Assembly: GCA_014859615.1 (NCBI GenBank)
Contig: JACUTX010000002.1
Location: 1-35,603 of the forward strand
DNA: 35,603 nucleotides
Source of the DNA: Desulfuromonadales bacterium
GTDB taxonomy: Bacteria > Desulfobacterota > Desulfuromonadia > Desulfuromonadales > UBA2294
Direction of reading: 5' to 3'
Shown here: positions 1 to 35,603 of the stretch, piece after piece
How positions within the stretch are numbered: the first letter of the stretch is position 1
How the letters are laid out: the number at the start of each line of letters is the position of its first letter
Notes under the pieces: generated by a model
What the model saw: the letters and a program-made list of their open reading frames with translations, nothing else
What the model was told of the DNA's origin: nothing
Database searches by the model: none
Translations under genes and position numbers: made by a program

Positions 1-257
1 GCCTATCCATTCGGCCCATCGGCAGGGGTGGTTATATTGCAGCTGAAGTCAAAATTTCCATATAAAATGTCTGTCATCCCCGAATGTGTTAATCGGAGAT
101 CCAGAATTTAAATTTTTAAGATCTGGATTCCCGATCATAATCGCCTCGGGAATGACCCTATGCCTTTGCCTCACTCTGCGTACCCTGCGTCGTCTGCGAG
201 AGACGCCTTGCCATCGGTATCTGGGGATATATTGTAACCGCAGGCAAAATTTTGCAC

Positions 258-291
258 AAAAAAAGGGGGACTGAATCAAATTCAGCCCCCC
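258..291 (-). terminator. Rho-independent terminator downstream of nrdJ
   Basis: On the minus strand there is a GC-rich hairpin (GGGGGCTGAA / TTCAGTCCCCC, one bulged base, 4-nt loop). It is followed directly by a run of 7 T (plus-strand A7 at 258-264). It lies about 30 nt past the nrdJ stop codon (325-327). Confidence 0.7.
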
Positions 292-324
292 TTGGGTACG
301 TCTAAATCGCGATGTAAACGGTTG

Positions 325-2559
325 TTATGCGCACTCCGAATAACCGCAGGCGTGGCAGACACAGCAGCCCCCTTCGTGCTCGACCGGGCCGCCACATTCA
401 GGGCAGGCACCGCTGTCGGTGATATGGACGTAATCTTCTTCGTGGTCAGCCATATGCATCTGGATCGCTTTGGCGACCGCATCCGAGCAGGAGGTGACGC
501 GGTTATTGCCGAATCCGGCCGGTTTGTGGCAGGTGATGCCGATCATCTGCTTGACCGTCTGCCGGGCCTGTACGCCGCTGCGCCAGGCCAGAGAGACGAG
601 TCGGCCGATCGCTTCGCACTGACTGGAAGCACAGCCGCCGGCTTTCCCCATGGTGGTAAAGAGTTCGAAGACACCACGTTCGTCTTCATTGATGGTGATA
701 TAGAGCGGGCCGCAGCCGGTCTCCATCTGGTAGGTCGATCCCTTCAACGCCCGCGGCCGTTCGCGCTTGCGCCGCCCCTTGCCGGACTCAAACGGAACCG
801 CATCTTCAGGCTTCACTTCGGCTTTGCCGACCGAGAGGACCTGCATGTCGCGACTGCCGTCGCGGTAGATGGTGACCCCTTTGCAGCCGCTGGTGTAAGC
901 GAGGCGGTAGACGGTTTCGACGTCGTCGCGGGTGGCGCTCTTGGTGAAGTTGACGGTTTTGGAGACGGCGTTGTCGGTGTACTTCTGAAATGCCGCCTGC
1001 ATCTTGATGTGCTCTTCGGGCGAGATGTCGTGCGCGGTCAAAAAGACGTTGCGGACATCCTCGGGGATCTCCATGATGCCGTGCAGGGTGCCGTGCTCGG
1101 CTATTTTCTCCATGAGCTCTTTGGAGTAAAAGCCGCGTTCTTTGGCGATTTTTTCAAACATCGGGTTGACTTCGATCAGTTTGTCTTTGTCGAGAACCTG
1201 GCGAATATAGGAGACCGCGAAGAGCGGTTCGACACCGCTGGAGCAGTTGGCAATAATCGAGATGGTGCCGGTCGGGGCGATGGTGGTGCTGGTCGCATTC
1301 CGGATCTTTTTGCCCCCTTTGACGTCGAAGATACTCCCTTTAAAGTTCGGAAAAGCGCCGCGTTCTTCTGCCAGCAGGGCGGAGTAGTTGCGGGAGGTAT
1401 CGGTAATGAACTTCATCACTTTTTCCCCGACTTCGACCGCTTTATCACTTCCGTAGCCGATGCCGAGCATAATCAGCAGATCAGCCCACCCCATGACGCC
1501 GAGCCCGATCTTGCGATTGGAGCGGGTCATTGCATCGATCTCTTTGAGTGGGTAGTTGTTCACTTCGATAACATTGTCGAGGAAGCGGGTGGCGAGTTCA
1601 ACCGTCTTCTTCAACTTCTCCCAGTCGATCTCTCTCCCTTTCACCATCCTGTTCAGATTGATCGACCCGAGATTGCACGACTCATAGGGGAGCAACGGCT
1701 GTTCACCGCACGGATTGGTACTTTCGAACTCACCGATATTCGGAGTCGGGTTGTCACGATTGAGGCGGTCGAGAAAGACGATCCCCGGTTCGCCGTTCGA
1801 CCAGGCCATGTCGACAATATGTTCGAATACCTTGCGGGCTGCCATCGATTTGACCTTGCTGCCGTCGCGCGGGCTGATGATGTCGTACTCGCTGTCATTT
1901 TCCACCGCTTCCATAAACCCTTCGGTGATACCGACGGAGATGTTGAAATTGGTCAGCACCGTCTGATCGCGTTTGCACATGATAAAGTCCATGATATCGG
2001 GGTGGTCGACACGCAAAATCCCCATATTGGCGCCACGCCGTGTCCCTCCCTGCTTGATCGTCTCGGTGGCGGCATCAAAGACCGACATGAAAGAGAGCGG
2101 GCCGGACGAGACGCCGCTGGTCGATTTGACGATGTCGTTAGCCGGACGGATGCGGGAGAATGAGAAACCTGTGCCGCCGCCGCTCTTATGAATCAGCGCC
2201 GTGTTCTTGATCGCTTCAAAAATGCTCTCCATCGAATCGCCGACCGGCAGGACAAAACAGGCTGAGAGTTGTCCAAGCTCCCGTCCGGCATTCATCAGGG
2301 TCGGTGAGTTTGGGAGAAACTCAAGCTCGGTCATCATTCGATAAAATTCTTTAGAGAGCTTTTTGCTGTCTTGTCCGGTTTGAAGTTTCTCCTCGGCCGA
2401 GGCGATGGCATCGGCGACGCGCTGAAACATCTCTGCCACGGTTTCGAGCGGTTTTCCGTCTTTATCCCGCTTCAGATAACGGCGCTCAAGAACGGTGATG
2501 GCATTGTCGGTTAGTGGCAGTTGTTCCATCTTGATTTTACTGATCGTTTTGCTGGTCAT
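325..2559 (-). CDS. nrdJ: Adenosylcobalamin-dependent (class II) ribonucleotide reductase
   Basis: Long ORF whose translation has RNR hallmarks: LERRYL near the N-terminus, the active-site loop STNPCGEQPL, and a C-terminal Cys-rich tail (CPECGGPVEHEGGCCVCHACGYSEC). The ORF track starts at 2589. I prefer ATG 2559 (MTSKTISK...) because GGGGGAG lies 5 nt upstream of it. Confidence 0.95.
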   Translation of the reverse strand: MTSKTISKIKMEQLPLTDNAITVLERRYLKRDKDGKPLETVAEMFQRVADAIASAEEKLQTGQDSKKLSKEFYRMMTELEFLPNSPTLMNAGRELGQLSACFVLPVGDSMESIFEAIKNTALIHKSGGGTGFSFSRIRPANDIVKSTSGVSSGPLSFMSVFDAATETIKQGGTRRGANMGILRVDHPDIMDFIMCKRDQTVLTNFNISVGITEGFMEAVENDSEYDIISPRDGSKVKSMAARKVFEHIVDMAWSNGEPGIVFLDRLNRDNPTPNIGEFESTNPCGEQPLLPYESCNLGSINLNRMVKGREIDWEKLKKTVELATRFLDNVIEVNNYPLKEIDAMTRSNRKIGLGVMGWADLLIMLGIGYGSDKAVEVGEKVMKFITDTSRNYSALLAEERGAFPNFKGSIFDVKGGKKIRNATSTTIAPTGTISIIANCSSGVEPLFAVSYIRQVLDKDKLIEVNPMFEKIAKERGFYSKELMEKIAEHGTLHGIMEIPEDVRNVFLTAHDISPEEHIKMQAAFQKYTDNAVSKTVNFTKSATRDDVETVYRLAYTSGCKGVTIYRDGSRDMQVLSVGKAEVKPEDAVPFESGKGRRKRERPRALKGSTYQMETGCGPLYITINEDERGVFELFTTMGKAGGCASSQCEAIGRLVSLAWRSGVQARQTVKQMIGITCHKPAGFGNNRVTSCSDAVAKAIQMHMADHEEDYVHITDSGACPECGGPVEHEGGCCVCHACGYSECA

Positions 2560-2666
2560 GTTCTCCCCCAAAAAGAGAATGCTGTTCAATATGCTGGAAT
2601 AATTACAGAAACGTCCGGGTTAAGATTTGCAAGGGATACTTTTGTCTACAGTTAAGCTTAATGGAT

Positions 2667-2712
2667 ACACTATCTAGTGTTGTGTGCAAAGTTAAACCAC
2701 AATATGTCGTGT
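2667..2712 (-). promoter_or_regulatory. Tandem NrdR boxes (operator of nrdJ)
   Basis: Two palindromes match the NrdR-box pattern acaCwAtATaTwGtgt. They are ACACTATCTAGTGT (2667-2680) and CCACAATATGTCGTGT (2697-2712). The centres are 31 bp apart (three helical turns), about 110-150 nt upstream of the nrdJ start. Confidence 0.6.
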
Positions 2713-2719
2713 CCGTCAA
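2690..2719 (-). promoter_or_regulatory. Candidate sigma-70 promoter of nrdJ, overlapped by the NrdR boxes
   Basis: Minus strand reads TTGACG (2719-2714), an 18-nt spacer, then TTAACT (2695-2690). NrdR box 2 fills the spacer and box 1 lies just downstream. The -10 is weak, so this is tentative. Confidence 0.3.
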
Positions 2720-2857
2720 GAGGGAGAAATGTAATTTTTTTTAGTTCTGTCATTTCAGTCGGTTAGCGCTGCAGAGTTGCATTTCATCGATTTATAACCG
2801 ATTTCTTTAATTCATAACATGCTGAAAACAGCTGTAAATTTCTTTACATCGTTTGTG

Positions 2858-2885
2858 TTGACATGTTATGAGAATGAAATAATTA
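2858..2885 (+). promoter_or_regulatory. Candidate sigma-70 promoter for the GGDEF/sigma-54 activator pair
   Basis: TTGACA (2858-2863), 16-nt spacer, TAATTA (2880-2885). It lies in the AT-rich divergent intergenic region about 110 nt upstream of ATG 2993. Confidence 0.3.
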
Positions 2886-2992
2886 AGCTTTAGTGTTTCT
2901 TTCCTGTTGTTTTCTGTCGTCCGTCACATTTCCAGTCTCCTATCGGACGATCATATTATTATCTGCTTTATCTATCAGGAATTTCTTTTGTT

Positions 2993-4060
2993 ATGGCTGA
3001 AGCCGTTTTGGATGAACAGACTCGCATAGCCGATGAACTGCGTGAAATGAGGGAGATCCTTTCTGTCGCGCAGGTTGTTGTGTCGTCGCTCGATCTTGAT
3101 GAAGTTCTGCATGTCATCCTCTGCGGTGCCATGGCAATCATGGAGACCCCTGCCGGCAGTATTGCGCTTTATGACGAATCTGTCTCCAGCGTTCATCTAC
3201 GTGTTCATGCCGGGCTGAGTGATGAATTTGCCACCAAAAACCGTTGGTTGGTTAAAGAGGGCGGCCTGACTCATCATATCCTTGAACAGGGGGGGCTGTT
3301 CGTCGTTGAAGATACCGATAAAGCTGAATTTTTTAAAAATCCAATTGCAATTGGTGAAGGGATCCGTTCCCTGATTGCGGTGCCGCTCAAAATTCAGGAT
3401 AAAATTGTCGGGATACTTTATGTCGATGACTTCAAGCCGAGACGGTTTCAGGAACATCGCCTCAGAGCTTTAAATATTCTGGCTTCTTTTGCTTCCATGA
3501 GCATCAACAATGCTCAACTCTATGCAGAGACGCAAAAGCTCGCTTGTACTGACGGTTTAACCGGTATCTACAACCATCGGCAGTTCAAGCAGATGTTATT
3601 TGAGGAGTTGTCGCGAGCCAAACGCTACAATAAAAAGATGGCGGTGATTATGCTCGATATCGATAATTTCAAACTGTTTAATGACAGTTATGGTCATCCG
3701 GCCGGGGACAAAGTCCTCGCCGCTCTCGGATGTCTTTTGAAGAAAACCTTGCGTGACTCTGATTTTGCCTTTCGTTACGGAGGGGAAGAGTTCATGGCTA
3801 TTTTGCCGGAGACCGGCATTACATCGGCGGTGGCTGCTGCCAACCGGATCGCAGCTGCGATCCGGGAAAACTCACACCATTTTCTAGCCGAGATTACACC
3901 GGATCAGAAGATAACGGTCAGTATCGGCGTTGTGGTCTATCCCCGCGATGGAGCGGATGAAGTCTCCCTGTTGCACGTCGTTGATGACATGCTCTATAAA
4001 GCGAAAGCCTCCGGTAAGGATCGCGTCTGCTTTCGAAAAAAGTTGTCTGATGCCGAGTGA
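2993..4060 (+). CDS. GAF domain-containing diguanylate cyclase (GGDEF)
   Basis: The N-terminal half is GAF-like (IAVPLKIQDKIVGILYVDD). The C-terminal half is a GGDEF domain with the active-site motif FRYGGEEF and an RxxD I-site (RDSD) exactly 5 residues upstream of it. Confidence 0.9.
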   Translation: MAEAVLDEQTRIADELREMREILSVAQVVVSSLDLDEVLHVILCGAMAIMETPAGSIALYDESVSSVHLRVHAGLSDEFATKNRWLVKEGGLTHHILEQGGLFVVEDTDKAEFFKNPIAIGEGIRSLIAVPLKIQDKIVGILYVDDFKPRRFQEHRLRALNILASFASMSINNAQLYAETQKLACTDGLTGIYNHRQFKQMLFEELSRAKRYNKKMAVIMLDIDNFKLFNDSYGHPAGDKVLAALGCLLKKTLRDSDFAFRYGGEEFMAILPETGITSAVAAANRIAAAIRENSHHFLAEITPDQKITVSIGVVVYPRDGADEVSLLHVVDDMLYKAKASGKDRVCFRKKLSDAE

Positions 4061-5411
4061 AAAGATTCTTATTATCGATGATGAAGAGGGGATGCGTAAG
4101 CTGCTTGCCCGGGTTCTCATCAAATATGGCTACGAGACGGTCACTTCAGGAAGTGGTGATGAGGCACTCTCCCTTATCGAAAACGATACCTTTGATCTTA
4201 TCATCACTGATATCAACATGCCGGGGATGGATGGACTGCAACTTTTAAGAGAGGTTAAGTCGTTCGATCCGGCTCTGCCGATCATTGTTATGACCGCTTA
4301 TGGCACCGTTGAAAGCGCCGTTCAGGCTTTGCGCTCCGGTGCTTACGATTATATTACCAAACCGTTTGAAACCGATGAAATCCGTCTTGCCGTCTCCAGG
4401 GTATTTGAACGCGAGCGGCTTCTGGCCGAAAATCGCTATCTGCATGAACAACTCGATAGCCGTTATAAATTCAGCGGTATCTCCGGAAAATCGCCGGCAA
4501 TGGAACGGGTTTTTGATATGACCTCTTCTGTCGCCGCATCGAACGCCAACGTTCTGATTACCGGAGAGAGCGGGACAGGTAAAGAGCTGGTTGCGCGATC
4601 GATTCACAGCAGTTCACCCCGTCGGGACAAACCGTTCATTATCCTGAACTGCGCCGCCGTGCCGGAAAATCTTCTGGAGAGTGAGCTGTTCGGTCATGAA
4701 AAAGGGGCGTTTACCGGAGCGACCACCAGTAAAAAAGGGCGGTTTGAACTTGCCGATTCCGGCACTTTGTTTATCGATGAAGTCGGCGAAATGAGCATGA
4801 CGGCACAGGTGAAGCTGCTGCGTGTGCTTCAGGAGCAGGAGTTTGAACGGGTCGGGGGGACACGAACGATTCGCTGCGATGTCCGTCTGGTCGCCGCGAC
4901 AAACCGGAATCTGGAGGAGGCCGTCGGAGACGGTCAGTTTCGTGAAGACCTTTATTATCGCCTGAATGTTGTCAATATTCATATGCCCCGATTGCGTGAA
5001 AGACGGGAGGACATTGAGTCTTTAGCCCGTCATTTTATTGCAAAATACGCCGCAGACACCGGGAAGAAAATTGATGATATCTCTCCCCGCGCCCTCAGCT
5101 GTCTGCTCGCTTATGAATGGCCCGGCAATGTGCGGGAATTACAGAACGTTATTGAGCGAGCTGTGGTTCTGGCCAAGGGAGTGATTCTGACGCCGCTCGA
5201 TTTTCCCCAGACCCTGCAGGATGATTCGAGTATTTGTGTTGCGGTTCCGGGGCAAGATGGCAATCTAACCGAAATACTTGAGGATTTTGAGCGTCAATTG
5301 ATTATTCAGACTCTGCGTCGTCATGCAGAATCACAGACGAAAACAGCGGCTGTGCTCGGGATCAAACGAACGACGTTGCGTTATAAAATGCAGAAATATG
5401 GTCTGGTCTGA
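4050..5411 (+). CDS. Sigma-54-dependent response regulator (NtrC family: receiver, AAA+, Fis-type HTH)
   Basis: Receiver domain ([15 protein letters not shown] ... [14 protein letters not shown]). AAA+ sigma-54 interaction domain with Walker A GESGTGKE and the GAFTGA loop. C-terminal HTH ([21 protein letters not shown]). The track ORF starts at 3930 inside the upstream gene. In-frame ATG 4050 ([11 protein letters not shown]) fits the receiver N-terminus and overlaps the GGDEF stop by 11 nt. Confidence 0.92.
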
Positions 5412-5505
5412 TCTTCGATTGACAGAAAGTCGTCATTTTTGCCGTGGTTGCGTCTTCTCCTGGCCGCAATGACGGCTTTTTCGTGAAATTTTTTCTGTTT
5501 TGAAC

Positions 5506-5521
5506 TGGTATGTAATTTGCT
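5506..5521 (+). promoter_or_regulatory. Sigma-54 (-24/-12) promoter
   Basis: TGGTATGTAATTTGCT matches TGGCAC-N5-TTGCW, with the invariant GG and GC separated by exactly 10 nt. It lies 85 nt upstream of ATG 5606 and directly downstream of a sigma-54 activator gene. Confidence 0.6.
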
Positions 5522-5605
5522 CTACTCTGCATACACGAGGATCTCTCTTTTATTGTCAGAGAATAACTTTGTCTGCCAAAGTATTGTCTGTTTTTCGGAA
5601 ATAAC

Positions 5606-6676
5606 ATGCATCGTCGCTTACTCACTGTTTTTTTCTCCCTGCTGCTGGTTACTGTTTTTGGTTTTGCTGTTTTTAAAGCCGAAAGCAATATACCGGTCGA
5701 TCGACTCTATGCTCTGCACCTCAGCCAGGCGCCGACCGATAGCGAATGGGCGAGAGCTCTGCCGCGGCTGATCGAGACGCGAGGAGGAAAGAAGAACGAG
5801 CGTTCACGTCTGGGTGATATCGATGCGGATACCGTTCACACCTCGACCGCTTCCTGCCATCACGGCTCTTCCCTCCCTGATCCGATCATTGTTGACATGC
5901 GGGCTTTTTATACGGATCAGGAGCTGTTTCTTCGCCTTGAGTGGCGTGATGCGACAAAAGACGATGCGATGAATCAGTGGACTTTTGACGGCACGGTCTG
6001 GTCCTCAGCTGCGTCTTTTGAGGATGGATTTGGTCTGATGTGGGACGCGCGCGGATCCTTCCCCCGTTTCAACTGTTCTTATGCTTGTCATATCAGCGAT
6101 TTCGGTGTTTCGGCCGATAACTTTCATGCCCGCAACAAGATGAAGATGGCCCGCCCTGACACGACTCTCGATCTCTGGAACTGGAAAGCGGGACGAACCG
6201 GACAGCTCGGCTTTGTTGATGATCGTCTGATTGATGAAAAGGGGATCCGCGGCGACCTTCCCGGTGAGCTGTTTCGTCCCAACTCTCTCTATTTTAACGC
6301 CGGTTCTAGTCGACAACCTTTTACACAAGGGGATGCGCCGCTCATCGACGCTGCCGGTGATTCTATTGAAGCGGTTTTTCGCATGGCCGGTTCAACCGTC
6401 CCCGGCTATCTGACCGACCGACCGGTCGGCAGCCGGGCTGATATTTCCGCTTTTTCCCGGCATGAAGAGGGGCGTTGGATCGTGGTTTTAAGCCGTAAAC
6501 TCAACACGGGCGATCCGAAAGATGTTGTTTTCCTGCCTGGAGATGAATCAGGTGTCGCATTTGGTCTGTCTCTTATGGATAATACCCTGATTGAGCATTT
6601 TGCCTCAGGGAGTGAGGAACGGCTGGTGTTGATGCCGCGTGATATTACTGTTGTACAGGGAGAAGAATATAAATGA
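5606..6676 (+). CDS. Exported EB_dh-like (ethylbenzene dehydrogenase gamma / cytochrome c-552-DMSO reductase-like) heme-binding domain protein
   Basis: N-terminal signal or anchor (MHRRLLTVFFSLLLVTVFGFAVF). Segments typical of the EB_dh/DOMON-like heme domain as I recall it: MRAFYTDQELFLRLEWRDATKDD and LDLWNWKAGRTGQLGFVDD. The functional call comes from motif recollection, not from a search. Confidence 0.65.
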   Translation: MHRRLLTVFFSLLLVTVFGFAVFKAESNIPVDRLYALHLSQAPTDSEWARALPRLIETRGGKKNERSRLGDIDADTVHTSTASCHHGSSLPDPIIVDMRAFYTDQELFLRLEWRDATKDDAMNQWTFDGTVWSSAASFEDGFGLMWDARGSFPRFNCSYACHISDFGVSADNFHARNKMKMARPDTTLDLWNWKAGRTGQLGFVDDRLIDEKGIRGDLPGELFRPNSLYFNAGSSRQPFTQGDAPLIDAAGDSIEAVFRMAGSTVPGYLTDRPVGSRADISAFSRHEEGRWIVVLSRKLNTGDPKDVVFLPGDESGVAFGLSLMDNTLIEHFASGSEERLVLMPRDITVVQGEEYK

Positions 6677-7416
6677 TACGAATGCGTCTGTTGTTGCTCT
6701 GTCTTCTGGTTTTCGGGTTATTGCCGGGGTGTACTGAACCATCGAACGATTCCGTTTCGGTGGAGCTCGGTCATATCAGCGGGACAATTCTTACCCCCCT
6801 AGAAGGGACGACCCTTAATGTTTACAAAAAAGGGATGGATCTGTATGGTCCGCCTTTCACCTCTTCCAATCTGACCGGAGAAGACGGGAGTTTCGATCTC
6901 GCATTGCCTCCGGGTGAATATATCGCCGTCGCTCGCAAACGCAAAAACGGGGAGCTCTCCGGTCCGGTTCTGGCCGGAGATAACCGGAGTGACTTCATCA
7001 CCTTGACCGTTAATGGCGATCAGCAGGGTCTGTCGATCATTGCTCCGTTCAAGGTCGGTGACAGCCGTCGCCTGACTGCGGAGGTTGCACAGACGCAGAC
7101 GGGACTTTCAGGCCTTATTCTCGATAGTGACGGTCGTCCTGTCGAAGGGGCGAGGGTTCATGTTTATGATCATGTGCAGATGTCTGAGCGGCCGAAATTT
7201 GTTTCGGAAAAGACGGCACCAAACGGAAGTTATCTGATCTATCTCCCCAAAGGGGGGACCTATTATCTTGCGGCCCGCGACAAATTTGGCGGACCGCCCA
7301 AACTCGGTGATCTTTACGGTCGTTACGATCAGGGGACGATTGAACCGTCCGCAGTGGTGATCGAGGATGGGAAAATTCTGCAAAATATCGATATCACCGT
7401 AACCAAGGTCTGGTAA
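6673..7416 (+). CDS. Lipoprotein with carboxypeptidase-regulatory-like beta-sandwich repeats
   Basis: Lipobox LLPGC. Two repeats of the CarboxypepD_reg type (ISGTILTPLEGTTLNVY and LSGLILDSDGRPVEGARVHVY). ATGA overlap with the upstream gene. Confidence 0.65.
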   Translation: MIRMRLLLLCLLVFGLLPGCTEPSNDSVSVELGHISGTILTPLEGTTLNVYKKGMDLYGPPFTSSNLTGEDGSFDLALPPGEYIAVARKRKNGELSGPVLAGDNRSDFITLTVNGDQQGLSIIAPFKVGDSRRLTAEVAQTQTGLSGLILDSDGRPVEGARVHVYDHVQMSERPKFVSEKTAPNGSYLIYLPKGGTYYLAARDKFGGPPKLGDLYGRYDQGTIEPSAVVIEDGKILQNIDITVTKVW

Positions 7417-8315
7417 TGAAGCGACTATTGACTCTTCTGCTCCTGAGTCTGTTGATCTCAGCCTGCCAGAATCAGAGAACTCTCGATCTGGATACTCTGG
7501 CCAGACAGGCCCGTGGCGGTGATGTCTCGGCAGGGCGGGAATTGGTTCGGCTTTTCGCCACGGCGACGCCCGAAGTCAATGACCGGCTTTATCGGATTGT
7601 TATTGAATCGGGGGATGCTGTTATCGAACCTCTGCTCGAAAATATCAAATCCCGACATCCTGAGCAGATGGAGAGGGTGATCGCTGCCCTCGGTACACTT
7701 AAGGTCGTTCGGGCTGTTCCGACGATTGCAGAGGTGTTGGCTGATACAGCTTACAAGCGCCGTTATGTTGCTGCCTGGGCGCTTGGTGAAATAGGGGCCC
7801 CGGATGGAATACCGGCGCTGATCAGGGCGCTGGATGACGATGTTATGCAGGTCAGACGTTATGCCACACGTTCCCTTGTCAAATTTAATCAGGGAGCAGT
7901 CGATCCGCTGATTGCAGCACTCGATACTTCGTCCGAACGCTCTACTGCCGCGATCATTCGCGCTCTTGGTGATATCGGCGATAAACGTTCACTCGATCCG
8001 TTGCTCAGGCACGTCTCTGGCCCGGTTCGCAATGAGGCGTTTCTGGCCCTTGGCAAGCTGCGTGATTCGCGTGCCGAGCAGGCGCTGATTCAAGGGTTGT
8101 CCGATACAGAGTGGCAGGTTCGCATGAACGCGGCGATGGCCCTCGGGTCGCTCGGCACCTCCCTGTCGGCAGCGCCTTTACGGCTCAGTCTTGAGGACGA
8201 GGTGATGGTTGTCCGTGAATGGTCAGCCCGTTCGTTGTCGACGATTACCGGTCATGCCGTCAATTACAGAGATGCGTCCGGCGAGATGGTCGCTCCTTAT
8301 ACGGTCTATCATTAA
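7416..8315 (+). CDS. HEAT-repeat (PBS lyase-like) lipoprotein
   Basis: Lipobox LLISAC. Repeated units of the form VRxxAAxALGxIGxxxAIPALIxALxD (for example VAAWALGEIGAPDGIPALIRALDDDVMQVRRYATRSL). TAATG overlap with the upstream gene. Confidence 0.8.
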   Translation: MKRLLTLLLLSLLISACQNQRTLDLDTLARQARGGDVSAGRELVRLFATATPEVNDRLYRIVIESGDAVIEPLLENIKSRHPEQMERVIAALGTLKVVRAVPTIAEVLADTAYKRRYVAAWALGEIGAPDGIPALIRALDDDVMQVRRYATRSLVKFNQGAVDPLIAALDTSSERSTAAIIRALGDIGDKRSLDPLLRHVSGPVRNEAFLALGKLRDSRAEQALIQGLSDTEWQVRMNAAMALGSLGTSLSAAPLRLSLEDEVMVVREWSARSLSTITGHAVNYRDASGEMVAPYTVYH

Positions 8316-8326
8316 GGCTGGAAACT

Positions 8327-9814
8327 ATGCGCGATAATATTTTTAACATCCCCGTTTTCGGTGCTTTACTCCGTTCCGTCTGGTTCTGGAGAATCGCCCG
8401 TCTGACGACTCTGGCTCTGACGGTGGCGATGATCGCCTGGGGCTGGCATCAGCATGCTGTTCCGGGTCTTTCGCTCCCTGATCCGTTGATGTATACAAAC
8501 CTGACCAATCATCTCTTCTGGGTCTGGTGGCTGATGGGGATCGTCTTTATCGCTCTGCTGTTCGGTCGGCTCTGGTGTTCGGTCTGCCCGCTCGGCTGGC
8601 TGAACGGTATCGTCTCCCGCTTCGGTTTGCGCCGTGAGATGCCGGTCTGGTTGCGTAATTTTATATCGGTGACGCTGGTTCTGGTCATTTTACAACTGGC
8701 GATTTATTTTTTTAAACTCCATCGATTTCCGGACTATACGGCGATTCTGCTGACCTTTTGTCTGCTGTTGACGATCGGCGCCGGTCTGTTGTATCGGCAG
8801 CGGGCCTTTTGTCTTCTGTTCTGCCCGGCCGGTGCGGTGTTTGGACTTTATGCCCGGGTGGCACCGTTTCAGCTTCGTGTCAAGCAGCCGTCGGTCTGTG
8901 CCGGTTGTGATAGCCAGCGCTGTGTCTCGGAGCCGCAGGAGTGGCAAAAACATCAACTTGGCGGCTCTGTTCTTTATCGGCATCGGCGTCTCGATGGTTG
9001 CCCGGTCGATCTTGTTCCGGCTGCGCTCGCCGATAGTGCCGATTGCACCTTTTGTCTCAACTGCTTCCATAATTGCGATAAAGAGAATATAAAAGTCGGC
9101 TTTCGCCCCTGGCTGGCAGATATCGAGACCGGCCTGCGCAGGAGTGAAACGCTTTTTTTTCTGGTTCTGTTCGGTATGTTGACCGCCAATTTCAGCAAGG
9201 TTTATGTTGAGCTGCGTCAGCTGCTCTTCTGGCTGCCGCAGGAGGTGGCCGTGCTCCTCGGCTGGCAGGAGTCGGGATACTATGTTCTGGCGGCGATCTG
9301 GGTCGCTCTGCTCTTGCCGTCCCTTTTGATGCTGCCGGGTTATCTGATTTTACGTGCTGCCGCGATCAGAACGACCTCGATAACTGACCCCGATGCCGGG
9401 CCCGGCCTTTTTGTTCATGATGAACGGTCCGGTTTCTGGAGTTCCGTCGGCCAGTTGGCTCTGCCGATGATTCCGGCACTCCTCACCGCTCATGCTGTTT
9501 TGGCGATCGTCAAGATTAACGCCAAGGCCGCTTATCTGCCGTTTGCTCTTGTCGACCCTTCCGGCGTTAAGAGCTTTCTGGCGATGAATGTCATGCAGAC
9601 GGTCGCAACTCCGGGCGCTGTGATCTCCCTCGATATTCTTAAATGGGTTGTTCTTCTTCTGTTGATCGTCGGTCTGTTCCTCTCCTTTCTGGTTGCCAAA
9701 AAGGTTGCTGTCCGACAAGGTCGCCCCGGCTTTTTACCAGCAGCGATTGTTTCGGTTCTGATTCCGACCGTCTGCTATTTTTCAACGGTGATTGAATGGC
9801 TATTCGTCCGCTGA
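8327..9814 (+). CDS. Integral membrane polyferredoxin (NapH/MauN-like 4Fe-4S binding protein)
   Basis: Many hydrophobic segments. NapH-type membrane-proximal Cys motifs (CSVCPLGWLNG and LLFCPAGAVFG) plus ferredoxin-like clusters (CAGCDSQRC and CTFCLNCFHNC). The track ORF starts at 8219 inside the HEAT gene. ATG 8327 (MRDNIF...) is the first start after the upstream stop. Confidence 0.75.
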   Translation: MRDNIFNIPVFGALLRSVWFWRIARLTTLALTVAMIAWGWHQHAVPGLSLPDPLMYTNLTNHLFWVWWLMGIVFIALLFGRLWCSVCPLGWLNGIVSRFGLRREMPVWLRNFISVTLVLVILQLAIYFFKLHRFPDYTAILLTFCLLLTIGAGLLYRQRAFCLLFCPAGAVFGLYARVAPFQLRVKQPSVCAGCDSQRCVSEPQEWQKHQLGGSVLYRHRRLDGCPVDLVPAALADSADCTFCLNCFHNCDKENIKVGFRPWLADIETGLRRSETLFFLVLFGMLTANFSKVYVELRQLLFWLPQEVAVLLGWQESGYYVLAAIWVALLLPSLLMLPGYLILRAAAIRTTSITDPDAGPGLFVHDERSGFWSSVGQLALPMIPALLTAHAVLAIVKINAKAAYLPFALVDPSGVKSFLAMNVMQTVATPGAVISLDILKWVVLLLLIVGLFLSFLVAKKVAVRQGRPGFLPAAIVSVLIPTVCYFSTVIEWLFVR

Positions 9815-10278
9815 TTCTAATGTTGAGCTTTTTGCTCCTGATGCTTTTGACCGTACCGGTTTTCGCCTGTTTTGGGCCGAAGCTCTATCTCGGTATCGGG
9901 GAGAGCCCGACGGATCAGGTTTTGACCTCGTTTGTCGCCATCTTCATCAAGGAGACGACCGGAATCGATGTGGAGCGAACCCCTTTAGCCGGGCGCGATC
10001 CGCAAGCTGAGATTGCTGCTGAAAAAATCGATTTTTCCTTTATACCAAAGCATAGAGACGGTTCTGTGGTCCTGATGGAAATTACCGGTTTTTCACCCTT
10101 GATTACCGGCCCGCGAATCGATAACGACCTGCAGTTTACTACGGTGCGAACAACTCTGGCCCGTCTTGAGAAGAAGCTGACCGCCGGTCATGTGCAAGCA
10201 TTAGTGGCAGAAGTTGACACCGGGGCGTTGGCAATGGATGTCGTGCGGCATTTCCTGATTGTGCAGAGATGGATCTGA
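9796..10278 (+). CDS. Small lipoprotein, function unknown
   Basis: 160-aa ORF with a signal peptide and lipobox (LLTVPVFAC). It overlaps the upstream gene by 19 nt. I recognise no family. Confidence 0.55.
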   Translation: MAIRPLILMLSFLLLMLLTVPVFACFGPKLYLGIGESPTDQVLTSFVAIFIKETTGIDVERTPLAGRDPQAEIAAEKIDFSFIPKHRDGSVVLMEITGFSPLITGPRIDNDLQFTTVRTTLARLEKKLTAGHVQALVAEVDTGALAMDVVRHFLIVQRWI

Positions 10279-11087
10279 TGCGTCATTTTTTAATATTAAT
10301 TCTTCTCACTCTCACGGCCTGTTCGCCAGCCGCATTTGTGGCAGAGCCTTATCTGTCACCACCGCCGGCACCGGTTTTGTTGGCACCGATCAGCGGTGTG
10401 TTGACCGGTGAAACAGTTCTTCAGGGTGAATATCTTCTGGTGGGCGACCTGCTGATTCCGAAAGGGAGTCGTCTCATCATCAAATCTGGCAGCAGCATAT
10501 ATGTGCGCCGGGCAGAGACGACCAAGATCGATCCGGAGTTTCTCTCTTCAATGACCGAGCTGCTGATTCGCGGCTCAATTCAGATCGAGGGGACGCCTGC
10601 GGAGCCGGTACGGTTTGTTCCCGAACAGAAGACGACGCTCGCTGATCCGGCCTGGGCGGGGATTATCCTTGATACCGCAGAGGCTTCTTCGATTCGATAC
10701 GCTCAAATAAGTGGCGCCGAGACCGGTCTGTTGATGATTGATGCCGAGGTCGTTCTGAGCGACAGTCGACTTGAAATGAATCGTTACGGCGTGGTGATTC
10801 AGTCTGGATCTCCTCTGCTGGAACGTAATCTGATCAGCAATGGCGAGGGGGGCCTGTTTGTCTGGCAGGGTGCAGCGCCGAAACTGGTTGATAATATTAT
10901 CCGCCAGAATGAAGAAGAGGGGATCACGATCGATCGGTCGAGTCGTCCCGTTTTAAGTCGTAATCGCTCGCAGCAGAATGCGATCGGGCTGGTCTCTGTG
11001 ACTCTCTTTACGTCCGATGCTCTGCAGCTCTCTGAAAATACGACCGCGTGGCGTCAGCTGCTTTCCCGGCAGGAGTTGAAAAAATGA
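10269..11087 (+). CDS. Lipoprotein with right-handed parallel beta-helix repeats (NosD-like)
   Basis: Lipobox LTLTAC. Periodic repeats of about 22 residues of the PbH1 type (SRLEMNRYGVVIQSGSPLLERNLISNGEGGLFVWQGAAPKLVDNIIRQNEEEGITI). The N-terminal region parallels the next gene. Start could be ATG 10269 or 10278. Confidence 0.7.
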   Translation: MDLMRHFLILILLTLTACSPAAFVAEPYLSPPPAPVLLAPISGVLTGETVLQGEYLLVGDLLIPKGSRLIIKSGSSIYVRRAETTKIDPEFLSSMTELLIRGSIQIEGTPAEPVRFVPEQKTTLADPAWAGIILDTAEASSIRYAQISGAETGLLMIDAEVVLSDSRLEMNRYGVVIQSGSPLLERNLISNGEGGLFVWQGAAPKLVDNIIRQNEEEGITIDRSSRPVLSRNRSQQNAIGLVSVTLFTSDALQLSENTTAWRQLLSRQELKK

Positions 11088-12163
11088 TCCGCTTCCTGCT
11101 TATTGTCATTTTGATTCTGATCGGAACTCCGTCTCTGGCCGATCAAAAATATACAGGGGAAAATACCATCTGGAAGGATACCGCCTGGGAGGGTGATATT
11201 CTGATTGACGGTATCGTCACCGTCGCCCCCGGCGTGACCCTGGAGGTTCGTCCCGGCACTACGGTCCGTTTTACCCGGTCTGACAGTAATCAGGATCAGA
11301 TCGGTGAGCATGAAATTTTTATCCAGGGGCGTTTTATTGCCCAAGGTACGGCTGAACAGCCGATTCTCTTTACCTCGGCAGAAGAGCGTCCGACCCCCGG
11401 TGATTGGGGGGCGATCAACATGATGGCTTCGATGCAGGAAAACCTGTTGGAGCATTGTCGGGTTGAATATGCTTATCGCGGTTTTCATGCTCATTTTGGT
11501 CGGGGGAGACTCTCTTATTCGACCTTCGCTTACAACAGGCGCGCTGCCCAGTTTCAGGAGTCGGATGTGCAGATTAATGCATGTTTGTTCAGCGACAACC
11601 TCAATGGTCTCCAATTTCGGGATTCAACCGTGACGATCGCCGACTCAGTGGTTCGCGGGAGCTACTGGGGAGTTCGTACTGTAAATAGCCGGGTCACGAT
11701 GAACGATACGCTGGTTGAGAATAATCTGATCAACGGGATTAATTTCAAAGAATCTCAGGTTGAGCTGGACCGAATCACGGTTCGCAATAACCGCAGAGGT
11801 CTCTATCTGCAACGGACTTCCGGATCGATCGCCAGGTCGACCCTGATCGGGAATAGCGAACATGGTCTTTTTGCTGAAGAGTCAAATCTGACGGTCGACT
11901 CATCCCGAATTCTGGAAAATGGTCGCGCCGGAGTGCGGGTTTTGAATGCGACTCTGGTTTTGCAGGATAATCAGATCCTGGACAATGATCTCTTCGCCAT
12001 GATTAACGATGGGACAGAAGATCTGCAGATCGTCGGTAACTGGTGGGGCAGCTCTGATATTAATGAGATTGCGACTCTGGTTCGTGATGGTCATGATCGC
12101 AACGGTTTTGGCCTGGTGACGATTCAAACCCCCTTAACTGCCCCTCCTCAGCTGGCAGAGTGA
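11084..12163 (+). CDS. Secreted right-handed parallel beta-helix repeat protein (NosD-like), paralog of the upstream gene
   Basis: Signal peptide MIRFLLIVILILIGTPSLA. At least 8 PbH1-like repeats (for example VENNLINGINFKESQVELDRITVRNNRRGLYLQRTSGSIARSTLIGNSEHGLFAEESN). ATG 11084 forms an ATGA overlap with the upstream stop. The track start at 11048 lies inside the upstream gene. Confidence 0.75.
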   Translation: MIRFLLIVILILIGTPSLADQKYTGENTIWKDTAWEGDILIDGIVTVAPGVTLEVRPGTTVRFTRSDSNQDQIGEHEIFIQGRFIAQGTAEQPILFTSAEERPTPGDWGAINMMASMQENLLEHCRVEYAYRGFHAHFGRGRLSYSTFAYNRRAAQFQESDVQINACLFSDNLNGLQFRDSTVTIADSVVRGSYWGVRTVNSRVTMNDTLVENNLINGINFKESQVELDRITVRNNRRGLYLQRTSGSIARSTLIGNSEHGLFAEESNLTVDSSRILENGRAGVRVLNATLVLQDNQILDNDLFAMINDGTEDLQIVGNWWGSSDINEIATLVRDGHDRNGFGLVTIQTPLTAPPQLAE

Positions 12164-12185
12164 CTGATATTAAAGGACAGTGTGT

Positions 12186-13109
12186 ATGAGTTTAGGTATT
12201 AAATTTATTTTGAAATCAGTGGCGGGTCTCGTCTTGCTGCTGCTGACAGGATCTCTGTTGGCCGGTTGCGATGCGGTCAAGGAGCGACCAAAAATGCGGA
12301 TCGGGTACATGAACTGCAACAGTGAAGCGGAGACCAGGGCGCGATTCGGTCCGCTAAATGAGTATCTCTCACAAAAGCTTGGTATCGATTTTGAACTGGT
12401 CTCCGTCGATACCCAGGAGTTTGCCGAGCGTTTTCATAAAGGCGAGTTCGATTTTACCCATACCAATTCACTGCTCTATATTATTTTGCGGGAACAGAAG
12501 AATCTGCGTCTTCTGGCGACGGAAAAACGGGGTCAATACGGCCCCAGAACAGCCGGAACCCTGATTTCGCGAAAAGATAGCGGGATAAAGACCCTCGCCG
12601 ACCTGAAGGGGAAGTATCTGTTGTTCGGACCGCAGCTCGCTCCGTCGGGATTTCTGGCCCAGTATGATCTGATGCTGCAAGCCGGAATCAATCCGGAGCA
12701 GGATCTCGCCTATTACGGAATTCCGCGCGGTTCCTTCAAGCACGAGAAAGTTGTTTACGGGGTCTATTTCGGTAAATATGATGTCGCCGCCGCACCGGCT
12801 CTCGATCTGGAGTTGATGATCCGGGACGGCAAAATCACGGCGGATGATTTCAATATTATCGCTCAGAGTGAAATCTTCCCTTACTGCACCTTTGGCGCTG
12901 CCCGTCAGATTCCGGATGAGCTGGCTGAAAAGTTCAGGATGTTACTTCTCGATCTGACCCCTGAATCGACGGTTACTTACCAGAGTGAAACGGTCAAGGT
13001 TCTCGATTCAGCCTGGATTGACGGCTTTGCTCAACTGGAGGATGCCGATTACGATCCGATCCGGCGAATGGCCAAAAATGCTAACATGCCCCCTTATCAG
13101 GAGTTTTAA
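12186..13109 (+). CDS. PhnD-like (phosphate/phosphonate ABC-type) periplasmic substrate-binding lipoprotein
   Basis: Lipobox LLAGC. The N-terminal core RIGYMNCNSEAETRARFGPLNEYLSQKLGIDFELVSVDTQEFAERFHKGEFDFTHTN resembles the PhnD/Phosphonate-bd family. ATG 12186 follows AAGGA at suitable spacing, whereas the track uses GTG 12180. Confidence 0.75.
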   Translation: MSLGIKFILKSVAGLVLLLLTGSLLAGCDAVKERPKMRIGYMNCNSEAETRARFGPLNEYLSQKLGIDFELVSVDTQEFAERFHKGEFDFTHTNSLLYIILREQKNLRLLATEKRGQYGPRTAGTLISRKDSGIKTLADLKGKYLLFGPQLAPSGFLAQYDLMLQAGINPEQDLAYYGIPRGSFKHEKVVYGVYFGKYDVAAAPALDLELMIRDGKITADDFNIIAQSEIFPYCTFGAARQIPDELAEKFRMLLLDLTPESTVTYQSETVKVLDSAWIDGFAQLEDADYDPIRRMAKNANMPPYQEF

Positions 13110-13111
13110 TC

Positions 13112-13648
13112 TTGTTTCGTGATTTTTTCGATAGAGCGCACTGGTTTGCTTTAGGCGGATTAGTCATTGCTCTTTTTTACCTGCTCTTCTTCTCTCCGGT
13201 TGACGGGTCGACAGTCAGAAAACAGGATAAACGCCTCGAACTGGTTCTGCAGGAGAAGGCCAGAATCGCCTTTCTGCTCGAAACCTATGCTCCGGTCGAA
13301 GAACTTGCCGCTGCCGGGAATCGGGCGGCGGCTTTGTTGAAACTCGAAGAACTCGAACGGGATTTTCCCGGAGAAGCTCATGCTTCTATTCTGCGTGGTT
13401 CTCTGTTGCTGGAGCAGGGGGCGATCGCCGAGGGGATTGCAGCTTATGTGCTCGGTGTACGGCAGAATGGTGATTATATCGATGCGCGCAGTCTGCTCGG
13501 TCGGCATCGGGAGATAACGGCTCTGGTTGAAGCAGAGCTCCCTCTTATCAAGGTCAGGGTCGAAAAATCCCCAAACAGCCGGACGTGGAACGAAGCGTTG
13601 AACAACATCTATTATCTGCAGAGTCGTCTGGCCGGAGGGTGCGAATGA
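13112..13648 (+). CDS. Membrane-anchored TPR-like protein, function unknown
   Basis: TTG start 8 nt after GGAG. One N-terminal hydrophobic helix (WFALGGLVIALFYLLFF), then helical-repeat sequence (GEAHASILRGSLLLEQGAIAEGIAAYVLGVRQNGDY). The family assignment is weak. Confidence 0.5.
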   Translation: MFRDFFDRAHWFALGGLVIALFYLLFFSPVDGSTVRKQDKRLELVLQEKARIAFLLETYAPVEELAAAGNRAAALLKLEELERDFPGEAHASILRGSLLLEQGAIAEGIAAYVLGVRQNGDYIDARSLLGRHREITALVEAELPLIKVRVEKSPNSRTWNEALNNIYYLQSRLAGGCE

Positions 13649-14718
13649 GACGATTCCTGACCGACCGTCACATCTGGCTGGTTATTGTTTCGGGGGGAAT
13701 TCTCGGAACATTCGGGGTGTTGCTCGCATTTTGGGGGAACCCTGAACACTCCGGCATCTGCATCTCCTGCTTTCTGGAAAATACCGCCGGAGCTCTCGGT
13801 CTGCACCCCGATACCCGGATGCAGTATCTGCGGCCGGAACTCCCCGGTTTTATCCTCGGCGCCATGGCGAGCGCTCTGGTTGGCAAAGAGTTTAAAACCC
13901 GCGGCGGCAAGGCGCCGATTTTTCGCTTTATGTCCGGTTTTTTTCTGCTTGTCGGCTGTACGGTTTTTATCGGTTGTCCGATTAAACTTTTTTTGCGACT
14001 GACCGCCGGAGATATGACTGTCTGGTCCGGCCTGCTCGGCCTTTTGGTCGGGATCGGTATCGCTACTCGCGGCTTGACCTCCGGCGTTTATATCGATCGG
14101 GGTGAGACGCAGCGCGGTGGCGGGGGGGTGCTGGTTCCGCTGCTGTTTCTCTTTTTTTTGCTGCTGCTGTTTGTCCGGCCGGCGTTTATCCTCTTTTCAG
14201 AACGGGGGAGTGCGGCTCAGCATGCTCCGGTACTGATCTCCCTGCTGGTCGCTCTGCTGATCGGTGTTTTGGCGCAAAGAAGCCGATTCTGCATCACCGG
14301 TGCGCTGCGAGATCTGTTCCTGATCGGTTTTCGGGCACCGCTCTTCTGGGGGCTTGTCGCCATGGTTCTGGCTGCGGTTGTTACCAGTCTCTTGACCGGG
14401 TCGTTTCGACTCGGTCTGTATGGCCAGCCCGGTGCACATTTTGACATGTTCTGGAGTTTTGCCGGGATGCTTCTGGTCGGCTGGATGTCGGTACTGATTG
14501 GCGGCTGCCCGTTTCGACAGCTGGTGAAGGCTGGTGAAGGGGATACCGACGCCGGAATGGTGGTCCTCGGGATGTTGACCGGCGCCGGAATTGTTCAATC
14601 GTGGAATATTTCAGCGACAGCGGCGGGGGTCTCTTTTTATGGACAGGTGGCTGTCCTGGTCGGATTGATCTTTGTCCTGACCACATCACTACTGTTTCGC
14701 GAGCGGGCGACCGCATGA
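13645..14718 (+). CDS. YedE/YeeE-family membrane protein (sulfur/selenium compound transport)
   Basis: Polytopic membrane protein with the family's conserved Cys-containing loops (GNPEHSGICISCFLENTAG and RSRFCITGALRD). ATG 13645 forms an ATGA overlap with the upstream stop. The track start at 13585 lies inside the upstream gene. Confidence 0.85.
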   Translation: MRRFLTDRHIWLVIVSGGILGTFGVLLAFWGNPEHSGICISCFLENTAGALGLHPDTRMQYLRPELPGFILGAMASALVGKEFKTRGGKAPIFRFMSGFFLLVGCTVFIGCPIKLFLRLTAGDMTVWSGLLGLLVGIGIATRGLTSGVYIDRGETQRGGGGVLVPLLFLFFLLLLFVRPAFILFSERGSAAQHAPVLISLLVALLIGVLAQRSRFCITGALRDLFLIGFRAPLFWGLVAMVLAAVVTSLLTGSFRLGLYGQPGAHFDMFWSFAGMLLVGWMSVLIGGCPFRQLVKAGEGDTDAGMVVLGMLTGAGIVQSWNISATAAGVSFYGQVAVLVGLIFVLTTSLLFRERATA

Positions 14719-14739
14719 TCGTTAAGGAATGAGGTTAAT

Positions 14740-15054
14740 GTGCAACGACTGAAGCGAAATCCCGATATTGTCTGGCGGGTTGAAAAACAGCGGGAAGCCT
14801 CGGTTCTCAAGGCTCTTGAAGCGGGATCCGATCCGGGTGAGCAGGGGACGGTTCTGCTGATTGTCAGCGGAACCATGCATCAGCTGAATATGATTGGCGG
14901 CACTATCTGGCAATCTGTCGATGGGAGTCGATCGCAAAAGCAGCTGGTCGATCTGCTGGCCGCTGAGTATGATGTGGACCGTGCAGAACTTGAAACTGAT
15001 GTCTGTCTCTTCATTGAAGATCTGATACAGAGAGGGTGGTTGATTTATGACTGA
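14740..15054 (+). CDS. PqqD-family peptide chaperone (RiPP recognition element protein)
   Basis: 104 aa with a GTG start 5 nt after GAGG. Typical PqqD pattern: NPDIVWRVE ... LLIVSGTMHQLNMIGGTIWQSVDGSRSQKQLVDLLAAEYDVDRAELETDVCLFIEDLIQRGWL. Confidence 0.85.
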   Translation: MQRLKRNPDIVWRVEKQREASVLKALEAGSDPGEQGTVLLIVSGTMHQLNMIGGTIWQSVDGSRSQKQLVDLLAAEYDVDRAELETDVCLFIEDLIQRGWLIYD

Positions 15055-16051
15055 GCCGTTTATCGAGCTGTTCTCTGCTCCTTTGACTTTCAACTGGACA
15101 CTCTCTTTCCGCTGTAATTTCAGTTGTCAGCACTGTTACAGCCGCGAAGAGATGAGCGACGAGTTGTCGACAGAGGAGAACTTTCGGGTGATCGATGTTC
15201 TGGCTGAGCAGCAGGTTCCGTTTATTAATTTCGGCGGTGGTGAGCCTCTGTTATCTGCTGATCTCTATAAAATTGCAGCTTATGCAGTCAGTAAAGGGCT
15301 GAATCCGTCGATGAACTCAAACGGCTGGTTGCTCGATGAATCGGCGGCCGTCCGTTTGAAAGAGGTTGGCTTCAGAAGTGTCGGCATCAGTCTGGACAGC
15401 GCCAAAGCGGATCTGCACGATGATTTTCGTTGTATGCCCGGAGCGTATGATCGTGCTGTCAACGCGCTGCAGGCGTTGCAGAAAGTCGGTCTGCGCAGTA
15501 CGCTAAGTGCCGTCATCTCCCGGATTAATTATAAAAATTTTCGTGATATTCTCGATCTGGCCCGTGAGAACGGCGTTGCGCAAGTCTATCTGCATAATTT
15601 CAAATGCAGCGGGCGCGGGTTCAAAAATCGCGAAGAACTCGATCTGACTCCGCAAGAGTGGAAAGCTTTTTATATTGAGGCGCTGGCGGTCAAAAATGAG
15701 ACTACCGATATCGATATCTCGTTCGATGATCCGGTGATCGCCTCTCTCCCCGGCTATGCTGAAAACTCGTTGGTCAAGGGGAGCAGTTGTGGTAAACTTT
15801 CTCTGCATTTGCGCCCGGATGGTCACATCACCCCGTGTGGATTCATCCCGCTGGTGGTCGGTCATATTCTCAGGGATGATTTTCAGACACTCTGGCAGAA
15901 ATCACCGATTCTGGTCAAAATGCGCAACAAGGAAGCCAAGGGGAAATGTGGTGATTGCGGATCGTTTGAATCGTGTCTGGGCGGTTGTACAGCGCGTGCA
16001 TTTGCCACGACCGGTGATTTCAGCGAGCCCGACCCGCACTGCTGGGTTTAA
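15047..16051 (+). CDS. Radical SAM/SPASM domain peptide-modifying enzyme
   Basis: CxxxCxxC SAM-cluster motif (CNFSCQHCY) and the GGGEPLL SAM-binding motif. Complete 7-Cys SPASM signature (CGKLSLHLRPDGHITPC ... CGDCGSFESCLGGC ... HCW). Overlaps the PqqD gene by 8 nt. Confidence 0.92.
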   Translation: MTEPFIELFSAPLTFNWTLSFRCNFSCQHCYSREEMSDELSTEENFRVIDVLAEQQVPFINFGGGEPLLSADLYKIAAYAVSKGLNPSMNSNGWLLDESAAVRLKEVGFRSVGISLDSAKADLHDDFRCMPGAYDRAVNALQALQKVGLRSTLSAVISRINYKNFRDILDLARENGVAQVYLHNFKCSGRGFKNREELDLTPQEWKAFYIEALAVKNETTDIDISFDDPVIASLPGYAENSLVKGSSCGKLSLHLRPDGHITPCGFIPLVVGHILRDDFQTLWQKSPILVKMRNKEAKGKCGDCGSFESCLGGCTARAFATTGDFSEPDPHCWV

Positions 16052-16101
16052 CCTGCACAAAGAGAGAAGAGTTCTCTTCTAAGCAAAAAGGAGGTGTACC
16101 G

Positions 16102-16158
16102 ATGAAAAAGTATCAAAAGCCGATGGTTGTCGGATCTGCAAACGTTCATCCTTGCTAA
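16102..16158 (+). CDS. Candidate 18-aa precursor peptide MKKYQKPMVVGSANVHPC (below the 60-aa floor of the supplied ORF track)
   Basis: ATG 16102 to TAA 16156-16158. It is preceded by AAAAAGGAGGTG (GGAGG at 16090-16094, 7-nt spacing), the best anti-SD complement I noticed in the window. It lies between the radical SAM/SPASM gene and its SPASM paralog and is followed by a GC hairpin. There is no homology evidence, so this is a call from genomic context. Confidence 0.5.
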   Translation: MKKYQKPMVVGSANVHPC

Positions 16159-16166
16159 ACATCATC

Positions 16167-16194
16167 GGGCAGCTTTACGCTGCCCTTTGCATTT
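16167..16194 (+). terminator. Hairpin and T-rich tail after the small ORF (possible partial terminator or attenuator)
   Basis: GGGCAGC (16167-16173), TTTAC loop, GCTGCCC (16179-16185): a perfect 7-bp GC-rich stem. It is followed by TTTGCATTT, an interrupted U-tract, which suggests leaky rather than full termination. Confidence 0.4.
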
Positions 16195-16212
16195 AATGGA
16201 CAAAACCTTTAT

Positions 16213-17163
16213 ATGGCAATCGATCTGCTCGATACCCCGCTACGCGTGACCTGGGACCTCTGTTCCCCCGTGCAGCCTGTTTCTGCCGCCGATACGCTCG
16301 AGATTGCAGCGCGTCTGGTTGAAGCACAGCTGTTCTATGTCACCCTGGAGAGGACCCCGCTGCTCCATCCTCTCTTCCGGGATGTGGCGACAACACTTGC
16401 CGCTGCCGGTTGTCAGCTCCTTGTGACCTGCTGCGGCTCTGTTGCCGAATTAAGTGAGCTCAAAGAGCTGCCGGATCATTCCCAGCTCCTGCTCGATGTC
16501 GGCGGCTTTGTGACGACTGATGGGGTTGACTTCACAGCGCTGGAACAGACCTGCTCTACGCTATGCAAGCGGGGGGTAAACTACGGACTGACCCTCACTC
16601 CGACCCCGGAAAGACTCGGTATGATCGGGGCTCTCCTCCGGTTTTGTCTCCATCGTCAGATTCCGCGTTTTAAGTTGCCGAATATGCGTATTAATGATAA
16701 TTTTTCGCCAACGTTGCGCAGCGACCTGCTGCACGCCGGGGATATTGAACGTTTTCGTCAACTTGCGGTCGATTTTCCTGATTTTAGTGGCGAGCTTCAG
16801 CTCGATGTGCACGATCTTTTTCTCTGGGAGATCCTGTTCCCAAACGGAGGCGCTCCCCGGAGTGAATACGGTGGATGTCAGGCGGCAAACAGTCTGGCGC
16901 ATATTGACTGCACAGGAATCGTTCACCCCTGTCTCTCATGGCCGCAACCGCTCGGCTCACTTTTGAGAGATTCTTTTTATGCAATCTGGCAGGATGTGCC
17001 CAGGCAGAAGATCCGGGATTCTATTGCTGTAACTCCGGACGGATGTCAAAGATGTCGCGATTATAGTCTCTGTTTTGGCGGCTGTCGCGGTCTCTCCCGT
17101 CTCGAAGAGTTGTGGCAGGGGCGTGATCTGATGTGTGCAGGGGAGTGCAAACTGTCTGACTGA
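16213..17163 (+). CDS. SPASM-domain protein, a radical SAM paralog lacking the SAM-binding cluster
   Basis: The N-terminus aligns with the upstream enzyme (PLRVTWDLCSPVQPVS versus PLTFNWTLSFRCNFSCQHCY), but CxxxCxxC is gone and GGGEPLL has become TLERTPLL. The C-terminal SPASM cysteines are intact (GGCQAANSLAHIDCTGIVHPC ... CQRCRDYSLCFGGC ... CAGEC). Confidence 0.8.
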   Translation: MAIDLLDTPLRVTWDLCSPVQPVSAADTLEIAARLVEAQLFYVTLERTPLLHPLFRDVATTLAAAGCQLLVTCCGSVAELSELKELPDHSQLLLDVGGFVTTDGVDFTALEQTCSTLCKRGVNYGLTLTPTPERLGMIGALLRFCLHRQIPRFKLPNMRINDNFSPTLRSDLLHAGDIERFRQLAVDFPDFSGELQLDVHDLFLWEILFPNGGAPRSEYGGCQAANSLAHIDCTGIVHPCLSWPQPLGSLLRDSFYAIWQDVPRQKIRDSIAVTPDGCQRCRDYSLCFGGCRGLSRLEELWQGRDLMCAGECKLSD

Positions 17164-17199
17164 AATCTTTTAATGTTAATTTAAATGGAAATCCATTTT

Positions 17200-18354
17200 A
17201 TGCTGATTTATCTCGACAATTCAGCCACCTCCTTTCCAAAGCCGGAAGCGGTTTACAGGGCTGTCGATAGCGCTTTTCGTGACTGTGGCGCCAATCCGGG
17301 CCGCGGCGGTCATCGCATGTCTCTGGATGCCTCCCGTCTGGTCTTTTCTGCCCGCGAGACCATCGCCGATTTTTTTTCGATTGCTGATGCTTCACGATTG
17401 ATCTTTACCTCGGGAGCGACCGAGGCGATCAATACGGCGCTGTTCGGTCTTCTGAATCCCGGTGATCATGTGGTCACCACGGCTATGGAGCACAACTCTG
17501 TCCTCAGGCCGCTTCGCGTTCTGGAAAAATCCGGCGTTTCGCTCTCAATCGTTGATGCTGACGCATCCGGCTCTGTTTCTGCTTCGTCGATAGCAGCCGC
17601 CTGCACCGACGCCACCCGGATGGTTGTGATGACTCACTGTTCCAATGTCACCGGGACTTTGATGCCGATTGAGACGGTGGGCGAATTTTGCCGGGGGAAA
17701 AATCTGCTTTTTTTGGTTGATGCCGCCCAGACGGCGGGGCATATTCCGATTGATGTCGATGCCTTGGGGGTCGATCTTTTGGCTCTTCCAGGACACAAGG
17801 GTCTGTTTGCACCACCCGGTATCGGTTGTCTCTACGTACGGGAAGGGGTGCCGCTGCGTCCGCTGATACATGGCGGGACCGGGGGACAGTCGGAACAGGA
17901 CGAGATGCCCCTGCAGATGCCGGAACGCTTTGAAAGCGGAACCCTCAATACCCCCGGGATTGCCGGACTTAAAGCTGGTATCGAATTTATTACCGAAGTC
18001 GGTCTCAATGCGATTATGGCTCATGAACAGCAGCTGGTCGACCTGCTGGTGCGTGGTTTAAACTCTATTGATGGCGTGACGGTCTATGGCAAAGCCGGCA
18101 GCGGTCACCACGGGGGGGCCGTCTCATTTACCTGCCAAAACAGGGATCCATCCGAGATCGGCTTTATTCTCGATCAGGACTATGACATCATGGTCAGGGT
18201 CGGTCTGCATTGTGCCCCTGGTGCCCACCGGATGATCGGGACTTTTCCGGCCGGGACGGTTCGGGTCAGTCCCGGTTACTTTACGACAATTGATCAGATC
18301 GAACTGTTGATTCAGGCAGTTCATAAGATTTCTCTCGGCCAGAATCGATTTTGA
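17200..18354 (+). CDS. Class V aminotransferase-fold cysteine desulfurase family protein
   Basis: N-terminus IYLDNSATSFPKP. PLP-lysine context LPGHKGLFAPPG. Catalytic Cys loop VRVGLHCAPGAH. Start is ATG 17200 (MLIYLDN) or 17185, and neither has a clear SD. Confidence 0.88.
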   Translation: MLIYLDNSATSFPKPEAVYRAVDSAFRDCGANPGRGGHRMSLDASRLVFSARETIADFFSIADASRLIFTSGATEAINTALFGLLNPGDHVVTTAMEHNSVLRPLRVLEKSGVSLSIVDADASGSVSASSIAAACTDATRMVVMTHCSNVTGTLMPIETVGEFCRGKNLLFLVDAAQTAGHIPIDVDALGVDLLALPGHKGLFAPPGIGCLYVREGVPLRPLIHGGTGGQSEQDEMPLQMPERFESGTLNTPGIAGLKAGIEFITEVGLNAIMAHEQQLVDLLVRGLNSIDGVTVYGKAGSGHHGGAVSFTCQNRDPSEIGFILDQDYDIMVRVGLHCAPGAHRMIGTFPAGTVRVSPGYFTTIDQIELLIQAVHKISLGQNRF

Positions 18355-18367
18355 TAAGGAGGATTAG

Positions 18368-18646
18368 ATGATTCGTTTCATTTTGACTCTGATTGTTGCA
18401 GCCGTTCTGCTGACTGCGTGTGCGTTGCCACCAGAACGGCCGGTGACGCGTGAAGAGCTGATGCAGACCCGTATTTACCAAACCTTTGTCATCGTCGAAT
18501 CACCCGAGCAGATACTGGCTCTTTTGAACAGCTATGGAGAGGCGGTTCTTCTGGCGAAACGGAACATCCCCGGCAAGGATTACCCGGTGCATGTCAAATT
18601 GTTAGCAACCTCAGAAGGGATTGAAATTTCTGATTATGATCGCTAG
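18368..18646 (+). CDS. Small lipoprotein, function unknown
   Basis: 92 aa with lipobox LLTAC, preceded by AAGGAGG. No family recognised. Confidence 0.55.
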   Translation: MIRFILTLIVAAVLLTACALPPERPVTREELMQTRIYQTFVIVESPEQILALLNSYGEAVLLAKRNIPGKDYPVHVKLLATSEGIEISDYDR

Positions 18647-18660
18647 GAGATAATAGACTG

Positions 18661-19974
18661 ATGATAAAATCGTATCTGCTCGATACCAATGTTCTGTTGC
18701 ACGACCCTCAGGCTCTCTTCAAGTTTGCTGATAATAATCTGATTATCCCGATCACCGTCATCGAAGAGATCGATCGGTTTAAAAAGGATCTGAACGAAAC
18801 AGGACGCAATGCGCGTTATGTCTCCAGGGTTCTCGATGGTTTGCGCCGACAGGGGCAGCTGATCAAGGGGGTTCCTCTCGACGTCGGGGGGACGCTGCGG
18901 GTTGTATTGCATACCGGCAGTGCGATGGATCGTCTCCCGCCGGAACTGGTTGACGATCGCGGTGACAACCGGATATTGGCTGTTGCTCTCGATCTTAAAG
19001 AGAAGGGTGAAAATCCGGTCTTTGTGACCAAGGATACCAATCTGCGGATCAAAGCGGACGCGCTCGGACTGACTGCTGAAGACTATTCTTCCGATAAAGT
19101 CGATGTTGACGATCTCTATTCCGGTTACACCGATGTGCTGGTCGACAAGGCAGAGATCGATCGATTCTTTGAAGCGGGTTGTCTCGATCTGGAGGGGGAT
19201 TATCAACCGAATCAATTTCTGACCTTGACCGATTCGTCGAATCCGTCGCATACGGCACTCGGTCGTTATAATCTGACCATGCGGCGTGTTGTGCCCTTGA
19301 TTCCATTACCGAAAGAGGGGATATGGGGGATACATTCCCGTAATCGCGAACAGCAGTTTGCTTTTGATCTGTTGATGAATGATGATATCCAGCTGGTCAG
19401 TCTGGTCGGGAAGGCCGGTACCGGGAAAACCTTGCTGGCGATTGCTGTCGGTTTGCATAAATCTGCCGATGAAGGGGCTTACACCCGTCTGCTCGTTTCA
19501 CGTCCGGTCTTTCCTCTCGGCAAAGATCTCGGTTTTTTGCCCGGTGATATCGAAGAGAAGCTGGCTCCCTGGATGCAACCGATTTTCGATAATGTTGAAT
19601 TGCTCCTCGGCAGTGTCGATGAACAGGGGAAGCGCAAGCGTGGGTATAAGGAGCTGGTCGATCTCGGCCTGCTCGAAATTGAAGCGCTGACCTACATTCG
19701 CGGACGATCGATCCCGAAACAGTACCTGATTGTCGATGAAGCCCAAAATTTGACGCCGCATGAAATTAAAACCATTGTGACCCGGGCCGGTGAGGGGACC
19801 AAAGTCGTTTTGACCGGCGACCCCTACCAGATTGACAATCCCTACGTCGACTCGTCGAGCAACGGCCTGACTTATCTGGTCGAAAAGTTCAAAGGGCAGG
19901 AGATCTCGGGACATATTACGCTGAGCAAAGGGGAACGTTCCCCGCTTGCTGAACTTGCGGCAAACTTACTTTAA
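18661..19974 (+). CDS. PIN domain-PhoH ATPase fusion (YlaK-like PhoH family protein)
   Basis: N-terminal PIN-like segment (YLLDTNVLLHDP ... IPITVIEEID ... DNRILAVAL). C-terminal PhoH P-loop NTPase (VSLVGKAGTGKTLLA, LIVDEAQNLTPHE, VVLTGDPYQID). Confidence 0.9.
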   Translation: MIKSYLLDTNVLLHDPQALFKFADNNLIIPITVIEEIDRFKKDLNETGRNARYVSRVLDGLRRQGQLIKGVPLDVGGTLRVVLHTGSAMDRLPPELVDDRGDNRILAVALDLKEKGENPVFVTKDTNLRIKADALGLTAEDYSSDKVDVDDLYSGYTDVLVDKAEIDRFFEAGCLDLEGDYQPNQFLTLTDSSNPSHTALGRYNLTMRRVVPLIPLPKEGIWGIHSRNREQQFAFDLLMNDDIQLVSLVGKAGTGKTLLAIAVGLHKSADEGAYTRLLVSRPVFPLGKDLGFLPGDIEEKLAPWMQPIFDNVELLLGSVDEQGKRKRGYKELVDLGLLEIEALTYIRGRSIPKQYLIVDEAQNLTPHEIKTIVTRAGEGTKVVLTGDPYQIDNPYVDSSSNGLTYLVEKFKGQEISGHITLSKGERSPLAELAANLL

Positions 19975-20018
19975 ATCAGTCCGTAAACGGCCTTCTTTCA
20001 GAATCGACTTTAAGTTAA

Positions 20019-21029
20019 ATGATTGTTCTGACTCTTGAATCCTCCTGCGATGAAACGGCCGCTGCTGTGGTCGAAAATGGACGGACGATGCGCTCGAATA
20101 TTGTCGCCTCGCAGGTCGATCTCCATGCCCGGTTCGGCGGTGTTGTTCCTGAGGTCGCTTCCAGACAGCATCTGGAAGCGATCACGATGGTTATCGATGC
20201 GGCGCTGGACCAGGCTGGTCTCAAACTTGATGAGATTGAAGGGATCGGGGTGACAGCTGGTCCCGGTCTGATCGGCGCGCTTCTGGTCGGAATCTCTGTC
20301 GGTCAGGCGATCGCCTATGCGCGGCAGATCCCGCTGGTTGGCTTGCATCATATTGAGGGGCATATCCTTGCCCCTTTGCTGGAGCGAGAAATAGCTTTTC
20401 CCTATCTGGCGCTTGCCGTATCGGGCGGTCATACCCACCTTTACCGTGTCGATGGTGTCGGCCTCTACACGACCCTCGGTCAGACCCGCGACGATGCGGC
20501 CGGTGAGGCGTTTGATAAAGTCGCCAAACTGGTCGGGCTCGGTTATCCGGGCGGCGCAAAAATCGACCAATTGGCGTCGCAAGGTGATCCTGAACTGATC
20601 ACCTTTCCGCGGCCGATGTTGCATCGCGGGCTCGATTTCAGTTTCAGTGGCATCAAAACTGCCGTACGTAATTATGTCATAGCTCATCCTGAATCGACTC
20701 AGCCTGAAAACCTGCCCGACCTGGCCGCAGGGTTCCAGGCGGCTGTTGTTGAGGTTTTGACCAAAAAAACTTTTCAAGCTGCAACGGAGAATGGCCTGCA
20801 GCGAATCGTGGTCTGTGGCGGGGTTGCATGCAATCGCGGCTTACGTTTGGCCATGCAGGAGCAGGGGGTGAAAAAAGGGGTGGAGGTTATTTTCCCTTCG
20901 CCTCTACTCTGTGGCGACAATGCAGCAATGCTCGCCGTCGCCGCTGATTATTATCTTTGTAATCAGATCTCAAGTCGGCAGATCAGGGCACGCGCCAGTT
21001 GGCCGCTTGATCTGGTCTCCAGAGGGTAG
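20019..21029 (+). CDS. tsaD: tRNA N6-adenosine threonylcarbamoyltransferase
   Basis: Canonical Kae1/TsaD sequence: MIVLTLESSCDETAAAVV, GLHHIEGH metal site, LAVSGGHTHLY, CGGVACN. Confidence 0.95.
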   Translation: MIVLTLESSCDETAAAVVENGRTMRSNIVASQVDLHARFGGVVPEVASRQHLEAITMVIDAALDQAGLKLDEIEGIGVTAGPGLIGALLVGISVGQAIAYARQIPLVGLHHIEGHILAPLLEREIAFPYLALAVSGGHTHLYRVDGVGLYTTLGQTRDDAAGEAFDKVAKLVGLGYPGGAKIDQLASQGDPELITFPRPMLHRGLDFSFSGIKTAVRNYVIAHPESTQPENLPDLAAGFQAAVVEVLTKKTFQAATENGLQRIVVCGGVACNRGLRLAMQEQGVKKGVEVIFPSPLLCGDNAAMLAVAADYYLCNQISSRQIRARASWPLDLVSRG

Positions 21030-21036
21030 TCCGATT

Positions 21037-21543
21037 ATGTGGCGTTATTGGCCGGTCATCCGGAAGGGAAAGCTGAGTATGATCCGCTTTGCGCGACTCA
21101 GGGCAACTCCGGACGAGATCGCCAAAGGGGCCGCCCTCGGTATTTTTATCGGTATGACGCCGACCTTCGGTTTTCAGATGGCAATCGCCCTGTTTTTCAG
21201 CTGGTTGCTCAAAGAGAATAAAATTGCCGCGGTATCCGCAGTCTGGGTCACTAATCCGGTGACTGCACCATTTATTTATGCGGCTCAGTATGAAACCGGT
21301 CGTATCCTTCTCGGGATGAATCGCTCGACATTCCCGTCTGAGTTGACTTTCGATGCTTTTAAGAGCCTGGGTATGGACATTATGGTGCCACTCTGTTTTG
21401 GCTCACTGCTTCACGCACTCCTCTGGGGCCTGCTCACCTATGCTCTGACCTTGCGTTTTATCCCTGCCTTGCGTATTGCCAAGATCAAACGTTGGCCCCG
21501 TCGTTTGAGCGTCAGACGTCATGACCCGCCTGGAGATGATTGA
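21037..21543 (+). CDS. DUF2062-family membrane protein
   Basis: ATPDEIAKGAALGIFIGMTPTFGFQMAIALFF followed by further hydrophobic helices. ATG 21037 is the first start after the tsaD stop, whereas the track start at 20911 is inside tsaD. Confidence 0.7.
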   Translation: MWRYWPVIRKGKLSMIRFARLRATPDEIAKGAALGIFIGMTPTFGFQMAIALFFSWLLKENKIAAVSAVWVTNPVTAPFIYAAQYETGRILLGMNRSTFPSELTFDAFKSLGMDIMVPLCFGSLLHALLWGLLTYALTLRFIPALRIAKIKRWPRRLSVRRHDPPGDD

Positions 21544-22394
21544 TGACTGAGACTTACCGCGCCAAAAAACGGTATGGACAACATTTTTTGCATGAACGTA
21601 AATTTATCGATGATATTCTCAAGGCCGCTCAACTGACCGGGACAAGCCGGGTGCTTGAGATCGGGCCAGGTCTCGGCGCTCTGACCGATCCGCTGCTTCT
21701 CTGCGGGGTTCATCTGCTGGTTATGGAGGTTGATCGGGATATTGTCGCCCGATTCCGTCAGCGTACCGAGCCGAATCTTCAGGTTCACGAAGGTGACGCC
21801 TTGCGTCTCGACTGGCGCTCAATTCTGTGCGAACCCCCCTATACCCTGATATCTAATCTCCCTTACAATATTTCGAGTCAAATTCTGTTTCGCCTGCTGG
21901 ATGAACGGGATCTGTTTATTCGGGCTGTTCTTATGTTTCAAAAGGAAGTGGCGGACCGAATTGTTGCCAGGCCCGGCTCGCGTAATTACGGAATTCTGTC
22001 GGTTCTCAGCCAACTCTATTTTGATGTCAGACGCGTGGTGGCTGTTCCGTCCGGCGCCTTCACTCCAGCGCCGAAGGTCGACTCGGCGGTCATTGAATTA
22101 ATCCCTCTGGCGGCGCCACGTTATCCGATGGAAGATGAGCTGTTTCTGCGCCGTGTCGTCAAGGCTGCTTTTGCGCAGCGCCGCAAAACCTTGCGCAACA
22201 GTTTGCGGACCGCCGGTTTTTCAGCCGAAGAGATCGCATCCGCCGCAGAAGTTGTCGGAATCGATCTGACCCGGCGCGGTGAAACCCTGGCTCTCAATGA
22301 GTTCACTTCGCTGGCCGACACGCTGTTGGCGCAAGGGGCGGGTCGCCCCGATCAGGAGGATAAACCGACAAAAAAAGGTTCTTTTTATGAATGA
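21540..22394 (+). CDS. rsmA: 16S rRNA (adenine1518/1519-N6)-dimethyltransferase
   Basis: KKRYGQHFL N-terminal signature, SAM-binding VLEIGPGLGALT, NLPYNISS motif. 4-nt overlap with the upstream gene. Confidence 0.95.
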   Translation: MMTETYRAKKRYGQHFLHERKFIDDILKAAQLTGTSRVLEIGPGLGALTDPLLLCGVHLLVMEVDRDIVARFRQRTEPNLQVHEGDALRLDWRSILCEPPYTLISNLPYNISSQILFRLLDERDLFIRAVLMFQKEVADRIVARPGSRNYGILSVLSQLYFDVRRVVAVPSGAFTPAPKVDSAVIELIPLAAPRYPMEDELFLRRVVKAAFAQRRKTLRNSLRTAGFSAEEIASAAEVVGIDLTRRGETLALNEFTSLADTLLAQGAGRPDQEDKPTKKGSFYE

Positions 22395-23265
22395 AATCAT
22401 TGCAAAAGTAAATGGACAACCGATCCGTAAAATGGATCTGGACAACACGATTCAAGGTTTTTCTCTGGAGCGGTACCGGAAAACGGCGGATCAGCTGACA
22501 GCGGCGCAACGCGCTGAACTGCATGAACTCGCTCTGGAAAAACTGCTGGCACGAGAGCTTATTTTTCAGGAAGCGATGGCTTGTGGTATTGTTGCCGAAG
22601 AGGGAGCGATCGATGCGGAGCGACAGAAAATTGTCGCCAATTTTCCGAGTGAAGACGATTTTTTTGTCACACTGGAGAAGGCCGGTATCGATGCTATGAT
22701 GTATCATCGGATGTTGCGCCAGGATATTACGGTCAATCTGATGACCGATAAAAAACTTCAGGAACTCTGTGATCCGGGCGAAGAAGAGATACAGGAGTTG
22801 TATACAACGCGCAAGGAGCAGATGATCCGCAAGGGGAGGATCCGGGCGAGTCATCTTTTGATCAAGTTTCAAAACGATGATAAAGAGGCGGCCCTGGCGA
22901 CGATCCTGAAGTTAAAGGAACAGGCGACAAGCGAGTCTTTTGCTGCTCTGGCCAGAGAGCATTCAGCCTGTCCGAGTTCTACCGGTGGTGGTGATCTTGG
23001 CTGGTTTCGCAAGGGGGATATGGTCAAACCGTTTGAAGAAGCGGCCATCAATCAAAAGATCGGGATTGTCGGTGGGCCGATTGAAACTCAATTCGGCTAT
23101 CATCTGCTCATGGTCACCGATCGGGAAGAGAACAGTACGTTGACGATCGATGAAGCGCGCCCTCAGATCATCAATGTTCTAAAAGGAGAAGCGGGGAGTC
23201 GACTGATTGCAGCGTGGGTCGAAGAGCTGAAGCGGCGGGCCGTGATCGAATTCATAAAGGACTGA
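22387..23265 (+). CDS. Parvulin-type peptidyl-prolyl cis-trans isomerase (PpiC/SurA-like)
   Basis: SurA-N-like N-terminal part, then a parvulin rotamase domain (RASHLLIKF ... CPSSTGGGDLGWFRKGDMVKPFEEAA ... TQFGYHLLMV). ATG 22387 overlaps the rsmA stop by 8 nt. The track start at 22279 lies inside rsmA. Confidence 0.88.
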   Translation: MNEIIAKVNGQPIRKMDLDNTIQGFSLERYRKTADQLTAAQRAELHELALEKLLARELIFQEAMACGIVAEEGAIDAERQKIVANFPSEDDFFVTLEKAGIDAMMYHRMLRQDITVNLMTDKKLQELCDPGEEEIQELYTTRKEQMIRKGRIRASHLLIKFQNDDKEAALATILKLKEQATSESFAALAREHSACPSSTGGGDLGWFRKGDMVKPFEEAAINQKIGIVGGPIETQFGYHLLMVTDREENSTLTIDEARPQIINVLKGEAGSRLIAAWVEELKRRAVIEFIKD

Positions 23266-23357
23266 TAGCCGTAATAAATCCGGTGAGGTTGTTCGGACTG
23301 TTTATTTGCGGGATAAATCGATTAAAAACTTAGAGCAAGTCTGCATGGAGGCTGGTT

Positions 23358-26300
23358 ATGAAGGTTGTTGTGACATCGCACGATCGTATGTCTGTTCGGG
23401 ACGATTTTGCTGAAAAAGTTGATCAGACCATCGCTTTGTTGAAACAGGCGGATGATAAAGAGCCGCACGATCTTCTGGTTCGTTTTGTCGATCTTCTGGC
23501 CGAAGCGACTCCGAGTCACTACCTGACACAACAGACCCCGCAACAGATTGCTTCCCTGACACGGCAATTTTATAAATTGATCGCATTGCGGTGCACGGAT
23601 GTTGCCGTCCATTGCCTGAAGGTAGAGGAATCGGGCGGTGTTTTTCTTTTATCAAACTCGGCGGATGCCCCCTTTCTGATTCATTCGATCCAGCTCTGCC
23701 TGAATCGACTCCACGTCCATTTCCGGGTTGTAACGCATCCGATCCTCCATTTTGAACGGAAGAAGGGGGAGATTGTTTCGATTAACGATGCGACAGAAAA
23801 CAGTCCGGCTGAATCTTTCATTGTGATTGAACTGGAAGGGCGTGCAGTCGCTGAGTGTGAGGAGGTCAAAGAGAAAGTCAGGGGGGTGATTGAGAAGGTG
23901 CTCAAGGTTGCGGCAGCGCAAAAATTGATTGCTGCGCGTATCGATGCCGTTGCCGCCTTGAATGTCTGCGCGTCATATCGCGATTTTTTTTCCTGGTTAC
24001 AAAACGGCAACATCAATTTGTTTGCCTGCCAGACCGTCAAAATAGATCCGGCTTCTAGCGGCAAGCCGCGCCAGGTAATTTTATTACAGGAGCAATCCGG
24101 GGGGTTGCTCGATCTTTTTCCGGACCAGATCTCCTCGACGCATGATCTTGAAGAGAATCCTTTTCTCAGTGCGATTCTCGACCGGACTGATGCCATAGGG
24201 ATTGAAATTCTCGACAAGAAAAGCCCGATTCTGCGTGATGAACGCCTGATCTATCTCGGTATTCGAGAAACGCTCGCTGACGGGAGTTTGATCGAGCACG
24301 GTTTTATCGGCCTGCAGACCGAACAGGCATTGCTTGAAGCATCGTTTAACGTTTTAGCCCTGCGCCATAAATTTGAGCTGGCTCTCAAGAGACTGCGTAT
24401 TCCCGTCGATTCATACGATTATCGAAAAGTTCTCTCTATTCTCAACGCCTATCCAAAAATTGATCTCTTTTTTATGGATCAGGAGACGCTGGTTCATACG
24501 GTGCGCACTTTTGCCCTGATGCAGCGCCATGGGGCAGTGCGGGTCATTCCCGCCTTTGGTCTGGCGATCCGGGGCTTGACCCTGGTTATTATTATGCCAA
24601 AGCGGTTTTTCACCGATCAGATTCTGCAAAGGATCGAATTTTTCTTCTGCCGATATTTTCTCGTCAGTGATTTGACCACCCGCGTCATCCCTTTGTCTAA
24701 CGATTACCTCACCCTGCATATCAACCTCTTCCCGCAGAGCGAAGAGGTTGTGATCAACATCGATCGGATTGAACGGAGCCTGACGCATATTGCCGAACCG
24801 TGGGATGAAAAACTCCATAAACTGATGGATCGCAGTTACGGGGAGCAGGAGGGCGCAGAGCTCCTGAAGAAATATCATGACGCCTTCAGTCAGGATTATC
24901 AAAATTTGATCCACCCGCGGTTTGCTGTCAGGGATATTCAGAATCTTGAAGAGGTGCTCACTAATGGTGAGGAACGGGTCGATCTCTGGGGGCCGTTTAC
25001 CGGCAAGGTCGATTTTTACCGTCTGCAGTTCTACAGTATCAGGGAGAGTTATCTCAACGATCTGATGCCGTTTCTGGAAAATCTCAATCTTTCGGTTATT
25101 GAGGAGATCGATTTTGAGATTTTGACGGCATCAGGTGTTGTGTATATTAAATCTTTTTCGGTATTGAACCGTGATGATCATGCCCTCAAACTCTCTTCAA
25201 TCCGTGAAAATCTTCTCGAAACACTGCAGGCGTTGCGGCGTCGCAAGGTGGAAAATGACTATCTGAACCGGCTTATGGTGTTGACCGGTCTGACCTGGAA
25301 ACAGATCGATATCTTTCGCGGCTATCGCAACTACTATTTTCAGATCGGTTGCCCCTTTACCAAAAGGAGGGTCGCTTTTTCCCTGATTAATAATCCTCGT
25401 GTCACGTTGCTTCTTTACCGCTATTTTGAGGCGCGTTTCGCGCCGAATCCGAACTGGGCAGATATTCTGGATCGCGAAGAGCACGGAATGATGCCGATTC
25501 GTCTGGAACTGGCCGAACTGCTCGAATCGGTCAGCGATATTAATGAAGATAAAATTCTGCGTACATTTTTTAATCTGATCGATTCTACCGTCCGGACCAA
25601 TTTTTTTCAGCGGCAATTTTCAGACGACTATTTTTTCTCATTCAAAATCAGCGCTCTGGGGATTATCGATATGCCTGCACCCCGGCCACTTTACGAAGTT
25701 GCTGTTCATTCCGCTATGATGGAAGGGATTCATCTGCGCGGTGGTCTGGTCGCTCGTGGCGGTATTCGCTGGTCGGATCGACCGGATGATTACCGAACCG
25801 AAATTCTCGGTCTGATCAAGACGCAGATGACTAAAAATGCCCTGATTGTCCCGGTCGGCTCAAAGGGCGGATTTGTCGTCAAGACCCCTTATACGAGCCG
25901 TGAAGAGGGGGCTGCTTTGTCGAAAGCCGCTTATCAGATTTTGATGCGTGGTCTGCTCGATCTGACCGATAACCGGATCGGCGGGGAGATTGTCCCTGCC
26001 GCCGGTCTGATCACTTATGACGATAGTGACCCGTATCTGGTTGTTGCTGCCGATAAAGGGACGGCGCATCTGCCGGATACGGCCAACGCCGTTTCGGCTG
26101 AATACAACTTTTGGCTCGGTGATGCTTTTGCCAGTGGCGGATCGCAGGGGTATGACCACAAACGGCTCGGCATCACGGCGCGGGGCGCCTGGATCTCTGT
26201 ACAGCGTCATTTCAGGGAGATGGGGATCGATATTCAGACACAGCCGTTTACCGTCGTCGGGATCGGCGATATGAGCGGTGACGTCTTTGGTAACGGGATG

Positions 26301-28130
26301 CTCCTCTCTGATCAGATCCGGTTGCGTGCCGCGTTTGATCATCGGCATATCTTCATCGATCCTGCTCCTGATGCACTTGCCTCATTTCAGGAACGCAAGC
26401 GGTTGTTCGCGCTGCCGCGATCTTCATGGGGCGATTACGACTGCAGTCTGATATCCGAAGGGGGTGGAGTCTGGTCGCGTACTGATAAAGAGATTCCGTT
26501 GTCGGAACCGGTACGCGAATGGCTCGGTGTTCGCCATAAATCTCTCGATGCAAACAGTCTGATTCGCCTGCTTCTGGCGGCTGAAGTCGATTTGCTCTGG
26601 AATGGCGGTATCGGCACTTATATCAAAGCATCGACGGAAACGAATGAAAGTGTTGGCGATCGTACCAATGATCCACTGCGGCTCGATGCAACAGAGATTC
26701 GGGCCAGGGTGATCGGTGAAGGGGGGAACCTCGGTCTGACCCAGCTAGGCCGGATCGAGTATGCACTGGCCGGTGGGCGGATCAATACGGATGCTATCGA
26801 TAATTCTGCCGGGGTCGACTGTTCTGACCATGAAGTCAATCTTAAAATATTGATGCGCCGTTTAATGGAAGCTGGAGTTGTCGCATCGACTGATGAACGT
26901 GATCGTCTGTTATTGAATGTCACGGATGACGTCTGTCATGCCGTACTGGAAAACAACCGGACGCAAACTCTTTGTCTGGCTCTTGATAACTTGCGTTGTC
27001 AGGATGATGTTGCTCCCTTTTTGTTCCTTTCTGAACGGCTGGTTCGTGCCGGTCTGCTTGATCGCCGTGGCGAATTTATTCCGTCGAGTCGCGAAGTGCA
27101 CAGTCGCACACCTGCGTCTCTGGTGCACCCGGAACTCGCCATTCTGCTCGCCTACAGCAAGATGCACCTTTATCAGGCGATGTTGAACAGTCAACTCCCG
27201 GACGAGCCCGGAGCCGTTACCTTTTTGCACAATTATTTCCCCGAAAAGATTCGAGAACAATTTTCCGGTCAACTGCAATCCCACCCGCTGGCGCGTGAAA
27301 TCATCGCGACCTTGATGAATAATATCGTTACCGACCAGACCGGGAGTACATTTGTCGTGTCGGCGGTTGAAAAGACCGGCGCGACCCCGTCTGATGTTGT
27401 TCGCACCTATCTGATATTTGATGCGGCGCTCGATGCTGGCCGCCTGCGCTCGGTCATTACTGCTCTGGATAATAAAATGCCAGCGGATCAACAGTATCGT
27501 CTGCTGCTCCAGCTCGAACAGATTCTCGCAACACTGGTTGTGGGGAGTCTGAGTGAAGGGGGACAGCATCTTTTGAACGATACCTCCATTCAACAGCAGA
27601 GGGTCGCTCTGCAGCAGTATTTTTCTGCGTTGTCAGGCGTTGTCGATCCCCGGGAGTGGCAGCTCTGCACAGAGGAGAGAGAACGGCTCATTGTTGCGGG
27701 TCTGCCGAATGATGAAGCGCGGCTCTTTTCGATTCTCGATTATCTGCATGATTATCTGCCGATCAGCTATCTGATGGAAAAGCACGCTCAGGATGTTTTT
27801 TCTATCAGTCGCACTTATCGCGAAGTCCGTAATATTATCGGTTTGAATACGGTCATGACCGGTCTGATGTCAATGCCGACACGTGATCATTGGGATCGAC
27901 TAGCCCTGCAGACGCTGGTAACTCGTTTTCAGAAAATGTTTCTCAGACTTGTTCAGTTCGTCTGTGGCGAGTCGAACTGTAATCCCGAGAGCTATTTCTC
28001 CGCCCGGCGCGCAGAATTCAAGAAATGGCAAAGTCTGCACGATGAGTTGAGTCACGAAGCACCGATCAACCTGAATCCTTATACTGTTCTGGCCGAACTG
28101 CTCGAATCGATTCTGGAAAAGAGCGATTAA
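23358..28130 (+). CDS. gdhB: Large NAD-specific glutamate dehydrogenase (about 180 kDa Bac_GDH class)
   Basis: 1590-aa ORF. The catalytic core is typical of the giant NAD-GDH family: RGGLVARGGIRWSDRPDDYRTEILGLIKTQMTKNALIVPVGSKGGFV and VVGIGDMSGDVFGNGML. Confidence 0.93.
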   Translation: MKVVVTSHDRMSVRDDFAEKVDQTIALLKQADDKEPHDLLVRFVDLLAEATPSHYLTQQTPQQIASLTRQFYKLIALRCTDVAVHCLKVEESGGVFLLSNSADAPFLIHSIQLCLNRLHVHFRVVTHPILHFERKKGEIVSINDATENSPAESFIVIELEGRAVAECEEVKEKVRGVIEKVLKVAAAQKLIAARIDAVAALNVCASYRDFFSWLQNGNINLFACQTVKIDPASSGKPRQVILLQEQSGGLLDLFPDQISSTHDLEENPFLSAILDRTDAIGIEILDKKSPILRDERLIYLGIRETLADGSLIEHGFIGLQTEQALLEASFNVLALRHKFELALKRLRIPVDSYDYRKVLSILNAYPKIDLFFMDQETLVHTVRTFALMQRHGAVRVIPAFGLAIRGLTLVIIMPKRFFTDQILQRIEFFFCRYFLVSDLTTRVIPLSNDYLTLHINLFPQSEEVVINIDRIERSLTHIAEPWDEKLHKLMDRSYGEQEGAELLKKYHDAFSQDYQNLIHPRFAVRDIQNLEEVLTNGEERVDLWGPFTGKVDFYRLQFYSIRESYLNDLMPFLENLNLSVIEEIDFEILTASGVVYIKSFSVLNRDDHALKLSSIRENLLETLQALRRRKVENDYLNRLMVLTGLTWKQIDIFRGYRNYYFQIGCPFTKRRVAFSLINNPRVTLLLYRYFEARFAPNPNWADILDREEHGMMPIRLELAELLESVSDINEDKILRTFFNLIDSTVRTNFFQRQFSDDYFFSFKISALGIIDMPAPRPLYEVAVHSAMMEGIHLRGGLVARGGIRWSDRPDDYRTEILGLIKTQMTKNALIVPVGSKGGFVVKTPYTSREEGAALSKAAYQILMRGLLDLTDNRIGGEIVPAAGLITYDDSDPYLVVAADKGTAHLPDTANAVSAEYNFWLGDAFASGGSQGYDHKRLGITARGAWISVQRHFREMGIDIQTQPFTVVGIGDMSGDVFGNGMLLSDQIRLRAAFDHRHIFIDPAPDALASFQERKRLFALPRSSWGDYDCSLISEGGGVWSRTDKEIPLSEPVREWLGVRHKSLDANSLIRLLLAAEVDLLWNGGIGTYIKASTETNESVGDRTNDPLRLDATEIRARVIGEGGNLGLTQLGRIEYALAGGRINTDAIDNSAGVDCSDHEVNLKILMRRLMEAGVVASTDERDRLLLNVTDDVCHAVLENNRTQTLCLALDNLRCQDDVAPFLFLSERLVRAGLLDRRGEFIPSSREVHSRTPASLVHPELAILLAYSKMHLYQAMLNSQLPDEPGAVTFLHNYFPEKIREQFSGQLQSHPLAREIIATLMNNIVTDQTGSTFVVSAVEKTGATPSDVVRTYLIFDAALDAGRLRSVITALDNKMPADQQYRLLLQLEQILATLVVGSLSEGGQHLLNDTSIQQQRVALQQYFSALSGVVDPREWQLCTEERERLIVAGLPNDEARLFSILDYLHDYLPISYLMEKHAQDVFSISRTYREVRNIIGLNTVMTGLMSMPTRDHWDRLALQTLVTRFQKMFLRLVQFVCGESNCNPESYFSARRAEFKKWQSLHDELSHEAPINLNPYTVLAELLESILEKSD

Positions 28131-28161
28131 TATTTTTCGATATCGTATAAAGGCTCTGCTT

Positions 28162-28743
28162 ATGAATAAAGTTCGTCTTGGCCCATGTATTACTTTTTTT
28201 CCGCAGCCGACTACCCTGATCAGCTCTGTTGACGCAACAGGTGCAGTGAATATCATGACCGCTTCATGGGCCGGTCTGGTCAGTAAAACCCCTCCGTCAA
28301 TCGGGATTTCTTTGCATCACAAGCGCAAGAGTTATGAAAATATACGCCACAGTGGCGAGTTTGTCGTCAACATGGTTCCGGCGACACTGGCTGTTGAGGC
28401 AGATTATTGCGGTGTACGATCCGGCTACGACGTCGATAAGCTGGCGATCTCAGGTCTGACGACCGGAAGCGCCGATATCGTCTTTGCTCCGCTGCTGAAC
28501 GAATCCCCCCTCAATCTCGAATGTCGACTGACCCTGGAGGTTCCGCTCGGTGATTACCGCCTGCTTATCGCCGAAATTCTTGAGGTGCATATCGATGCAG
28601 CGGCACAACGTCAGGACGGCGGACTTGATGCGACCGTCTTTAATCCGCTGGTCTATCTCGGTGGTCTCCGCGAATACTGGAGTCTCGGGGAGAAAAAAGG
28701 ACAAGCATACAAAGACGGACTCGCTCTGGAACCGCAGAAGTGA
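28162..28743 (+). CDS. Flavin reductase-like FMN-binding domain protein
   Basis: 193 aa. PQPTTLISSVDATGAVNIMTASWAGLVSKTPPSIGISL is typical of the Flavin_Reduct split-barrel family. Confidence 0.82.
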   Translation: MNKVRLGPCITFFPQPTTLISSVDATGAVNIMTASWAGLVSKTPPSIGISLHHKRKSYENIRHSGEFVVNMVPATLAVEADYCGVRSGYDVDKLAISGLTTGSADIVFAPLLNESPLNLECRLTLEVPLGDYRLLIAEILEVHIDAAAQRQDGGLDATVFNPLVYLGGLREYWSLGEKKGQAYKDGLALEPQK

Positions 28744-28752
28744 CAAAATTCA

Positions 28753-28781
28753 TGGACAGGTCGACCCCTCTATGCTATAGA
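28753..28781 (+). promoter_or_regulatory. Candidate extended -10 sigma-70 promoter of the pan operon
   Basis: TGGACA (28753-28758), 17-nt spacer, TATAGA (28776-28781) preceded by TGC (extended -10 TGn). This would give a leader of roughly 235 nt before panB. Confidence 0.35.
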
Positions 28782-28789
28782 ATCAGCAC

Positions 28790-29024
28790 ATTATAAACTC
28801 CTGTTTTATGGATCGGCACTGATCGGCCGGATCCGCGCAAAAGCGGGGTTGAACACTTTATATCGACCGGATCGTTAAGACCGGGACGAAAGGCGATAGC
28901 AGCCAGGAATAGAACTGGTAAAAAAGCTTCTATTCTCTACGCCTTTTGGATCTGTTCCGGGAGGTTTTTTTGTTGACCTCGAATTGCCAAGGGTGACGGA
29001 TAACCGCTCTTTAAGAGAGAGAAT
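28790..29024 (+). promoter_or_regulatory. Structured 5' leader upstream of panB (candidate cis-regulatory RNA)
   Basis: Several hairpins: 28810-28834 (8 bp with one bulge), 28907-28914 paired with 28928-28935 (GAATAGAA/TTCTATTC), and a weak stem followed by T7 at 28965-28971. A motif CGRCCGGATC recurs 40 nt apart (28824 and 28864). Confidence 0.35.
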
Positions 29025-29831
29025 ATGACCATTAAAAGAAAAACCGTTCTCGATATTCTACAGCTGAAAAAGTCCGGTGAGAAGATCACTGTTTTGACCT
29101 CTTACGATTATCCGTTTGCCCGGCTGGTCGATGCTGCAGGGATCGATATCATTCTGGTCGGCGATTCGGTCGGCTCGGTCGTTTCCGGTTACGATACCAC
29201 TCTGCCGGTAACCATGGACGAAATGATCTACCACACAAAGGCGGTTGTTCGCGGTTCGGAGCAGGCCCTGATTGTCGCCGATATGCCGTTTCTCTCTTAT
29301 CAGATCGATCAACGCGATGCCCGCCTCAACGCCGGCCGCCTGATCAAGGAAGGGGGGGCACAGGCGGTCAAGCTGGAAGGTGGAATCAATGTAGCGGCGA
29401 CCATCAGAACCATCGTTGATATGGACATCCCGGTGATGGGGCATATCGGTCTGACACCACAGTCGATTCATCGGATGGGTGGCTACAAGGTTCAGGGGCG
29501 GGAGGAGGCGCAGGCTTGCCAGCTGCTGGCTGACGCCAGAGCCGTGGAGGAGGCGGGTGCCTTTGCTATGGTTCTCGAAGGGATTCCGGCGGGTCTGGCT
29601 GCACAGGTGACAGCCTCGGTCGCGATTCCGACAATCGGTATCGGTGCCGGGATCGATTGTGACGGTCAGGTCCTGGTCATTCACGACATCCTCGGTCTCT
29701 GTGAAAAATACGCGCCCAAGTTTGTGAAGAAATATGCCGATGTTTCCGGCATCATCAAGGACGGTATCGGTGAATATATTCATGAAGTCAAGTCGGGCCT
29801 CTTCCCCTCTGATGAACAGAGTTTCAAATAA
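29025..29831 (+). CDS. panB: 3-methyl-2-oxobutanoate hydroxymethyltransferase
   Basis: Canonical PanB sequence: [45 protein letters not shown]. Confidence 0.95.
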
Positions 29832-29837
29832 TCAGTG

Positions 29838-30680
29838 ATGGAAATTCTCCACGATACGATGGCCATGCAGCAACGCACTCTGGCTTTGCGTGCTGCCGGA
29901 AAGACGATCAGTTTTGTTCCGACTATGGGCTATCTGCATGCCGGACATCTCTCTTTACTGCGCGAAGGACGCGCGCGGGGTGATGTTCTGGTCCTCTCTA
30001 TTTTTGTCAATCCGACCCAGTTTGGTCCGAACGAAGATCTCGACAGTTATCCCCGAGACATGGAGAACGACCTCGCTCTGGCCCGATCCGCCGGGGTTGA
30101 TCTGGTCTGGGCGCCGCTACCGAAACAGGTCTACCCTGAGGGGTATGCCACCTATGTCGATGTGGAACGGTTGACCGATCTTCTGTGTGGTGCGAGCCGC
30201 CCCGGACATTTTCGCGGGGTCACGACGATCGTCTGCAAACTGTTTAATGTTGTCCAGCCGCAGGTTGCGCTGTTTGGTCAGAAAGATTTTCAGCAACTCA
30301 CCGTCATCCGGCGGATGGTCACGGATCTGAATATACCGGTTGAGATTGCCGGCATGCCGATCGTTCGTGAGGCCGACGGACTGGCGATGAGCTCGCGCAA
30401 TGTCTATCTGTCGACAGAACAGCGGCGGCAGGCTCTCGTTCTTTCCCAGTCGATTATGACGGCGCAGAGACTCGCGCGGTCAGGGGAATGCGATAGCTCT
30501 GCAATTCTGGCCGTCTTGCGGCAGAAGATCGAAGCCGAGTCGGAAGCGAGGATCGACTATCTGCAGATCTGCCATCAGCTCACCCTTGAAGATCAAAAGC
30601 GGGTCGATGCCGATTCGGTTCTGTTGCTGGCGGTTTTTATCGGTAAGACTCGCTTGATCGATAACAGTTTTCTGCTCTAA
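29838..30680 (+). CDS. panC: Pantoate-beta-alanine ligase
   Basis: VPTMGYLHAGHLSL (HIGH-like motif), SIFVNPTQFGPNEDL, FGQKDFQQ, SSRN. ATG 29838, whereas the track uses GTG 29835. Confidence 0.95.
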   Translation: MEILHDTMAMQQRTLALRAAGKTISFVPTMGYLHAGHLSLLREGRARGDVLVLSIFVNPTQFGPNEDLDSYPRDMENDLALARSAGVDLVWAPLPKQVYPEGYATYVDVERLTDLLCGASRPGHFRGVTTIVCKLFNVVQPQVALFGQKDFQQLTVIRRMVTDLNIPVEIAGMPIVREADGLAMSSRNVYLSTEQRRQALVLSQSIMTAQRLARSGECDSSAILAVLRQKIEAESEARIDYLQICHQLTLEDQKRVDADSVLLLAVFIGKTRLIDNSFLL

Positions 30681-30729
30681 GCAAGGAGTGCCCGCTTCTT
30701 TTGTCCCTCTTGCAGATTGCGATGAGACA

Positions 30730-32433
30730 ATGCCTAAAAACAGAGAGATAGCCCGCGCGAATCTGGAAAACCTCTACCGGATTTTCACGGTTCCCGAAGC
30801 GCCGGATTCAACCCTCGGTGCTATTGATCAGGCGATATTCGGTGATGTCACCGGTTTTTTGCAGACGCATATTGTCGCCATCGAACGGAATATCGAAGAG
30901 ATTGAGGCCGATTTCTCCTGCACCTCTATCCCCGAAGATCCGACCTACGTCTCCGAATATACGGAGTTCGTCAAAGAAAAACTGGTCGCTCAGTCGGTGC
31001 ATACCGCTGCTCCCGGTTTTGTCGGCCACATGACCTCGGCTTTGCCGTATTTTATGCTGCCGCTCTCCCGGATCATGACGGCCCTTAATCAAAATCTGGT
31101 CAAGGTCGAAACATCGAAAGCGTTTACACCGATGGAGCGACAGGTTCTCGCCATGCTGCACCGTCTCGTCTATCAGGGTACGGACTCTTTTTATCAAAAA
31201 TGGGTTCACGACAGTTCCAATGCCCTCGGTGCGTTCTGCTCTGGCGGAACGATCGCCAATGTTACGGCGTTATGGGTTGCCCGCAATCGTCTCTGTGCTC
31301 CGGATGGCGATTTCAAGGGGATTGCCAAAGAAGGTCTGGTTCGATCGTTGCGGCACCTTAATTGCGACGGTCTGGCTATTCTGGTCTCAAGTCGCGGTCA
31401 CTATTCTCTCGGCAAGGCGGCTGATCTTCTCGGGATCGGGCGTGATAATCTGGTGCTGGTTGAAACCGATACCAAAAACCGGATCGAGATGGAACAGCTG
31501 CGCCAGGCGTGCCGCCGTCTGCATGATAAAAATATCCGTCCTCTGGCGCTGGTCGGTATCGCCGGCACCACCGAGACCGGCAATGTCGATCCGTTGGAAG
31601 AGATGGCCGATTATGCCACTGAGATCGGCGCACATTTTCATGTCGATGCCGCCTGGGGCGGCCCAACACTCTTTTCTGATCGTCATCGCCATCTCCTCAA
31701 AGGGATTGAACGGGCTGATTCGGTCACTATCGATGCCCACAAACAGCTCTATGTACCGATGGGGGCGGGGATGGTCGTCTTCAAGGATCCAACAGCTCTG
31801 TCGGCGATCGAGCATCATGCCGCCTACATACTCCGGTATGGATCGAAAGATCTCGGCAGTCACACCCTCGAAGGGTCCCGGTCGGGACAATCGATGCTGG
31901 TGCATGCCGGCCTGTCGATTATCGGCCGCAAAGGGTATGAGCTGTTGATCGATATGGGGATCGAGCGGGCCCGAAAATTTGCCGAGATGGTTCGTCAGCA
32001 TCCCGACTTTCAGCTGACCAGCGAGCCGGAGCTCAATATTCTCACCTATCGCTTTTGTCCGGCAGCCGTGCAAAATTTCCTCCACATGGCGACTGCACAA
32101 CAGCTTTGTCGAATTAATACGCTCCTCAATGAGATCAATCAGCTGCTGCAGAAAAATCAACGTGAGGCGGGGAAAACCTTTGTATCCAGAACCCGGCTGC
32201 GGATTCCGCCGACGGGACGAAAGATGATCACTGTTTTACGTGTGGTGCTGGCGAATCCGCTGACCACGGAACAGATATTGACTGAAGTTTTGGAGGAACA
32301 GACCGCCCTTGTGCAACAGCCGGATATTGCCTCTCTCGTGTACGGACTGAAGTCCATTTGCTCTGAAATTAAATCTGATGAGAGATCCGTACCGGTTGCC
32401 GATCCTTTTGACTCAGCAGCGCAAAAATCGTAA
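30730..32433 (+). CDS. Group II pyridoxal phosphate-dependent amino-acid decarboxylase (likely aspartate 1-decarboxylase by context)
   Basis: Fold type I decarboxylase with PLP-lysine motif SVTIDAHKQLYVPMGAGMVVF and a GGTIANVTAL segment. It lies directly downstream of panBC. Start is uncertain: ATG 30730 (MPKNREI) or GTG 30688, which is the track start. Confidence 0.82.
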   Translation: MPKNREIARANLENLYRIFTVPEAPDSTLGAIDQAIFGDVTGFLQTHIVAIERNIEEIEADFSCTSIPEDPTYVSEYTEFVKEKLVAQSVHTAAPGFVGHMTSALPYFMLPLSRIMTALNQNLVKVETSKAFTPMERQVLAMLHRLVYQGTDSFYQKWVHDSSNALGAFCSGGTIANVTALWVARNRLCAPDGDFKGIAKEGLVRSLRHLNCDGLAILVSSRGHYSLGKAADLLGIGRDNLVLVETDTKNRIEMEQLRQACRRLHDKNIRPLALVGIAGTTETGNVDPLEEMADYATEIGAHFHVDAAWGGPTLFSDRHRHLLKGIERADSVTIDAHKQLYVPMGAGMVVFKDPTALSAIEHHAAYILRYGSKDLGSHTLEGSRSGQSMLVHAGLSIIGRKGYELLIDMGIERARKFAEMVRQHPDFQLTSEPELNILTYRFCPAAVQNFLHMATAQQLCRINTLLNEINQLLQKNQREAGKTFVSRTRLRIPPTGRKMITVLRVVLANPLTTEQILTEVLEEQTALVQQPDIASLVYGLKSICSEIKSDERSVPVADPFDSAAQKS

Positions 32434-32456
32434 TTCAGGTCAGGTTTTTTTAATCG

Positions 32457-33728
32457 ATGAATGAGACTCTTTACGCTGCCGCCTTTGTTCTGCCGATGAC
32501 AGCAGCACCGATCATTGATGGTGCGATCCATGTGCGTGACGGCCGCATCATCGCTGTCGGGACGCGTGCAACCCTCTGTTCTGCCACCCCTTTGGTTGAA
32601 CTGGTCGATTTTGGCGCGGCGATTCTGATGCCGCCTCTGGTCAATGCTCATACTCATCTTGAGTTAACCGATTTTAAAAAATGGCGAAGCGCTGCAACAA
32701 CCGAATCGATCCCTCCGGAAGATTTTGCCGAATGGATTCTGCAGGTTATCCGGATCAAGCGTGAGCGAAGTCATGACGATTTTTGCACCTCGCTGAAAAA
32801 CGGTCTCAGAGAGTCACTCGCCAGCGGCGTCGGTGTGATCGTCGATATCCTCTCTCTGCCGGAATTAGCAGACTGTTACGATGGTACACCACTGCTCGGA
32901 CGGATCGATTTGGAGCTGATCGGCCGTGACCCCAAATTTGTGCAACCGCTCCTGAAACGAGCAGAGAAGTGGCTGGCCGGGCGCACTCCGGATGGATTCG
33001 ATCGGGGGCTCTCCCCGCATGCGCCCTACACGGTCTCGGCAGAGATCCTCTCTGAAATCGTCAATTTTGCCGAAGCGCGACGAGTCGCGTTTTCGATCCA
33101 TACCGCCGAATCGGCCGCCGAAGTGCAACTGCTGCAGCAGTCGCAGGGTGTTCTGGCGGAAAAACTCTATCCAGCCGTCAGCTGGTTACCCCCTGATCCG
33201 CCGTTGCAGATCACTCCGGTCGATTACCTGCATCGCAGCGGTGCGATGCGAAGCTCCACTCTACTGATTCATGCTGTGCATCTGACGCCTGATGAGATCG
33301 GCCGGATCGGCCGGACCGGAAGCACGGTCGTCCTCTGTCCGCGCTCAAATGAACAGCTCGGCACCGGGGTTGCGCCGGTGGAGCAATTTATCTGTCGTGG
33401 AGTTCGTCTCGCCCTCGGCACCGATAGCCTCGCCAGCAATGATTCCCTCTCTATCTGGGCCGAAATGGAGGCTGCGCAGCGGATCTACGCCGGTCTTCTT
33501 TCACCGGCTCAGATTGTTGCCATGGCGACAATCAACGGCGCTGATGCCATCGGTCTGGCTGGTGAAATCGGTGCATTGCAGCCAGGCTCCGGCGCTCACT
33601 TTCTGGTTCTTCAGCCCGAAACCCTCCCGGCCGCTTGCGACCTCGCCGCATTTCTATGTCAAAGCGATCGGCAGCAACAGATCACGCATCACTTTCTGCA
33701 CGGTATTGATCTCCTTTTTGAGGCGTAA
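32457..33728 (+). CDS. Metal-dependent amidohydrolase family protein (deaminase/chlorohydrolase-like)
   Basis: HxH metal motif in LVNAHTHLELT. Later HAVHL and GTDS motifs typical of the amidohydrolase_1 superfamily. Substrate cannot be assigned from sequence alone. Confidence 0.82.
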   Translation: MNETLYAAAFVLPMTAAPIIDGAIHVRDGRIIAVGTRATLCSATPLVELVDFGAAILMPPLVNAHTHLELTDFKKWRSAATTESIPPEDFAEWILQVIRIKRERSHDDFCTSLKNGLRESLASGVGVIVDILSLPELADCYDGTPLLGRIDLELIGRDPKFVQPLLKRAEKWLAGRTPDGFDRGLSPHAPYTVSAEILSEIVNFAEARRVAFSIHTAESAAEVQLLQQSQGVLAEKLYPAVSWLPPDPPLQITPVDYLHRSGAMRSSTLLIHAVHLTPDEIGRIGRTGSTVVLCPRSNEQLGTGVAPVEQFICRGVRLALGTDSLASNDSLSIWAEMEAAQRIYAGLLSPAQIVAMATINGADAIGLAGEIGALQPGSGAHFLVLQPETLPAACDLAAFLCQSDRQQQITHHFLHGIDLLFEA

Positions 33729-33746
33729 TTCAGGTATACTCAAGCC

Positions 33747-34190
33747 ATGATCAACGAAACCGGAATTATCATTGAACTCAAGACGGTCGATGTCGCGTTG
33801 GTTCTCTGCCAGAAAAACAGCGCCTGTGCTCACTGCTCGGCTGAAAAAATCTGTCACTCCAACACGGGGAGTCAGTCACGTAAAGTTGAGGTCTATAACC
33901 CTGATGGGGCGCAGGTAGGAGACCAGGTCAGACTCTCGGTGACCACCCGATCTTTTCTCTATTCATCGTTTCTTCTCTACATCGTGCCGCTGATTGTACT
34001 GATCATCGGCGCTGTGATCGGCAAAGAAATCGCACCGTTATTTGAAATCGGTCTTGACGTCAACACATTATCAGCCATAATGGGGACCGGTTTGATGGGG
34101 TTATCGTTTTTCGGGATCCGAATCGCCACCAGGCTGATGAACAAAAAAAAATATATGCCGCAGATCACCGCGGTTATTCGTGGGGAATAA
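33747..34190 (+). CDS. RseC/MucC-family (SoxR-reducing system) membrane protein
   Basis: N-terminal Cys-rich soluble part ([18 protein letters not shown]) followed by two hydrophobic helices. This architecture is typical of RseC/MucC. Confidence 0.72.
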
Positions 34191-34666
34191 TGGCAGCAGA
34201 AGTAAAAAAAACCGGAACCAAACTGATTGCCAGCAACAAGAAGGCGTATCACGACTATTTTATCGATGCGGTGTATGAAGCCGGTATGGTTCTCACCGGA
34301 ACCGAGATCAAGTCGATCCGGCTCGGCAATGTCAATATCAAGGAGTCGTACTGCCGGATCCGGCATGGCGAAGTCTTTGTCGACGGCATGAATATCAGCC
34401 AGTATGAATTCGGTAATCGGGAAAATGTTGAATCGCTGCGGGCGCGCAAGCTGCTGCTGCATCGCAGTGAGATCGACAAATTGAGCAAAAAGATCGACGA
34501 AAAGGGGTTTTCTCTGGTGCCGACCCGGATCTATCTAAAAGATGGCAAAGCCAAACTGGAGATCGGTCTGGCGCGCGGCAAGAAGCAGTATGACAAGCGT
34601 GAAACCTTGAAGCAGAAGCAGGCTGAGCGTGAATCGCAGCGGGACATGCGCGCCTTCAACCGATGA
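34190..34666 (+). CDS. smpB: SsrA-binding protein
   Basis: Canonical SmpB: [55 protein letters not shown] overlap with the upstream gene. Confidence 0.95.
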
Positions 34667-34724
34667 GAGTGTCGTAAAGATAGTTTATCTCTGCGACTGT
34701 TTTCGAAAGAAATAAAGACTGGGC

Positions 34725-34753
34725 TTGGCAAAAGGTGCAATCAGTGCGATAAT
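34725..34753 (+). promoter_or_regulatory. Candidate sigma-70 promoter of ssrA
   Basis: TTGGCA (34725-34730), 17-nt spacer, GATAAT (34748-34753). It is about 55 nt upstream of the mature tmRNA 5' end, consistent with a processed precursor. Confidence 0.4.
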
Positions 34754-34809
34754 GCAACTGTGCCGATAAAACAGTCTGTTACGGCACAGAATTTAAACCA
34801 GTAACTTAT

Positions 34810-35166
34810 GGGGGTGTACAGGTTTCGACGGGGATTGAAAGCGCAAGTTGCATGCCGGAGTGGGCAGGCTCCGTAAAAAAGCCCAACTACGTATAAACGC
34901 CAACAACAACGACGTTCAATACGCACTTGCAGCTTAATTAAGCTGTAACGTCTCTTCTTCTATCGCCCATGTAGGCTAAGAGACGTAAATCAGTGGGCTA
35001 GTCGCGGCGAGTGTCCGTGGCGTTGCGGCGAATCCAAAGCGGACTCGCCCGCTGCGAATCCTGTTCGTGGGAGTCGTATCGGGTCAACTTAAAACACGAA
35101 CTACGCATGTAGACGCTTGACGTGGCAGATTTTCGGACGCGGGTTCAATTCCCGCCACCTCCACCA
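34810..35166 (+). ncRNA. ssrA: Transfer-messenger RNA (tmRNA)
   Basis: 5' GGGGGTGTACAGGTTTCGACGGGG pairs with 3' CACCTCC-ACCA, giving a 7-bp acceptor stem with a G3:U wobble. T-arm GCGGGTTCAATTCCCGC. Tag reading frame 34899-34937 GCC AAC AAC AAC GAC GTT CAA TAC GCA CTT GCA GCT TAA encodes ANNNDVQYALAA. Strong colinear similarity to E. coli ssrA. Confidence 0.93.
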
Positions 35167-35179
35167 TTAACAATAGACA

Positions 35180-35227
35180 AACCCGTCTCTCTGGGGTCAT
35201 TCTCCTTAGGTGACGGGTTTTCTTTTT
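35180..35227 (+). terminator. Probable terminator after ssrA
   Basis: AACCCGTC (35180-35187) pairs with GACGGGTT (35212-35219) and is followed by TTCTTTTT. The loop is long (24 nt), hence moderate confidence. Confidence 0.5.
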
Positions 35228-35603
35228 CCCCTTGTTTCTAAAGGGTTTGCGCCCGTTTCACATCTTTCCAAAGCACCTCTCCGCTCCATCGATTCTCCCC
35301 ATCTTCCCGCCTTTCTTTCTCTGTTTGGCCCCTGATTCTCTGGCATCGAAGGACCAAGTCCGAAGCTCGTCCGGAAAGCTACATCCTTGATTGATATGGG
35401 TTTGCGGCTGGTTGCCGTTTTGGGCGGTTGTCTTAGGTCATCGCTCGATGCCGCAACCGGACGTTTTTTTCGAAATCACCCGCCTCAGCCATGAAAAGAA
35501 GCGTGGTCAACTCCGGCTTCCTGTCTCAGCCAAAAGAAAAGCCAACCTTGCTCAAGGGCAACAAGCCGCTCTGCCTGCGCATCCACCGCCAGCACCGGGT
35601 GGT

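Follow-up and report, generated by a model that had tools for sequence, protein, structure and literature searches.

The PQQ (PqqA/PqqD/PqqE) and mycofactocin (MftA/MftB/MftC) systems combine a short, conserved precursor peptide with a PqqD-type chaperone and a radical SAM/SPASM enzyme, and so does a run of genes in the 35,603-nt stretch of Desulfuromonadales DNA analysed here (the window; its genes are lettered in Table 1). In mycofactocin the key precursor residue is at the C-terminus; here Cys takes the place of Tyr at that end, a transporter-like module is coupled to the cassette, and equivalents of PqqB/C/F or MftD/E/F are lacking. Enzyme L falls short of the cutoffs for MftC (184 bits against 265) and PqqE (114 against 381). 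What had been noted as a ‘RiPP cassette’ is the GeoRSP system (NCBIfam TIGR04302-04304), catalogued but unstudied. The three-gene cassette and its order are identical, public annotations of close homologues carry the GeoRSP name, L is above its curated cutoff (430.7 bits against 400), and K and M, though below theirs (81 against 100 and 93 against 300, respectively), have GeoRSP models as their best matches. The family has been defined bioinformatically only, and the precursor in this run matches none of the NCBIfam models searched. To our knowledge the family definition does not include the SBP-TPR-YedE-beta-helix partners considered below, and a literature search found no paper naming GeoRSP or its TIGRFAM accessions, nor any on this system. 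The thio(seleno)oxazole maturase SbtM and the bufferin enzymes also act on a Cys (or Sec) of a short peptide. SbtM is from the same bacterial order, but L scores 80 bits on its model (cutoff 350); bufferins are copper-binding (PMC11626156), but their enzymes are MNIOs whereas L is a radical SAM protein, and their precursors have signal peptides, which the run's peptide does not.

The envelope partners also have described relatives. Those of J are the putative selenium-uptake pairs YedE/YedF and FdhT/FdhU, and the thiosulfate-uptake system TsuA(YeeE)/TsuB; J has conserved pore Cys residues as described for YedE, and it is weakly similar to the solved structure of TsuA (6LEO, E 6.5e-4). Members of the YedE family are found together with SelD and next to genes of the Sec-lyase family (PMC5322559), and J too has a neighbour of the latter kind; in place of a YedF/TusA-like partner, however, the run encodes a periplasmic binding protein, a Cys-ending peptide and a TPR protein whose last residue but one is Cys. 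The AF2 model of H (pLDDT 91.3) superposes best on ArrX (TM 0.88), then on PtxB, HtxB and AioX. In AioX a Cys of the pocket binds arsenite (PMC5908839); H likewise has Cys predicted to be near its ligand cleft, but two invariant ones instead of one. As in the AioXSR circuit there is a sigma-54 activator, but no adjacent histidine kinase or ABC transporter, and H, which misses the PhnD and phosphonate-family cutoffs despite 182.6 bits in Pfam, is encoded inside the regulated operon beside YedE. Nos accessory proteins, of which NosD is a beta-helix and NosH/NosR are NapH-like, and the CcoG cupric reductase share with the run periplasmic NosD-Pfam beta-helices and a Fer4_5 polyferredoxin with CxxCP motifs, but the run lacks NosZ, NosF, NosY and NosL, its beta-helices reach 18.6 bits on the NosD model (cutoff 300) and D scores about 20 bits on NapH models (cutoffs 213-234).

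Extent, control and modular conservation of the run

The 13-kb run is a real, widely conserved bacterial system, so far uncharacterised. Between 5606 and 18646 there are 16 plus-strand ORFs (15 proteins and the 18-codon peptide ORF at 16102-16158), with starts matching those of a separate gene call made on a contig of 96% identity. The tight junctions described in the initial annotation held up, ranging from -19 nt to +54 nt with the widest gap between the peptide ORF and the SPASM gene. Its domain assignments were recovered by Pfam/NCBIfam searches (EB_dh, CarboxypepD_reg, HEAT, Fer4_5/NapH-like, two beta-helix/NosD-like, Phosphonate-bd, TPR, YedE, PqqD, rSAM/SPASM, SPASM-only and class-V aminotransferase), and a hydropathy scan agrees with its count of one signal peptide, two anchors and two polytopic proteins. 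Where seven lipoboxes had been claimed there are six (LPGC in B, ISAC in C, VFAC in E, LTAC in F, LAGC in H and LTAC in O), the 18368 ORF apparently having been counted twice. Motif and domain scans of the run's ORFs agree that CxxCH motifs, a molybdoenzyme, NosZ and an ABC transporter are absent; the absence of a cytochrome c is less certain, because A has invariant C84-H85-H86 and C157xxxC161-H162 (M179 and H331 are invariant too).

Table 1. Features of the run and its control region
Feature	Coordinates	Strand	Basis or remark
Sigma-54 activator	4050..5411	+	Pfam: receiver + AAA+ sigma-54 interaction + Fis-type HTH; gene call on 96%-identical contig
Palindrome TGACAGAAAGTCGTCA (TGAC-N8-GTCA)	5420..5435	.	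putative site for the activator; promoter lies 86 nt downstream
Sigma-54 -24/-12 promoter TGGTATGTAATTTGCT	5506..5521	+	strict motif match
A: N-terminally anchored EB_dh-fold protein	5606..6676	+	Pfam EB_dh 97.8 bits; AF2; optional module
B: lipoprotein (LPGC), CarboxypepD_reg-like domain	6673..7416	+	domain scan; C-terminal half highly conserved
C: HEAT-repeat lipoprotein (ISAC)	7416..8315	+	domain scan
D: polytopic NapH/CcoG-type polyferredoxin	8327..9814	+	Pfam Fer4_5; conservation
E: 160-aa lipoprotein (VFAC)	9796..10278	+	family searches: none match
F: beta-helix / NosD-like lipoprotein (LTAC)	10278..11087	+	domain match
G: secreted beta-helix / NosD-like protein	11084..12163	+	domain match; conservation
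H: lipoprotein (LAGC), oxyanion-binder fold (PhnD/ArrX/PtxB class)	12186..13109	+	Pfam 182.6 bits; AF2
I: single-pass TPR protein	13112..13648	+	domain match; conservation
J: YedE-family polytopic protein, putative selenium transporter family	13645..14718	+	TIGR04112
K: PqqD-family peptide chaperone, GeoRSP type	14740..15054	+	Pfam PqqD; TIGR04302
L: radical SAM/SPASM enzyme (GeoRSP)	15047..16051	+	TIGR04303
Precursor peptide MKKYQKPMVVGSANVHPC	16102..16158	+	18 codons; Shine-Dalgarno AAGGAGG 7 nt upstream
GC-rich hairpin GGGCAGC-TTTAC-GCTGCCC + T-rich tract	16167..16185	+	terminator or attenuator after peptide gene
M: SPASM-only paralogue	16213..17163	+	Pfam SPASM; TIGR04304
N: class-V PLP cysteine desulfurase / selenocysteine-lyase-like enzyme (EF2568 family)	17185..18354	+	TIGR01977
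O: 92-aa lipoprotein (LTAC)	18368..18646	+	family searches: none match

Sigma-54 control is borne out by phylogenetic conservation. The promoter is the sole strict -24/-12 match on both strands of the 35.6-kb window, 30 of 35 related loci carry NGGTAY-N5-TTGCT in the interval separating the activator gene from the first gene of the operon, and the element precedes both long and short forms of the operon. The palindrome, which would serve as the activator site, recurs in 18 of the 35 intergenic regions, mostly 66-102 nt upstream of the -24/-12 element. The response-regulator-type activator gene immediately upstream also stands before the operon in related loci; here it shares 11 nt with the preceding GAF-GGDEF gene (2993-4060). 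At the other end PhoH2 starts 14 nt after 18646 with no terminator between, and this, together with the hairpin after the peptide gene, marks 18646 as the end of a functional unit rather than a demonstrated transcript end. Of 58 relatives, 32 have a perfect-stem hairpin after the stop codon of the peptide, and in 23 of the 32 it is extended by a T-rich tail.

Gene order is conserved in relatives, but comparison of 160 related loci reveals modules rather than one indivisible 13-kb unit. The minimal unit of PqqD, radical SAM enzyme and peptide stands alone in some genomes, beside housekeeping genes; its near-constant partners are an ArrX/PtxB-like binder with Cys, a TPR protein, a YedE-family channel and a NosD-like beta-helix protein. 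The EB_dh/CPD-reg/HEAT/NapH-like block (A-D) is present in 22 of 45 assessable loci and absent from 23, while the SPASM-only gene and the desulfurase are both found in 49 of 64 loci and both missing from 13, with the SPASM gene alone in two. Where genome loci have enough flank, K-L is preceded by H and J in 59 of 62. This linkage is seen in Desulfuromonadales and also in MAGs that are labelled Nitrospirae, Rokubacteria, Deferrisomatales and others, and is kept in a rearranged order, G-K-L-M-H-I-J; at L120, L132, L133/L134 and L155 the peptide gene adjoins H or G, apart from the radical SAM gene. From the earlier interpretation, then, sigma-54 control, gene order, the peptide idea and the lack of a characterised pathway survive (no protein reaches the curated thresholds for NosD, NapH, PhnD or the DMSO-reductase gamma subunit, and the literature search was empty). 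The single unit does not, given the modularity and the hairpin, nor does the absence of a recognisable anchor: the GeoRSP cassette, YedE (above the TIGR04112 cutoff) and a desulfurase of the selenium-linked EF2568 family are all recognised.

The peptide cassette and the cysteine-lined envelope set

The 18-residue precursor ends in His-Pro-Cys (...VHPC-COOH). Searched for in 81 sources, the window and 80 related loci, its gene gives a single match in 58, always 3′ of L, and is under clear protein-level selection: among 56 distinct DNA sequences Y4, P7, H16, P17 and C18 are invariant though their codons vary synonymously, and the genes of relatives end in all three stop codons between them. It was not found near the cassette in six Desulfuromonadales-type loci, Geothermobacter ones included. 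L has 735 homologues at E<=1e-30; M keeps the seven-Cys auxiliary-cluster motif but not the CX3CX2C radical-SAM motif.

Cys residues recur through the envelope set. In H, Cys44 and Cys234 (numbered from the 12186 start) are invariant across phyla and, by alignment to PtxB/ArrX, would be located in the binding cleft. In I only G175 and C177, the last residue but one (tail ..AGGCE), are invariant across phyla, and the stop of I overlaps the start of J (ATGA). J, at 393 bits against a TIGR04112 cutoff of 200, has five conserved Cys: Cys39/42 (CxxC), 111, 216 and 288. G, a cross-phylum core member whose gene in distant loci is flanked by those of YedE and PqqD or precedes that of the binder, has invariant H135 and H137, with C125, M114 and H260 at least 90% conserved.

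Candidate cargo and competing readings

What might such a system handle? Judged from sequence comparison it is probably selenium, sulfur or a soft metal. The reading we prefer, at a rough probability of 0.38, is that a relay of Cys residues takes a thiophilic species through the membrane and that the matured peptide is its carrier or ligand; selenium or sulfur would be likeliest, a soft metal or metalloid the main rival. The run would be a sigma-54-activated composite operon whose conserved heart is two coupled modules, the GeoRSP cassette (chaperone K, enzyme L and precursor, here with M) and the cysteine-lined set of H (a small-oxyanion binder), membrane-anchored I, the channel J, and G. The species, most likely selenium with sulfane sulfur a close alternative, would be handed from Cys to Cys over the inner membrane via H, J and I; we infer both the element and the direction of transport. 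The His-Pro-Cys peptide, after a putative radical SAM modification by L, would be a dedicated small carrier or ligand that may contact H, G or I, with N mobilising sulfur or selenium and M supplying auxiliary Fe-S clusters.

The relay is supported by the GeoRSP identity of L, with K and M best matching GeoRSP models, by the Cys of H, I, J and the peptide terminus, by the I/J overlap and by the nearness of the H model to ArrX/AioX. Selenium is favoured by the TIGR04112 score of J, by the SelD and Sec-lyase links of its family and by induction of yedE on selenium starvation of M. maripaludis (PMC11097638), and selenium or sulfur by N, which scores 470 bits on TIGR01977 (cutoff 377) with SclA (Sec lyase) next best at 342, below its cutoff of 525. 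For coupling of the modules there are the 59/62 linkage, the rearranged order, the peptide gene beside H or G, and L133, where peptide and H adjoin a BcrAD_BadFG activase and HGD-D dehydratase-like pair, gene types listed as YedE/YedF neighbours (PMC5322559). Against the preferred reading, selenocysteine/Cys pairs are absent from every cluster protein across 80 loci, and selD, selA/B and yedF were not found in the window. The M. maripaludis yedE knockout has no clear phenotype (PMC11097638), and H, G and the peptide occur elsewhere among metal(loid) genes, which a metal or metalloid would fit at least equally. Coupling has against it K-L-peptide without H/J nearby in a few genomes, H without I/J in 10 of 42 metagenome loci, and the six loci without a peptide gene; contact of the peptide with periplasmic H or G has against it that no signal sequence was found in the precursor and no obvious exporter is encoded in the operon. 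The proposal of a periplasmic assembly or redox system built around a modified peptide keeps its peptide; assembly or redox is one option, and the gene neighbourhoods of relatives are at least as strong an argument for trafficking of selenium/sulfur or a soft metal/metalloid.

Handling of a soft metal or metalloid is possible, though less likely than not; in other lineages thiol-redox and metal(loid)-transport genes adjoin those of the binder and the helix protein, and even that of the peptide. The peptide would be a metallophore-like ligand, L either turning its C-terminal Cys into a metal-binding group (such as the thiooxazole made by SbtM or bufferin enzymes) or leaving a His/Cys chelating tail; H and the beta-helix proteins would bind the metal(loid) or metal-peptide complex, and YedE and the NapH/CcoG-like protein would move or reduce it. 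The H subfamily and F/G adjoin a P1B ATPase with a CPCALVISTP motif (Zn/Cd/Pb type) together with DsbA-like, DsbD_TM and LspA genes; OEP, CusB/HlyD efflux, ResB and CcsA genes are next to peptide and H; an ArsP_1 permease stands between YedE and PqqD in L156; and NicO-like, MFS and CbiM genes are found as neighbours. The fold of H is nearest arsenic-oxyanion binders that are partners of sigma-54 regulators (ArrX, AioX), G has conserved His, Cys and Met, and Cys-derived thiooxazole RiPP metallophores are known (bufferins, PMC11626156; the name of the SbtM model). However, profile searches of the window's operon found no metal transporter, metallochaperone or efflux pump, the score of L on the SbtM model is low, the peptide lacks an exporter or signal peptide, and the YedE selenium-family match and the desulfurase are left unexplained. 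No single metal emerges, since the neighbouring genes vary in specificity (Zn/Cd/Pb, Ni/Co, As). In L145 and L155 the slot of ArsP_1 is taken by an ORF of ~630-645 aa.

That the peptide yields a PQQ/mycofactocin-like redox cofactor for A-D, or for an enzyme encoded elsewhere, is improbable. The best characterised relatives of L are AhbD/NirJ (208 and 192 bits) and MftC (184 bits), PqqE is its nearest solved structure, a dedicated PqqD chaperone is encoded, the precursor is single-copy, extremely conserved and leaderless-sized, and K-L-peptide can stand alone beside housekeeping genes. Yet A-D are so often missing, there is no Mft/Pqq-type peptidase, flavoenzyme or glycosyltransferase and no cofactor-dependent dehydrogenase, and the near-constant SBP-TPR-YedE partnership and Cys pattern would go unaccounted for. 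Mere adjacency, through vertical descent in Desulfuromonadales, of unrelated envelope redox, uptake, RiPP and desulfurase units is more doubtful still: housekeeping PhoH2 and TsaD are equally syntenic downstream there, a terminator-like hairpin follows the peptide gene and every module occurs somewhere without the others, but the H/J-K/L linkage persists across several phyla and gene orders, the peptide gene has moved beside H or G, stop/start overlaps run throughout the operon and a single conserved sigma-54 promoter precedes both forms. A secreted antimicrobial or signalling RiPP with accessory envelope genes would match the typical radical-SAM/SPASM, PqqD and short-peptide architecture but is highly improbable for a single-copy gene whose core is near-invariant across phyla, in an operon without leader protease, ABC or MFS exporter or immunity gene.

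Optional and peripheral products

Under the preferred Cys-relay reading, A-D (haem EB_dh protein, two lipoproteins and polyferredoxin) would be an optional electron input for periplasmic reduction. The AF2 model of A (pLDDT 85.6) has NxrC and EbdC as best folds, and its orthologues are mostly lipoproteins. D, which by the hydropathy scan has ~10 hydrophobic segments, combines a conserved C-terminal membrane domain with two CxxCP/CxxxCP motifs and a further eight invariant Cys. B-like genes turn up again beside long beta-helix genes in other lineages, where the positional equivalents of E give weak OpuAC (half-binding-protein) matches; F is a distant paralogue of G. The membership of O is uncertain, as only Desulfuromonadales-type loci have it. 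N conserves H204 (GHK motif) and C343, and its true start may be at 17200.

The GeoRSP cassette and its precursor peptide

The cassette made up of K (PqqD), L (radical SAM/SPASM) and M (SPASM-only) belongs by its sequence to the catalogued GeoRSP family, an assignment resting on L, which passes TIGR04303 ('GeoRSP system radical SAM/SPASM protein') at 430.7 bits (cutoff 400). The other two members, K and M, are divergent. K is in the right position and has TIGR04302 as its best model (81.1 bits, cutoff 100); M, whose best model is TIGR04304 (93.3 bits, cutoff 300), carries the seven-Cys SPASM motif without the CX3CX2C radical-SAM motif. Close homologues are also named GeoRSP in public annotation, and L has 735 homologues at E ≤ 1e-30. 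Searches of the full-text literature for GeoRSP by name or TIGRFAM accession, for YedE with radical SAM, and for SPASM with PqqD and Geobacter, gave no paper on the system. As to a leader protease or exporter, there is no peptidase, ABC or MFS gene in 5606-18646.

Between L and M lies a short ORF, ATG-AAA-...-TGC-TAA, which encodes MKKYQKPMVVGSANVHPC and has a Shine-Dalgarno sequence, AAGGAGG, 7 nt upstream. Its relatives were sought in a genome set of at least 80 species-representative loci obtained from an alignment of the radical-SAM protein, to which all window proteins were mapped by tblastn (E ≤ 1e-4). When the window and 80 of these loci (81 sources) were read in six frames for [VI]HPC-stop after 14 residues, exactly one match per source was found in 58 of the 81, each just 3' of the radical-SAM gene. 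These copies comprise 56 distinct DNA sequences and only 32 distinct peptides, with Y4, P7, H16, P17 and C18 invariant and two to four synonymous codons used for each. All three stop codons, TAA, TAG and TGA, are found after the Cys among the 58 copies, and it is therefore the true C-terminus of the peptide; for the same reason TGA at that position is ruled out as a Sec codon. In distant lineages the pattern is Y-x-x-P-x-[VI]-x-G-[ST]-[SA]-x-[VI]-H-P-C, e.g. KYVAPKVFGSAAVHPC. No NCBIfam model matches the peptide even at E ≤ 10, and the precursor is undescribed in NCBIfam or the searchable literature.

Six Desulfuromonadales-type genome loci (L013, L025, L027, L030, L038 and L049, among them two Geothermobacter MAGs and cultured G. 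hydrogeniphilus) have no ...HPC ORF in the fetched flanks, and in them M abuts L directly. Relaxed regular expressions gave nothing credible as an alternative peptide in loci without the ORF, and these six may have lost the precursor or may encode it outside the fetched flanks. In several metagenome loci from a later sampling with H (L120, L132, L133/L134 and L155) the peptide gene adjoins H or G, apart from the radical-SAM gene, which for L132 and L133/L134 is not present in the flanks at hand. The precursor there is a variant (e.g. MKKSKYVAPKVFGSAAVHPC), located directly beside H or the beta-helix gene, as at L133 7717-7824 and L134 1918-2025. Such relocation argues for a joint function of the peptide and the envelope proteins.

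Envelope partners and their conservation across phyla

The partner proteins of the cassette are rich in conserved Cys residues. J passes TIGR04112 (YedE putative selenium transporter) at 393.3 bits against a cutoff of 200 and has conserved Cys at 39/42 (CxxC), 111, 216 and 288. I, the stop codon of which overlaps the J start, is a single-pass TPR protein in which G175 and the penultimate C177 are the sole invariant residues among 16 sequences from all lineages (tail ...AGGC[EDHQ]); no description of such a penultimate-Cys TPR protein was found in NCBIfam or the searchable literature. The AlphaFold model of the lipoprotein H (pLDDT 91.3) has ArrX as its best fold match (TM 0.88), then PtxB, HtxB and AioX, all of them binders of small inorganic oxyanions. 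Two Cys of H, in GYM-x-C-NS and P-Y-C, are invariant across phyla and, by sequence alignment, would flank the conserved binding-cleft motifs of PtxB/ArrX. AioX is a precedent, in that a pocket Cys binds arsenite and the protein signals to a sigma-54 activator (PMC5908839). H is below the PhnD cutoffs (TIGR03431, 96 against 261 bits; TIGR01098, 89 against 112 bits), and no ABC genes accompany it. In G, which has no PDB match by sequence, H135 and H137 are invariant and C125, M114 and H260 at least 90% conserved.

Two forms of the gene order are found in Desulfuromonadales-type loci, a long one, activator-A-B-C-D-E-F-G-H-I-J-K-L-(pep)-M-N-O-PhoH2-TsaD, and a short one without A-D. Since PhoH2 and TsaD are as syntenic there as O, synteny within that order proves little, and it is the pattern across phyla that ties H, I, J and G to K-L. 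H-(I)-J-G-K-L-(pep) is kept in MAGs labelled, as deposited, Nitrospirae, Rokubacteria, Deferrisomatales and unclassified 'Deltaproteobacteria', four of these loci also carrying activator-A-B-C-D. (The small, divergent E, I and O are under-detected in distant loci, where I was found only through ORF inspection.) The initial annotation envisaged one 13-kb unit with conserved order. The order is borne out, H and J being upstream of K-L in 59 of the 62 loci with enough flank, across phyla; the single unit is so only in part, with A-D present in 22 and absent from 23 loci with enough flank, M and N after K-L in 49 of 64 (M alone in two, neither in 13), and K-L(-peptide) alone amid unrelated genes in five genome loci, MAGs labelled Desantisbacteria and Portnoybacteria among them. 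Three of these stand-alone loci (L053, L054 and L072) were found to carry the peptide ORF.

Metagenomes contain 286 confirmed stretches encoding the binder H. A second, independent sample of at least 80 further loci came from scanning metagenomes with aligned sequences of the Cys-bearing H subfamily. I/J come next after H in 32 of the 42 with sequence downstream of H, and among the 20 with long flanks H-J and K-L occur together in 12, H-I-J only in one and H without I/J in seven. There is a rearranged order, G-K-L-M-H-I-J, and also a larger form with, in this order, genes for cytochrome b561, multihaem cytochrome c, a long beta-helix protein, a B-like protein, an OpuAC-like half-binder equivalent to E, ResB-like and DsbD_2 proteins, H, I, J, ArsP_1 permease and cupin, followed by K, L and M. 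At the level of gene content and order, these data establish a near-obligate partnership between the peptide cassette and a module of SBP, TPR, YedE and beta-helix proteins in which invariant cysteines abound, often at a terminus. The coupling of a GeoRSP cassette to YedE, a Cys-bearing binder and a beta-helix protein is undescribed in NCBIfam or the searchable literature.

What the module may carry

What would such a partnership accomplish? YedE-family proteins are leading candidates for dedicated selenium transport, and to our knowledge have no established substrate or partner. We envisage a Cys-to-Cys relay that would carry a thiophilic species across the inner membrane, the matured HPC-terminated peptide being the putative carrier or ligand of that species. 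The first choice for it is selenium (or sulfane sulfur), on account of the co-occurrence of J's family with SelD and its Sec-lyase-family neighbours (PMC5322559), the response of yedE to selenium starvation in M. maripaludis (PMC11097638), the membership of N in a selenium-linked desulfurase family, and the activase/dehydratase-like pair, a BcrAD_BadFG activase and its HGD-D partner, near the peptide gene and H in a metagenome locus, L133, such gene types being given as YedE/YedF neighbours (PMC5322559). In that locus the peptide gene is directly upstream of H, and ResB, CcsA, LspA, a methyltransferase and OEP/CusB-type efflux genes are also present. There is roughly one chance in five that the ...VHPC peptide, once matured by the radical-SAM enzyme, serves as a dedicated small carrier or cofactor for selenium (or sulfane sulfur), acting with the YedE channel, the Cys-pocket binder and the penultimate-Cys TPR arm. 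If true, no earlier peptide-based 'chalcogen shuttle' would be known, transport by the YedE family would acquire a defined biochemical partner, and the peptide would constitute a new class of RiPP-derived trafficking cofactor over several phyla.

Nearly as likely is that the species is a soft metal or metalloid with the peptide, by analogy to SbtM and bufferins, a His/Cys or thiooxazole-type ligand, since the proteins show no Sec/Cys pairs, no selD or yedF is present in the window (the Sec-lyase-family gene N is in the operon), and the alternative gene contexts are dominated by metal(loid) transporters. The survey for Sec recoding covered all cluster proteins in 80 loci and found no in-frame TGA aligned to Cys, the sole in-frame stops being in one frameshift-ridden long-read contig. 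L080, a long-read MAG contig of the genome set, has many in-frame stops and frameshifts in all cluster genes, which looks like assembly error rather than pseudogenisation. Among the alternative contexts, five metagenome loci (L102, L103, L104, L107 and L109) have a paralogous F-G-H set, its H 65-67% identical to that of the window, with none of I, J, K and L detected downstream. Pfam places after the L104 set genes for DsbA-like and TPR proteins, a P1B ATPase of the Zn/Cd/Pb type (CPCALVISTP), LspA, DUF1573 and DsbD_TM, an arrangement with no I, J, K or L within 8 kb; ORF sizes in L102 and L109 match. A copper-specific reading, from the NosD-like and CcoG-like parts and the neighbouring P-type ATPase, was rejected on that ATPase motif, which is of the Zn/Cd/Pb type. 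Some H-I-J loci have PALP and class-III aminotransferase genes, and ArsP_1, NicO-like or MFS neighbours. Judged by its neighbours, the module is placed in a general setting of envelope thiol-redox and metal(loid) transport.

PALP-family PLP enzymes adjoin the cassette or H-I-J in a genome locus (L054, 1680-3690, with a PP-loop ATPase) and in two metagenome loci (L141, 10719-13335, and L150, 7384-10352, each with a class-III aminotransferase), and in those lineages they may belong to the pathway as well.

Repeatedly, radical-SAM/SPASM systems whose short precursor is invariant have proved to make cofactors (PQQ, mycofactocin) or metallophore-type ligands. A PQQ- or mycofactocin-like cofactor is less likely here. 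L reaches 184 bits on the MftC model (cutoff 265) and 114 bits on PqqE (cutoff 381), and no Mft or Pqq tailoring genes are present in the operon. Simple juxtaposition of genes, compatible with synteny in one order, is also less likely, given the association across phyla. The system falls within the radical-SAM/SPASM peptide systems, with a realistic chance of a new trafficking mechanism. The analysis supplies a testable precursor sequence for a long-catalogued, unstudied cassette, evidence that in many anaerobes this cassette is linked to a Cys-lined SBP-TPR-YedE-beta-helix module, and a small set of cultured carriers suited to genetics, such as Geopsychrobacter electrodiphilus, Desulfuromonas versatilis, D. 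carbonis, Geoalkalibacter halelectricus and Geothermobacter hydrogeniphilus. If the peptide proves to carry selenium, sulfur or a metal(loid), trace-element trafficking would gain a new branch; if it does not, the system still offers a well-defined target for novel radical-SAM chemistry at a C-terminal Cys.

Transcriptional control, remaining proteins and surroundings

Control by sigma-54, as proposed from the initial inspection, is well supported by phylogenetic footprinting, in which promoter and palindrome are conserved across related loci, and by the adjacent activator gene. The promoter is the sole strict -24/-12 match in the window, both strands having been searched. NGGTAY-N5-TTGCT occurs in the intergenic region ahead of the first operon gene in 30 of 35 related loci with an activator gene, and is kept both where A comes first and where E does. 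Of the 35, 18 have a TGAC-N8-GTC palindrome, in most of the 18 some 66-102 nt upstream of the promoter. There is no histidine kinase nearby for the activator's receiver domain. The activator gene overlaps the GAF-GGDEF diguanylate cyclase gene by 11 nt, and in ten related loci whose upstream flank is long enough the cyclase gene likewise comes ahead of the activator. Two features qualify the idea of a single transcript ending at O. The peptide gene is followed by the GC-rich hairpin with T-run, and a perfect-stem hairpin is found at that position in 32 of 58 relatives. At the other end, no terminator separates O from PhoH2, and as PhoH2 and TsaD keep their downstream position in most related Desulfuromonadales-type loci, they may be co-transcribed with the operon through read-through.

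When the ORFs were listed and translated, 15 encoded proteins and one was the 18-codon ORF; the start codons chosen are those also used in a separate gene call on a metagenome contig of 96% identity. With those starts the tight packing initially described holds, the junctions ranging from an overlap of 19 nt to a gap of 54 nt. Pfam and NCBIfam recovered all the domains that had been named, and together with the translations agree that the operon is without a CxxCH motif, molybdoenzyme, NosZ or ABC transporter. The predicted topology is consistent with a hydropathy scan; the seven lipoboxes became six on recount.

Features of the window (assignments of A-O from Pfam/NCBIfam)
Feature	Position	Description
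GAF-GGDEF gene	2993-4060	diguanylate cyclase
Activator gene	4050-5411	sigma-54 activator with receiver domain; ends 95 nt upstream of promoter
Palindrome	5420-5435	TGACAGAAAGTCGTCA; just past activator stop, 86 nt upstream of sigma-54 promoter
Promoter	5506-5521	TGGTATGTAATTTGCT; -24/-12
Operon	5606-18646	plus strand
A	5606-6676	EB_dh
B		lipoprotein, CarboxypepD_reg-like
C		lipoprotein, HEAT
D		polytopic, Fer4_5/NapH-like
E		lipoprotein, no family
F, G		beta-helix/NosD-like
H		Phosphonate-bd
I		TPR
J		YedE
K		PqqD
L		radical SAM/SPASM
Peptide ORF	16102-16158	18 codons, between L and M
Hairpin	16167-16185	GC-rich, with T-run; 3' of peptide gene
M		SPASM-only
N		class-V aminotransferase
O		small lipoprotein
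PhoH2 (PIN + PhoH), TsaD	18661-21029	downstream of operon after 14 nt and 44 nt
Glutamate dehydrogenase	23358-28130	NAD-specific, large bacterial type, 1590 aa
tmRNA gene	34810-35166	Rfam RF00023, 214.5 bits

The view that this combination matches no characterised pathway has stood, curated tests having failed for NosD, NapH, PhnD, DMSO-reductase gamma, SclA, MftC, PqqE and SbtM. F scores 18.6 bits on the NosD model TIGR04247 (cutoff 300), G has no match to it, and nosZFYL genes are absent. D has a NapH/CcoG-type Cys pattern plus an extra conserved membrane domain, no PDB relative by sequence, and scores below the NapH/MauN cutoffs (TIGR02163, 17.6 against 213 bits; NF007013, 20.1 against 234 bits). 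N passes TIGR01977 (EF2568 family) at 470 bits against a cutoff of 377, and fails its next-best model, the Sec lyase SclA (NF040779; 342 bits, cutoff 525). That E is a paralogous fragment of H was rejected, BLASTP being not significant, yet positional equivalents of E give weak OpuAC matches.

The model of A (pLDDT 85.6) is a haem-binding beta-sandwich of the NxrC/EbdC type, a fold normally described as a binder of haem b. A scores 42.8 bits on TIGR03477, the type II DMSO-reductase haem-b gamma subunit (cutoff 169.85), no molybdoenzyme is present, and going by the model it shares only the fold with that subunit. It has an invariant CSYACH (CX3CH; residues 157-162) and, in a low-confidence loop, an invariant SCHH (residues 84-86), which possibly bind a metal, or haem covalently in a non-canonical way. 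The family is small, with 244 homologues at E ≤ 1e-5, and all named members among the matches listed are called hypothetical.

An Rfam scan of the operon gave no known RNA element. The remainder of the window is housekeeping, with ribonucleotide reductase, KsgA, a SurA-like protein and PanBC, and includes the glutamate dehydrogenase and tmRNA genes of the table.

Follow-up and report, generated by a model that had tools for sequence, protein, structure and literature searches.

In the PQQ system a free-standing PqqD chaperone is encoded beside a radical SAM (rSAM)/SPASM enzyme; the precursor, PqqA, is very short (approximately 23 amino acids). The mycofactocin system is built alike, from a short peptide (MftA), a PqqD-like chaperone that is a separate protein (MftB) and an rSAM/SPASM enzyme (MftC); MftC catalyses the oxidative decarboxylation of the last residue of the peptide, and mycofactocin is a cofactor, not an antibiotic. 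The sactipeptide and ranthipeptide maturases SkfB, CteB, PapB and NxxcB as well as QhpD/QhpC are also rSAM/SPASM enzymes. Such enzymes connect the sulfur of a Cys with a carbon of a different residue, and QhpD cross-links the small peptide subunit of a periplasmic heme-containing enzyme. PqqD binds the N-terminal leader of PqqA, the reactive residues of which lie close to its C-terminus (PMC10906245). GeoRSP (TIGR04302 PqqD, TIGR04303 rSAM/SPASM, TIGR04304 SPASM) is a curated and named system for which no substrate is listed. Here we describe a GeoRSP-like cassette with an 18-codon gene, the predicted product of which is a candidate conserved substrate and opens the system to direct tests with co-expression and mass spectrometry.

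The window, that is the whole 35,603 nucleotide stretch of Desulfuromonadales DNA that was analysed, contains three cassette genes on the forward strand in the GeoRSP order PqqD, rSAM/SPASM and a SPASM protein lacking the radical SAM motif. The first gene (14740..15054) codes for a PqqD-family peptide chaperone (RRE) of 104 amino acids, the second (15047..16051) for an rSAM/SPASM maturase of 334 amino acids and the third (16213..17163) for a pseudo-radical-SAM/SPASM paralog of 316 amino acids. The overlap of the PqqD and rSAM genes seen in the first-pass annotation of this DNA amounts to 8 nt, and the Pfam families proposed there were recovered: PF05402 in the PqqD protein (E=1.9e-16), PF04055 together with PF13186 in the rSAM protein and PF13186 in the third protein. 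The assignment to GeoRSP proposed there stands for the rSAM protein, which exceeds the TIGR04303 cut-off (430.7 vs 400 bits). The other two proteins stay below their cut-offs, although the GeoRSP models are still their best NCBIfam matches: the PqqD protein matches TIGR04302 over the full length of the model with 81.1 bits (cut-off 100) and the paralog matches TIGR04304 at model positions 2-292 of 293 with 93.3 bits (cut-off 300). A Geobacter-type locus (L078) passes all three cut-offs, with 162.5 bits for PqqD and 343.5 bits for the SPASM protein, and the SPASM proteins of the window type and the Geobacter type align in one family alignment. Judged from these matches, the window cassette is a divergent GeoRSP system.

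The maturase contains the CX3CX2C motif (C23, C27, C30) and seven SPASM cysteines that are invariant in the family alignment. Its closest solved structure is PqqE (6c8v), followed by SkfB as second-best PDB match, and the PDB matches also include the decarboxylase BlsE; the top non-self HMM scores are those of AhbD (208 bits), NirJ2 (192 bits) and MftC (184 bits), which belong to the radical decarboxylases and enzymes akin to them. The third protein is a full-length maturase homolog that has retained the seven SPASM cysteines and lacks CX3CX2C. Comparison of the two families with hhalign gave a probability of 99.7% (E=3.2e-25, 300 columns), and the gap in the paralog family falls exactly on the CX3CX2C segment. 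A PqqD-like protein together with two paralogous SPASM proteins is also found in SynChlorMet (ScmD, PqqD-like, with the rSAM/SPASM proteins ScmE and ScmF), but the likeness is remote (ScmD 29, ScmE 110 and ScmF 103 bits) and both SynChlorMet paralogs are rSAM/SPASM proteins, whereas the second GeoRSP paralog lacks CX3CX2C. That a SPASM protein can lack a working SAM cluster has a precedent in the TIGR04347 pseudo-SAM/SPASM proteins. In other lineages minimal modules consist of PqqD, rSAM and the peptide as terminal gene; since these do without the paralog, it would be an accessory and dispensable partner.

The 18-codon gene (16102..16158 including the stop codon, forward strand) is located between the rSAM gene and the paralog gene. 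It starts with ATG at 16102, 50 nt after the rSAM stop codon, which ends at 16051, it terminates with TAA at 16156-16158 and its product is MKKYQKPMVVGSANVHPC. The Shine-Dalgarno sequence AGGAGGTG is found at 16089..16096, with the AGGAGG core ending 7 nt 5′ of the ATG; re-reading the coordinates thus reproduced the position and the full Shine-Dalgarno motif at 7-nt spacing given in the first-pass annotation. The motif AGGAGGTG occurs four times in the whole window, with 0.7 occurrences expected. A Shine-Dalgarno core of at least 5 nt precedes the peptide gene in 48/53, 39/46 and 49/52 loci of three sets. Between the peptide gene and the paralog gene lies a terminator-like hairpin that the first-pass annotation does not list, GGGCAGC-TTTAC-GCTGCCC, followed by the T-rich tail TTTGCATTTA (16167..16195, forward strand; stem 16167-16185, dG −17.2 kcal/mol, z −3.9). 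Such a hairpin with T-rich tail is present at most 100 nt past the peptide stop codon in 47/53 copies that stand alone and, in the two sets of cassette copies, in 31/53 and 24/46, compared to 17/265 random windows. The hairpin probably either terminates transcription in part or forms a stem that stabilises the mRNA, and together with the strong Shine-Dalgarno sequence it should yield more precursor than enzyme.

A lone 18-codon ATG reading frame in a spacer of 161 nt is unremarkable; it is the conservation that lifts this one above chance. Among 80 species-level genome loci, 54 carry the peptide ORF directly 3′ of the orthologous rSAM gene and score at least 34.8 bits with the peptide HMM, while the background reaches at most 10.7 bits. 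The rSAM identity across these loci goes from 87% down to 55%, and Nitrospirae and unclassified phyla are included. Residues M1, K2, Y4, K6, P7, H16, P17 and C18 are invariant, so that the K-P motif and the Cys end for which orthologous spacers were to be inspected are present throughout as K6-P7 and a terminal H-P-C. The substitutions are mainly synonymous, which had been proposed as a further check: the non-consensus fraction is 0.352 at third codon positions compared to 0.064 and 0.056 at first and second positions, and the pairwise codon differences comprise 7743 synonymous and 2590 non-synonymous ones. Twenty distinct DNAs encode the identical peptide in 21 loci, and each of the three stop codons occurs among the genes. 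The distance between the rSAM stop codon and the start of the peptide gene ranges from −4 to +202 nt, the peptide itself remaining unchanged. A pattern search with the back-translated peptide returned 100 further metagenome matches, in which the codons left free by the search still read V-V-G-S-S-N.

These data bear on the explanation that the ORF is a chance frame in the spacer and that an RNA or DNA element is conserved instead, for which the stable hairpin in the region and the not improbable length of the frame could be cited. Third-position variation, the many DNAs for one peptide and the reading of the free codons all contradict it; in addition, the spacers flanking the gene are conserved neither in length nor in sequence, and no Rfam family matches the peptide-gene region. 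The codon-level analysis refutes this reading, to which we give practically no chance. The peptide gene is real, under purifying selection for its peptide, co-localised with the cassette and present in multiple copies. That it had been called previously unlisted is borne out: neither NCBIfam nor Pfam has a model for the 18-aa peptide, a collection of 15 billion proteins essentially lacks it and no paper describing it was found. Gene callers do not reach down to 18 codons, which is why the family lacks annotation everywhere.

A short ORF with a strong Shine-Dalgarno sequence, a terminator-like hairpin 8 nt further on and additional genes behind it could also be a cis-acting leader or arrest peptide, which would govern termination at the hairpin and hence the expression of the pseudo-rSAM protein and of the desulfurase encoded downstream. 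Some termination-arrest peptides have endings like Pro-Cys-stop, which the end of the 18-mer recalls. However, nearly every residue of the peptide is conserved and not only the arrest-like C-terminal part. Loci that lack the ORF keep the same downstream genes, which directly abut the rSAM gene. Furthermore, stand-alone copies close their transcription units at the 3′ side and are followed by a terminator, often with convergent or unrelated genes beyond, which leaves nothing downstream for them to regulate. Regulation by a leader peptide is therefore very unlikely.

We consider it probable that ORF 16102-16158 is translated and codes for the peptide that the GeoRSP system uses as precursor (substrate). 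We infer the substrate role from the adjacency to the cassette and from the presence of a PqqD-family chaperone, which implies a peptide substrate, and propose the following course of binding and modification. The chaperone would bind the basic N-terminal K-K-Y-x-K-P in the way that the leader of PqqA is bound by PqqD, with M-K-K-Y-x-K-P as leader and G-S-S-N-V-H-P-C as core, and would present this core to the rSAM/SPASM enzyme. Here, a 5′-deoxyadenosyl radical and the two auxiliary clusters might modify the C-terminal end of the peptide. At the terminal Cys the likeliest chemistry would be an intramolecular thioether cross-link or an oxidative decarboxylation of the C-terminal residue like that of MftC or AhbD.

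The known systems resemble this locus to different degrees. With PQQ it has in common the free-standing chaperone beside the rSAM/SPASM enzyme, the very short precursor and the proposed reactive end near the C-terminus. The likeness of the N-terminus to PqqA noted in the first-pass annotation exists, since both peptides have an aromatic-x-K-P-type start, but it is a resemblance only: the 18-mer contains no Glu and thus not the Glu-x3-Tyr of PqqA, it has Tyr at position 4 and nowhere else, and it ends with V-H-P-C. Pfam scans of the window ORFs revealed no PqqB, PqqC or PqqF domains, and the rSAM protein scores 113.6 bits with the PqqE model TIGR02109, below the cut-off of 381. The likeness to mycofactocin would extend from the gene content to action at the C-terminus, product-dependent partner enzymes nearby and a cofactor as product, all proposed for the window side. 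In contrast, MftA ends with GVY and the 18-mer with VHPC, mycofactocin neighbours nicotinoprotein dehydrogenases whereas the 18-mer neighbours extracytoplasmic cytochromes, the MftC model TIGR03962 gives 184.1 bits (cut-off 265) and the window scans returned no equivalents of MftD, MftE or MftF (FMN dehydrogenase, creatininase-type peptidase, glycosyltransferase). In sacti- and ranthipeptide systems the RRE is mostly fused to the enzyme, whereas the PqqD protein of the window is free-standing; their substrates contain several Cys or CxxxD- and NxxC-like motifs, whereas Cys18 is the sole invariant Cys of the 18-mer. The rSAM protein scores far below the cut-offs of StsB (100 bits) and SkfB (79 bits), and PapB is not among the families listed. 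A single Cys in the core and no obvious acceptor motif of the known thioether families speak against the substrate reading, though the conserved S12, N/S14 and V15 could be acceptors. A leader peptidase or exporter as in sacti- and ranthipeptide systems, typical of secreted RiPPs though not of every cofactor system, is not present in the cluster, which likewise counts against a substrate: HMM scans of the ORFs from 2993 to 34666 found no peptidase or ABC-exporter domain, and genes for a protease, for immunity or for an exporter are missing from the cluster.

The distribution of the peptide family, which is common in Desulfuromonadales and relatives, leads to the main competing explanation. In window-type loci the 18-codon gene separates the rSAM gene from the SPASM gene, whereas canonical Geobacter-type GeoRSP cassettes have no such peptide within ±6 kb, which may explain why no GeoRSP substrate has been listed; altogether, 25 of 79 informative loci are without a nearby copy. 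Conversely, 54 of the 100 metagenome copies are distant from any cassette, and the peptide could thus act independently of GeoRSP. These stand-alone copies, each with its own Shine-Dalgarno sequence and terminator, are found just 3′ of genes for CRTAC1-family secreted proteins (15 loci) or for cytochromes with 17-75 heme motifs (approximately 20 loci). The 18-mer might then be a genuine small protein that is encoded within the cassette solely through a common regulon: an unmodified small subunit, an assembly factor, a metal- or heme-ligating (His-Pro-Cys) peptide or a signalling peptide for multiheme cytochromes and CRTAC1 proteins, with GeoRSP acting on something else. That the nearest non-self families of the rSAM protein include the tetrapyrrole-modifying AhbD and NirJ would fit such a view. 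Against it, the chaperone calls for a peptide substrate and the cassettes contain no other conserved small ORF, and the peptide gene is positioned exactly between the rSAM gene and the paralog in the 54 genomes, across phyla, and as the terminal gene in the minimal modules. Scattered precursor copies are usual for RiPP and cofactor systems, as in the prochlorosins or with multiple pqqA copies, and do not argue against a substrate. Peptide and cassette were seen to co-occur at the level of the genome in a single isolate, Geothermobacter hydrogeniphilus, in which the cassette (L030) lacks the peptide and a copy is located elsewhere in the genome (L181), which fits a substrate encoded in trans. 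We regard a role apart from GeoRSP as unlikely.

For a GeoRSP precursor, the copies behind multiheme cytochrome and CRTAC1 genes and the cluster without protease, immunity gene or exporter make a cofactor-like product likelier than an antibiotic; the distant copies in particular favour a cofactor or partner over an antibiotic-type RiPP. The product would more likely serve extracytoplasmic redox, metal or chalcogen chemistry as cofactor, ligand or carrier. The adjacency to giant multiheme cytochromes in metal-reducing bacteria is a hint that the peptide yields a new cofactor or a partner; together with the tight synteny of the cassette with YedE, a desulfurase like SclA, NosD-like proteins and a polyferredoxin of the NosR/NapH type it suggests such a role in extracellular electron transfer or sulfur/selenium metabolism, processes that matter for biogeochemistry and bioelectrochemical systems. 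If the link to the cytochromes holds, many cytochrome loci would need one added gene in their annotation. A more specific proposal, which is possible but rather doubtful, is that the mature 18-mer or its C-terminal fragment is a new cofactor or carrier that giant multiheme cytochromes and CRTAC1-type proteins use outside the cytoplasm in Desulfuromonadales respiring metals and sulfur. In its maturation, radical SAM chemistry would be coupled to sulfur or selenium from YedE and the desulfurase; a chalcogen or a redox-active group might, for example, be installed post-translationally on the terminal His-Pro-Cys. Next to PQQ and mycofactocin this would be a third cofactor system based on a ribosomal peptide, and one with a tie to extracellular electron transfer.

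The gene for the YedE-family putative selenium (or sulfur-compound) transporter (13585..14718, forward strand; TIGR04112, 393 bits, cut-off 200) stops 21 nt short of the PqqD gene, and its linkage to PqqD and rSAM is seen in almost every locus, those of the Geobacter type and of other phyla included. The gene for the cysteine desulfurase family protein (17185..18354, forward strand; TIGR01977, 470 bits, cut-off 377) starts 21 nt past the pseudo-rSAM gene and is syntenic in Desulfuromonadales loci; the protein is related to the selenocysteine lyase SclA and scores 342 bits with the SclA model NF040779, below the cut-off of 525. According to the domain assignments, a conserved gene block on the forward strand (5606..13648) accompanies the cassette and codes, in this order, for an EB_dh heme-b domain protein, a CarboxypepD_reg protein, a HEAT-repeat protein, a Fer4_5 membrane polyferredoxin, a 160-aa unknown protein, two NosD-like beta-helix proteins, a PhnD-like binding lipoprotein and a TPR protein. 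In most of the loci L002-L052 the cassette is in synteny with homologs of the block genes that begin with Fer4_5 (8219), as seen in flanks of ±6 kb, which seldom reach upstream of this gene. Parts of the block recur in other-phylum loci and in Geobacter-type loci, which have YedE, PhnD-like and NosD-like neighbours in common with the window type, and families of the block also neighbour the CRTAC1 genes that carry stand-alone copies of the peptide.

The peptide ORF starts with an ATG at 16102 and ends with a TAA at 16156-16158 on the forward strand; its translation is MKKYQKPMVVGSANVHPC. The ORF is separated by 50 nt from the stop codon of the upstream radical SAM/SPASM (rSAM) gene (15047-16051), which overlaps the PqqD gene (14740-15054) by 8 nt. 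A Shine-Dalgarno sequence, AGGAGGTG, can be read at 16089-16096 on the same strand, and this sequence occurs four times in the window versus 0.7 times expected. All of these elements had been described in the first-pass annotation and are present in the sequence. Absent from that description was a hairpin (GGGCAGC-TTTAC-GCTGCCC, followed by TTTGCATTTA) that begins 8 nt past the peptide stop codon and has a folding energy of −17.2 kcal/mol (z −3.9). The Rfam search of the window found a tmRNA elsewhere as its sole match and no RNA element at the peptide. A second copy of the peptide in the window was rejected, the next best score with the peptide HMM being only 6.5 bits.

A scan with the rSAM alignment, using one genome per species, yielded 80 loci with 87-50% identity. 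In 54 of the 80 loci the peptide MKKY-x-KP-x3-G-S-S-(N/S)-V-H-P-C-stop is encoded directly 3′ of the rSAM gene, and residues M1, K2, Y4, K6, P7, H16, P17 and C18 are invariant. The conserved short ORF with KP motif and C-terminal Cys that had been anticipated between the rSAM and SPASM genes is thus found. One truncated locus (L035) is uninformative for the presence of the peptide. The peptide HMM scores at least 34.8 bits for the 54 loci versus at most 10.7 bits for all others, and the positive loci include cases from Nitrospirae and unclassified lineages with approximately 55% rSAM identity. The spacer between rSAM stop and peptide ranges from −4 to +202 nt across the positive loci. The 48 versions with 18 codons are encoded by 46 distinct DNA sequences, and the identical peptide MKKYMKPRVVGSSNVHPC is specified in 21 loci by 20 different DNAs. 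Substitutions are mostly synonymous, as had also been proposed: pairwise codon differences comprise 7743 synonymous versus 2590 non-synonymous changes, and variation is concentrated at codon position 3 (non-consensus fractions of 0.064, 0.056 and 0.352 for positions 1, 2 and 3). About 90% of the loci have a Shine-Dalgarno core of 5 nt or more ahead of the ORF, and 52-89% have a terminator-like hairpin no more than 100 nt past the stop, versus 6% of random windows. A chance ORF is refuted by the codon analysis and has a negligible probability; judged by comparative sequence analysis, the small ORF is a translated gene selected for its amino acid sequence. Selenocysteine read-through at the peptide stop was rejected because TAA, TAG and TGA are all used across the loci and no in-frame conservation is seen beyond the stop.

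The proteins encoded around the peptide were compared with Pfam and with the NCBIfam models of GeoRSP, a three-gene system (TIGR04302 for PqqD, TIGR04303 for rSAM/SPASM and TIGR04304 for the SPASM protein). Pfam detects PqqD in the first protein (E = 1.9e-16), Radical_SAM and SPASM in the second and SPASM alone in the third. The earlier assignment to GeoRSP holds for the rSAM protein, which reaches 430.7 bits with TIGR04303 (cut-off 400), and fails at the curated cut-offs for the two others, for which the GeoRSP models are the best NCBIfam matches with 81.1 bits for PqqD (TIGR04302, cut-off 100) and 93.3 bits for the third protein (TIGR04304, cut-off 300). A Geobacter-type locus from Geomobilimonas luticola (L078) lies above all three cut-offs (162.5, 620 and 343.5 bits). 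Since this locus passes all three models and the window passes only TIGR04303 with its rSAM protein, the cassette in the window, which is of GeoRSP type in its rSAM protein and its architecture, is by profile scores a divergent branch, a Desulfuromonadales-type GeoRSP. Profile-profile comparison of the third-protein family with the rSAM family gave a probability of 99.7% (E = 3.2e-25, 300 columns), and the gap in this alignment coincides exactly with the CX3CX2C motif of the rSAM family. This full-length match with its gap identifies the "SPASM paralog" (16213-17163) as a predicted full-length pseudo-radical-SAM. Its family retains the seven invariant SPASM cysteines; in the family of the active enzyme, C23, C27 and C30 are invariant alongside seven SPASM cysteines.

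In 25 informative loci of the rSAM scan the peptide was not found within ±6 kb. These include all nine Geobacter-type loci, four from Geothermobacter, L013 and L025, in which the rSAM and pseudo-rSAM genes directly adjoin, as well as several from other phyla. The peptide-less loci yielded no other conserved small ORF: an all-versus-all comparison of ORFs of 12-70 aa from the nine Geobacter-type loci returned only out-of-frame shadows of real genes, and a pattern search for HPC*, VHP* and similar endings gave nothing meaningful. The NCBIfam GeoRSP models score highest on the Geobacter-type proteins, and this may explain why GeoRSP has no substrate model. In some distant loci without the peptide (L056:1282-2163, L058:7002-7865 and L063:2004-2930) the gene 3′ of the rSAM gene encodes another protein, about 290-310 aa long, with the N-terminus DLPWR(I/F)HWK.... 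This protein still aligns with the pseudo-rSAM family, and this arrangement may be a third cassette type.

Metagenome contigs were searched with a back-translated pattern for the peptide gene (ATGAARAARTAY-N3-AARCCN-N21-GTNCAYCCNTGY-stop), which gave at least 100 matches. The codons left free in the pattern read V-V-G-S-S-N in these matches; because unconstrained codons still encode these residues, the matches are, on sequence grounds, true homologs. Among the matches listed, 46 are located inside cassettes and 54 stand alone, with no rSAM or SPASM gene nearby, a ratio that is indicative only. Each stand-alone copy listed has its own strong Shine-Dalgarno sequence and 47 of 53 have a terminator-like hairpin. 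For 41 of the stand-alone copies listed an upstream gene could be identified: 15 are preceded by a gene for a secreted CRTAC1-family protein (FG-GAP/ASPIC-UnbV, about 488 aa) and about 20 by a giant c-type cytochrome gene (900-2500 aa, with 17-75 CXXCH/CX4CH motifs in full-length examples). Downstream of several stand-alone copies lies a gene whose CarboxypepD_reg/DUF4198 product is a homolog of that of window gene 6673-7416. A regulatory leader peptide is contradicted by these 3′-terminal copies and is very improbable.

In Geothermobacter hydrogeniphilus HR-1, the one isolate in which co-occurrence of peptide and cassette was shown at genome level, the cassette (L030) lacks the peptide and a stand-alone copy follows a CRTAC1 gene on another contig (L181). 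Geothermobacter ehrlichii carries two copies within 4 kb, one after a gene for a 2273-aa cytochrome and one after CRTAC1. The CRTAC1 genes of Geoalkalibacter and Geothermobacter adjoin EB_dh, CarboxypepD_reg, HEAT and Fer4_5 genes, and a NosD-like gene is located near CRTAC1 in Geoalkalibacter ferrihydriticus and Desulfuromonas soudanensis; these families match those of window genes 5606-12163. The peptide could also be an unmodified small partner protein that merely shares a regulon with GeoRSP, which we consider unlikely.

Roughly twelve of the cytochromes encoded ahead of stand-alone copies have the conserved C-terminal motif NCHR...GWN(K/R)(V/L)(T/A)P(W/G) in common. They are found in loci between L082 and L177 (e.g., L102, L107, L138, L142 and L175) and in L185:1-650, contain 17-32 heme motifs when full-length, and the peptide gene begins 15-60 nt downstream. 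Approximately 11 of 16 CRTAC1-associated copies have a second GC-rich hairpin (GGGGAC...GTCCCC, with a sequence that differs by locus) just 5′ of the Shine-Dalgarno sequence, about 15-50 nt before the ATG (L112, L116, L123, L124, L162, L168 and others), so that stems lie on both sides of the tiny ORF. The bracketed ORF could be a processed or stabilized mini-transcript, or the upstream hairpin could be the terminator of the preceding gene. In Geoalkalibacter and Deferrisoma an approximately 810-aa spermine-synthase-like protein replaces the peptide after CRTAC1 (L182:5621-8050, L186:4707-7145 and L187:4448-6886). In the two Geoalkalibacter loci the following gene encodes a CarboxypepD_reg/DUF4198 protein, and in L182 a NosD-like gene lies after that; this is another variant of the CRTAC1 neighborhood.

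The cassette in the window is preceded by a nine-gene block on the forward strand (5606-13648), encoding by domain assignment an EB_dh heme-b domain protein, a CarboxypepD_reg protein, a HEAT-repeat protein, a Fer4_5 NosR/NapH-like membrane polyferredoxin, a 160-aa protein, two NosD-like beta-helix proteins, a PhnD-like lipoprotein and a TPR protein. Its composition recalls accessory machinery of the nos type, with no known catalytic subunit among the products. After the TPR gene follow YedE, PqqD, rSAM, peptide, pseudo-rSAM and cysteine desulfurase. The gene for the YedE-family putative selenium transporter (13585-14718; TIGR04112, 393 bits) ends 21 nt before the PqqD gene, and that for the SclA-like cysteine desulfurase (17185-18354; TIGR01977, 470 bits) starts 21 nt past the pseudo-rSAM gene. 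Starting with the Fer4_5 gene, most of the block is syntenic with the cassette in the Desulfuromonadales loci. This synteny extends in part to Geobacterales and other phyla, where YedE, PhnD-like and NosD-like proteins remain linked to PqqD and rSAM; the YedE linkage was seen in all lineages examined. In distant lineages the module is reduced to PqqD, rSAM and peptide. Because YedE stays with PqqD and rSAM and the desulfurase adjoins the pseudo-rSAM gene, the flanking genes suggest that the system is linked to sulfur or selenium.

The best-supported reading takes the 18-mer as the substrate of GeoRSP. According to PMC10906245, PqqD binds PqqA at its N-terminal leader, and the reactive residues are located close to the C-terminus. 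In GeoRSP, PqqD would bind the basic leader K-K-Y-x-K-P, and modification by the rSAM/SPASM enzyme would take place in the invariant core at the C-terminal end. More precursor than enzyme would be needed, and the hairpin 3′ of the ORF and the strong Shine-Dalgarno sequence fit this. The closest solved structure to the rSAM protein is PqqE (6c8v). The nearest non-self families of the rSAM protein are AhbD, NirJ2 and MftC, and its PDB matches include the decarboxylase BlsE; therefore, oxidative decarboxylation of the terminal Cys in the manner of MftC and a Cys thioether cross-link are about equally plausible. The peptide has no recognized thioether motif. Domain searches of the window ORFs found no peptidase or exporter. 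As stand-alone copies adjoin cytochrome and CRTAC1 genes, and the cluster has YedE and SclA-like neighbors and no protease, immunity or exporter gene, the data point to a product that would act as cofactor, ligand or carrier in extracytoplasmic redox or chalcogen chemistry.

Like PQQ and mycofactocin, the system combines a discrete PqqD chaperone, an rSAM/SPASM enzyme, a very short precursor and proposed chemistry at the C-terminal end. Unlike PqqA, the peptide has no Glu-x3-Tyr, and it also lacks the GVY motif of mycofactocin; the rSAM protein scores below the cut-offs of both the PQQ and the mycofactocin models. The peptide had been called previously unlisted, which agrees with our searches: NCBIfam gave no match at E ≤ 10, Pfam only DUF5972 (E = 0.19, first 10 residues), and when ten versions, either of 20 aa or with an N-terminal extension, were looked up exactly in a collection of 15 billion proteins, one of the ten was found, an over-extended 47-aa ORF without a name. 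Literature searches for GeoRSP, TIGR04302/3/4, YedE with radical SAM and PqqD, and a Geobacter SPASM and PqqD precursor found nothing relevant; a 2026 paper on the MccSep selenocytochrome and a Pelobacter genome paper were set aside, as neither concerns the peptide locus. There is a real chance that this is a new peptide-derived cofactor system.

Genes for a GAF-GGDEF protein and a sigma-54-dependent response regulator (2993-5411) precede the nine-gene block. Gene 5606 has a sigma-54-like −24/−12 site (TGGTATGTAATTTGCT, 5506-5521) about 85 nt upstream, a pattern that is not above chance in the whole window (15 occurrences versus 14.9 expected). A large NAD-specific glutamate dehydrogenase of 1590 aa (23358-28130, forward strand; Bac_GDH_CD, 773 bits) is unrelated to peptide and cassette. 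Further downstream, smpB (34190-34666) is followed by a full-length tmRNA gene (34810-35166; RF00023, 214.5 bits), both ordinary housekeeping genes.
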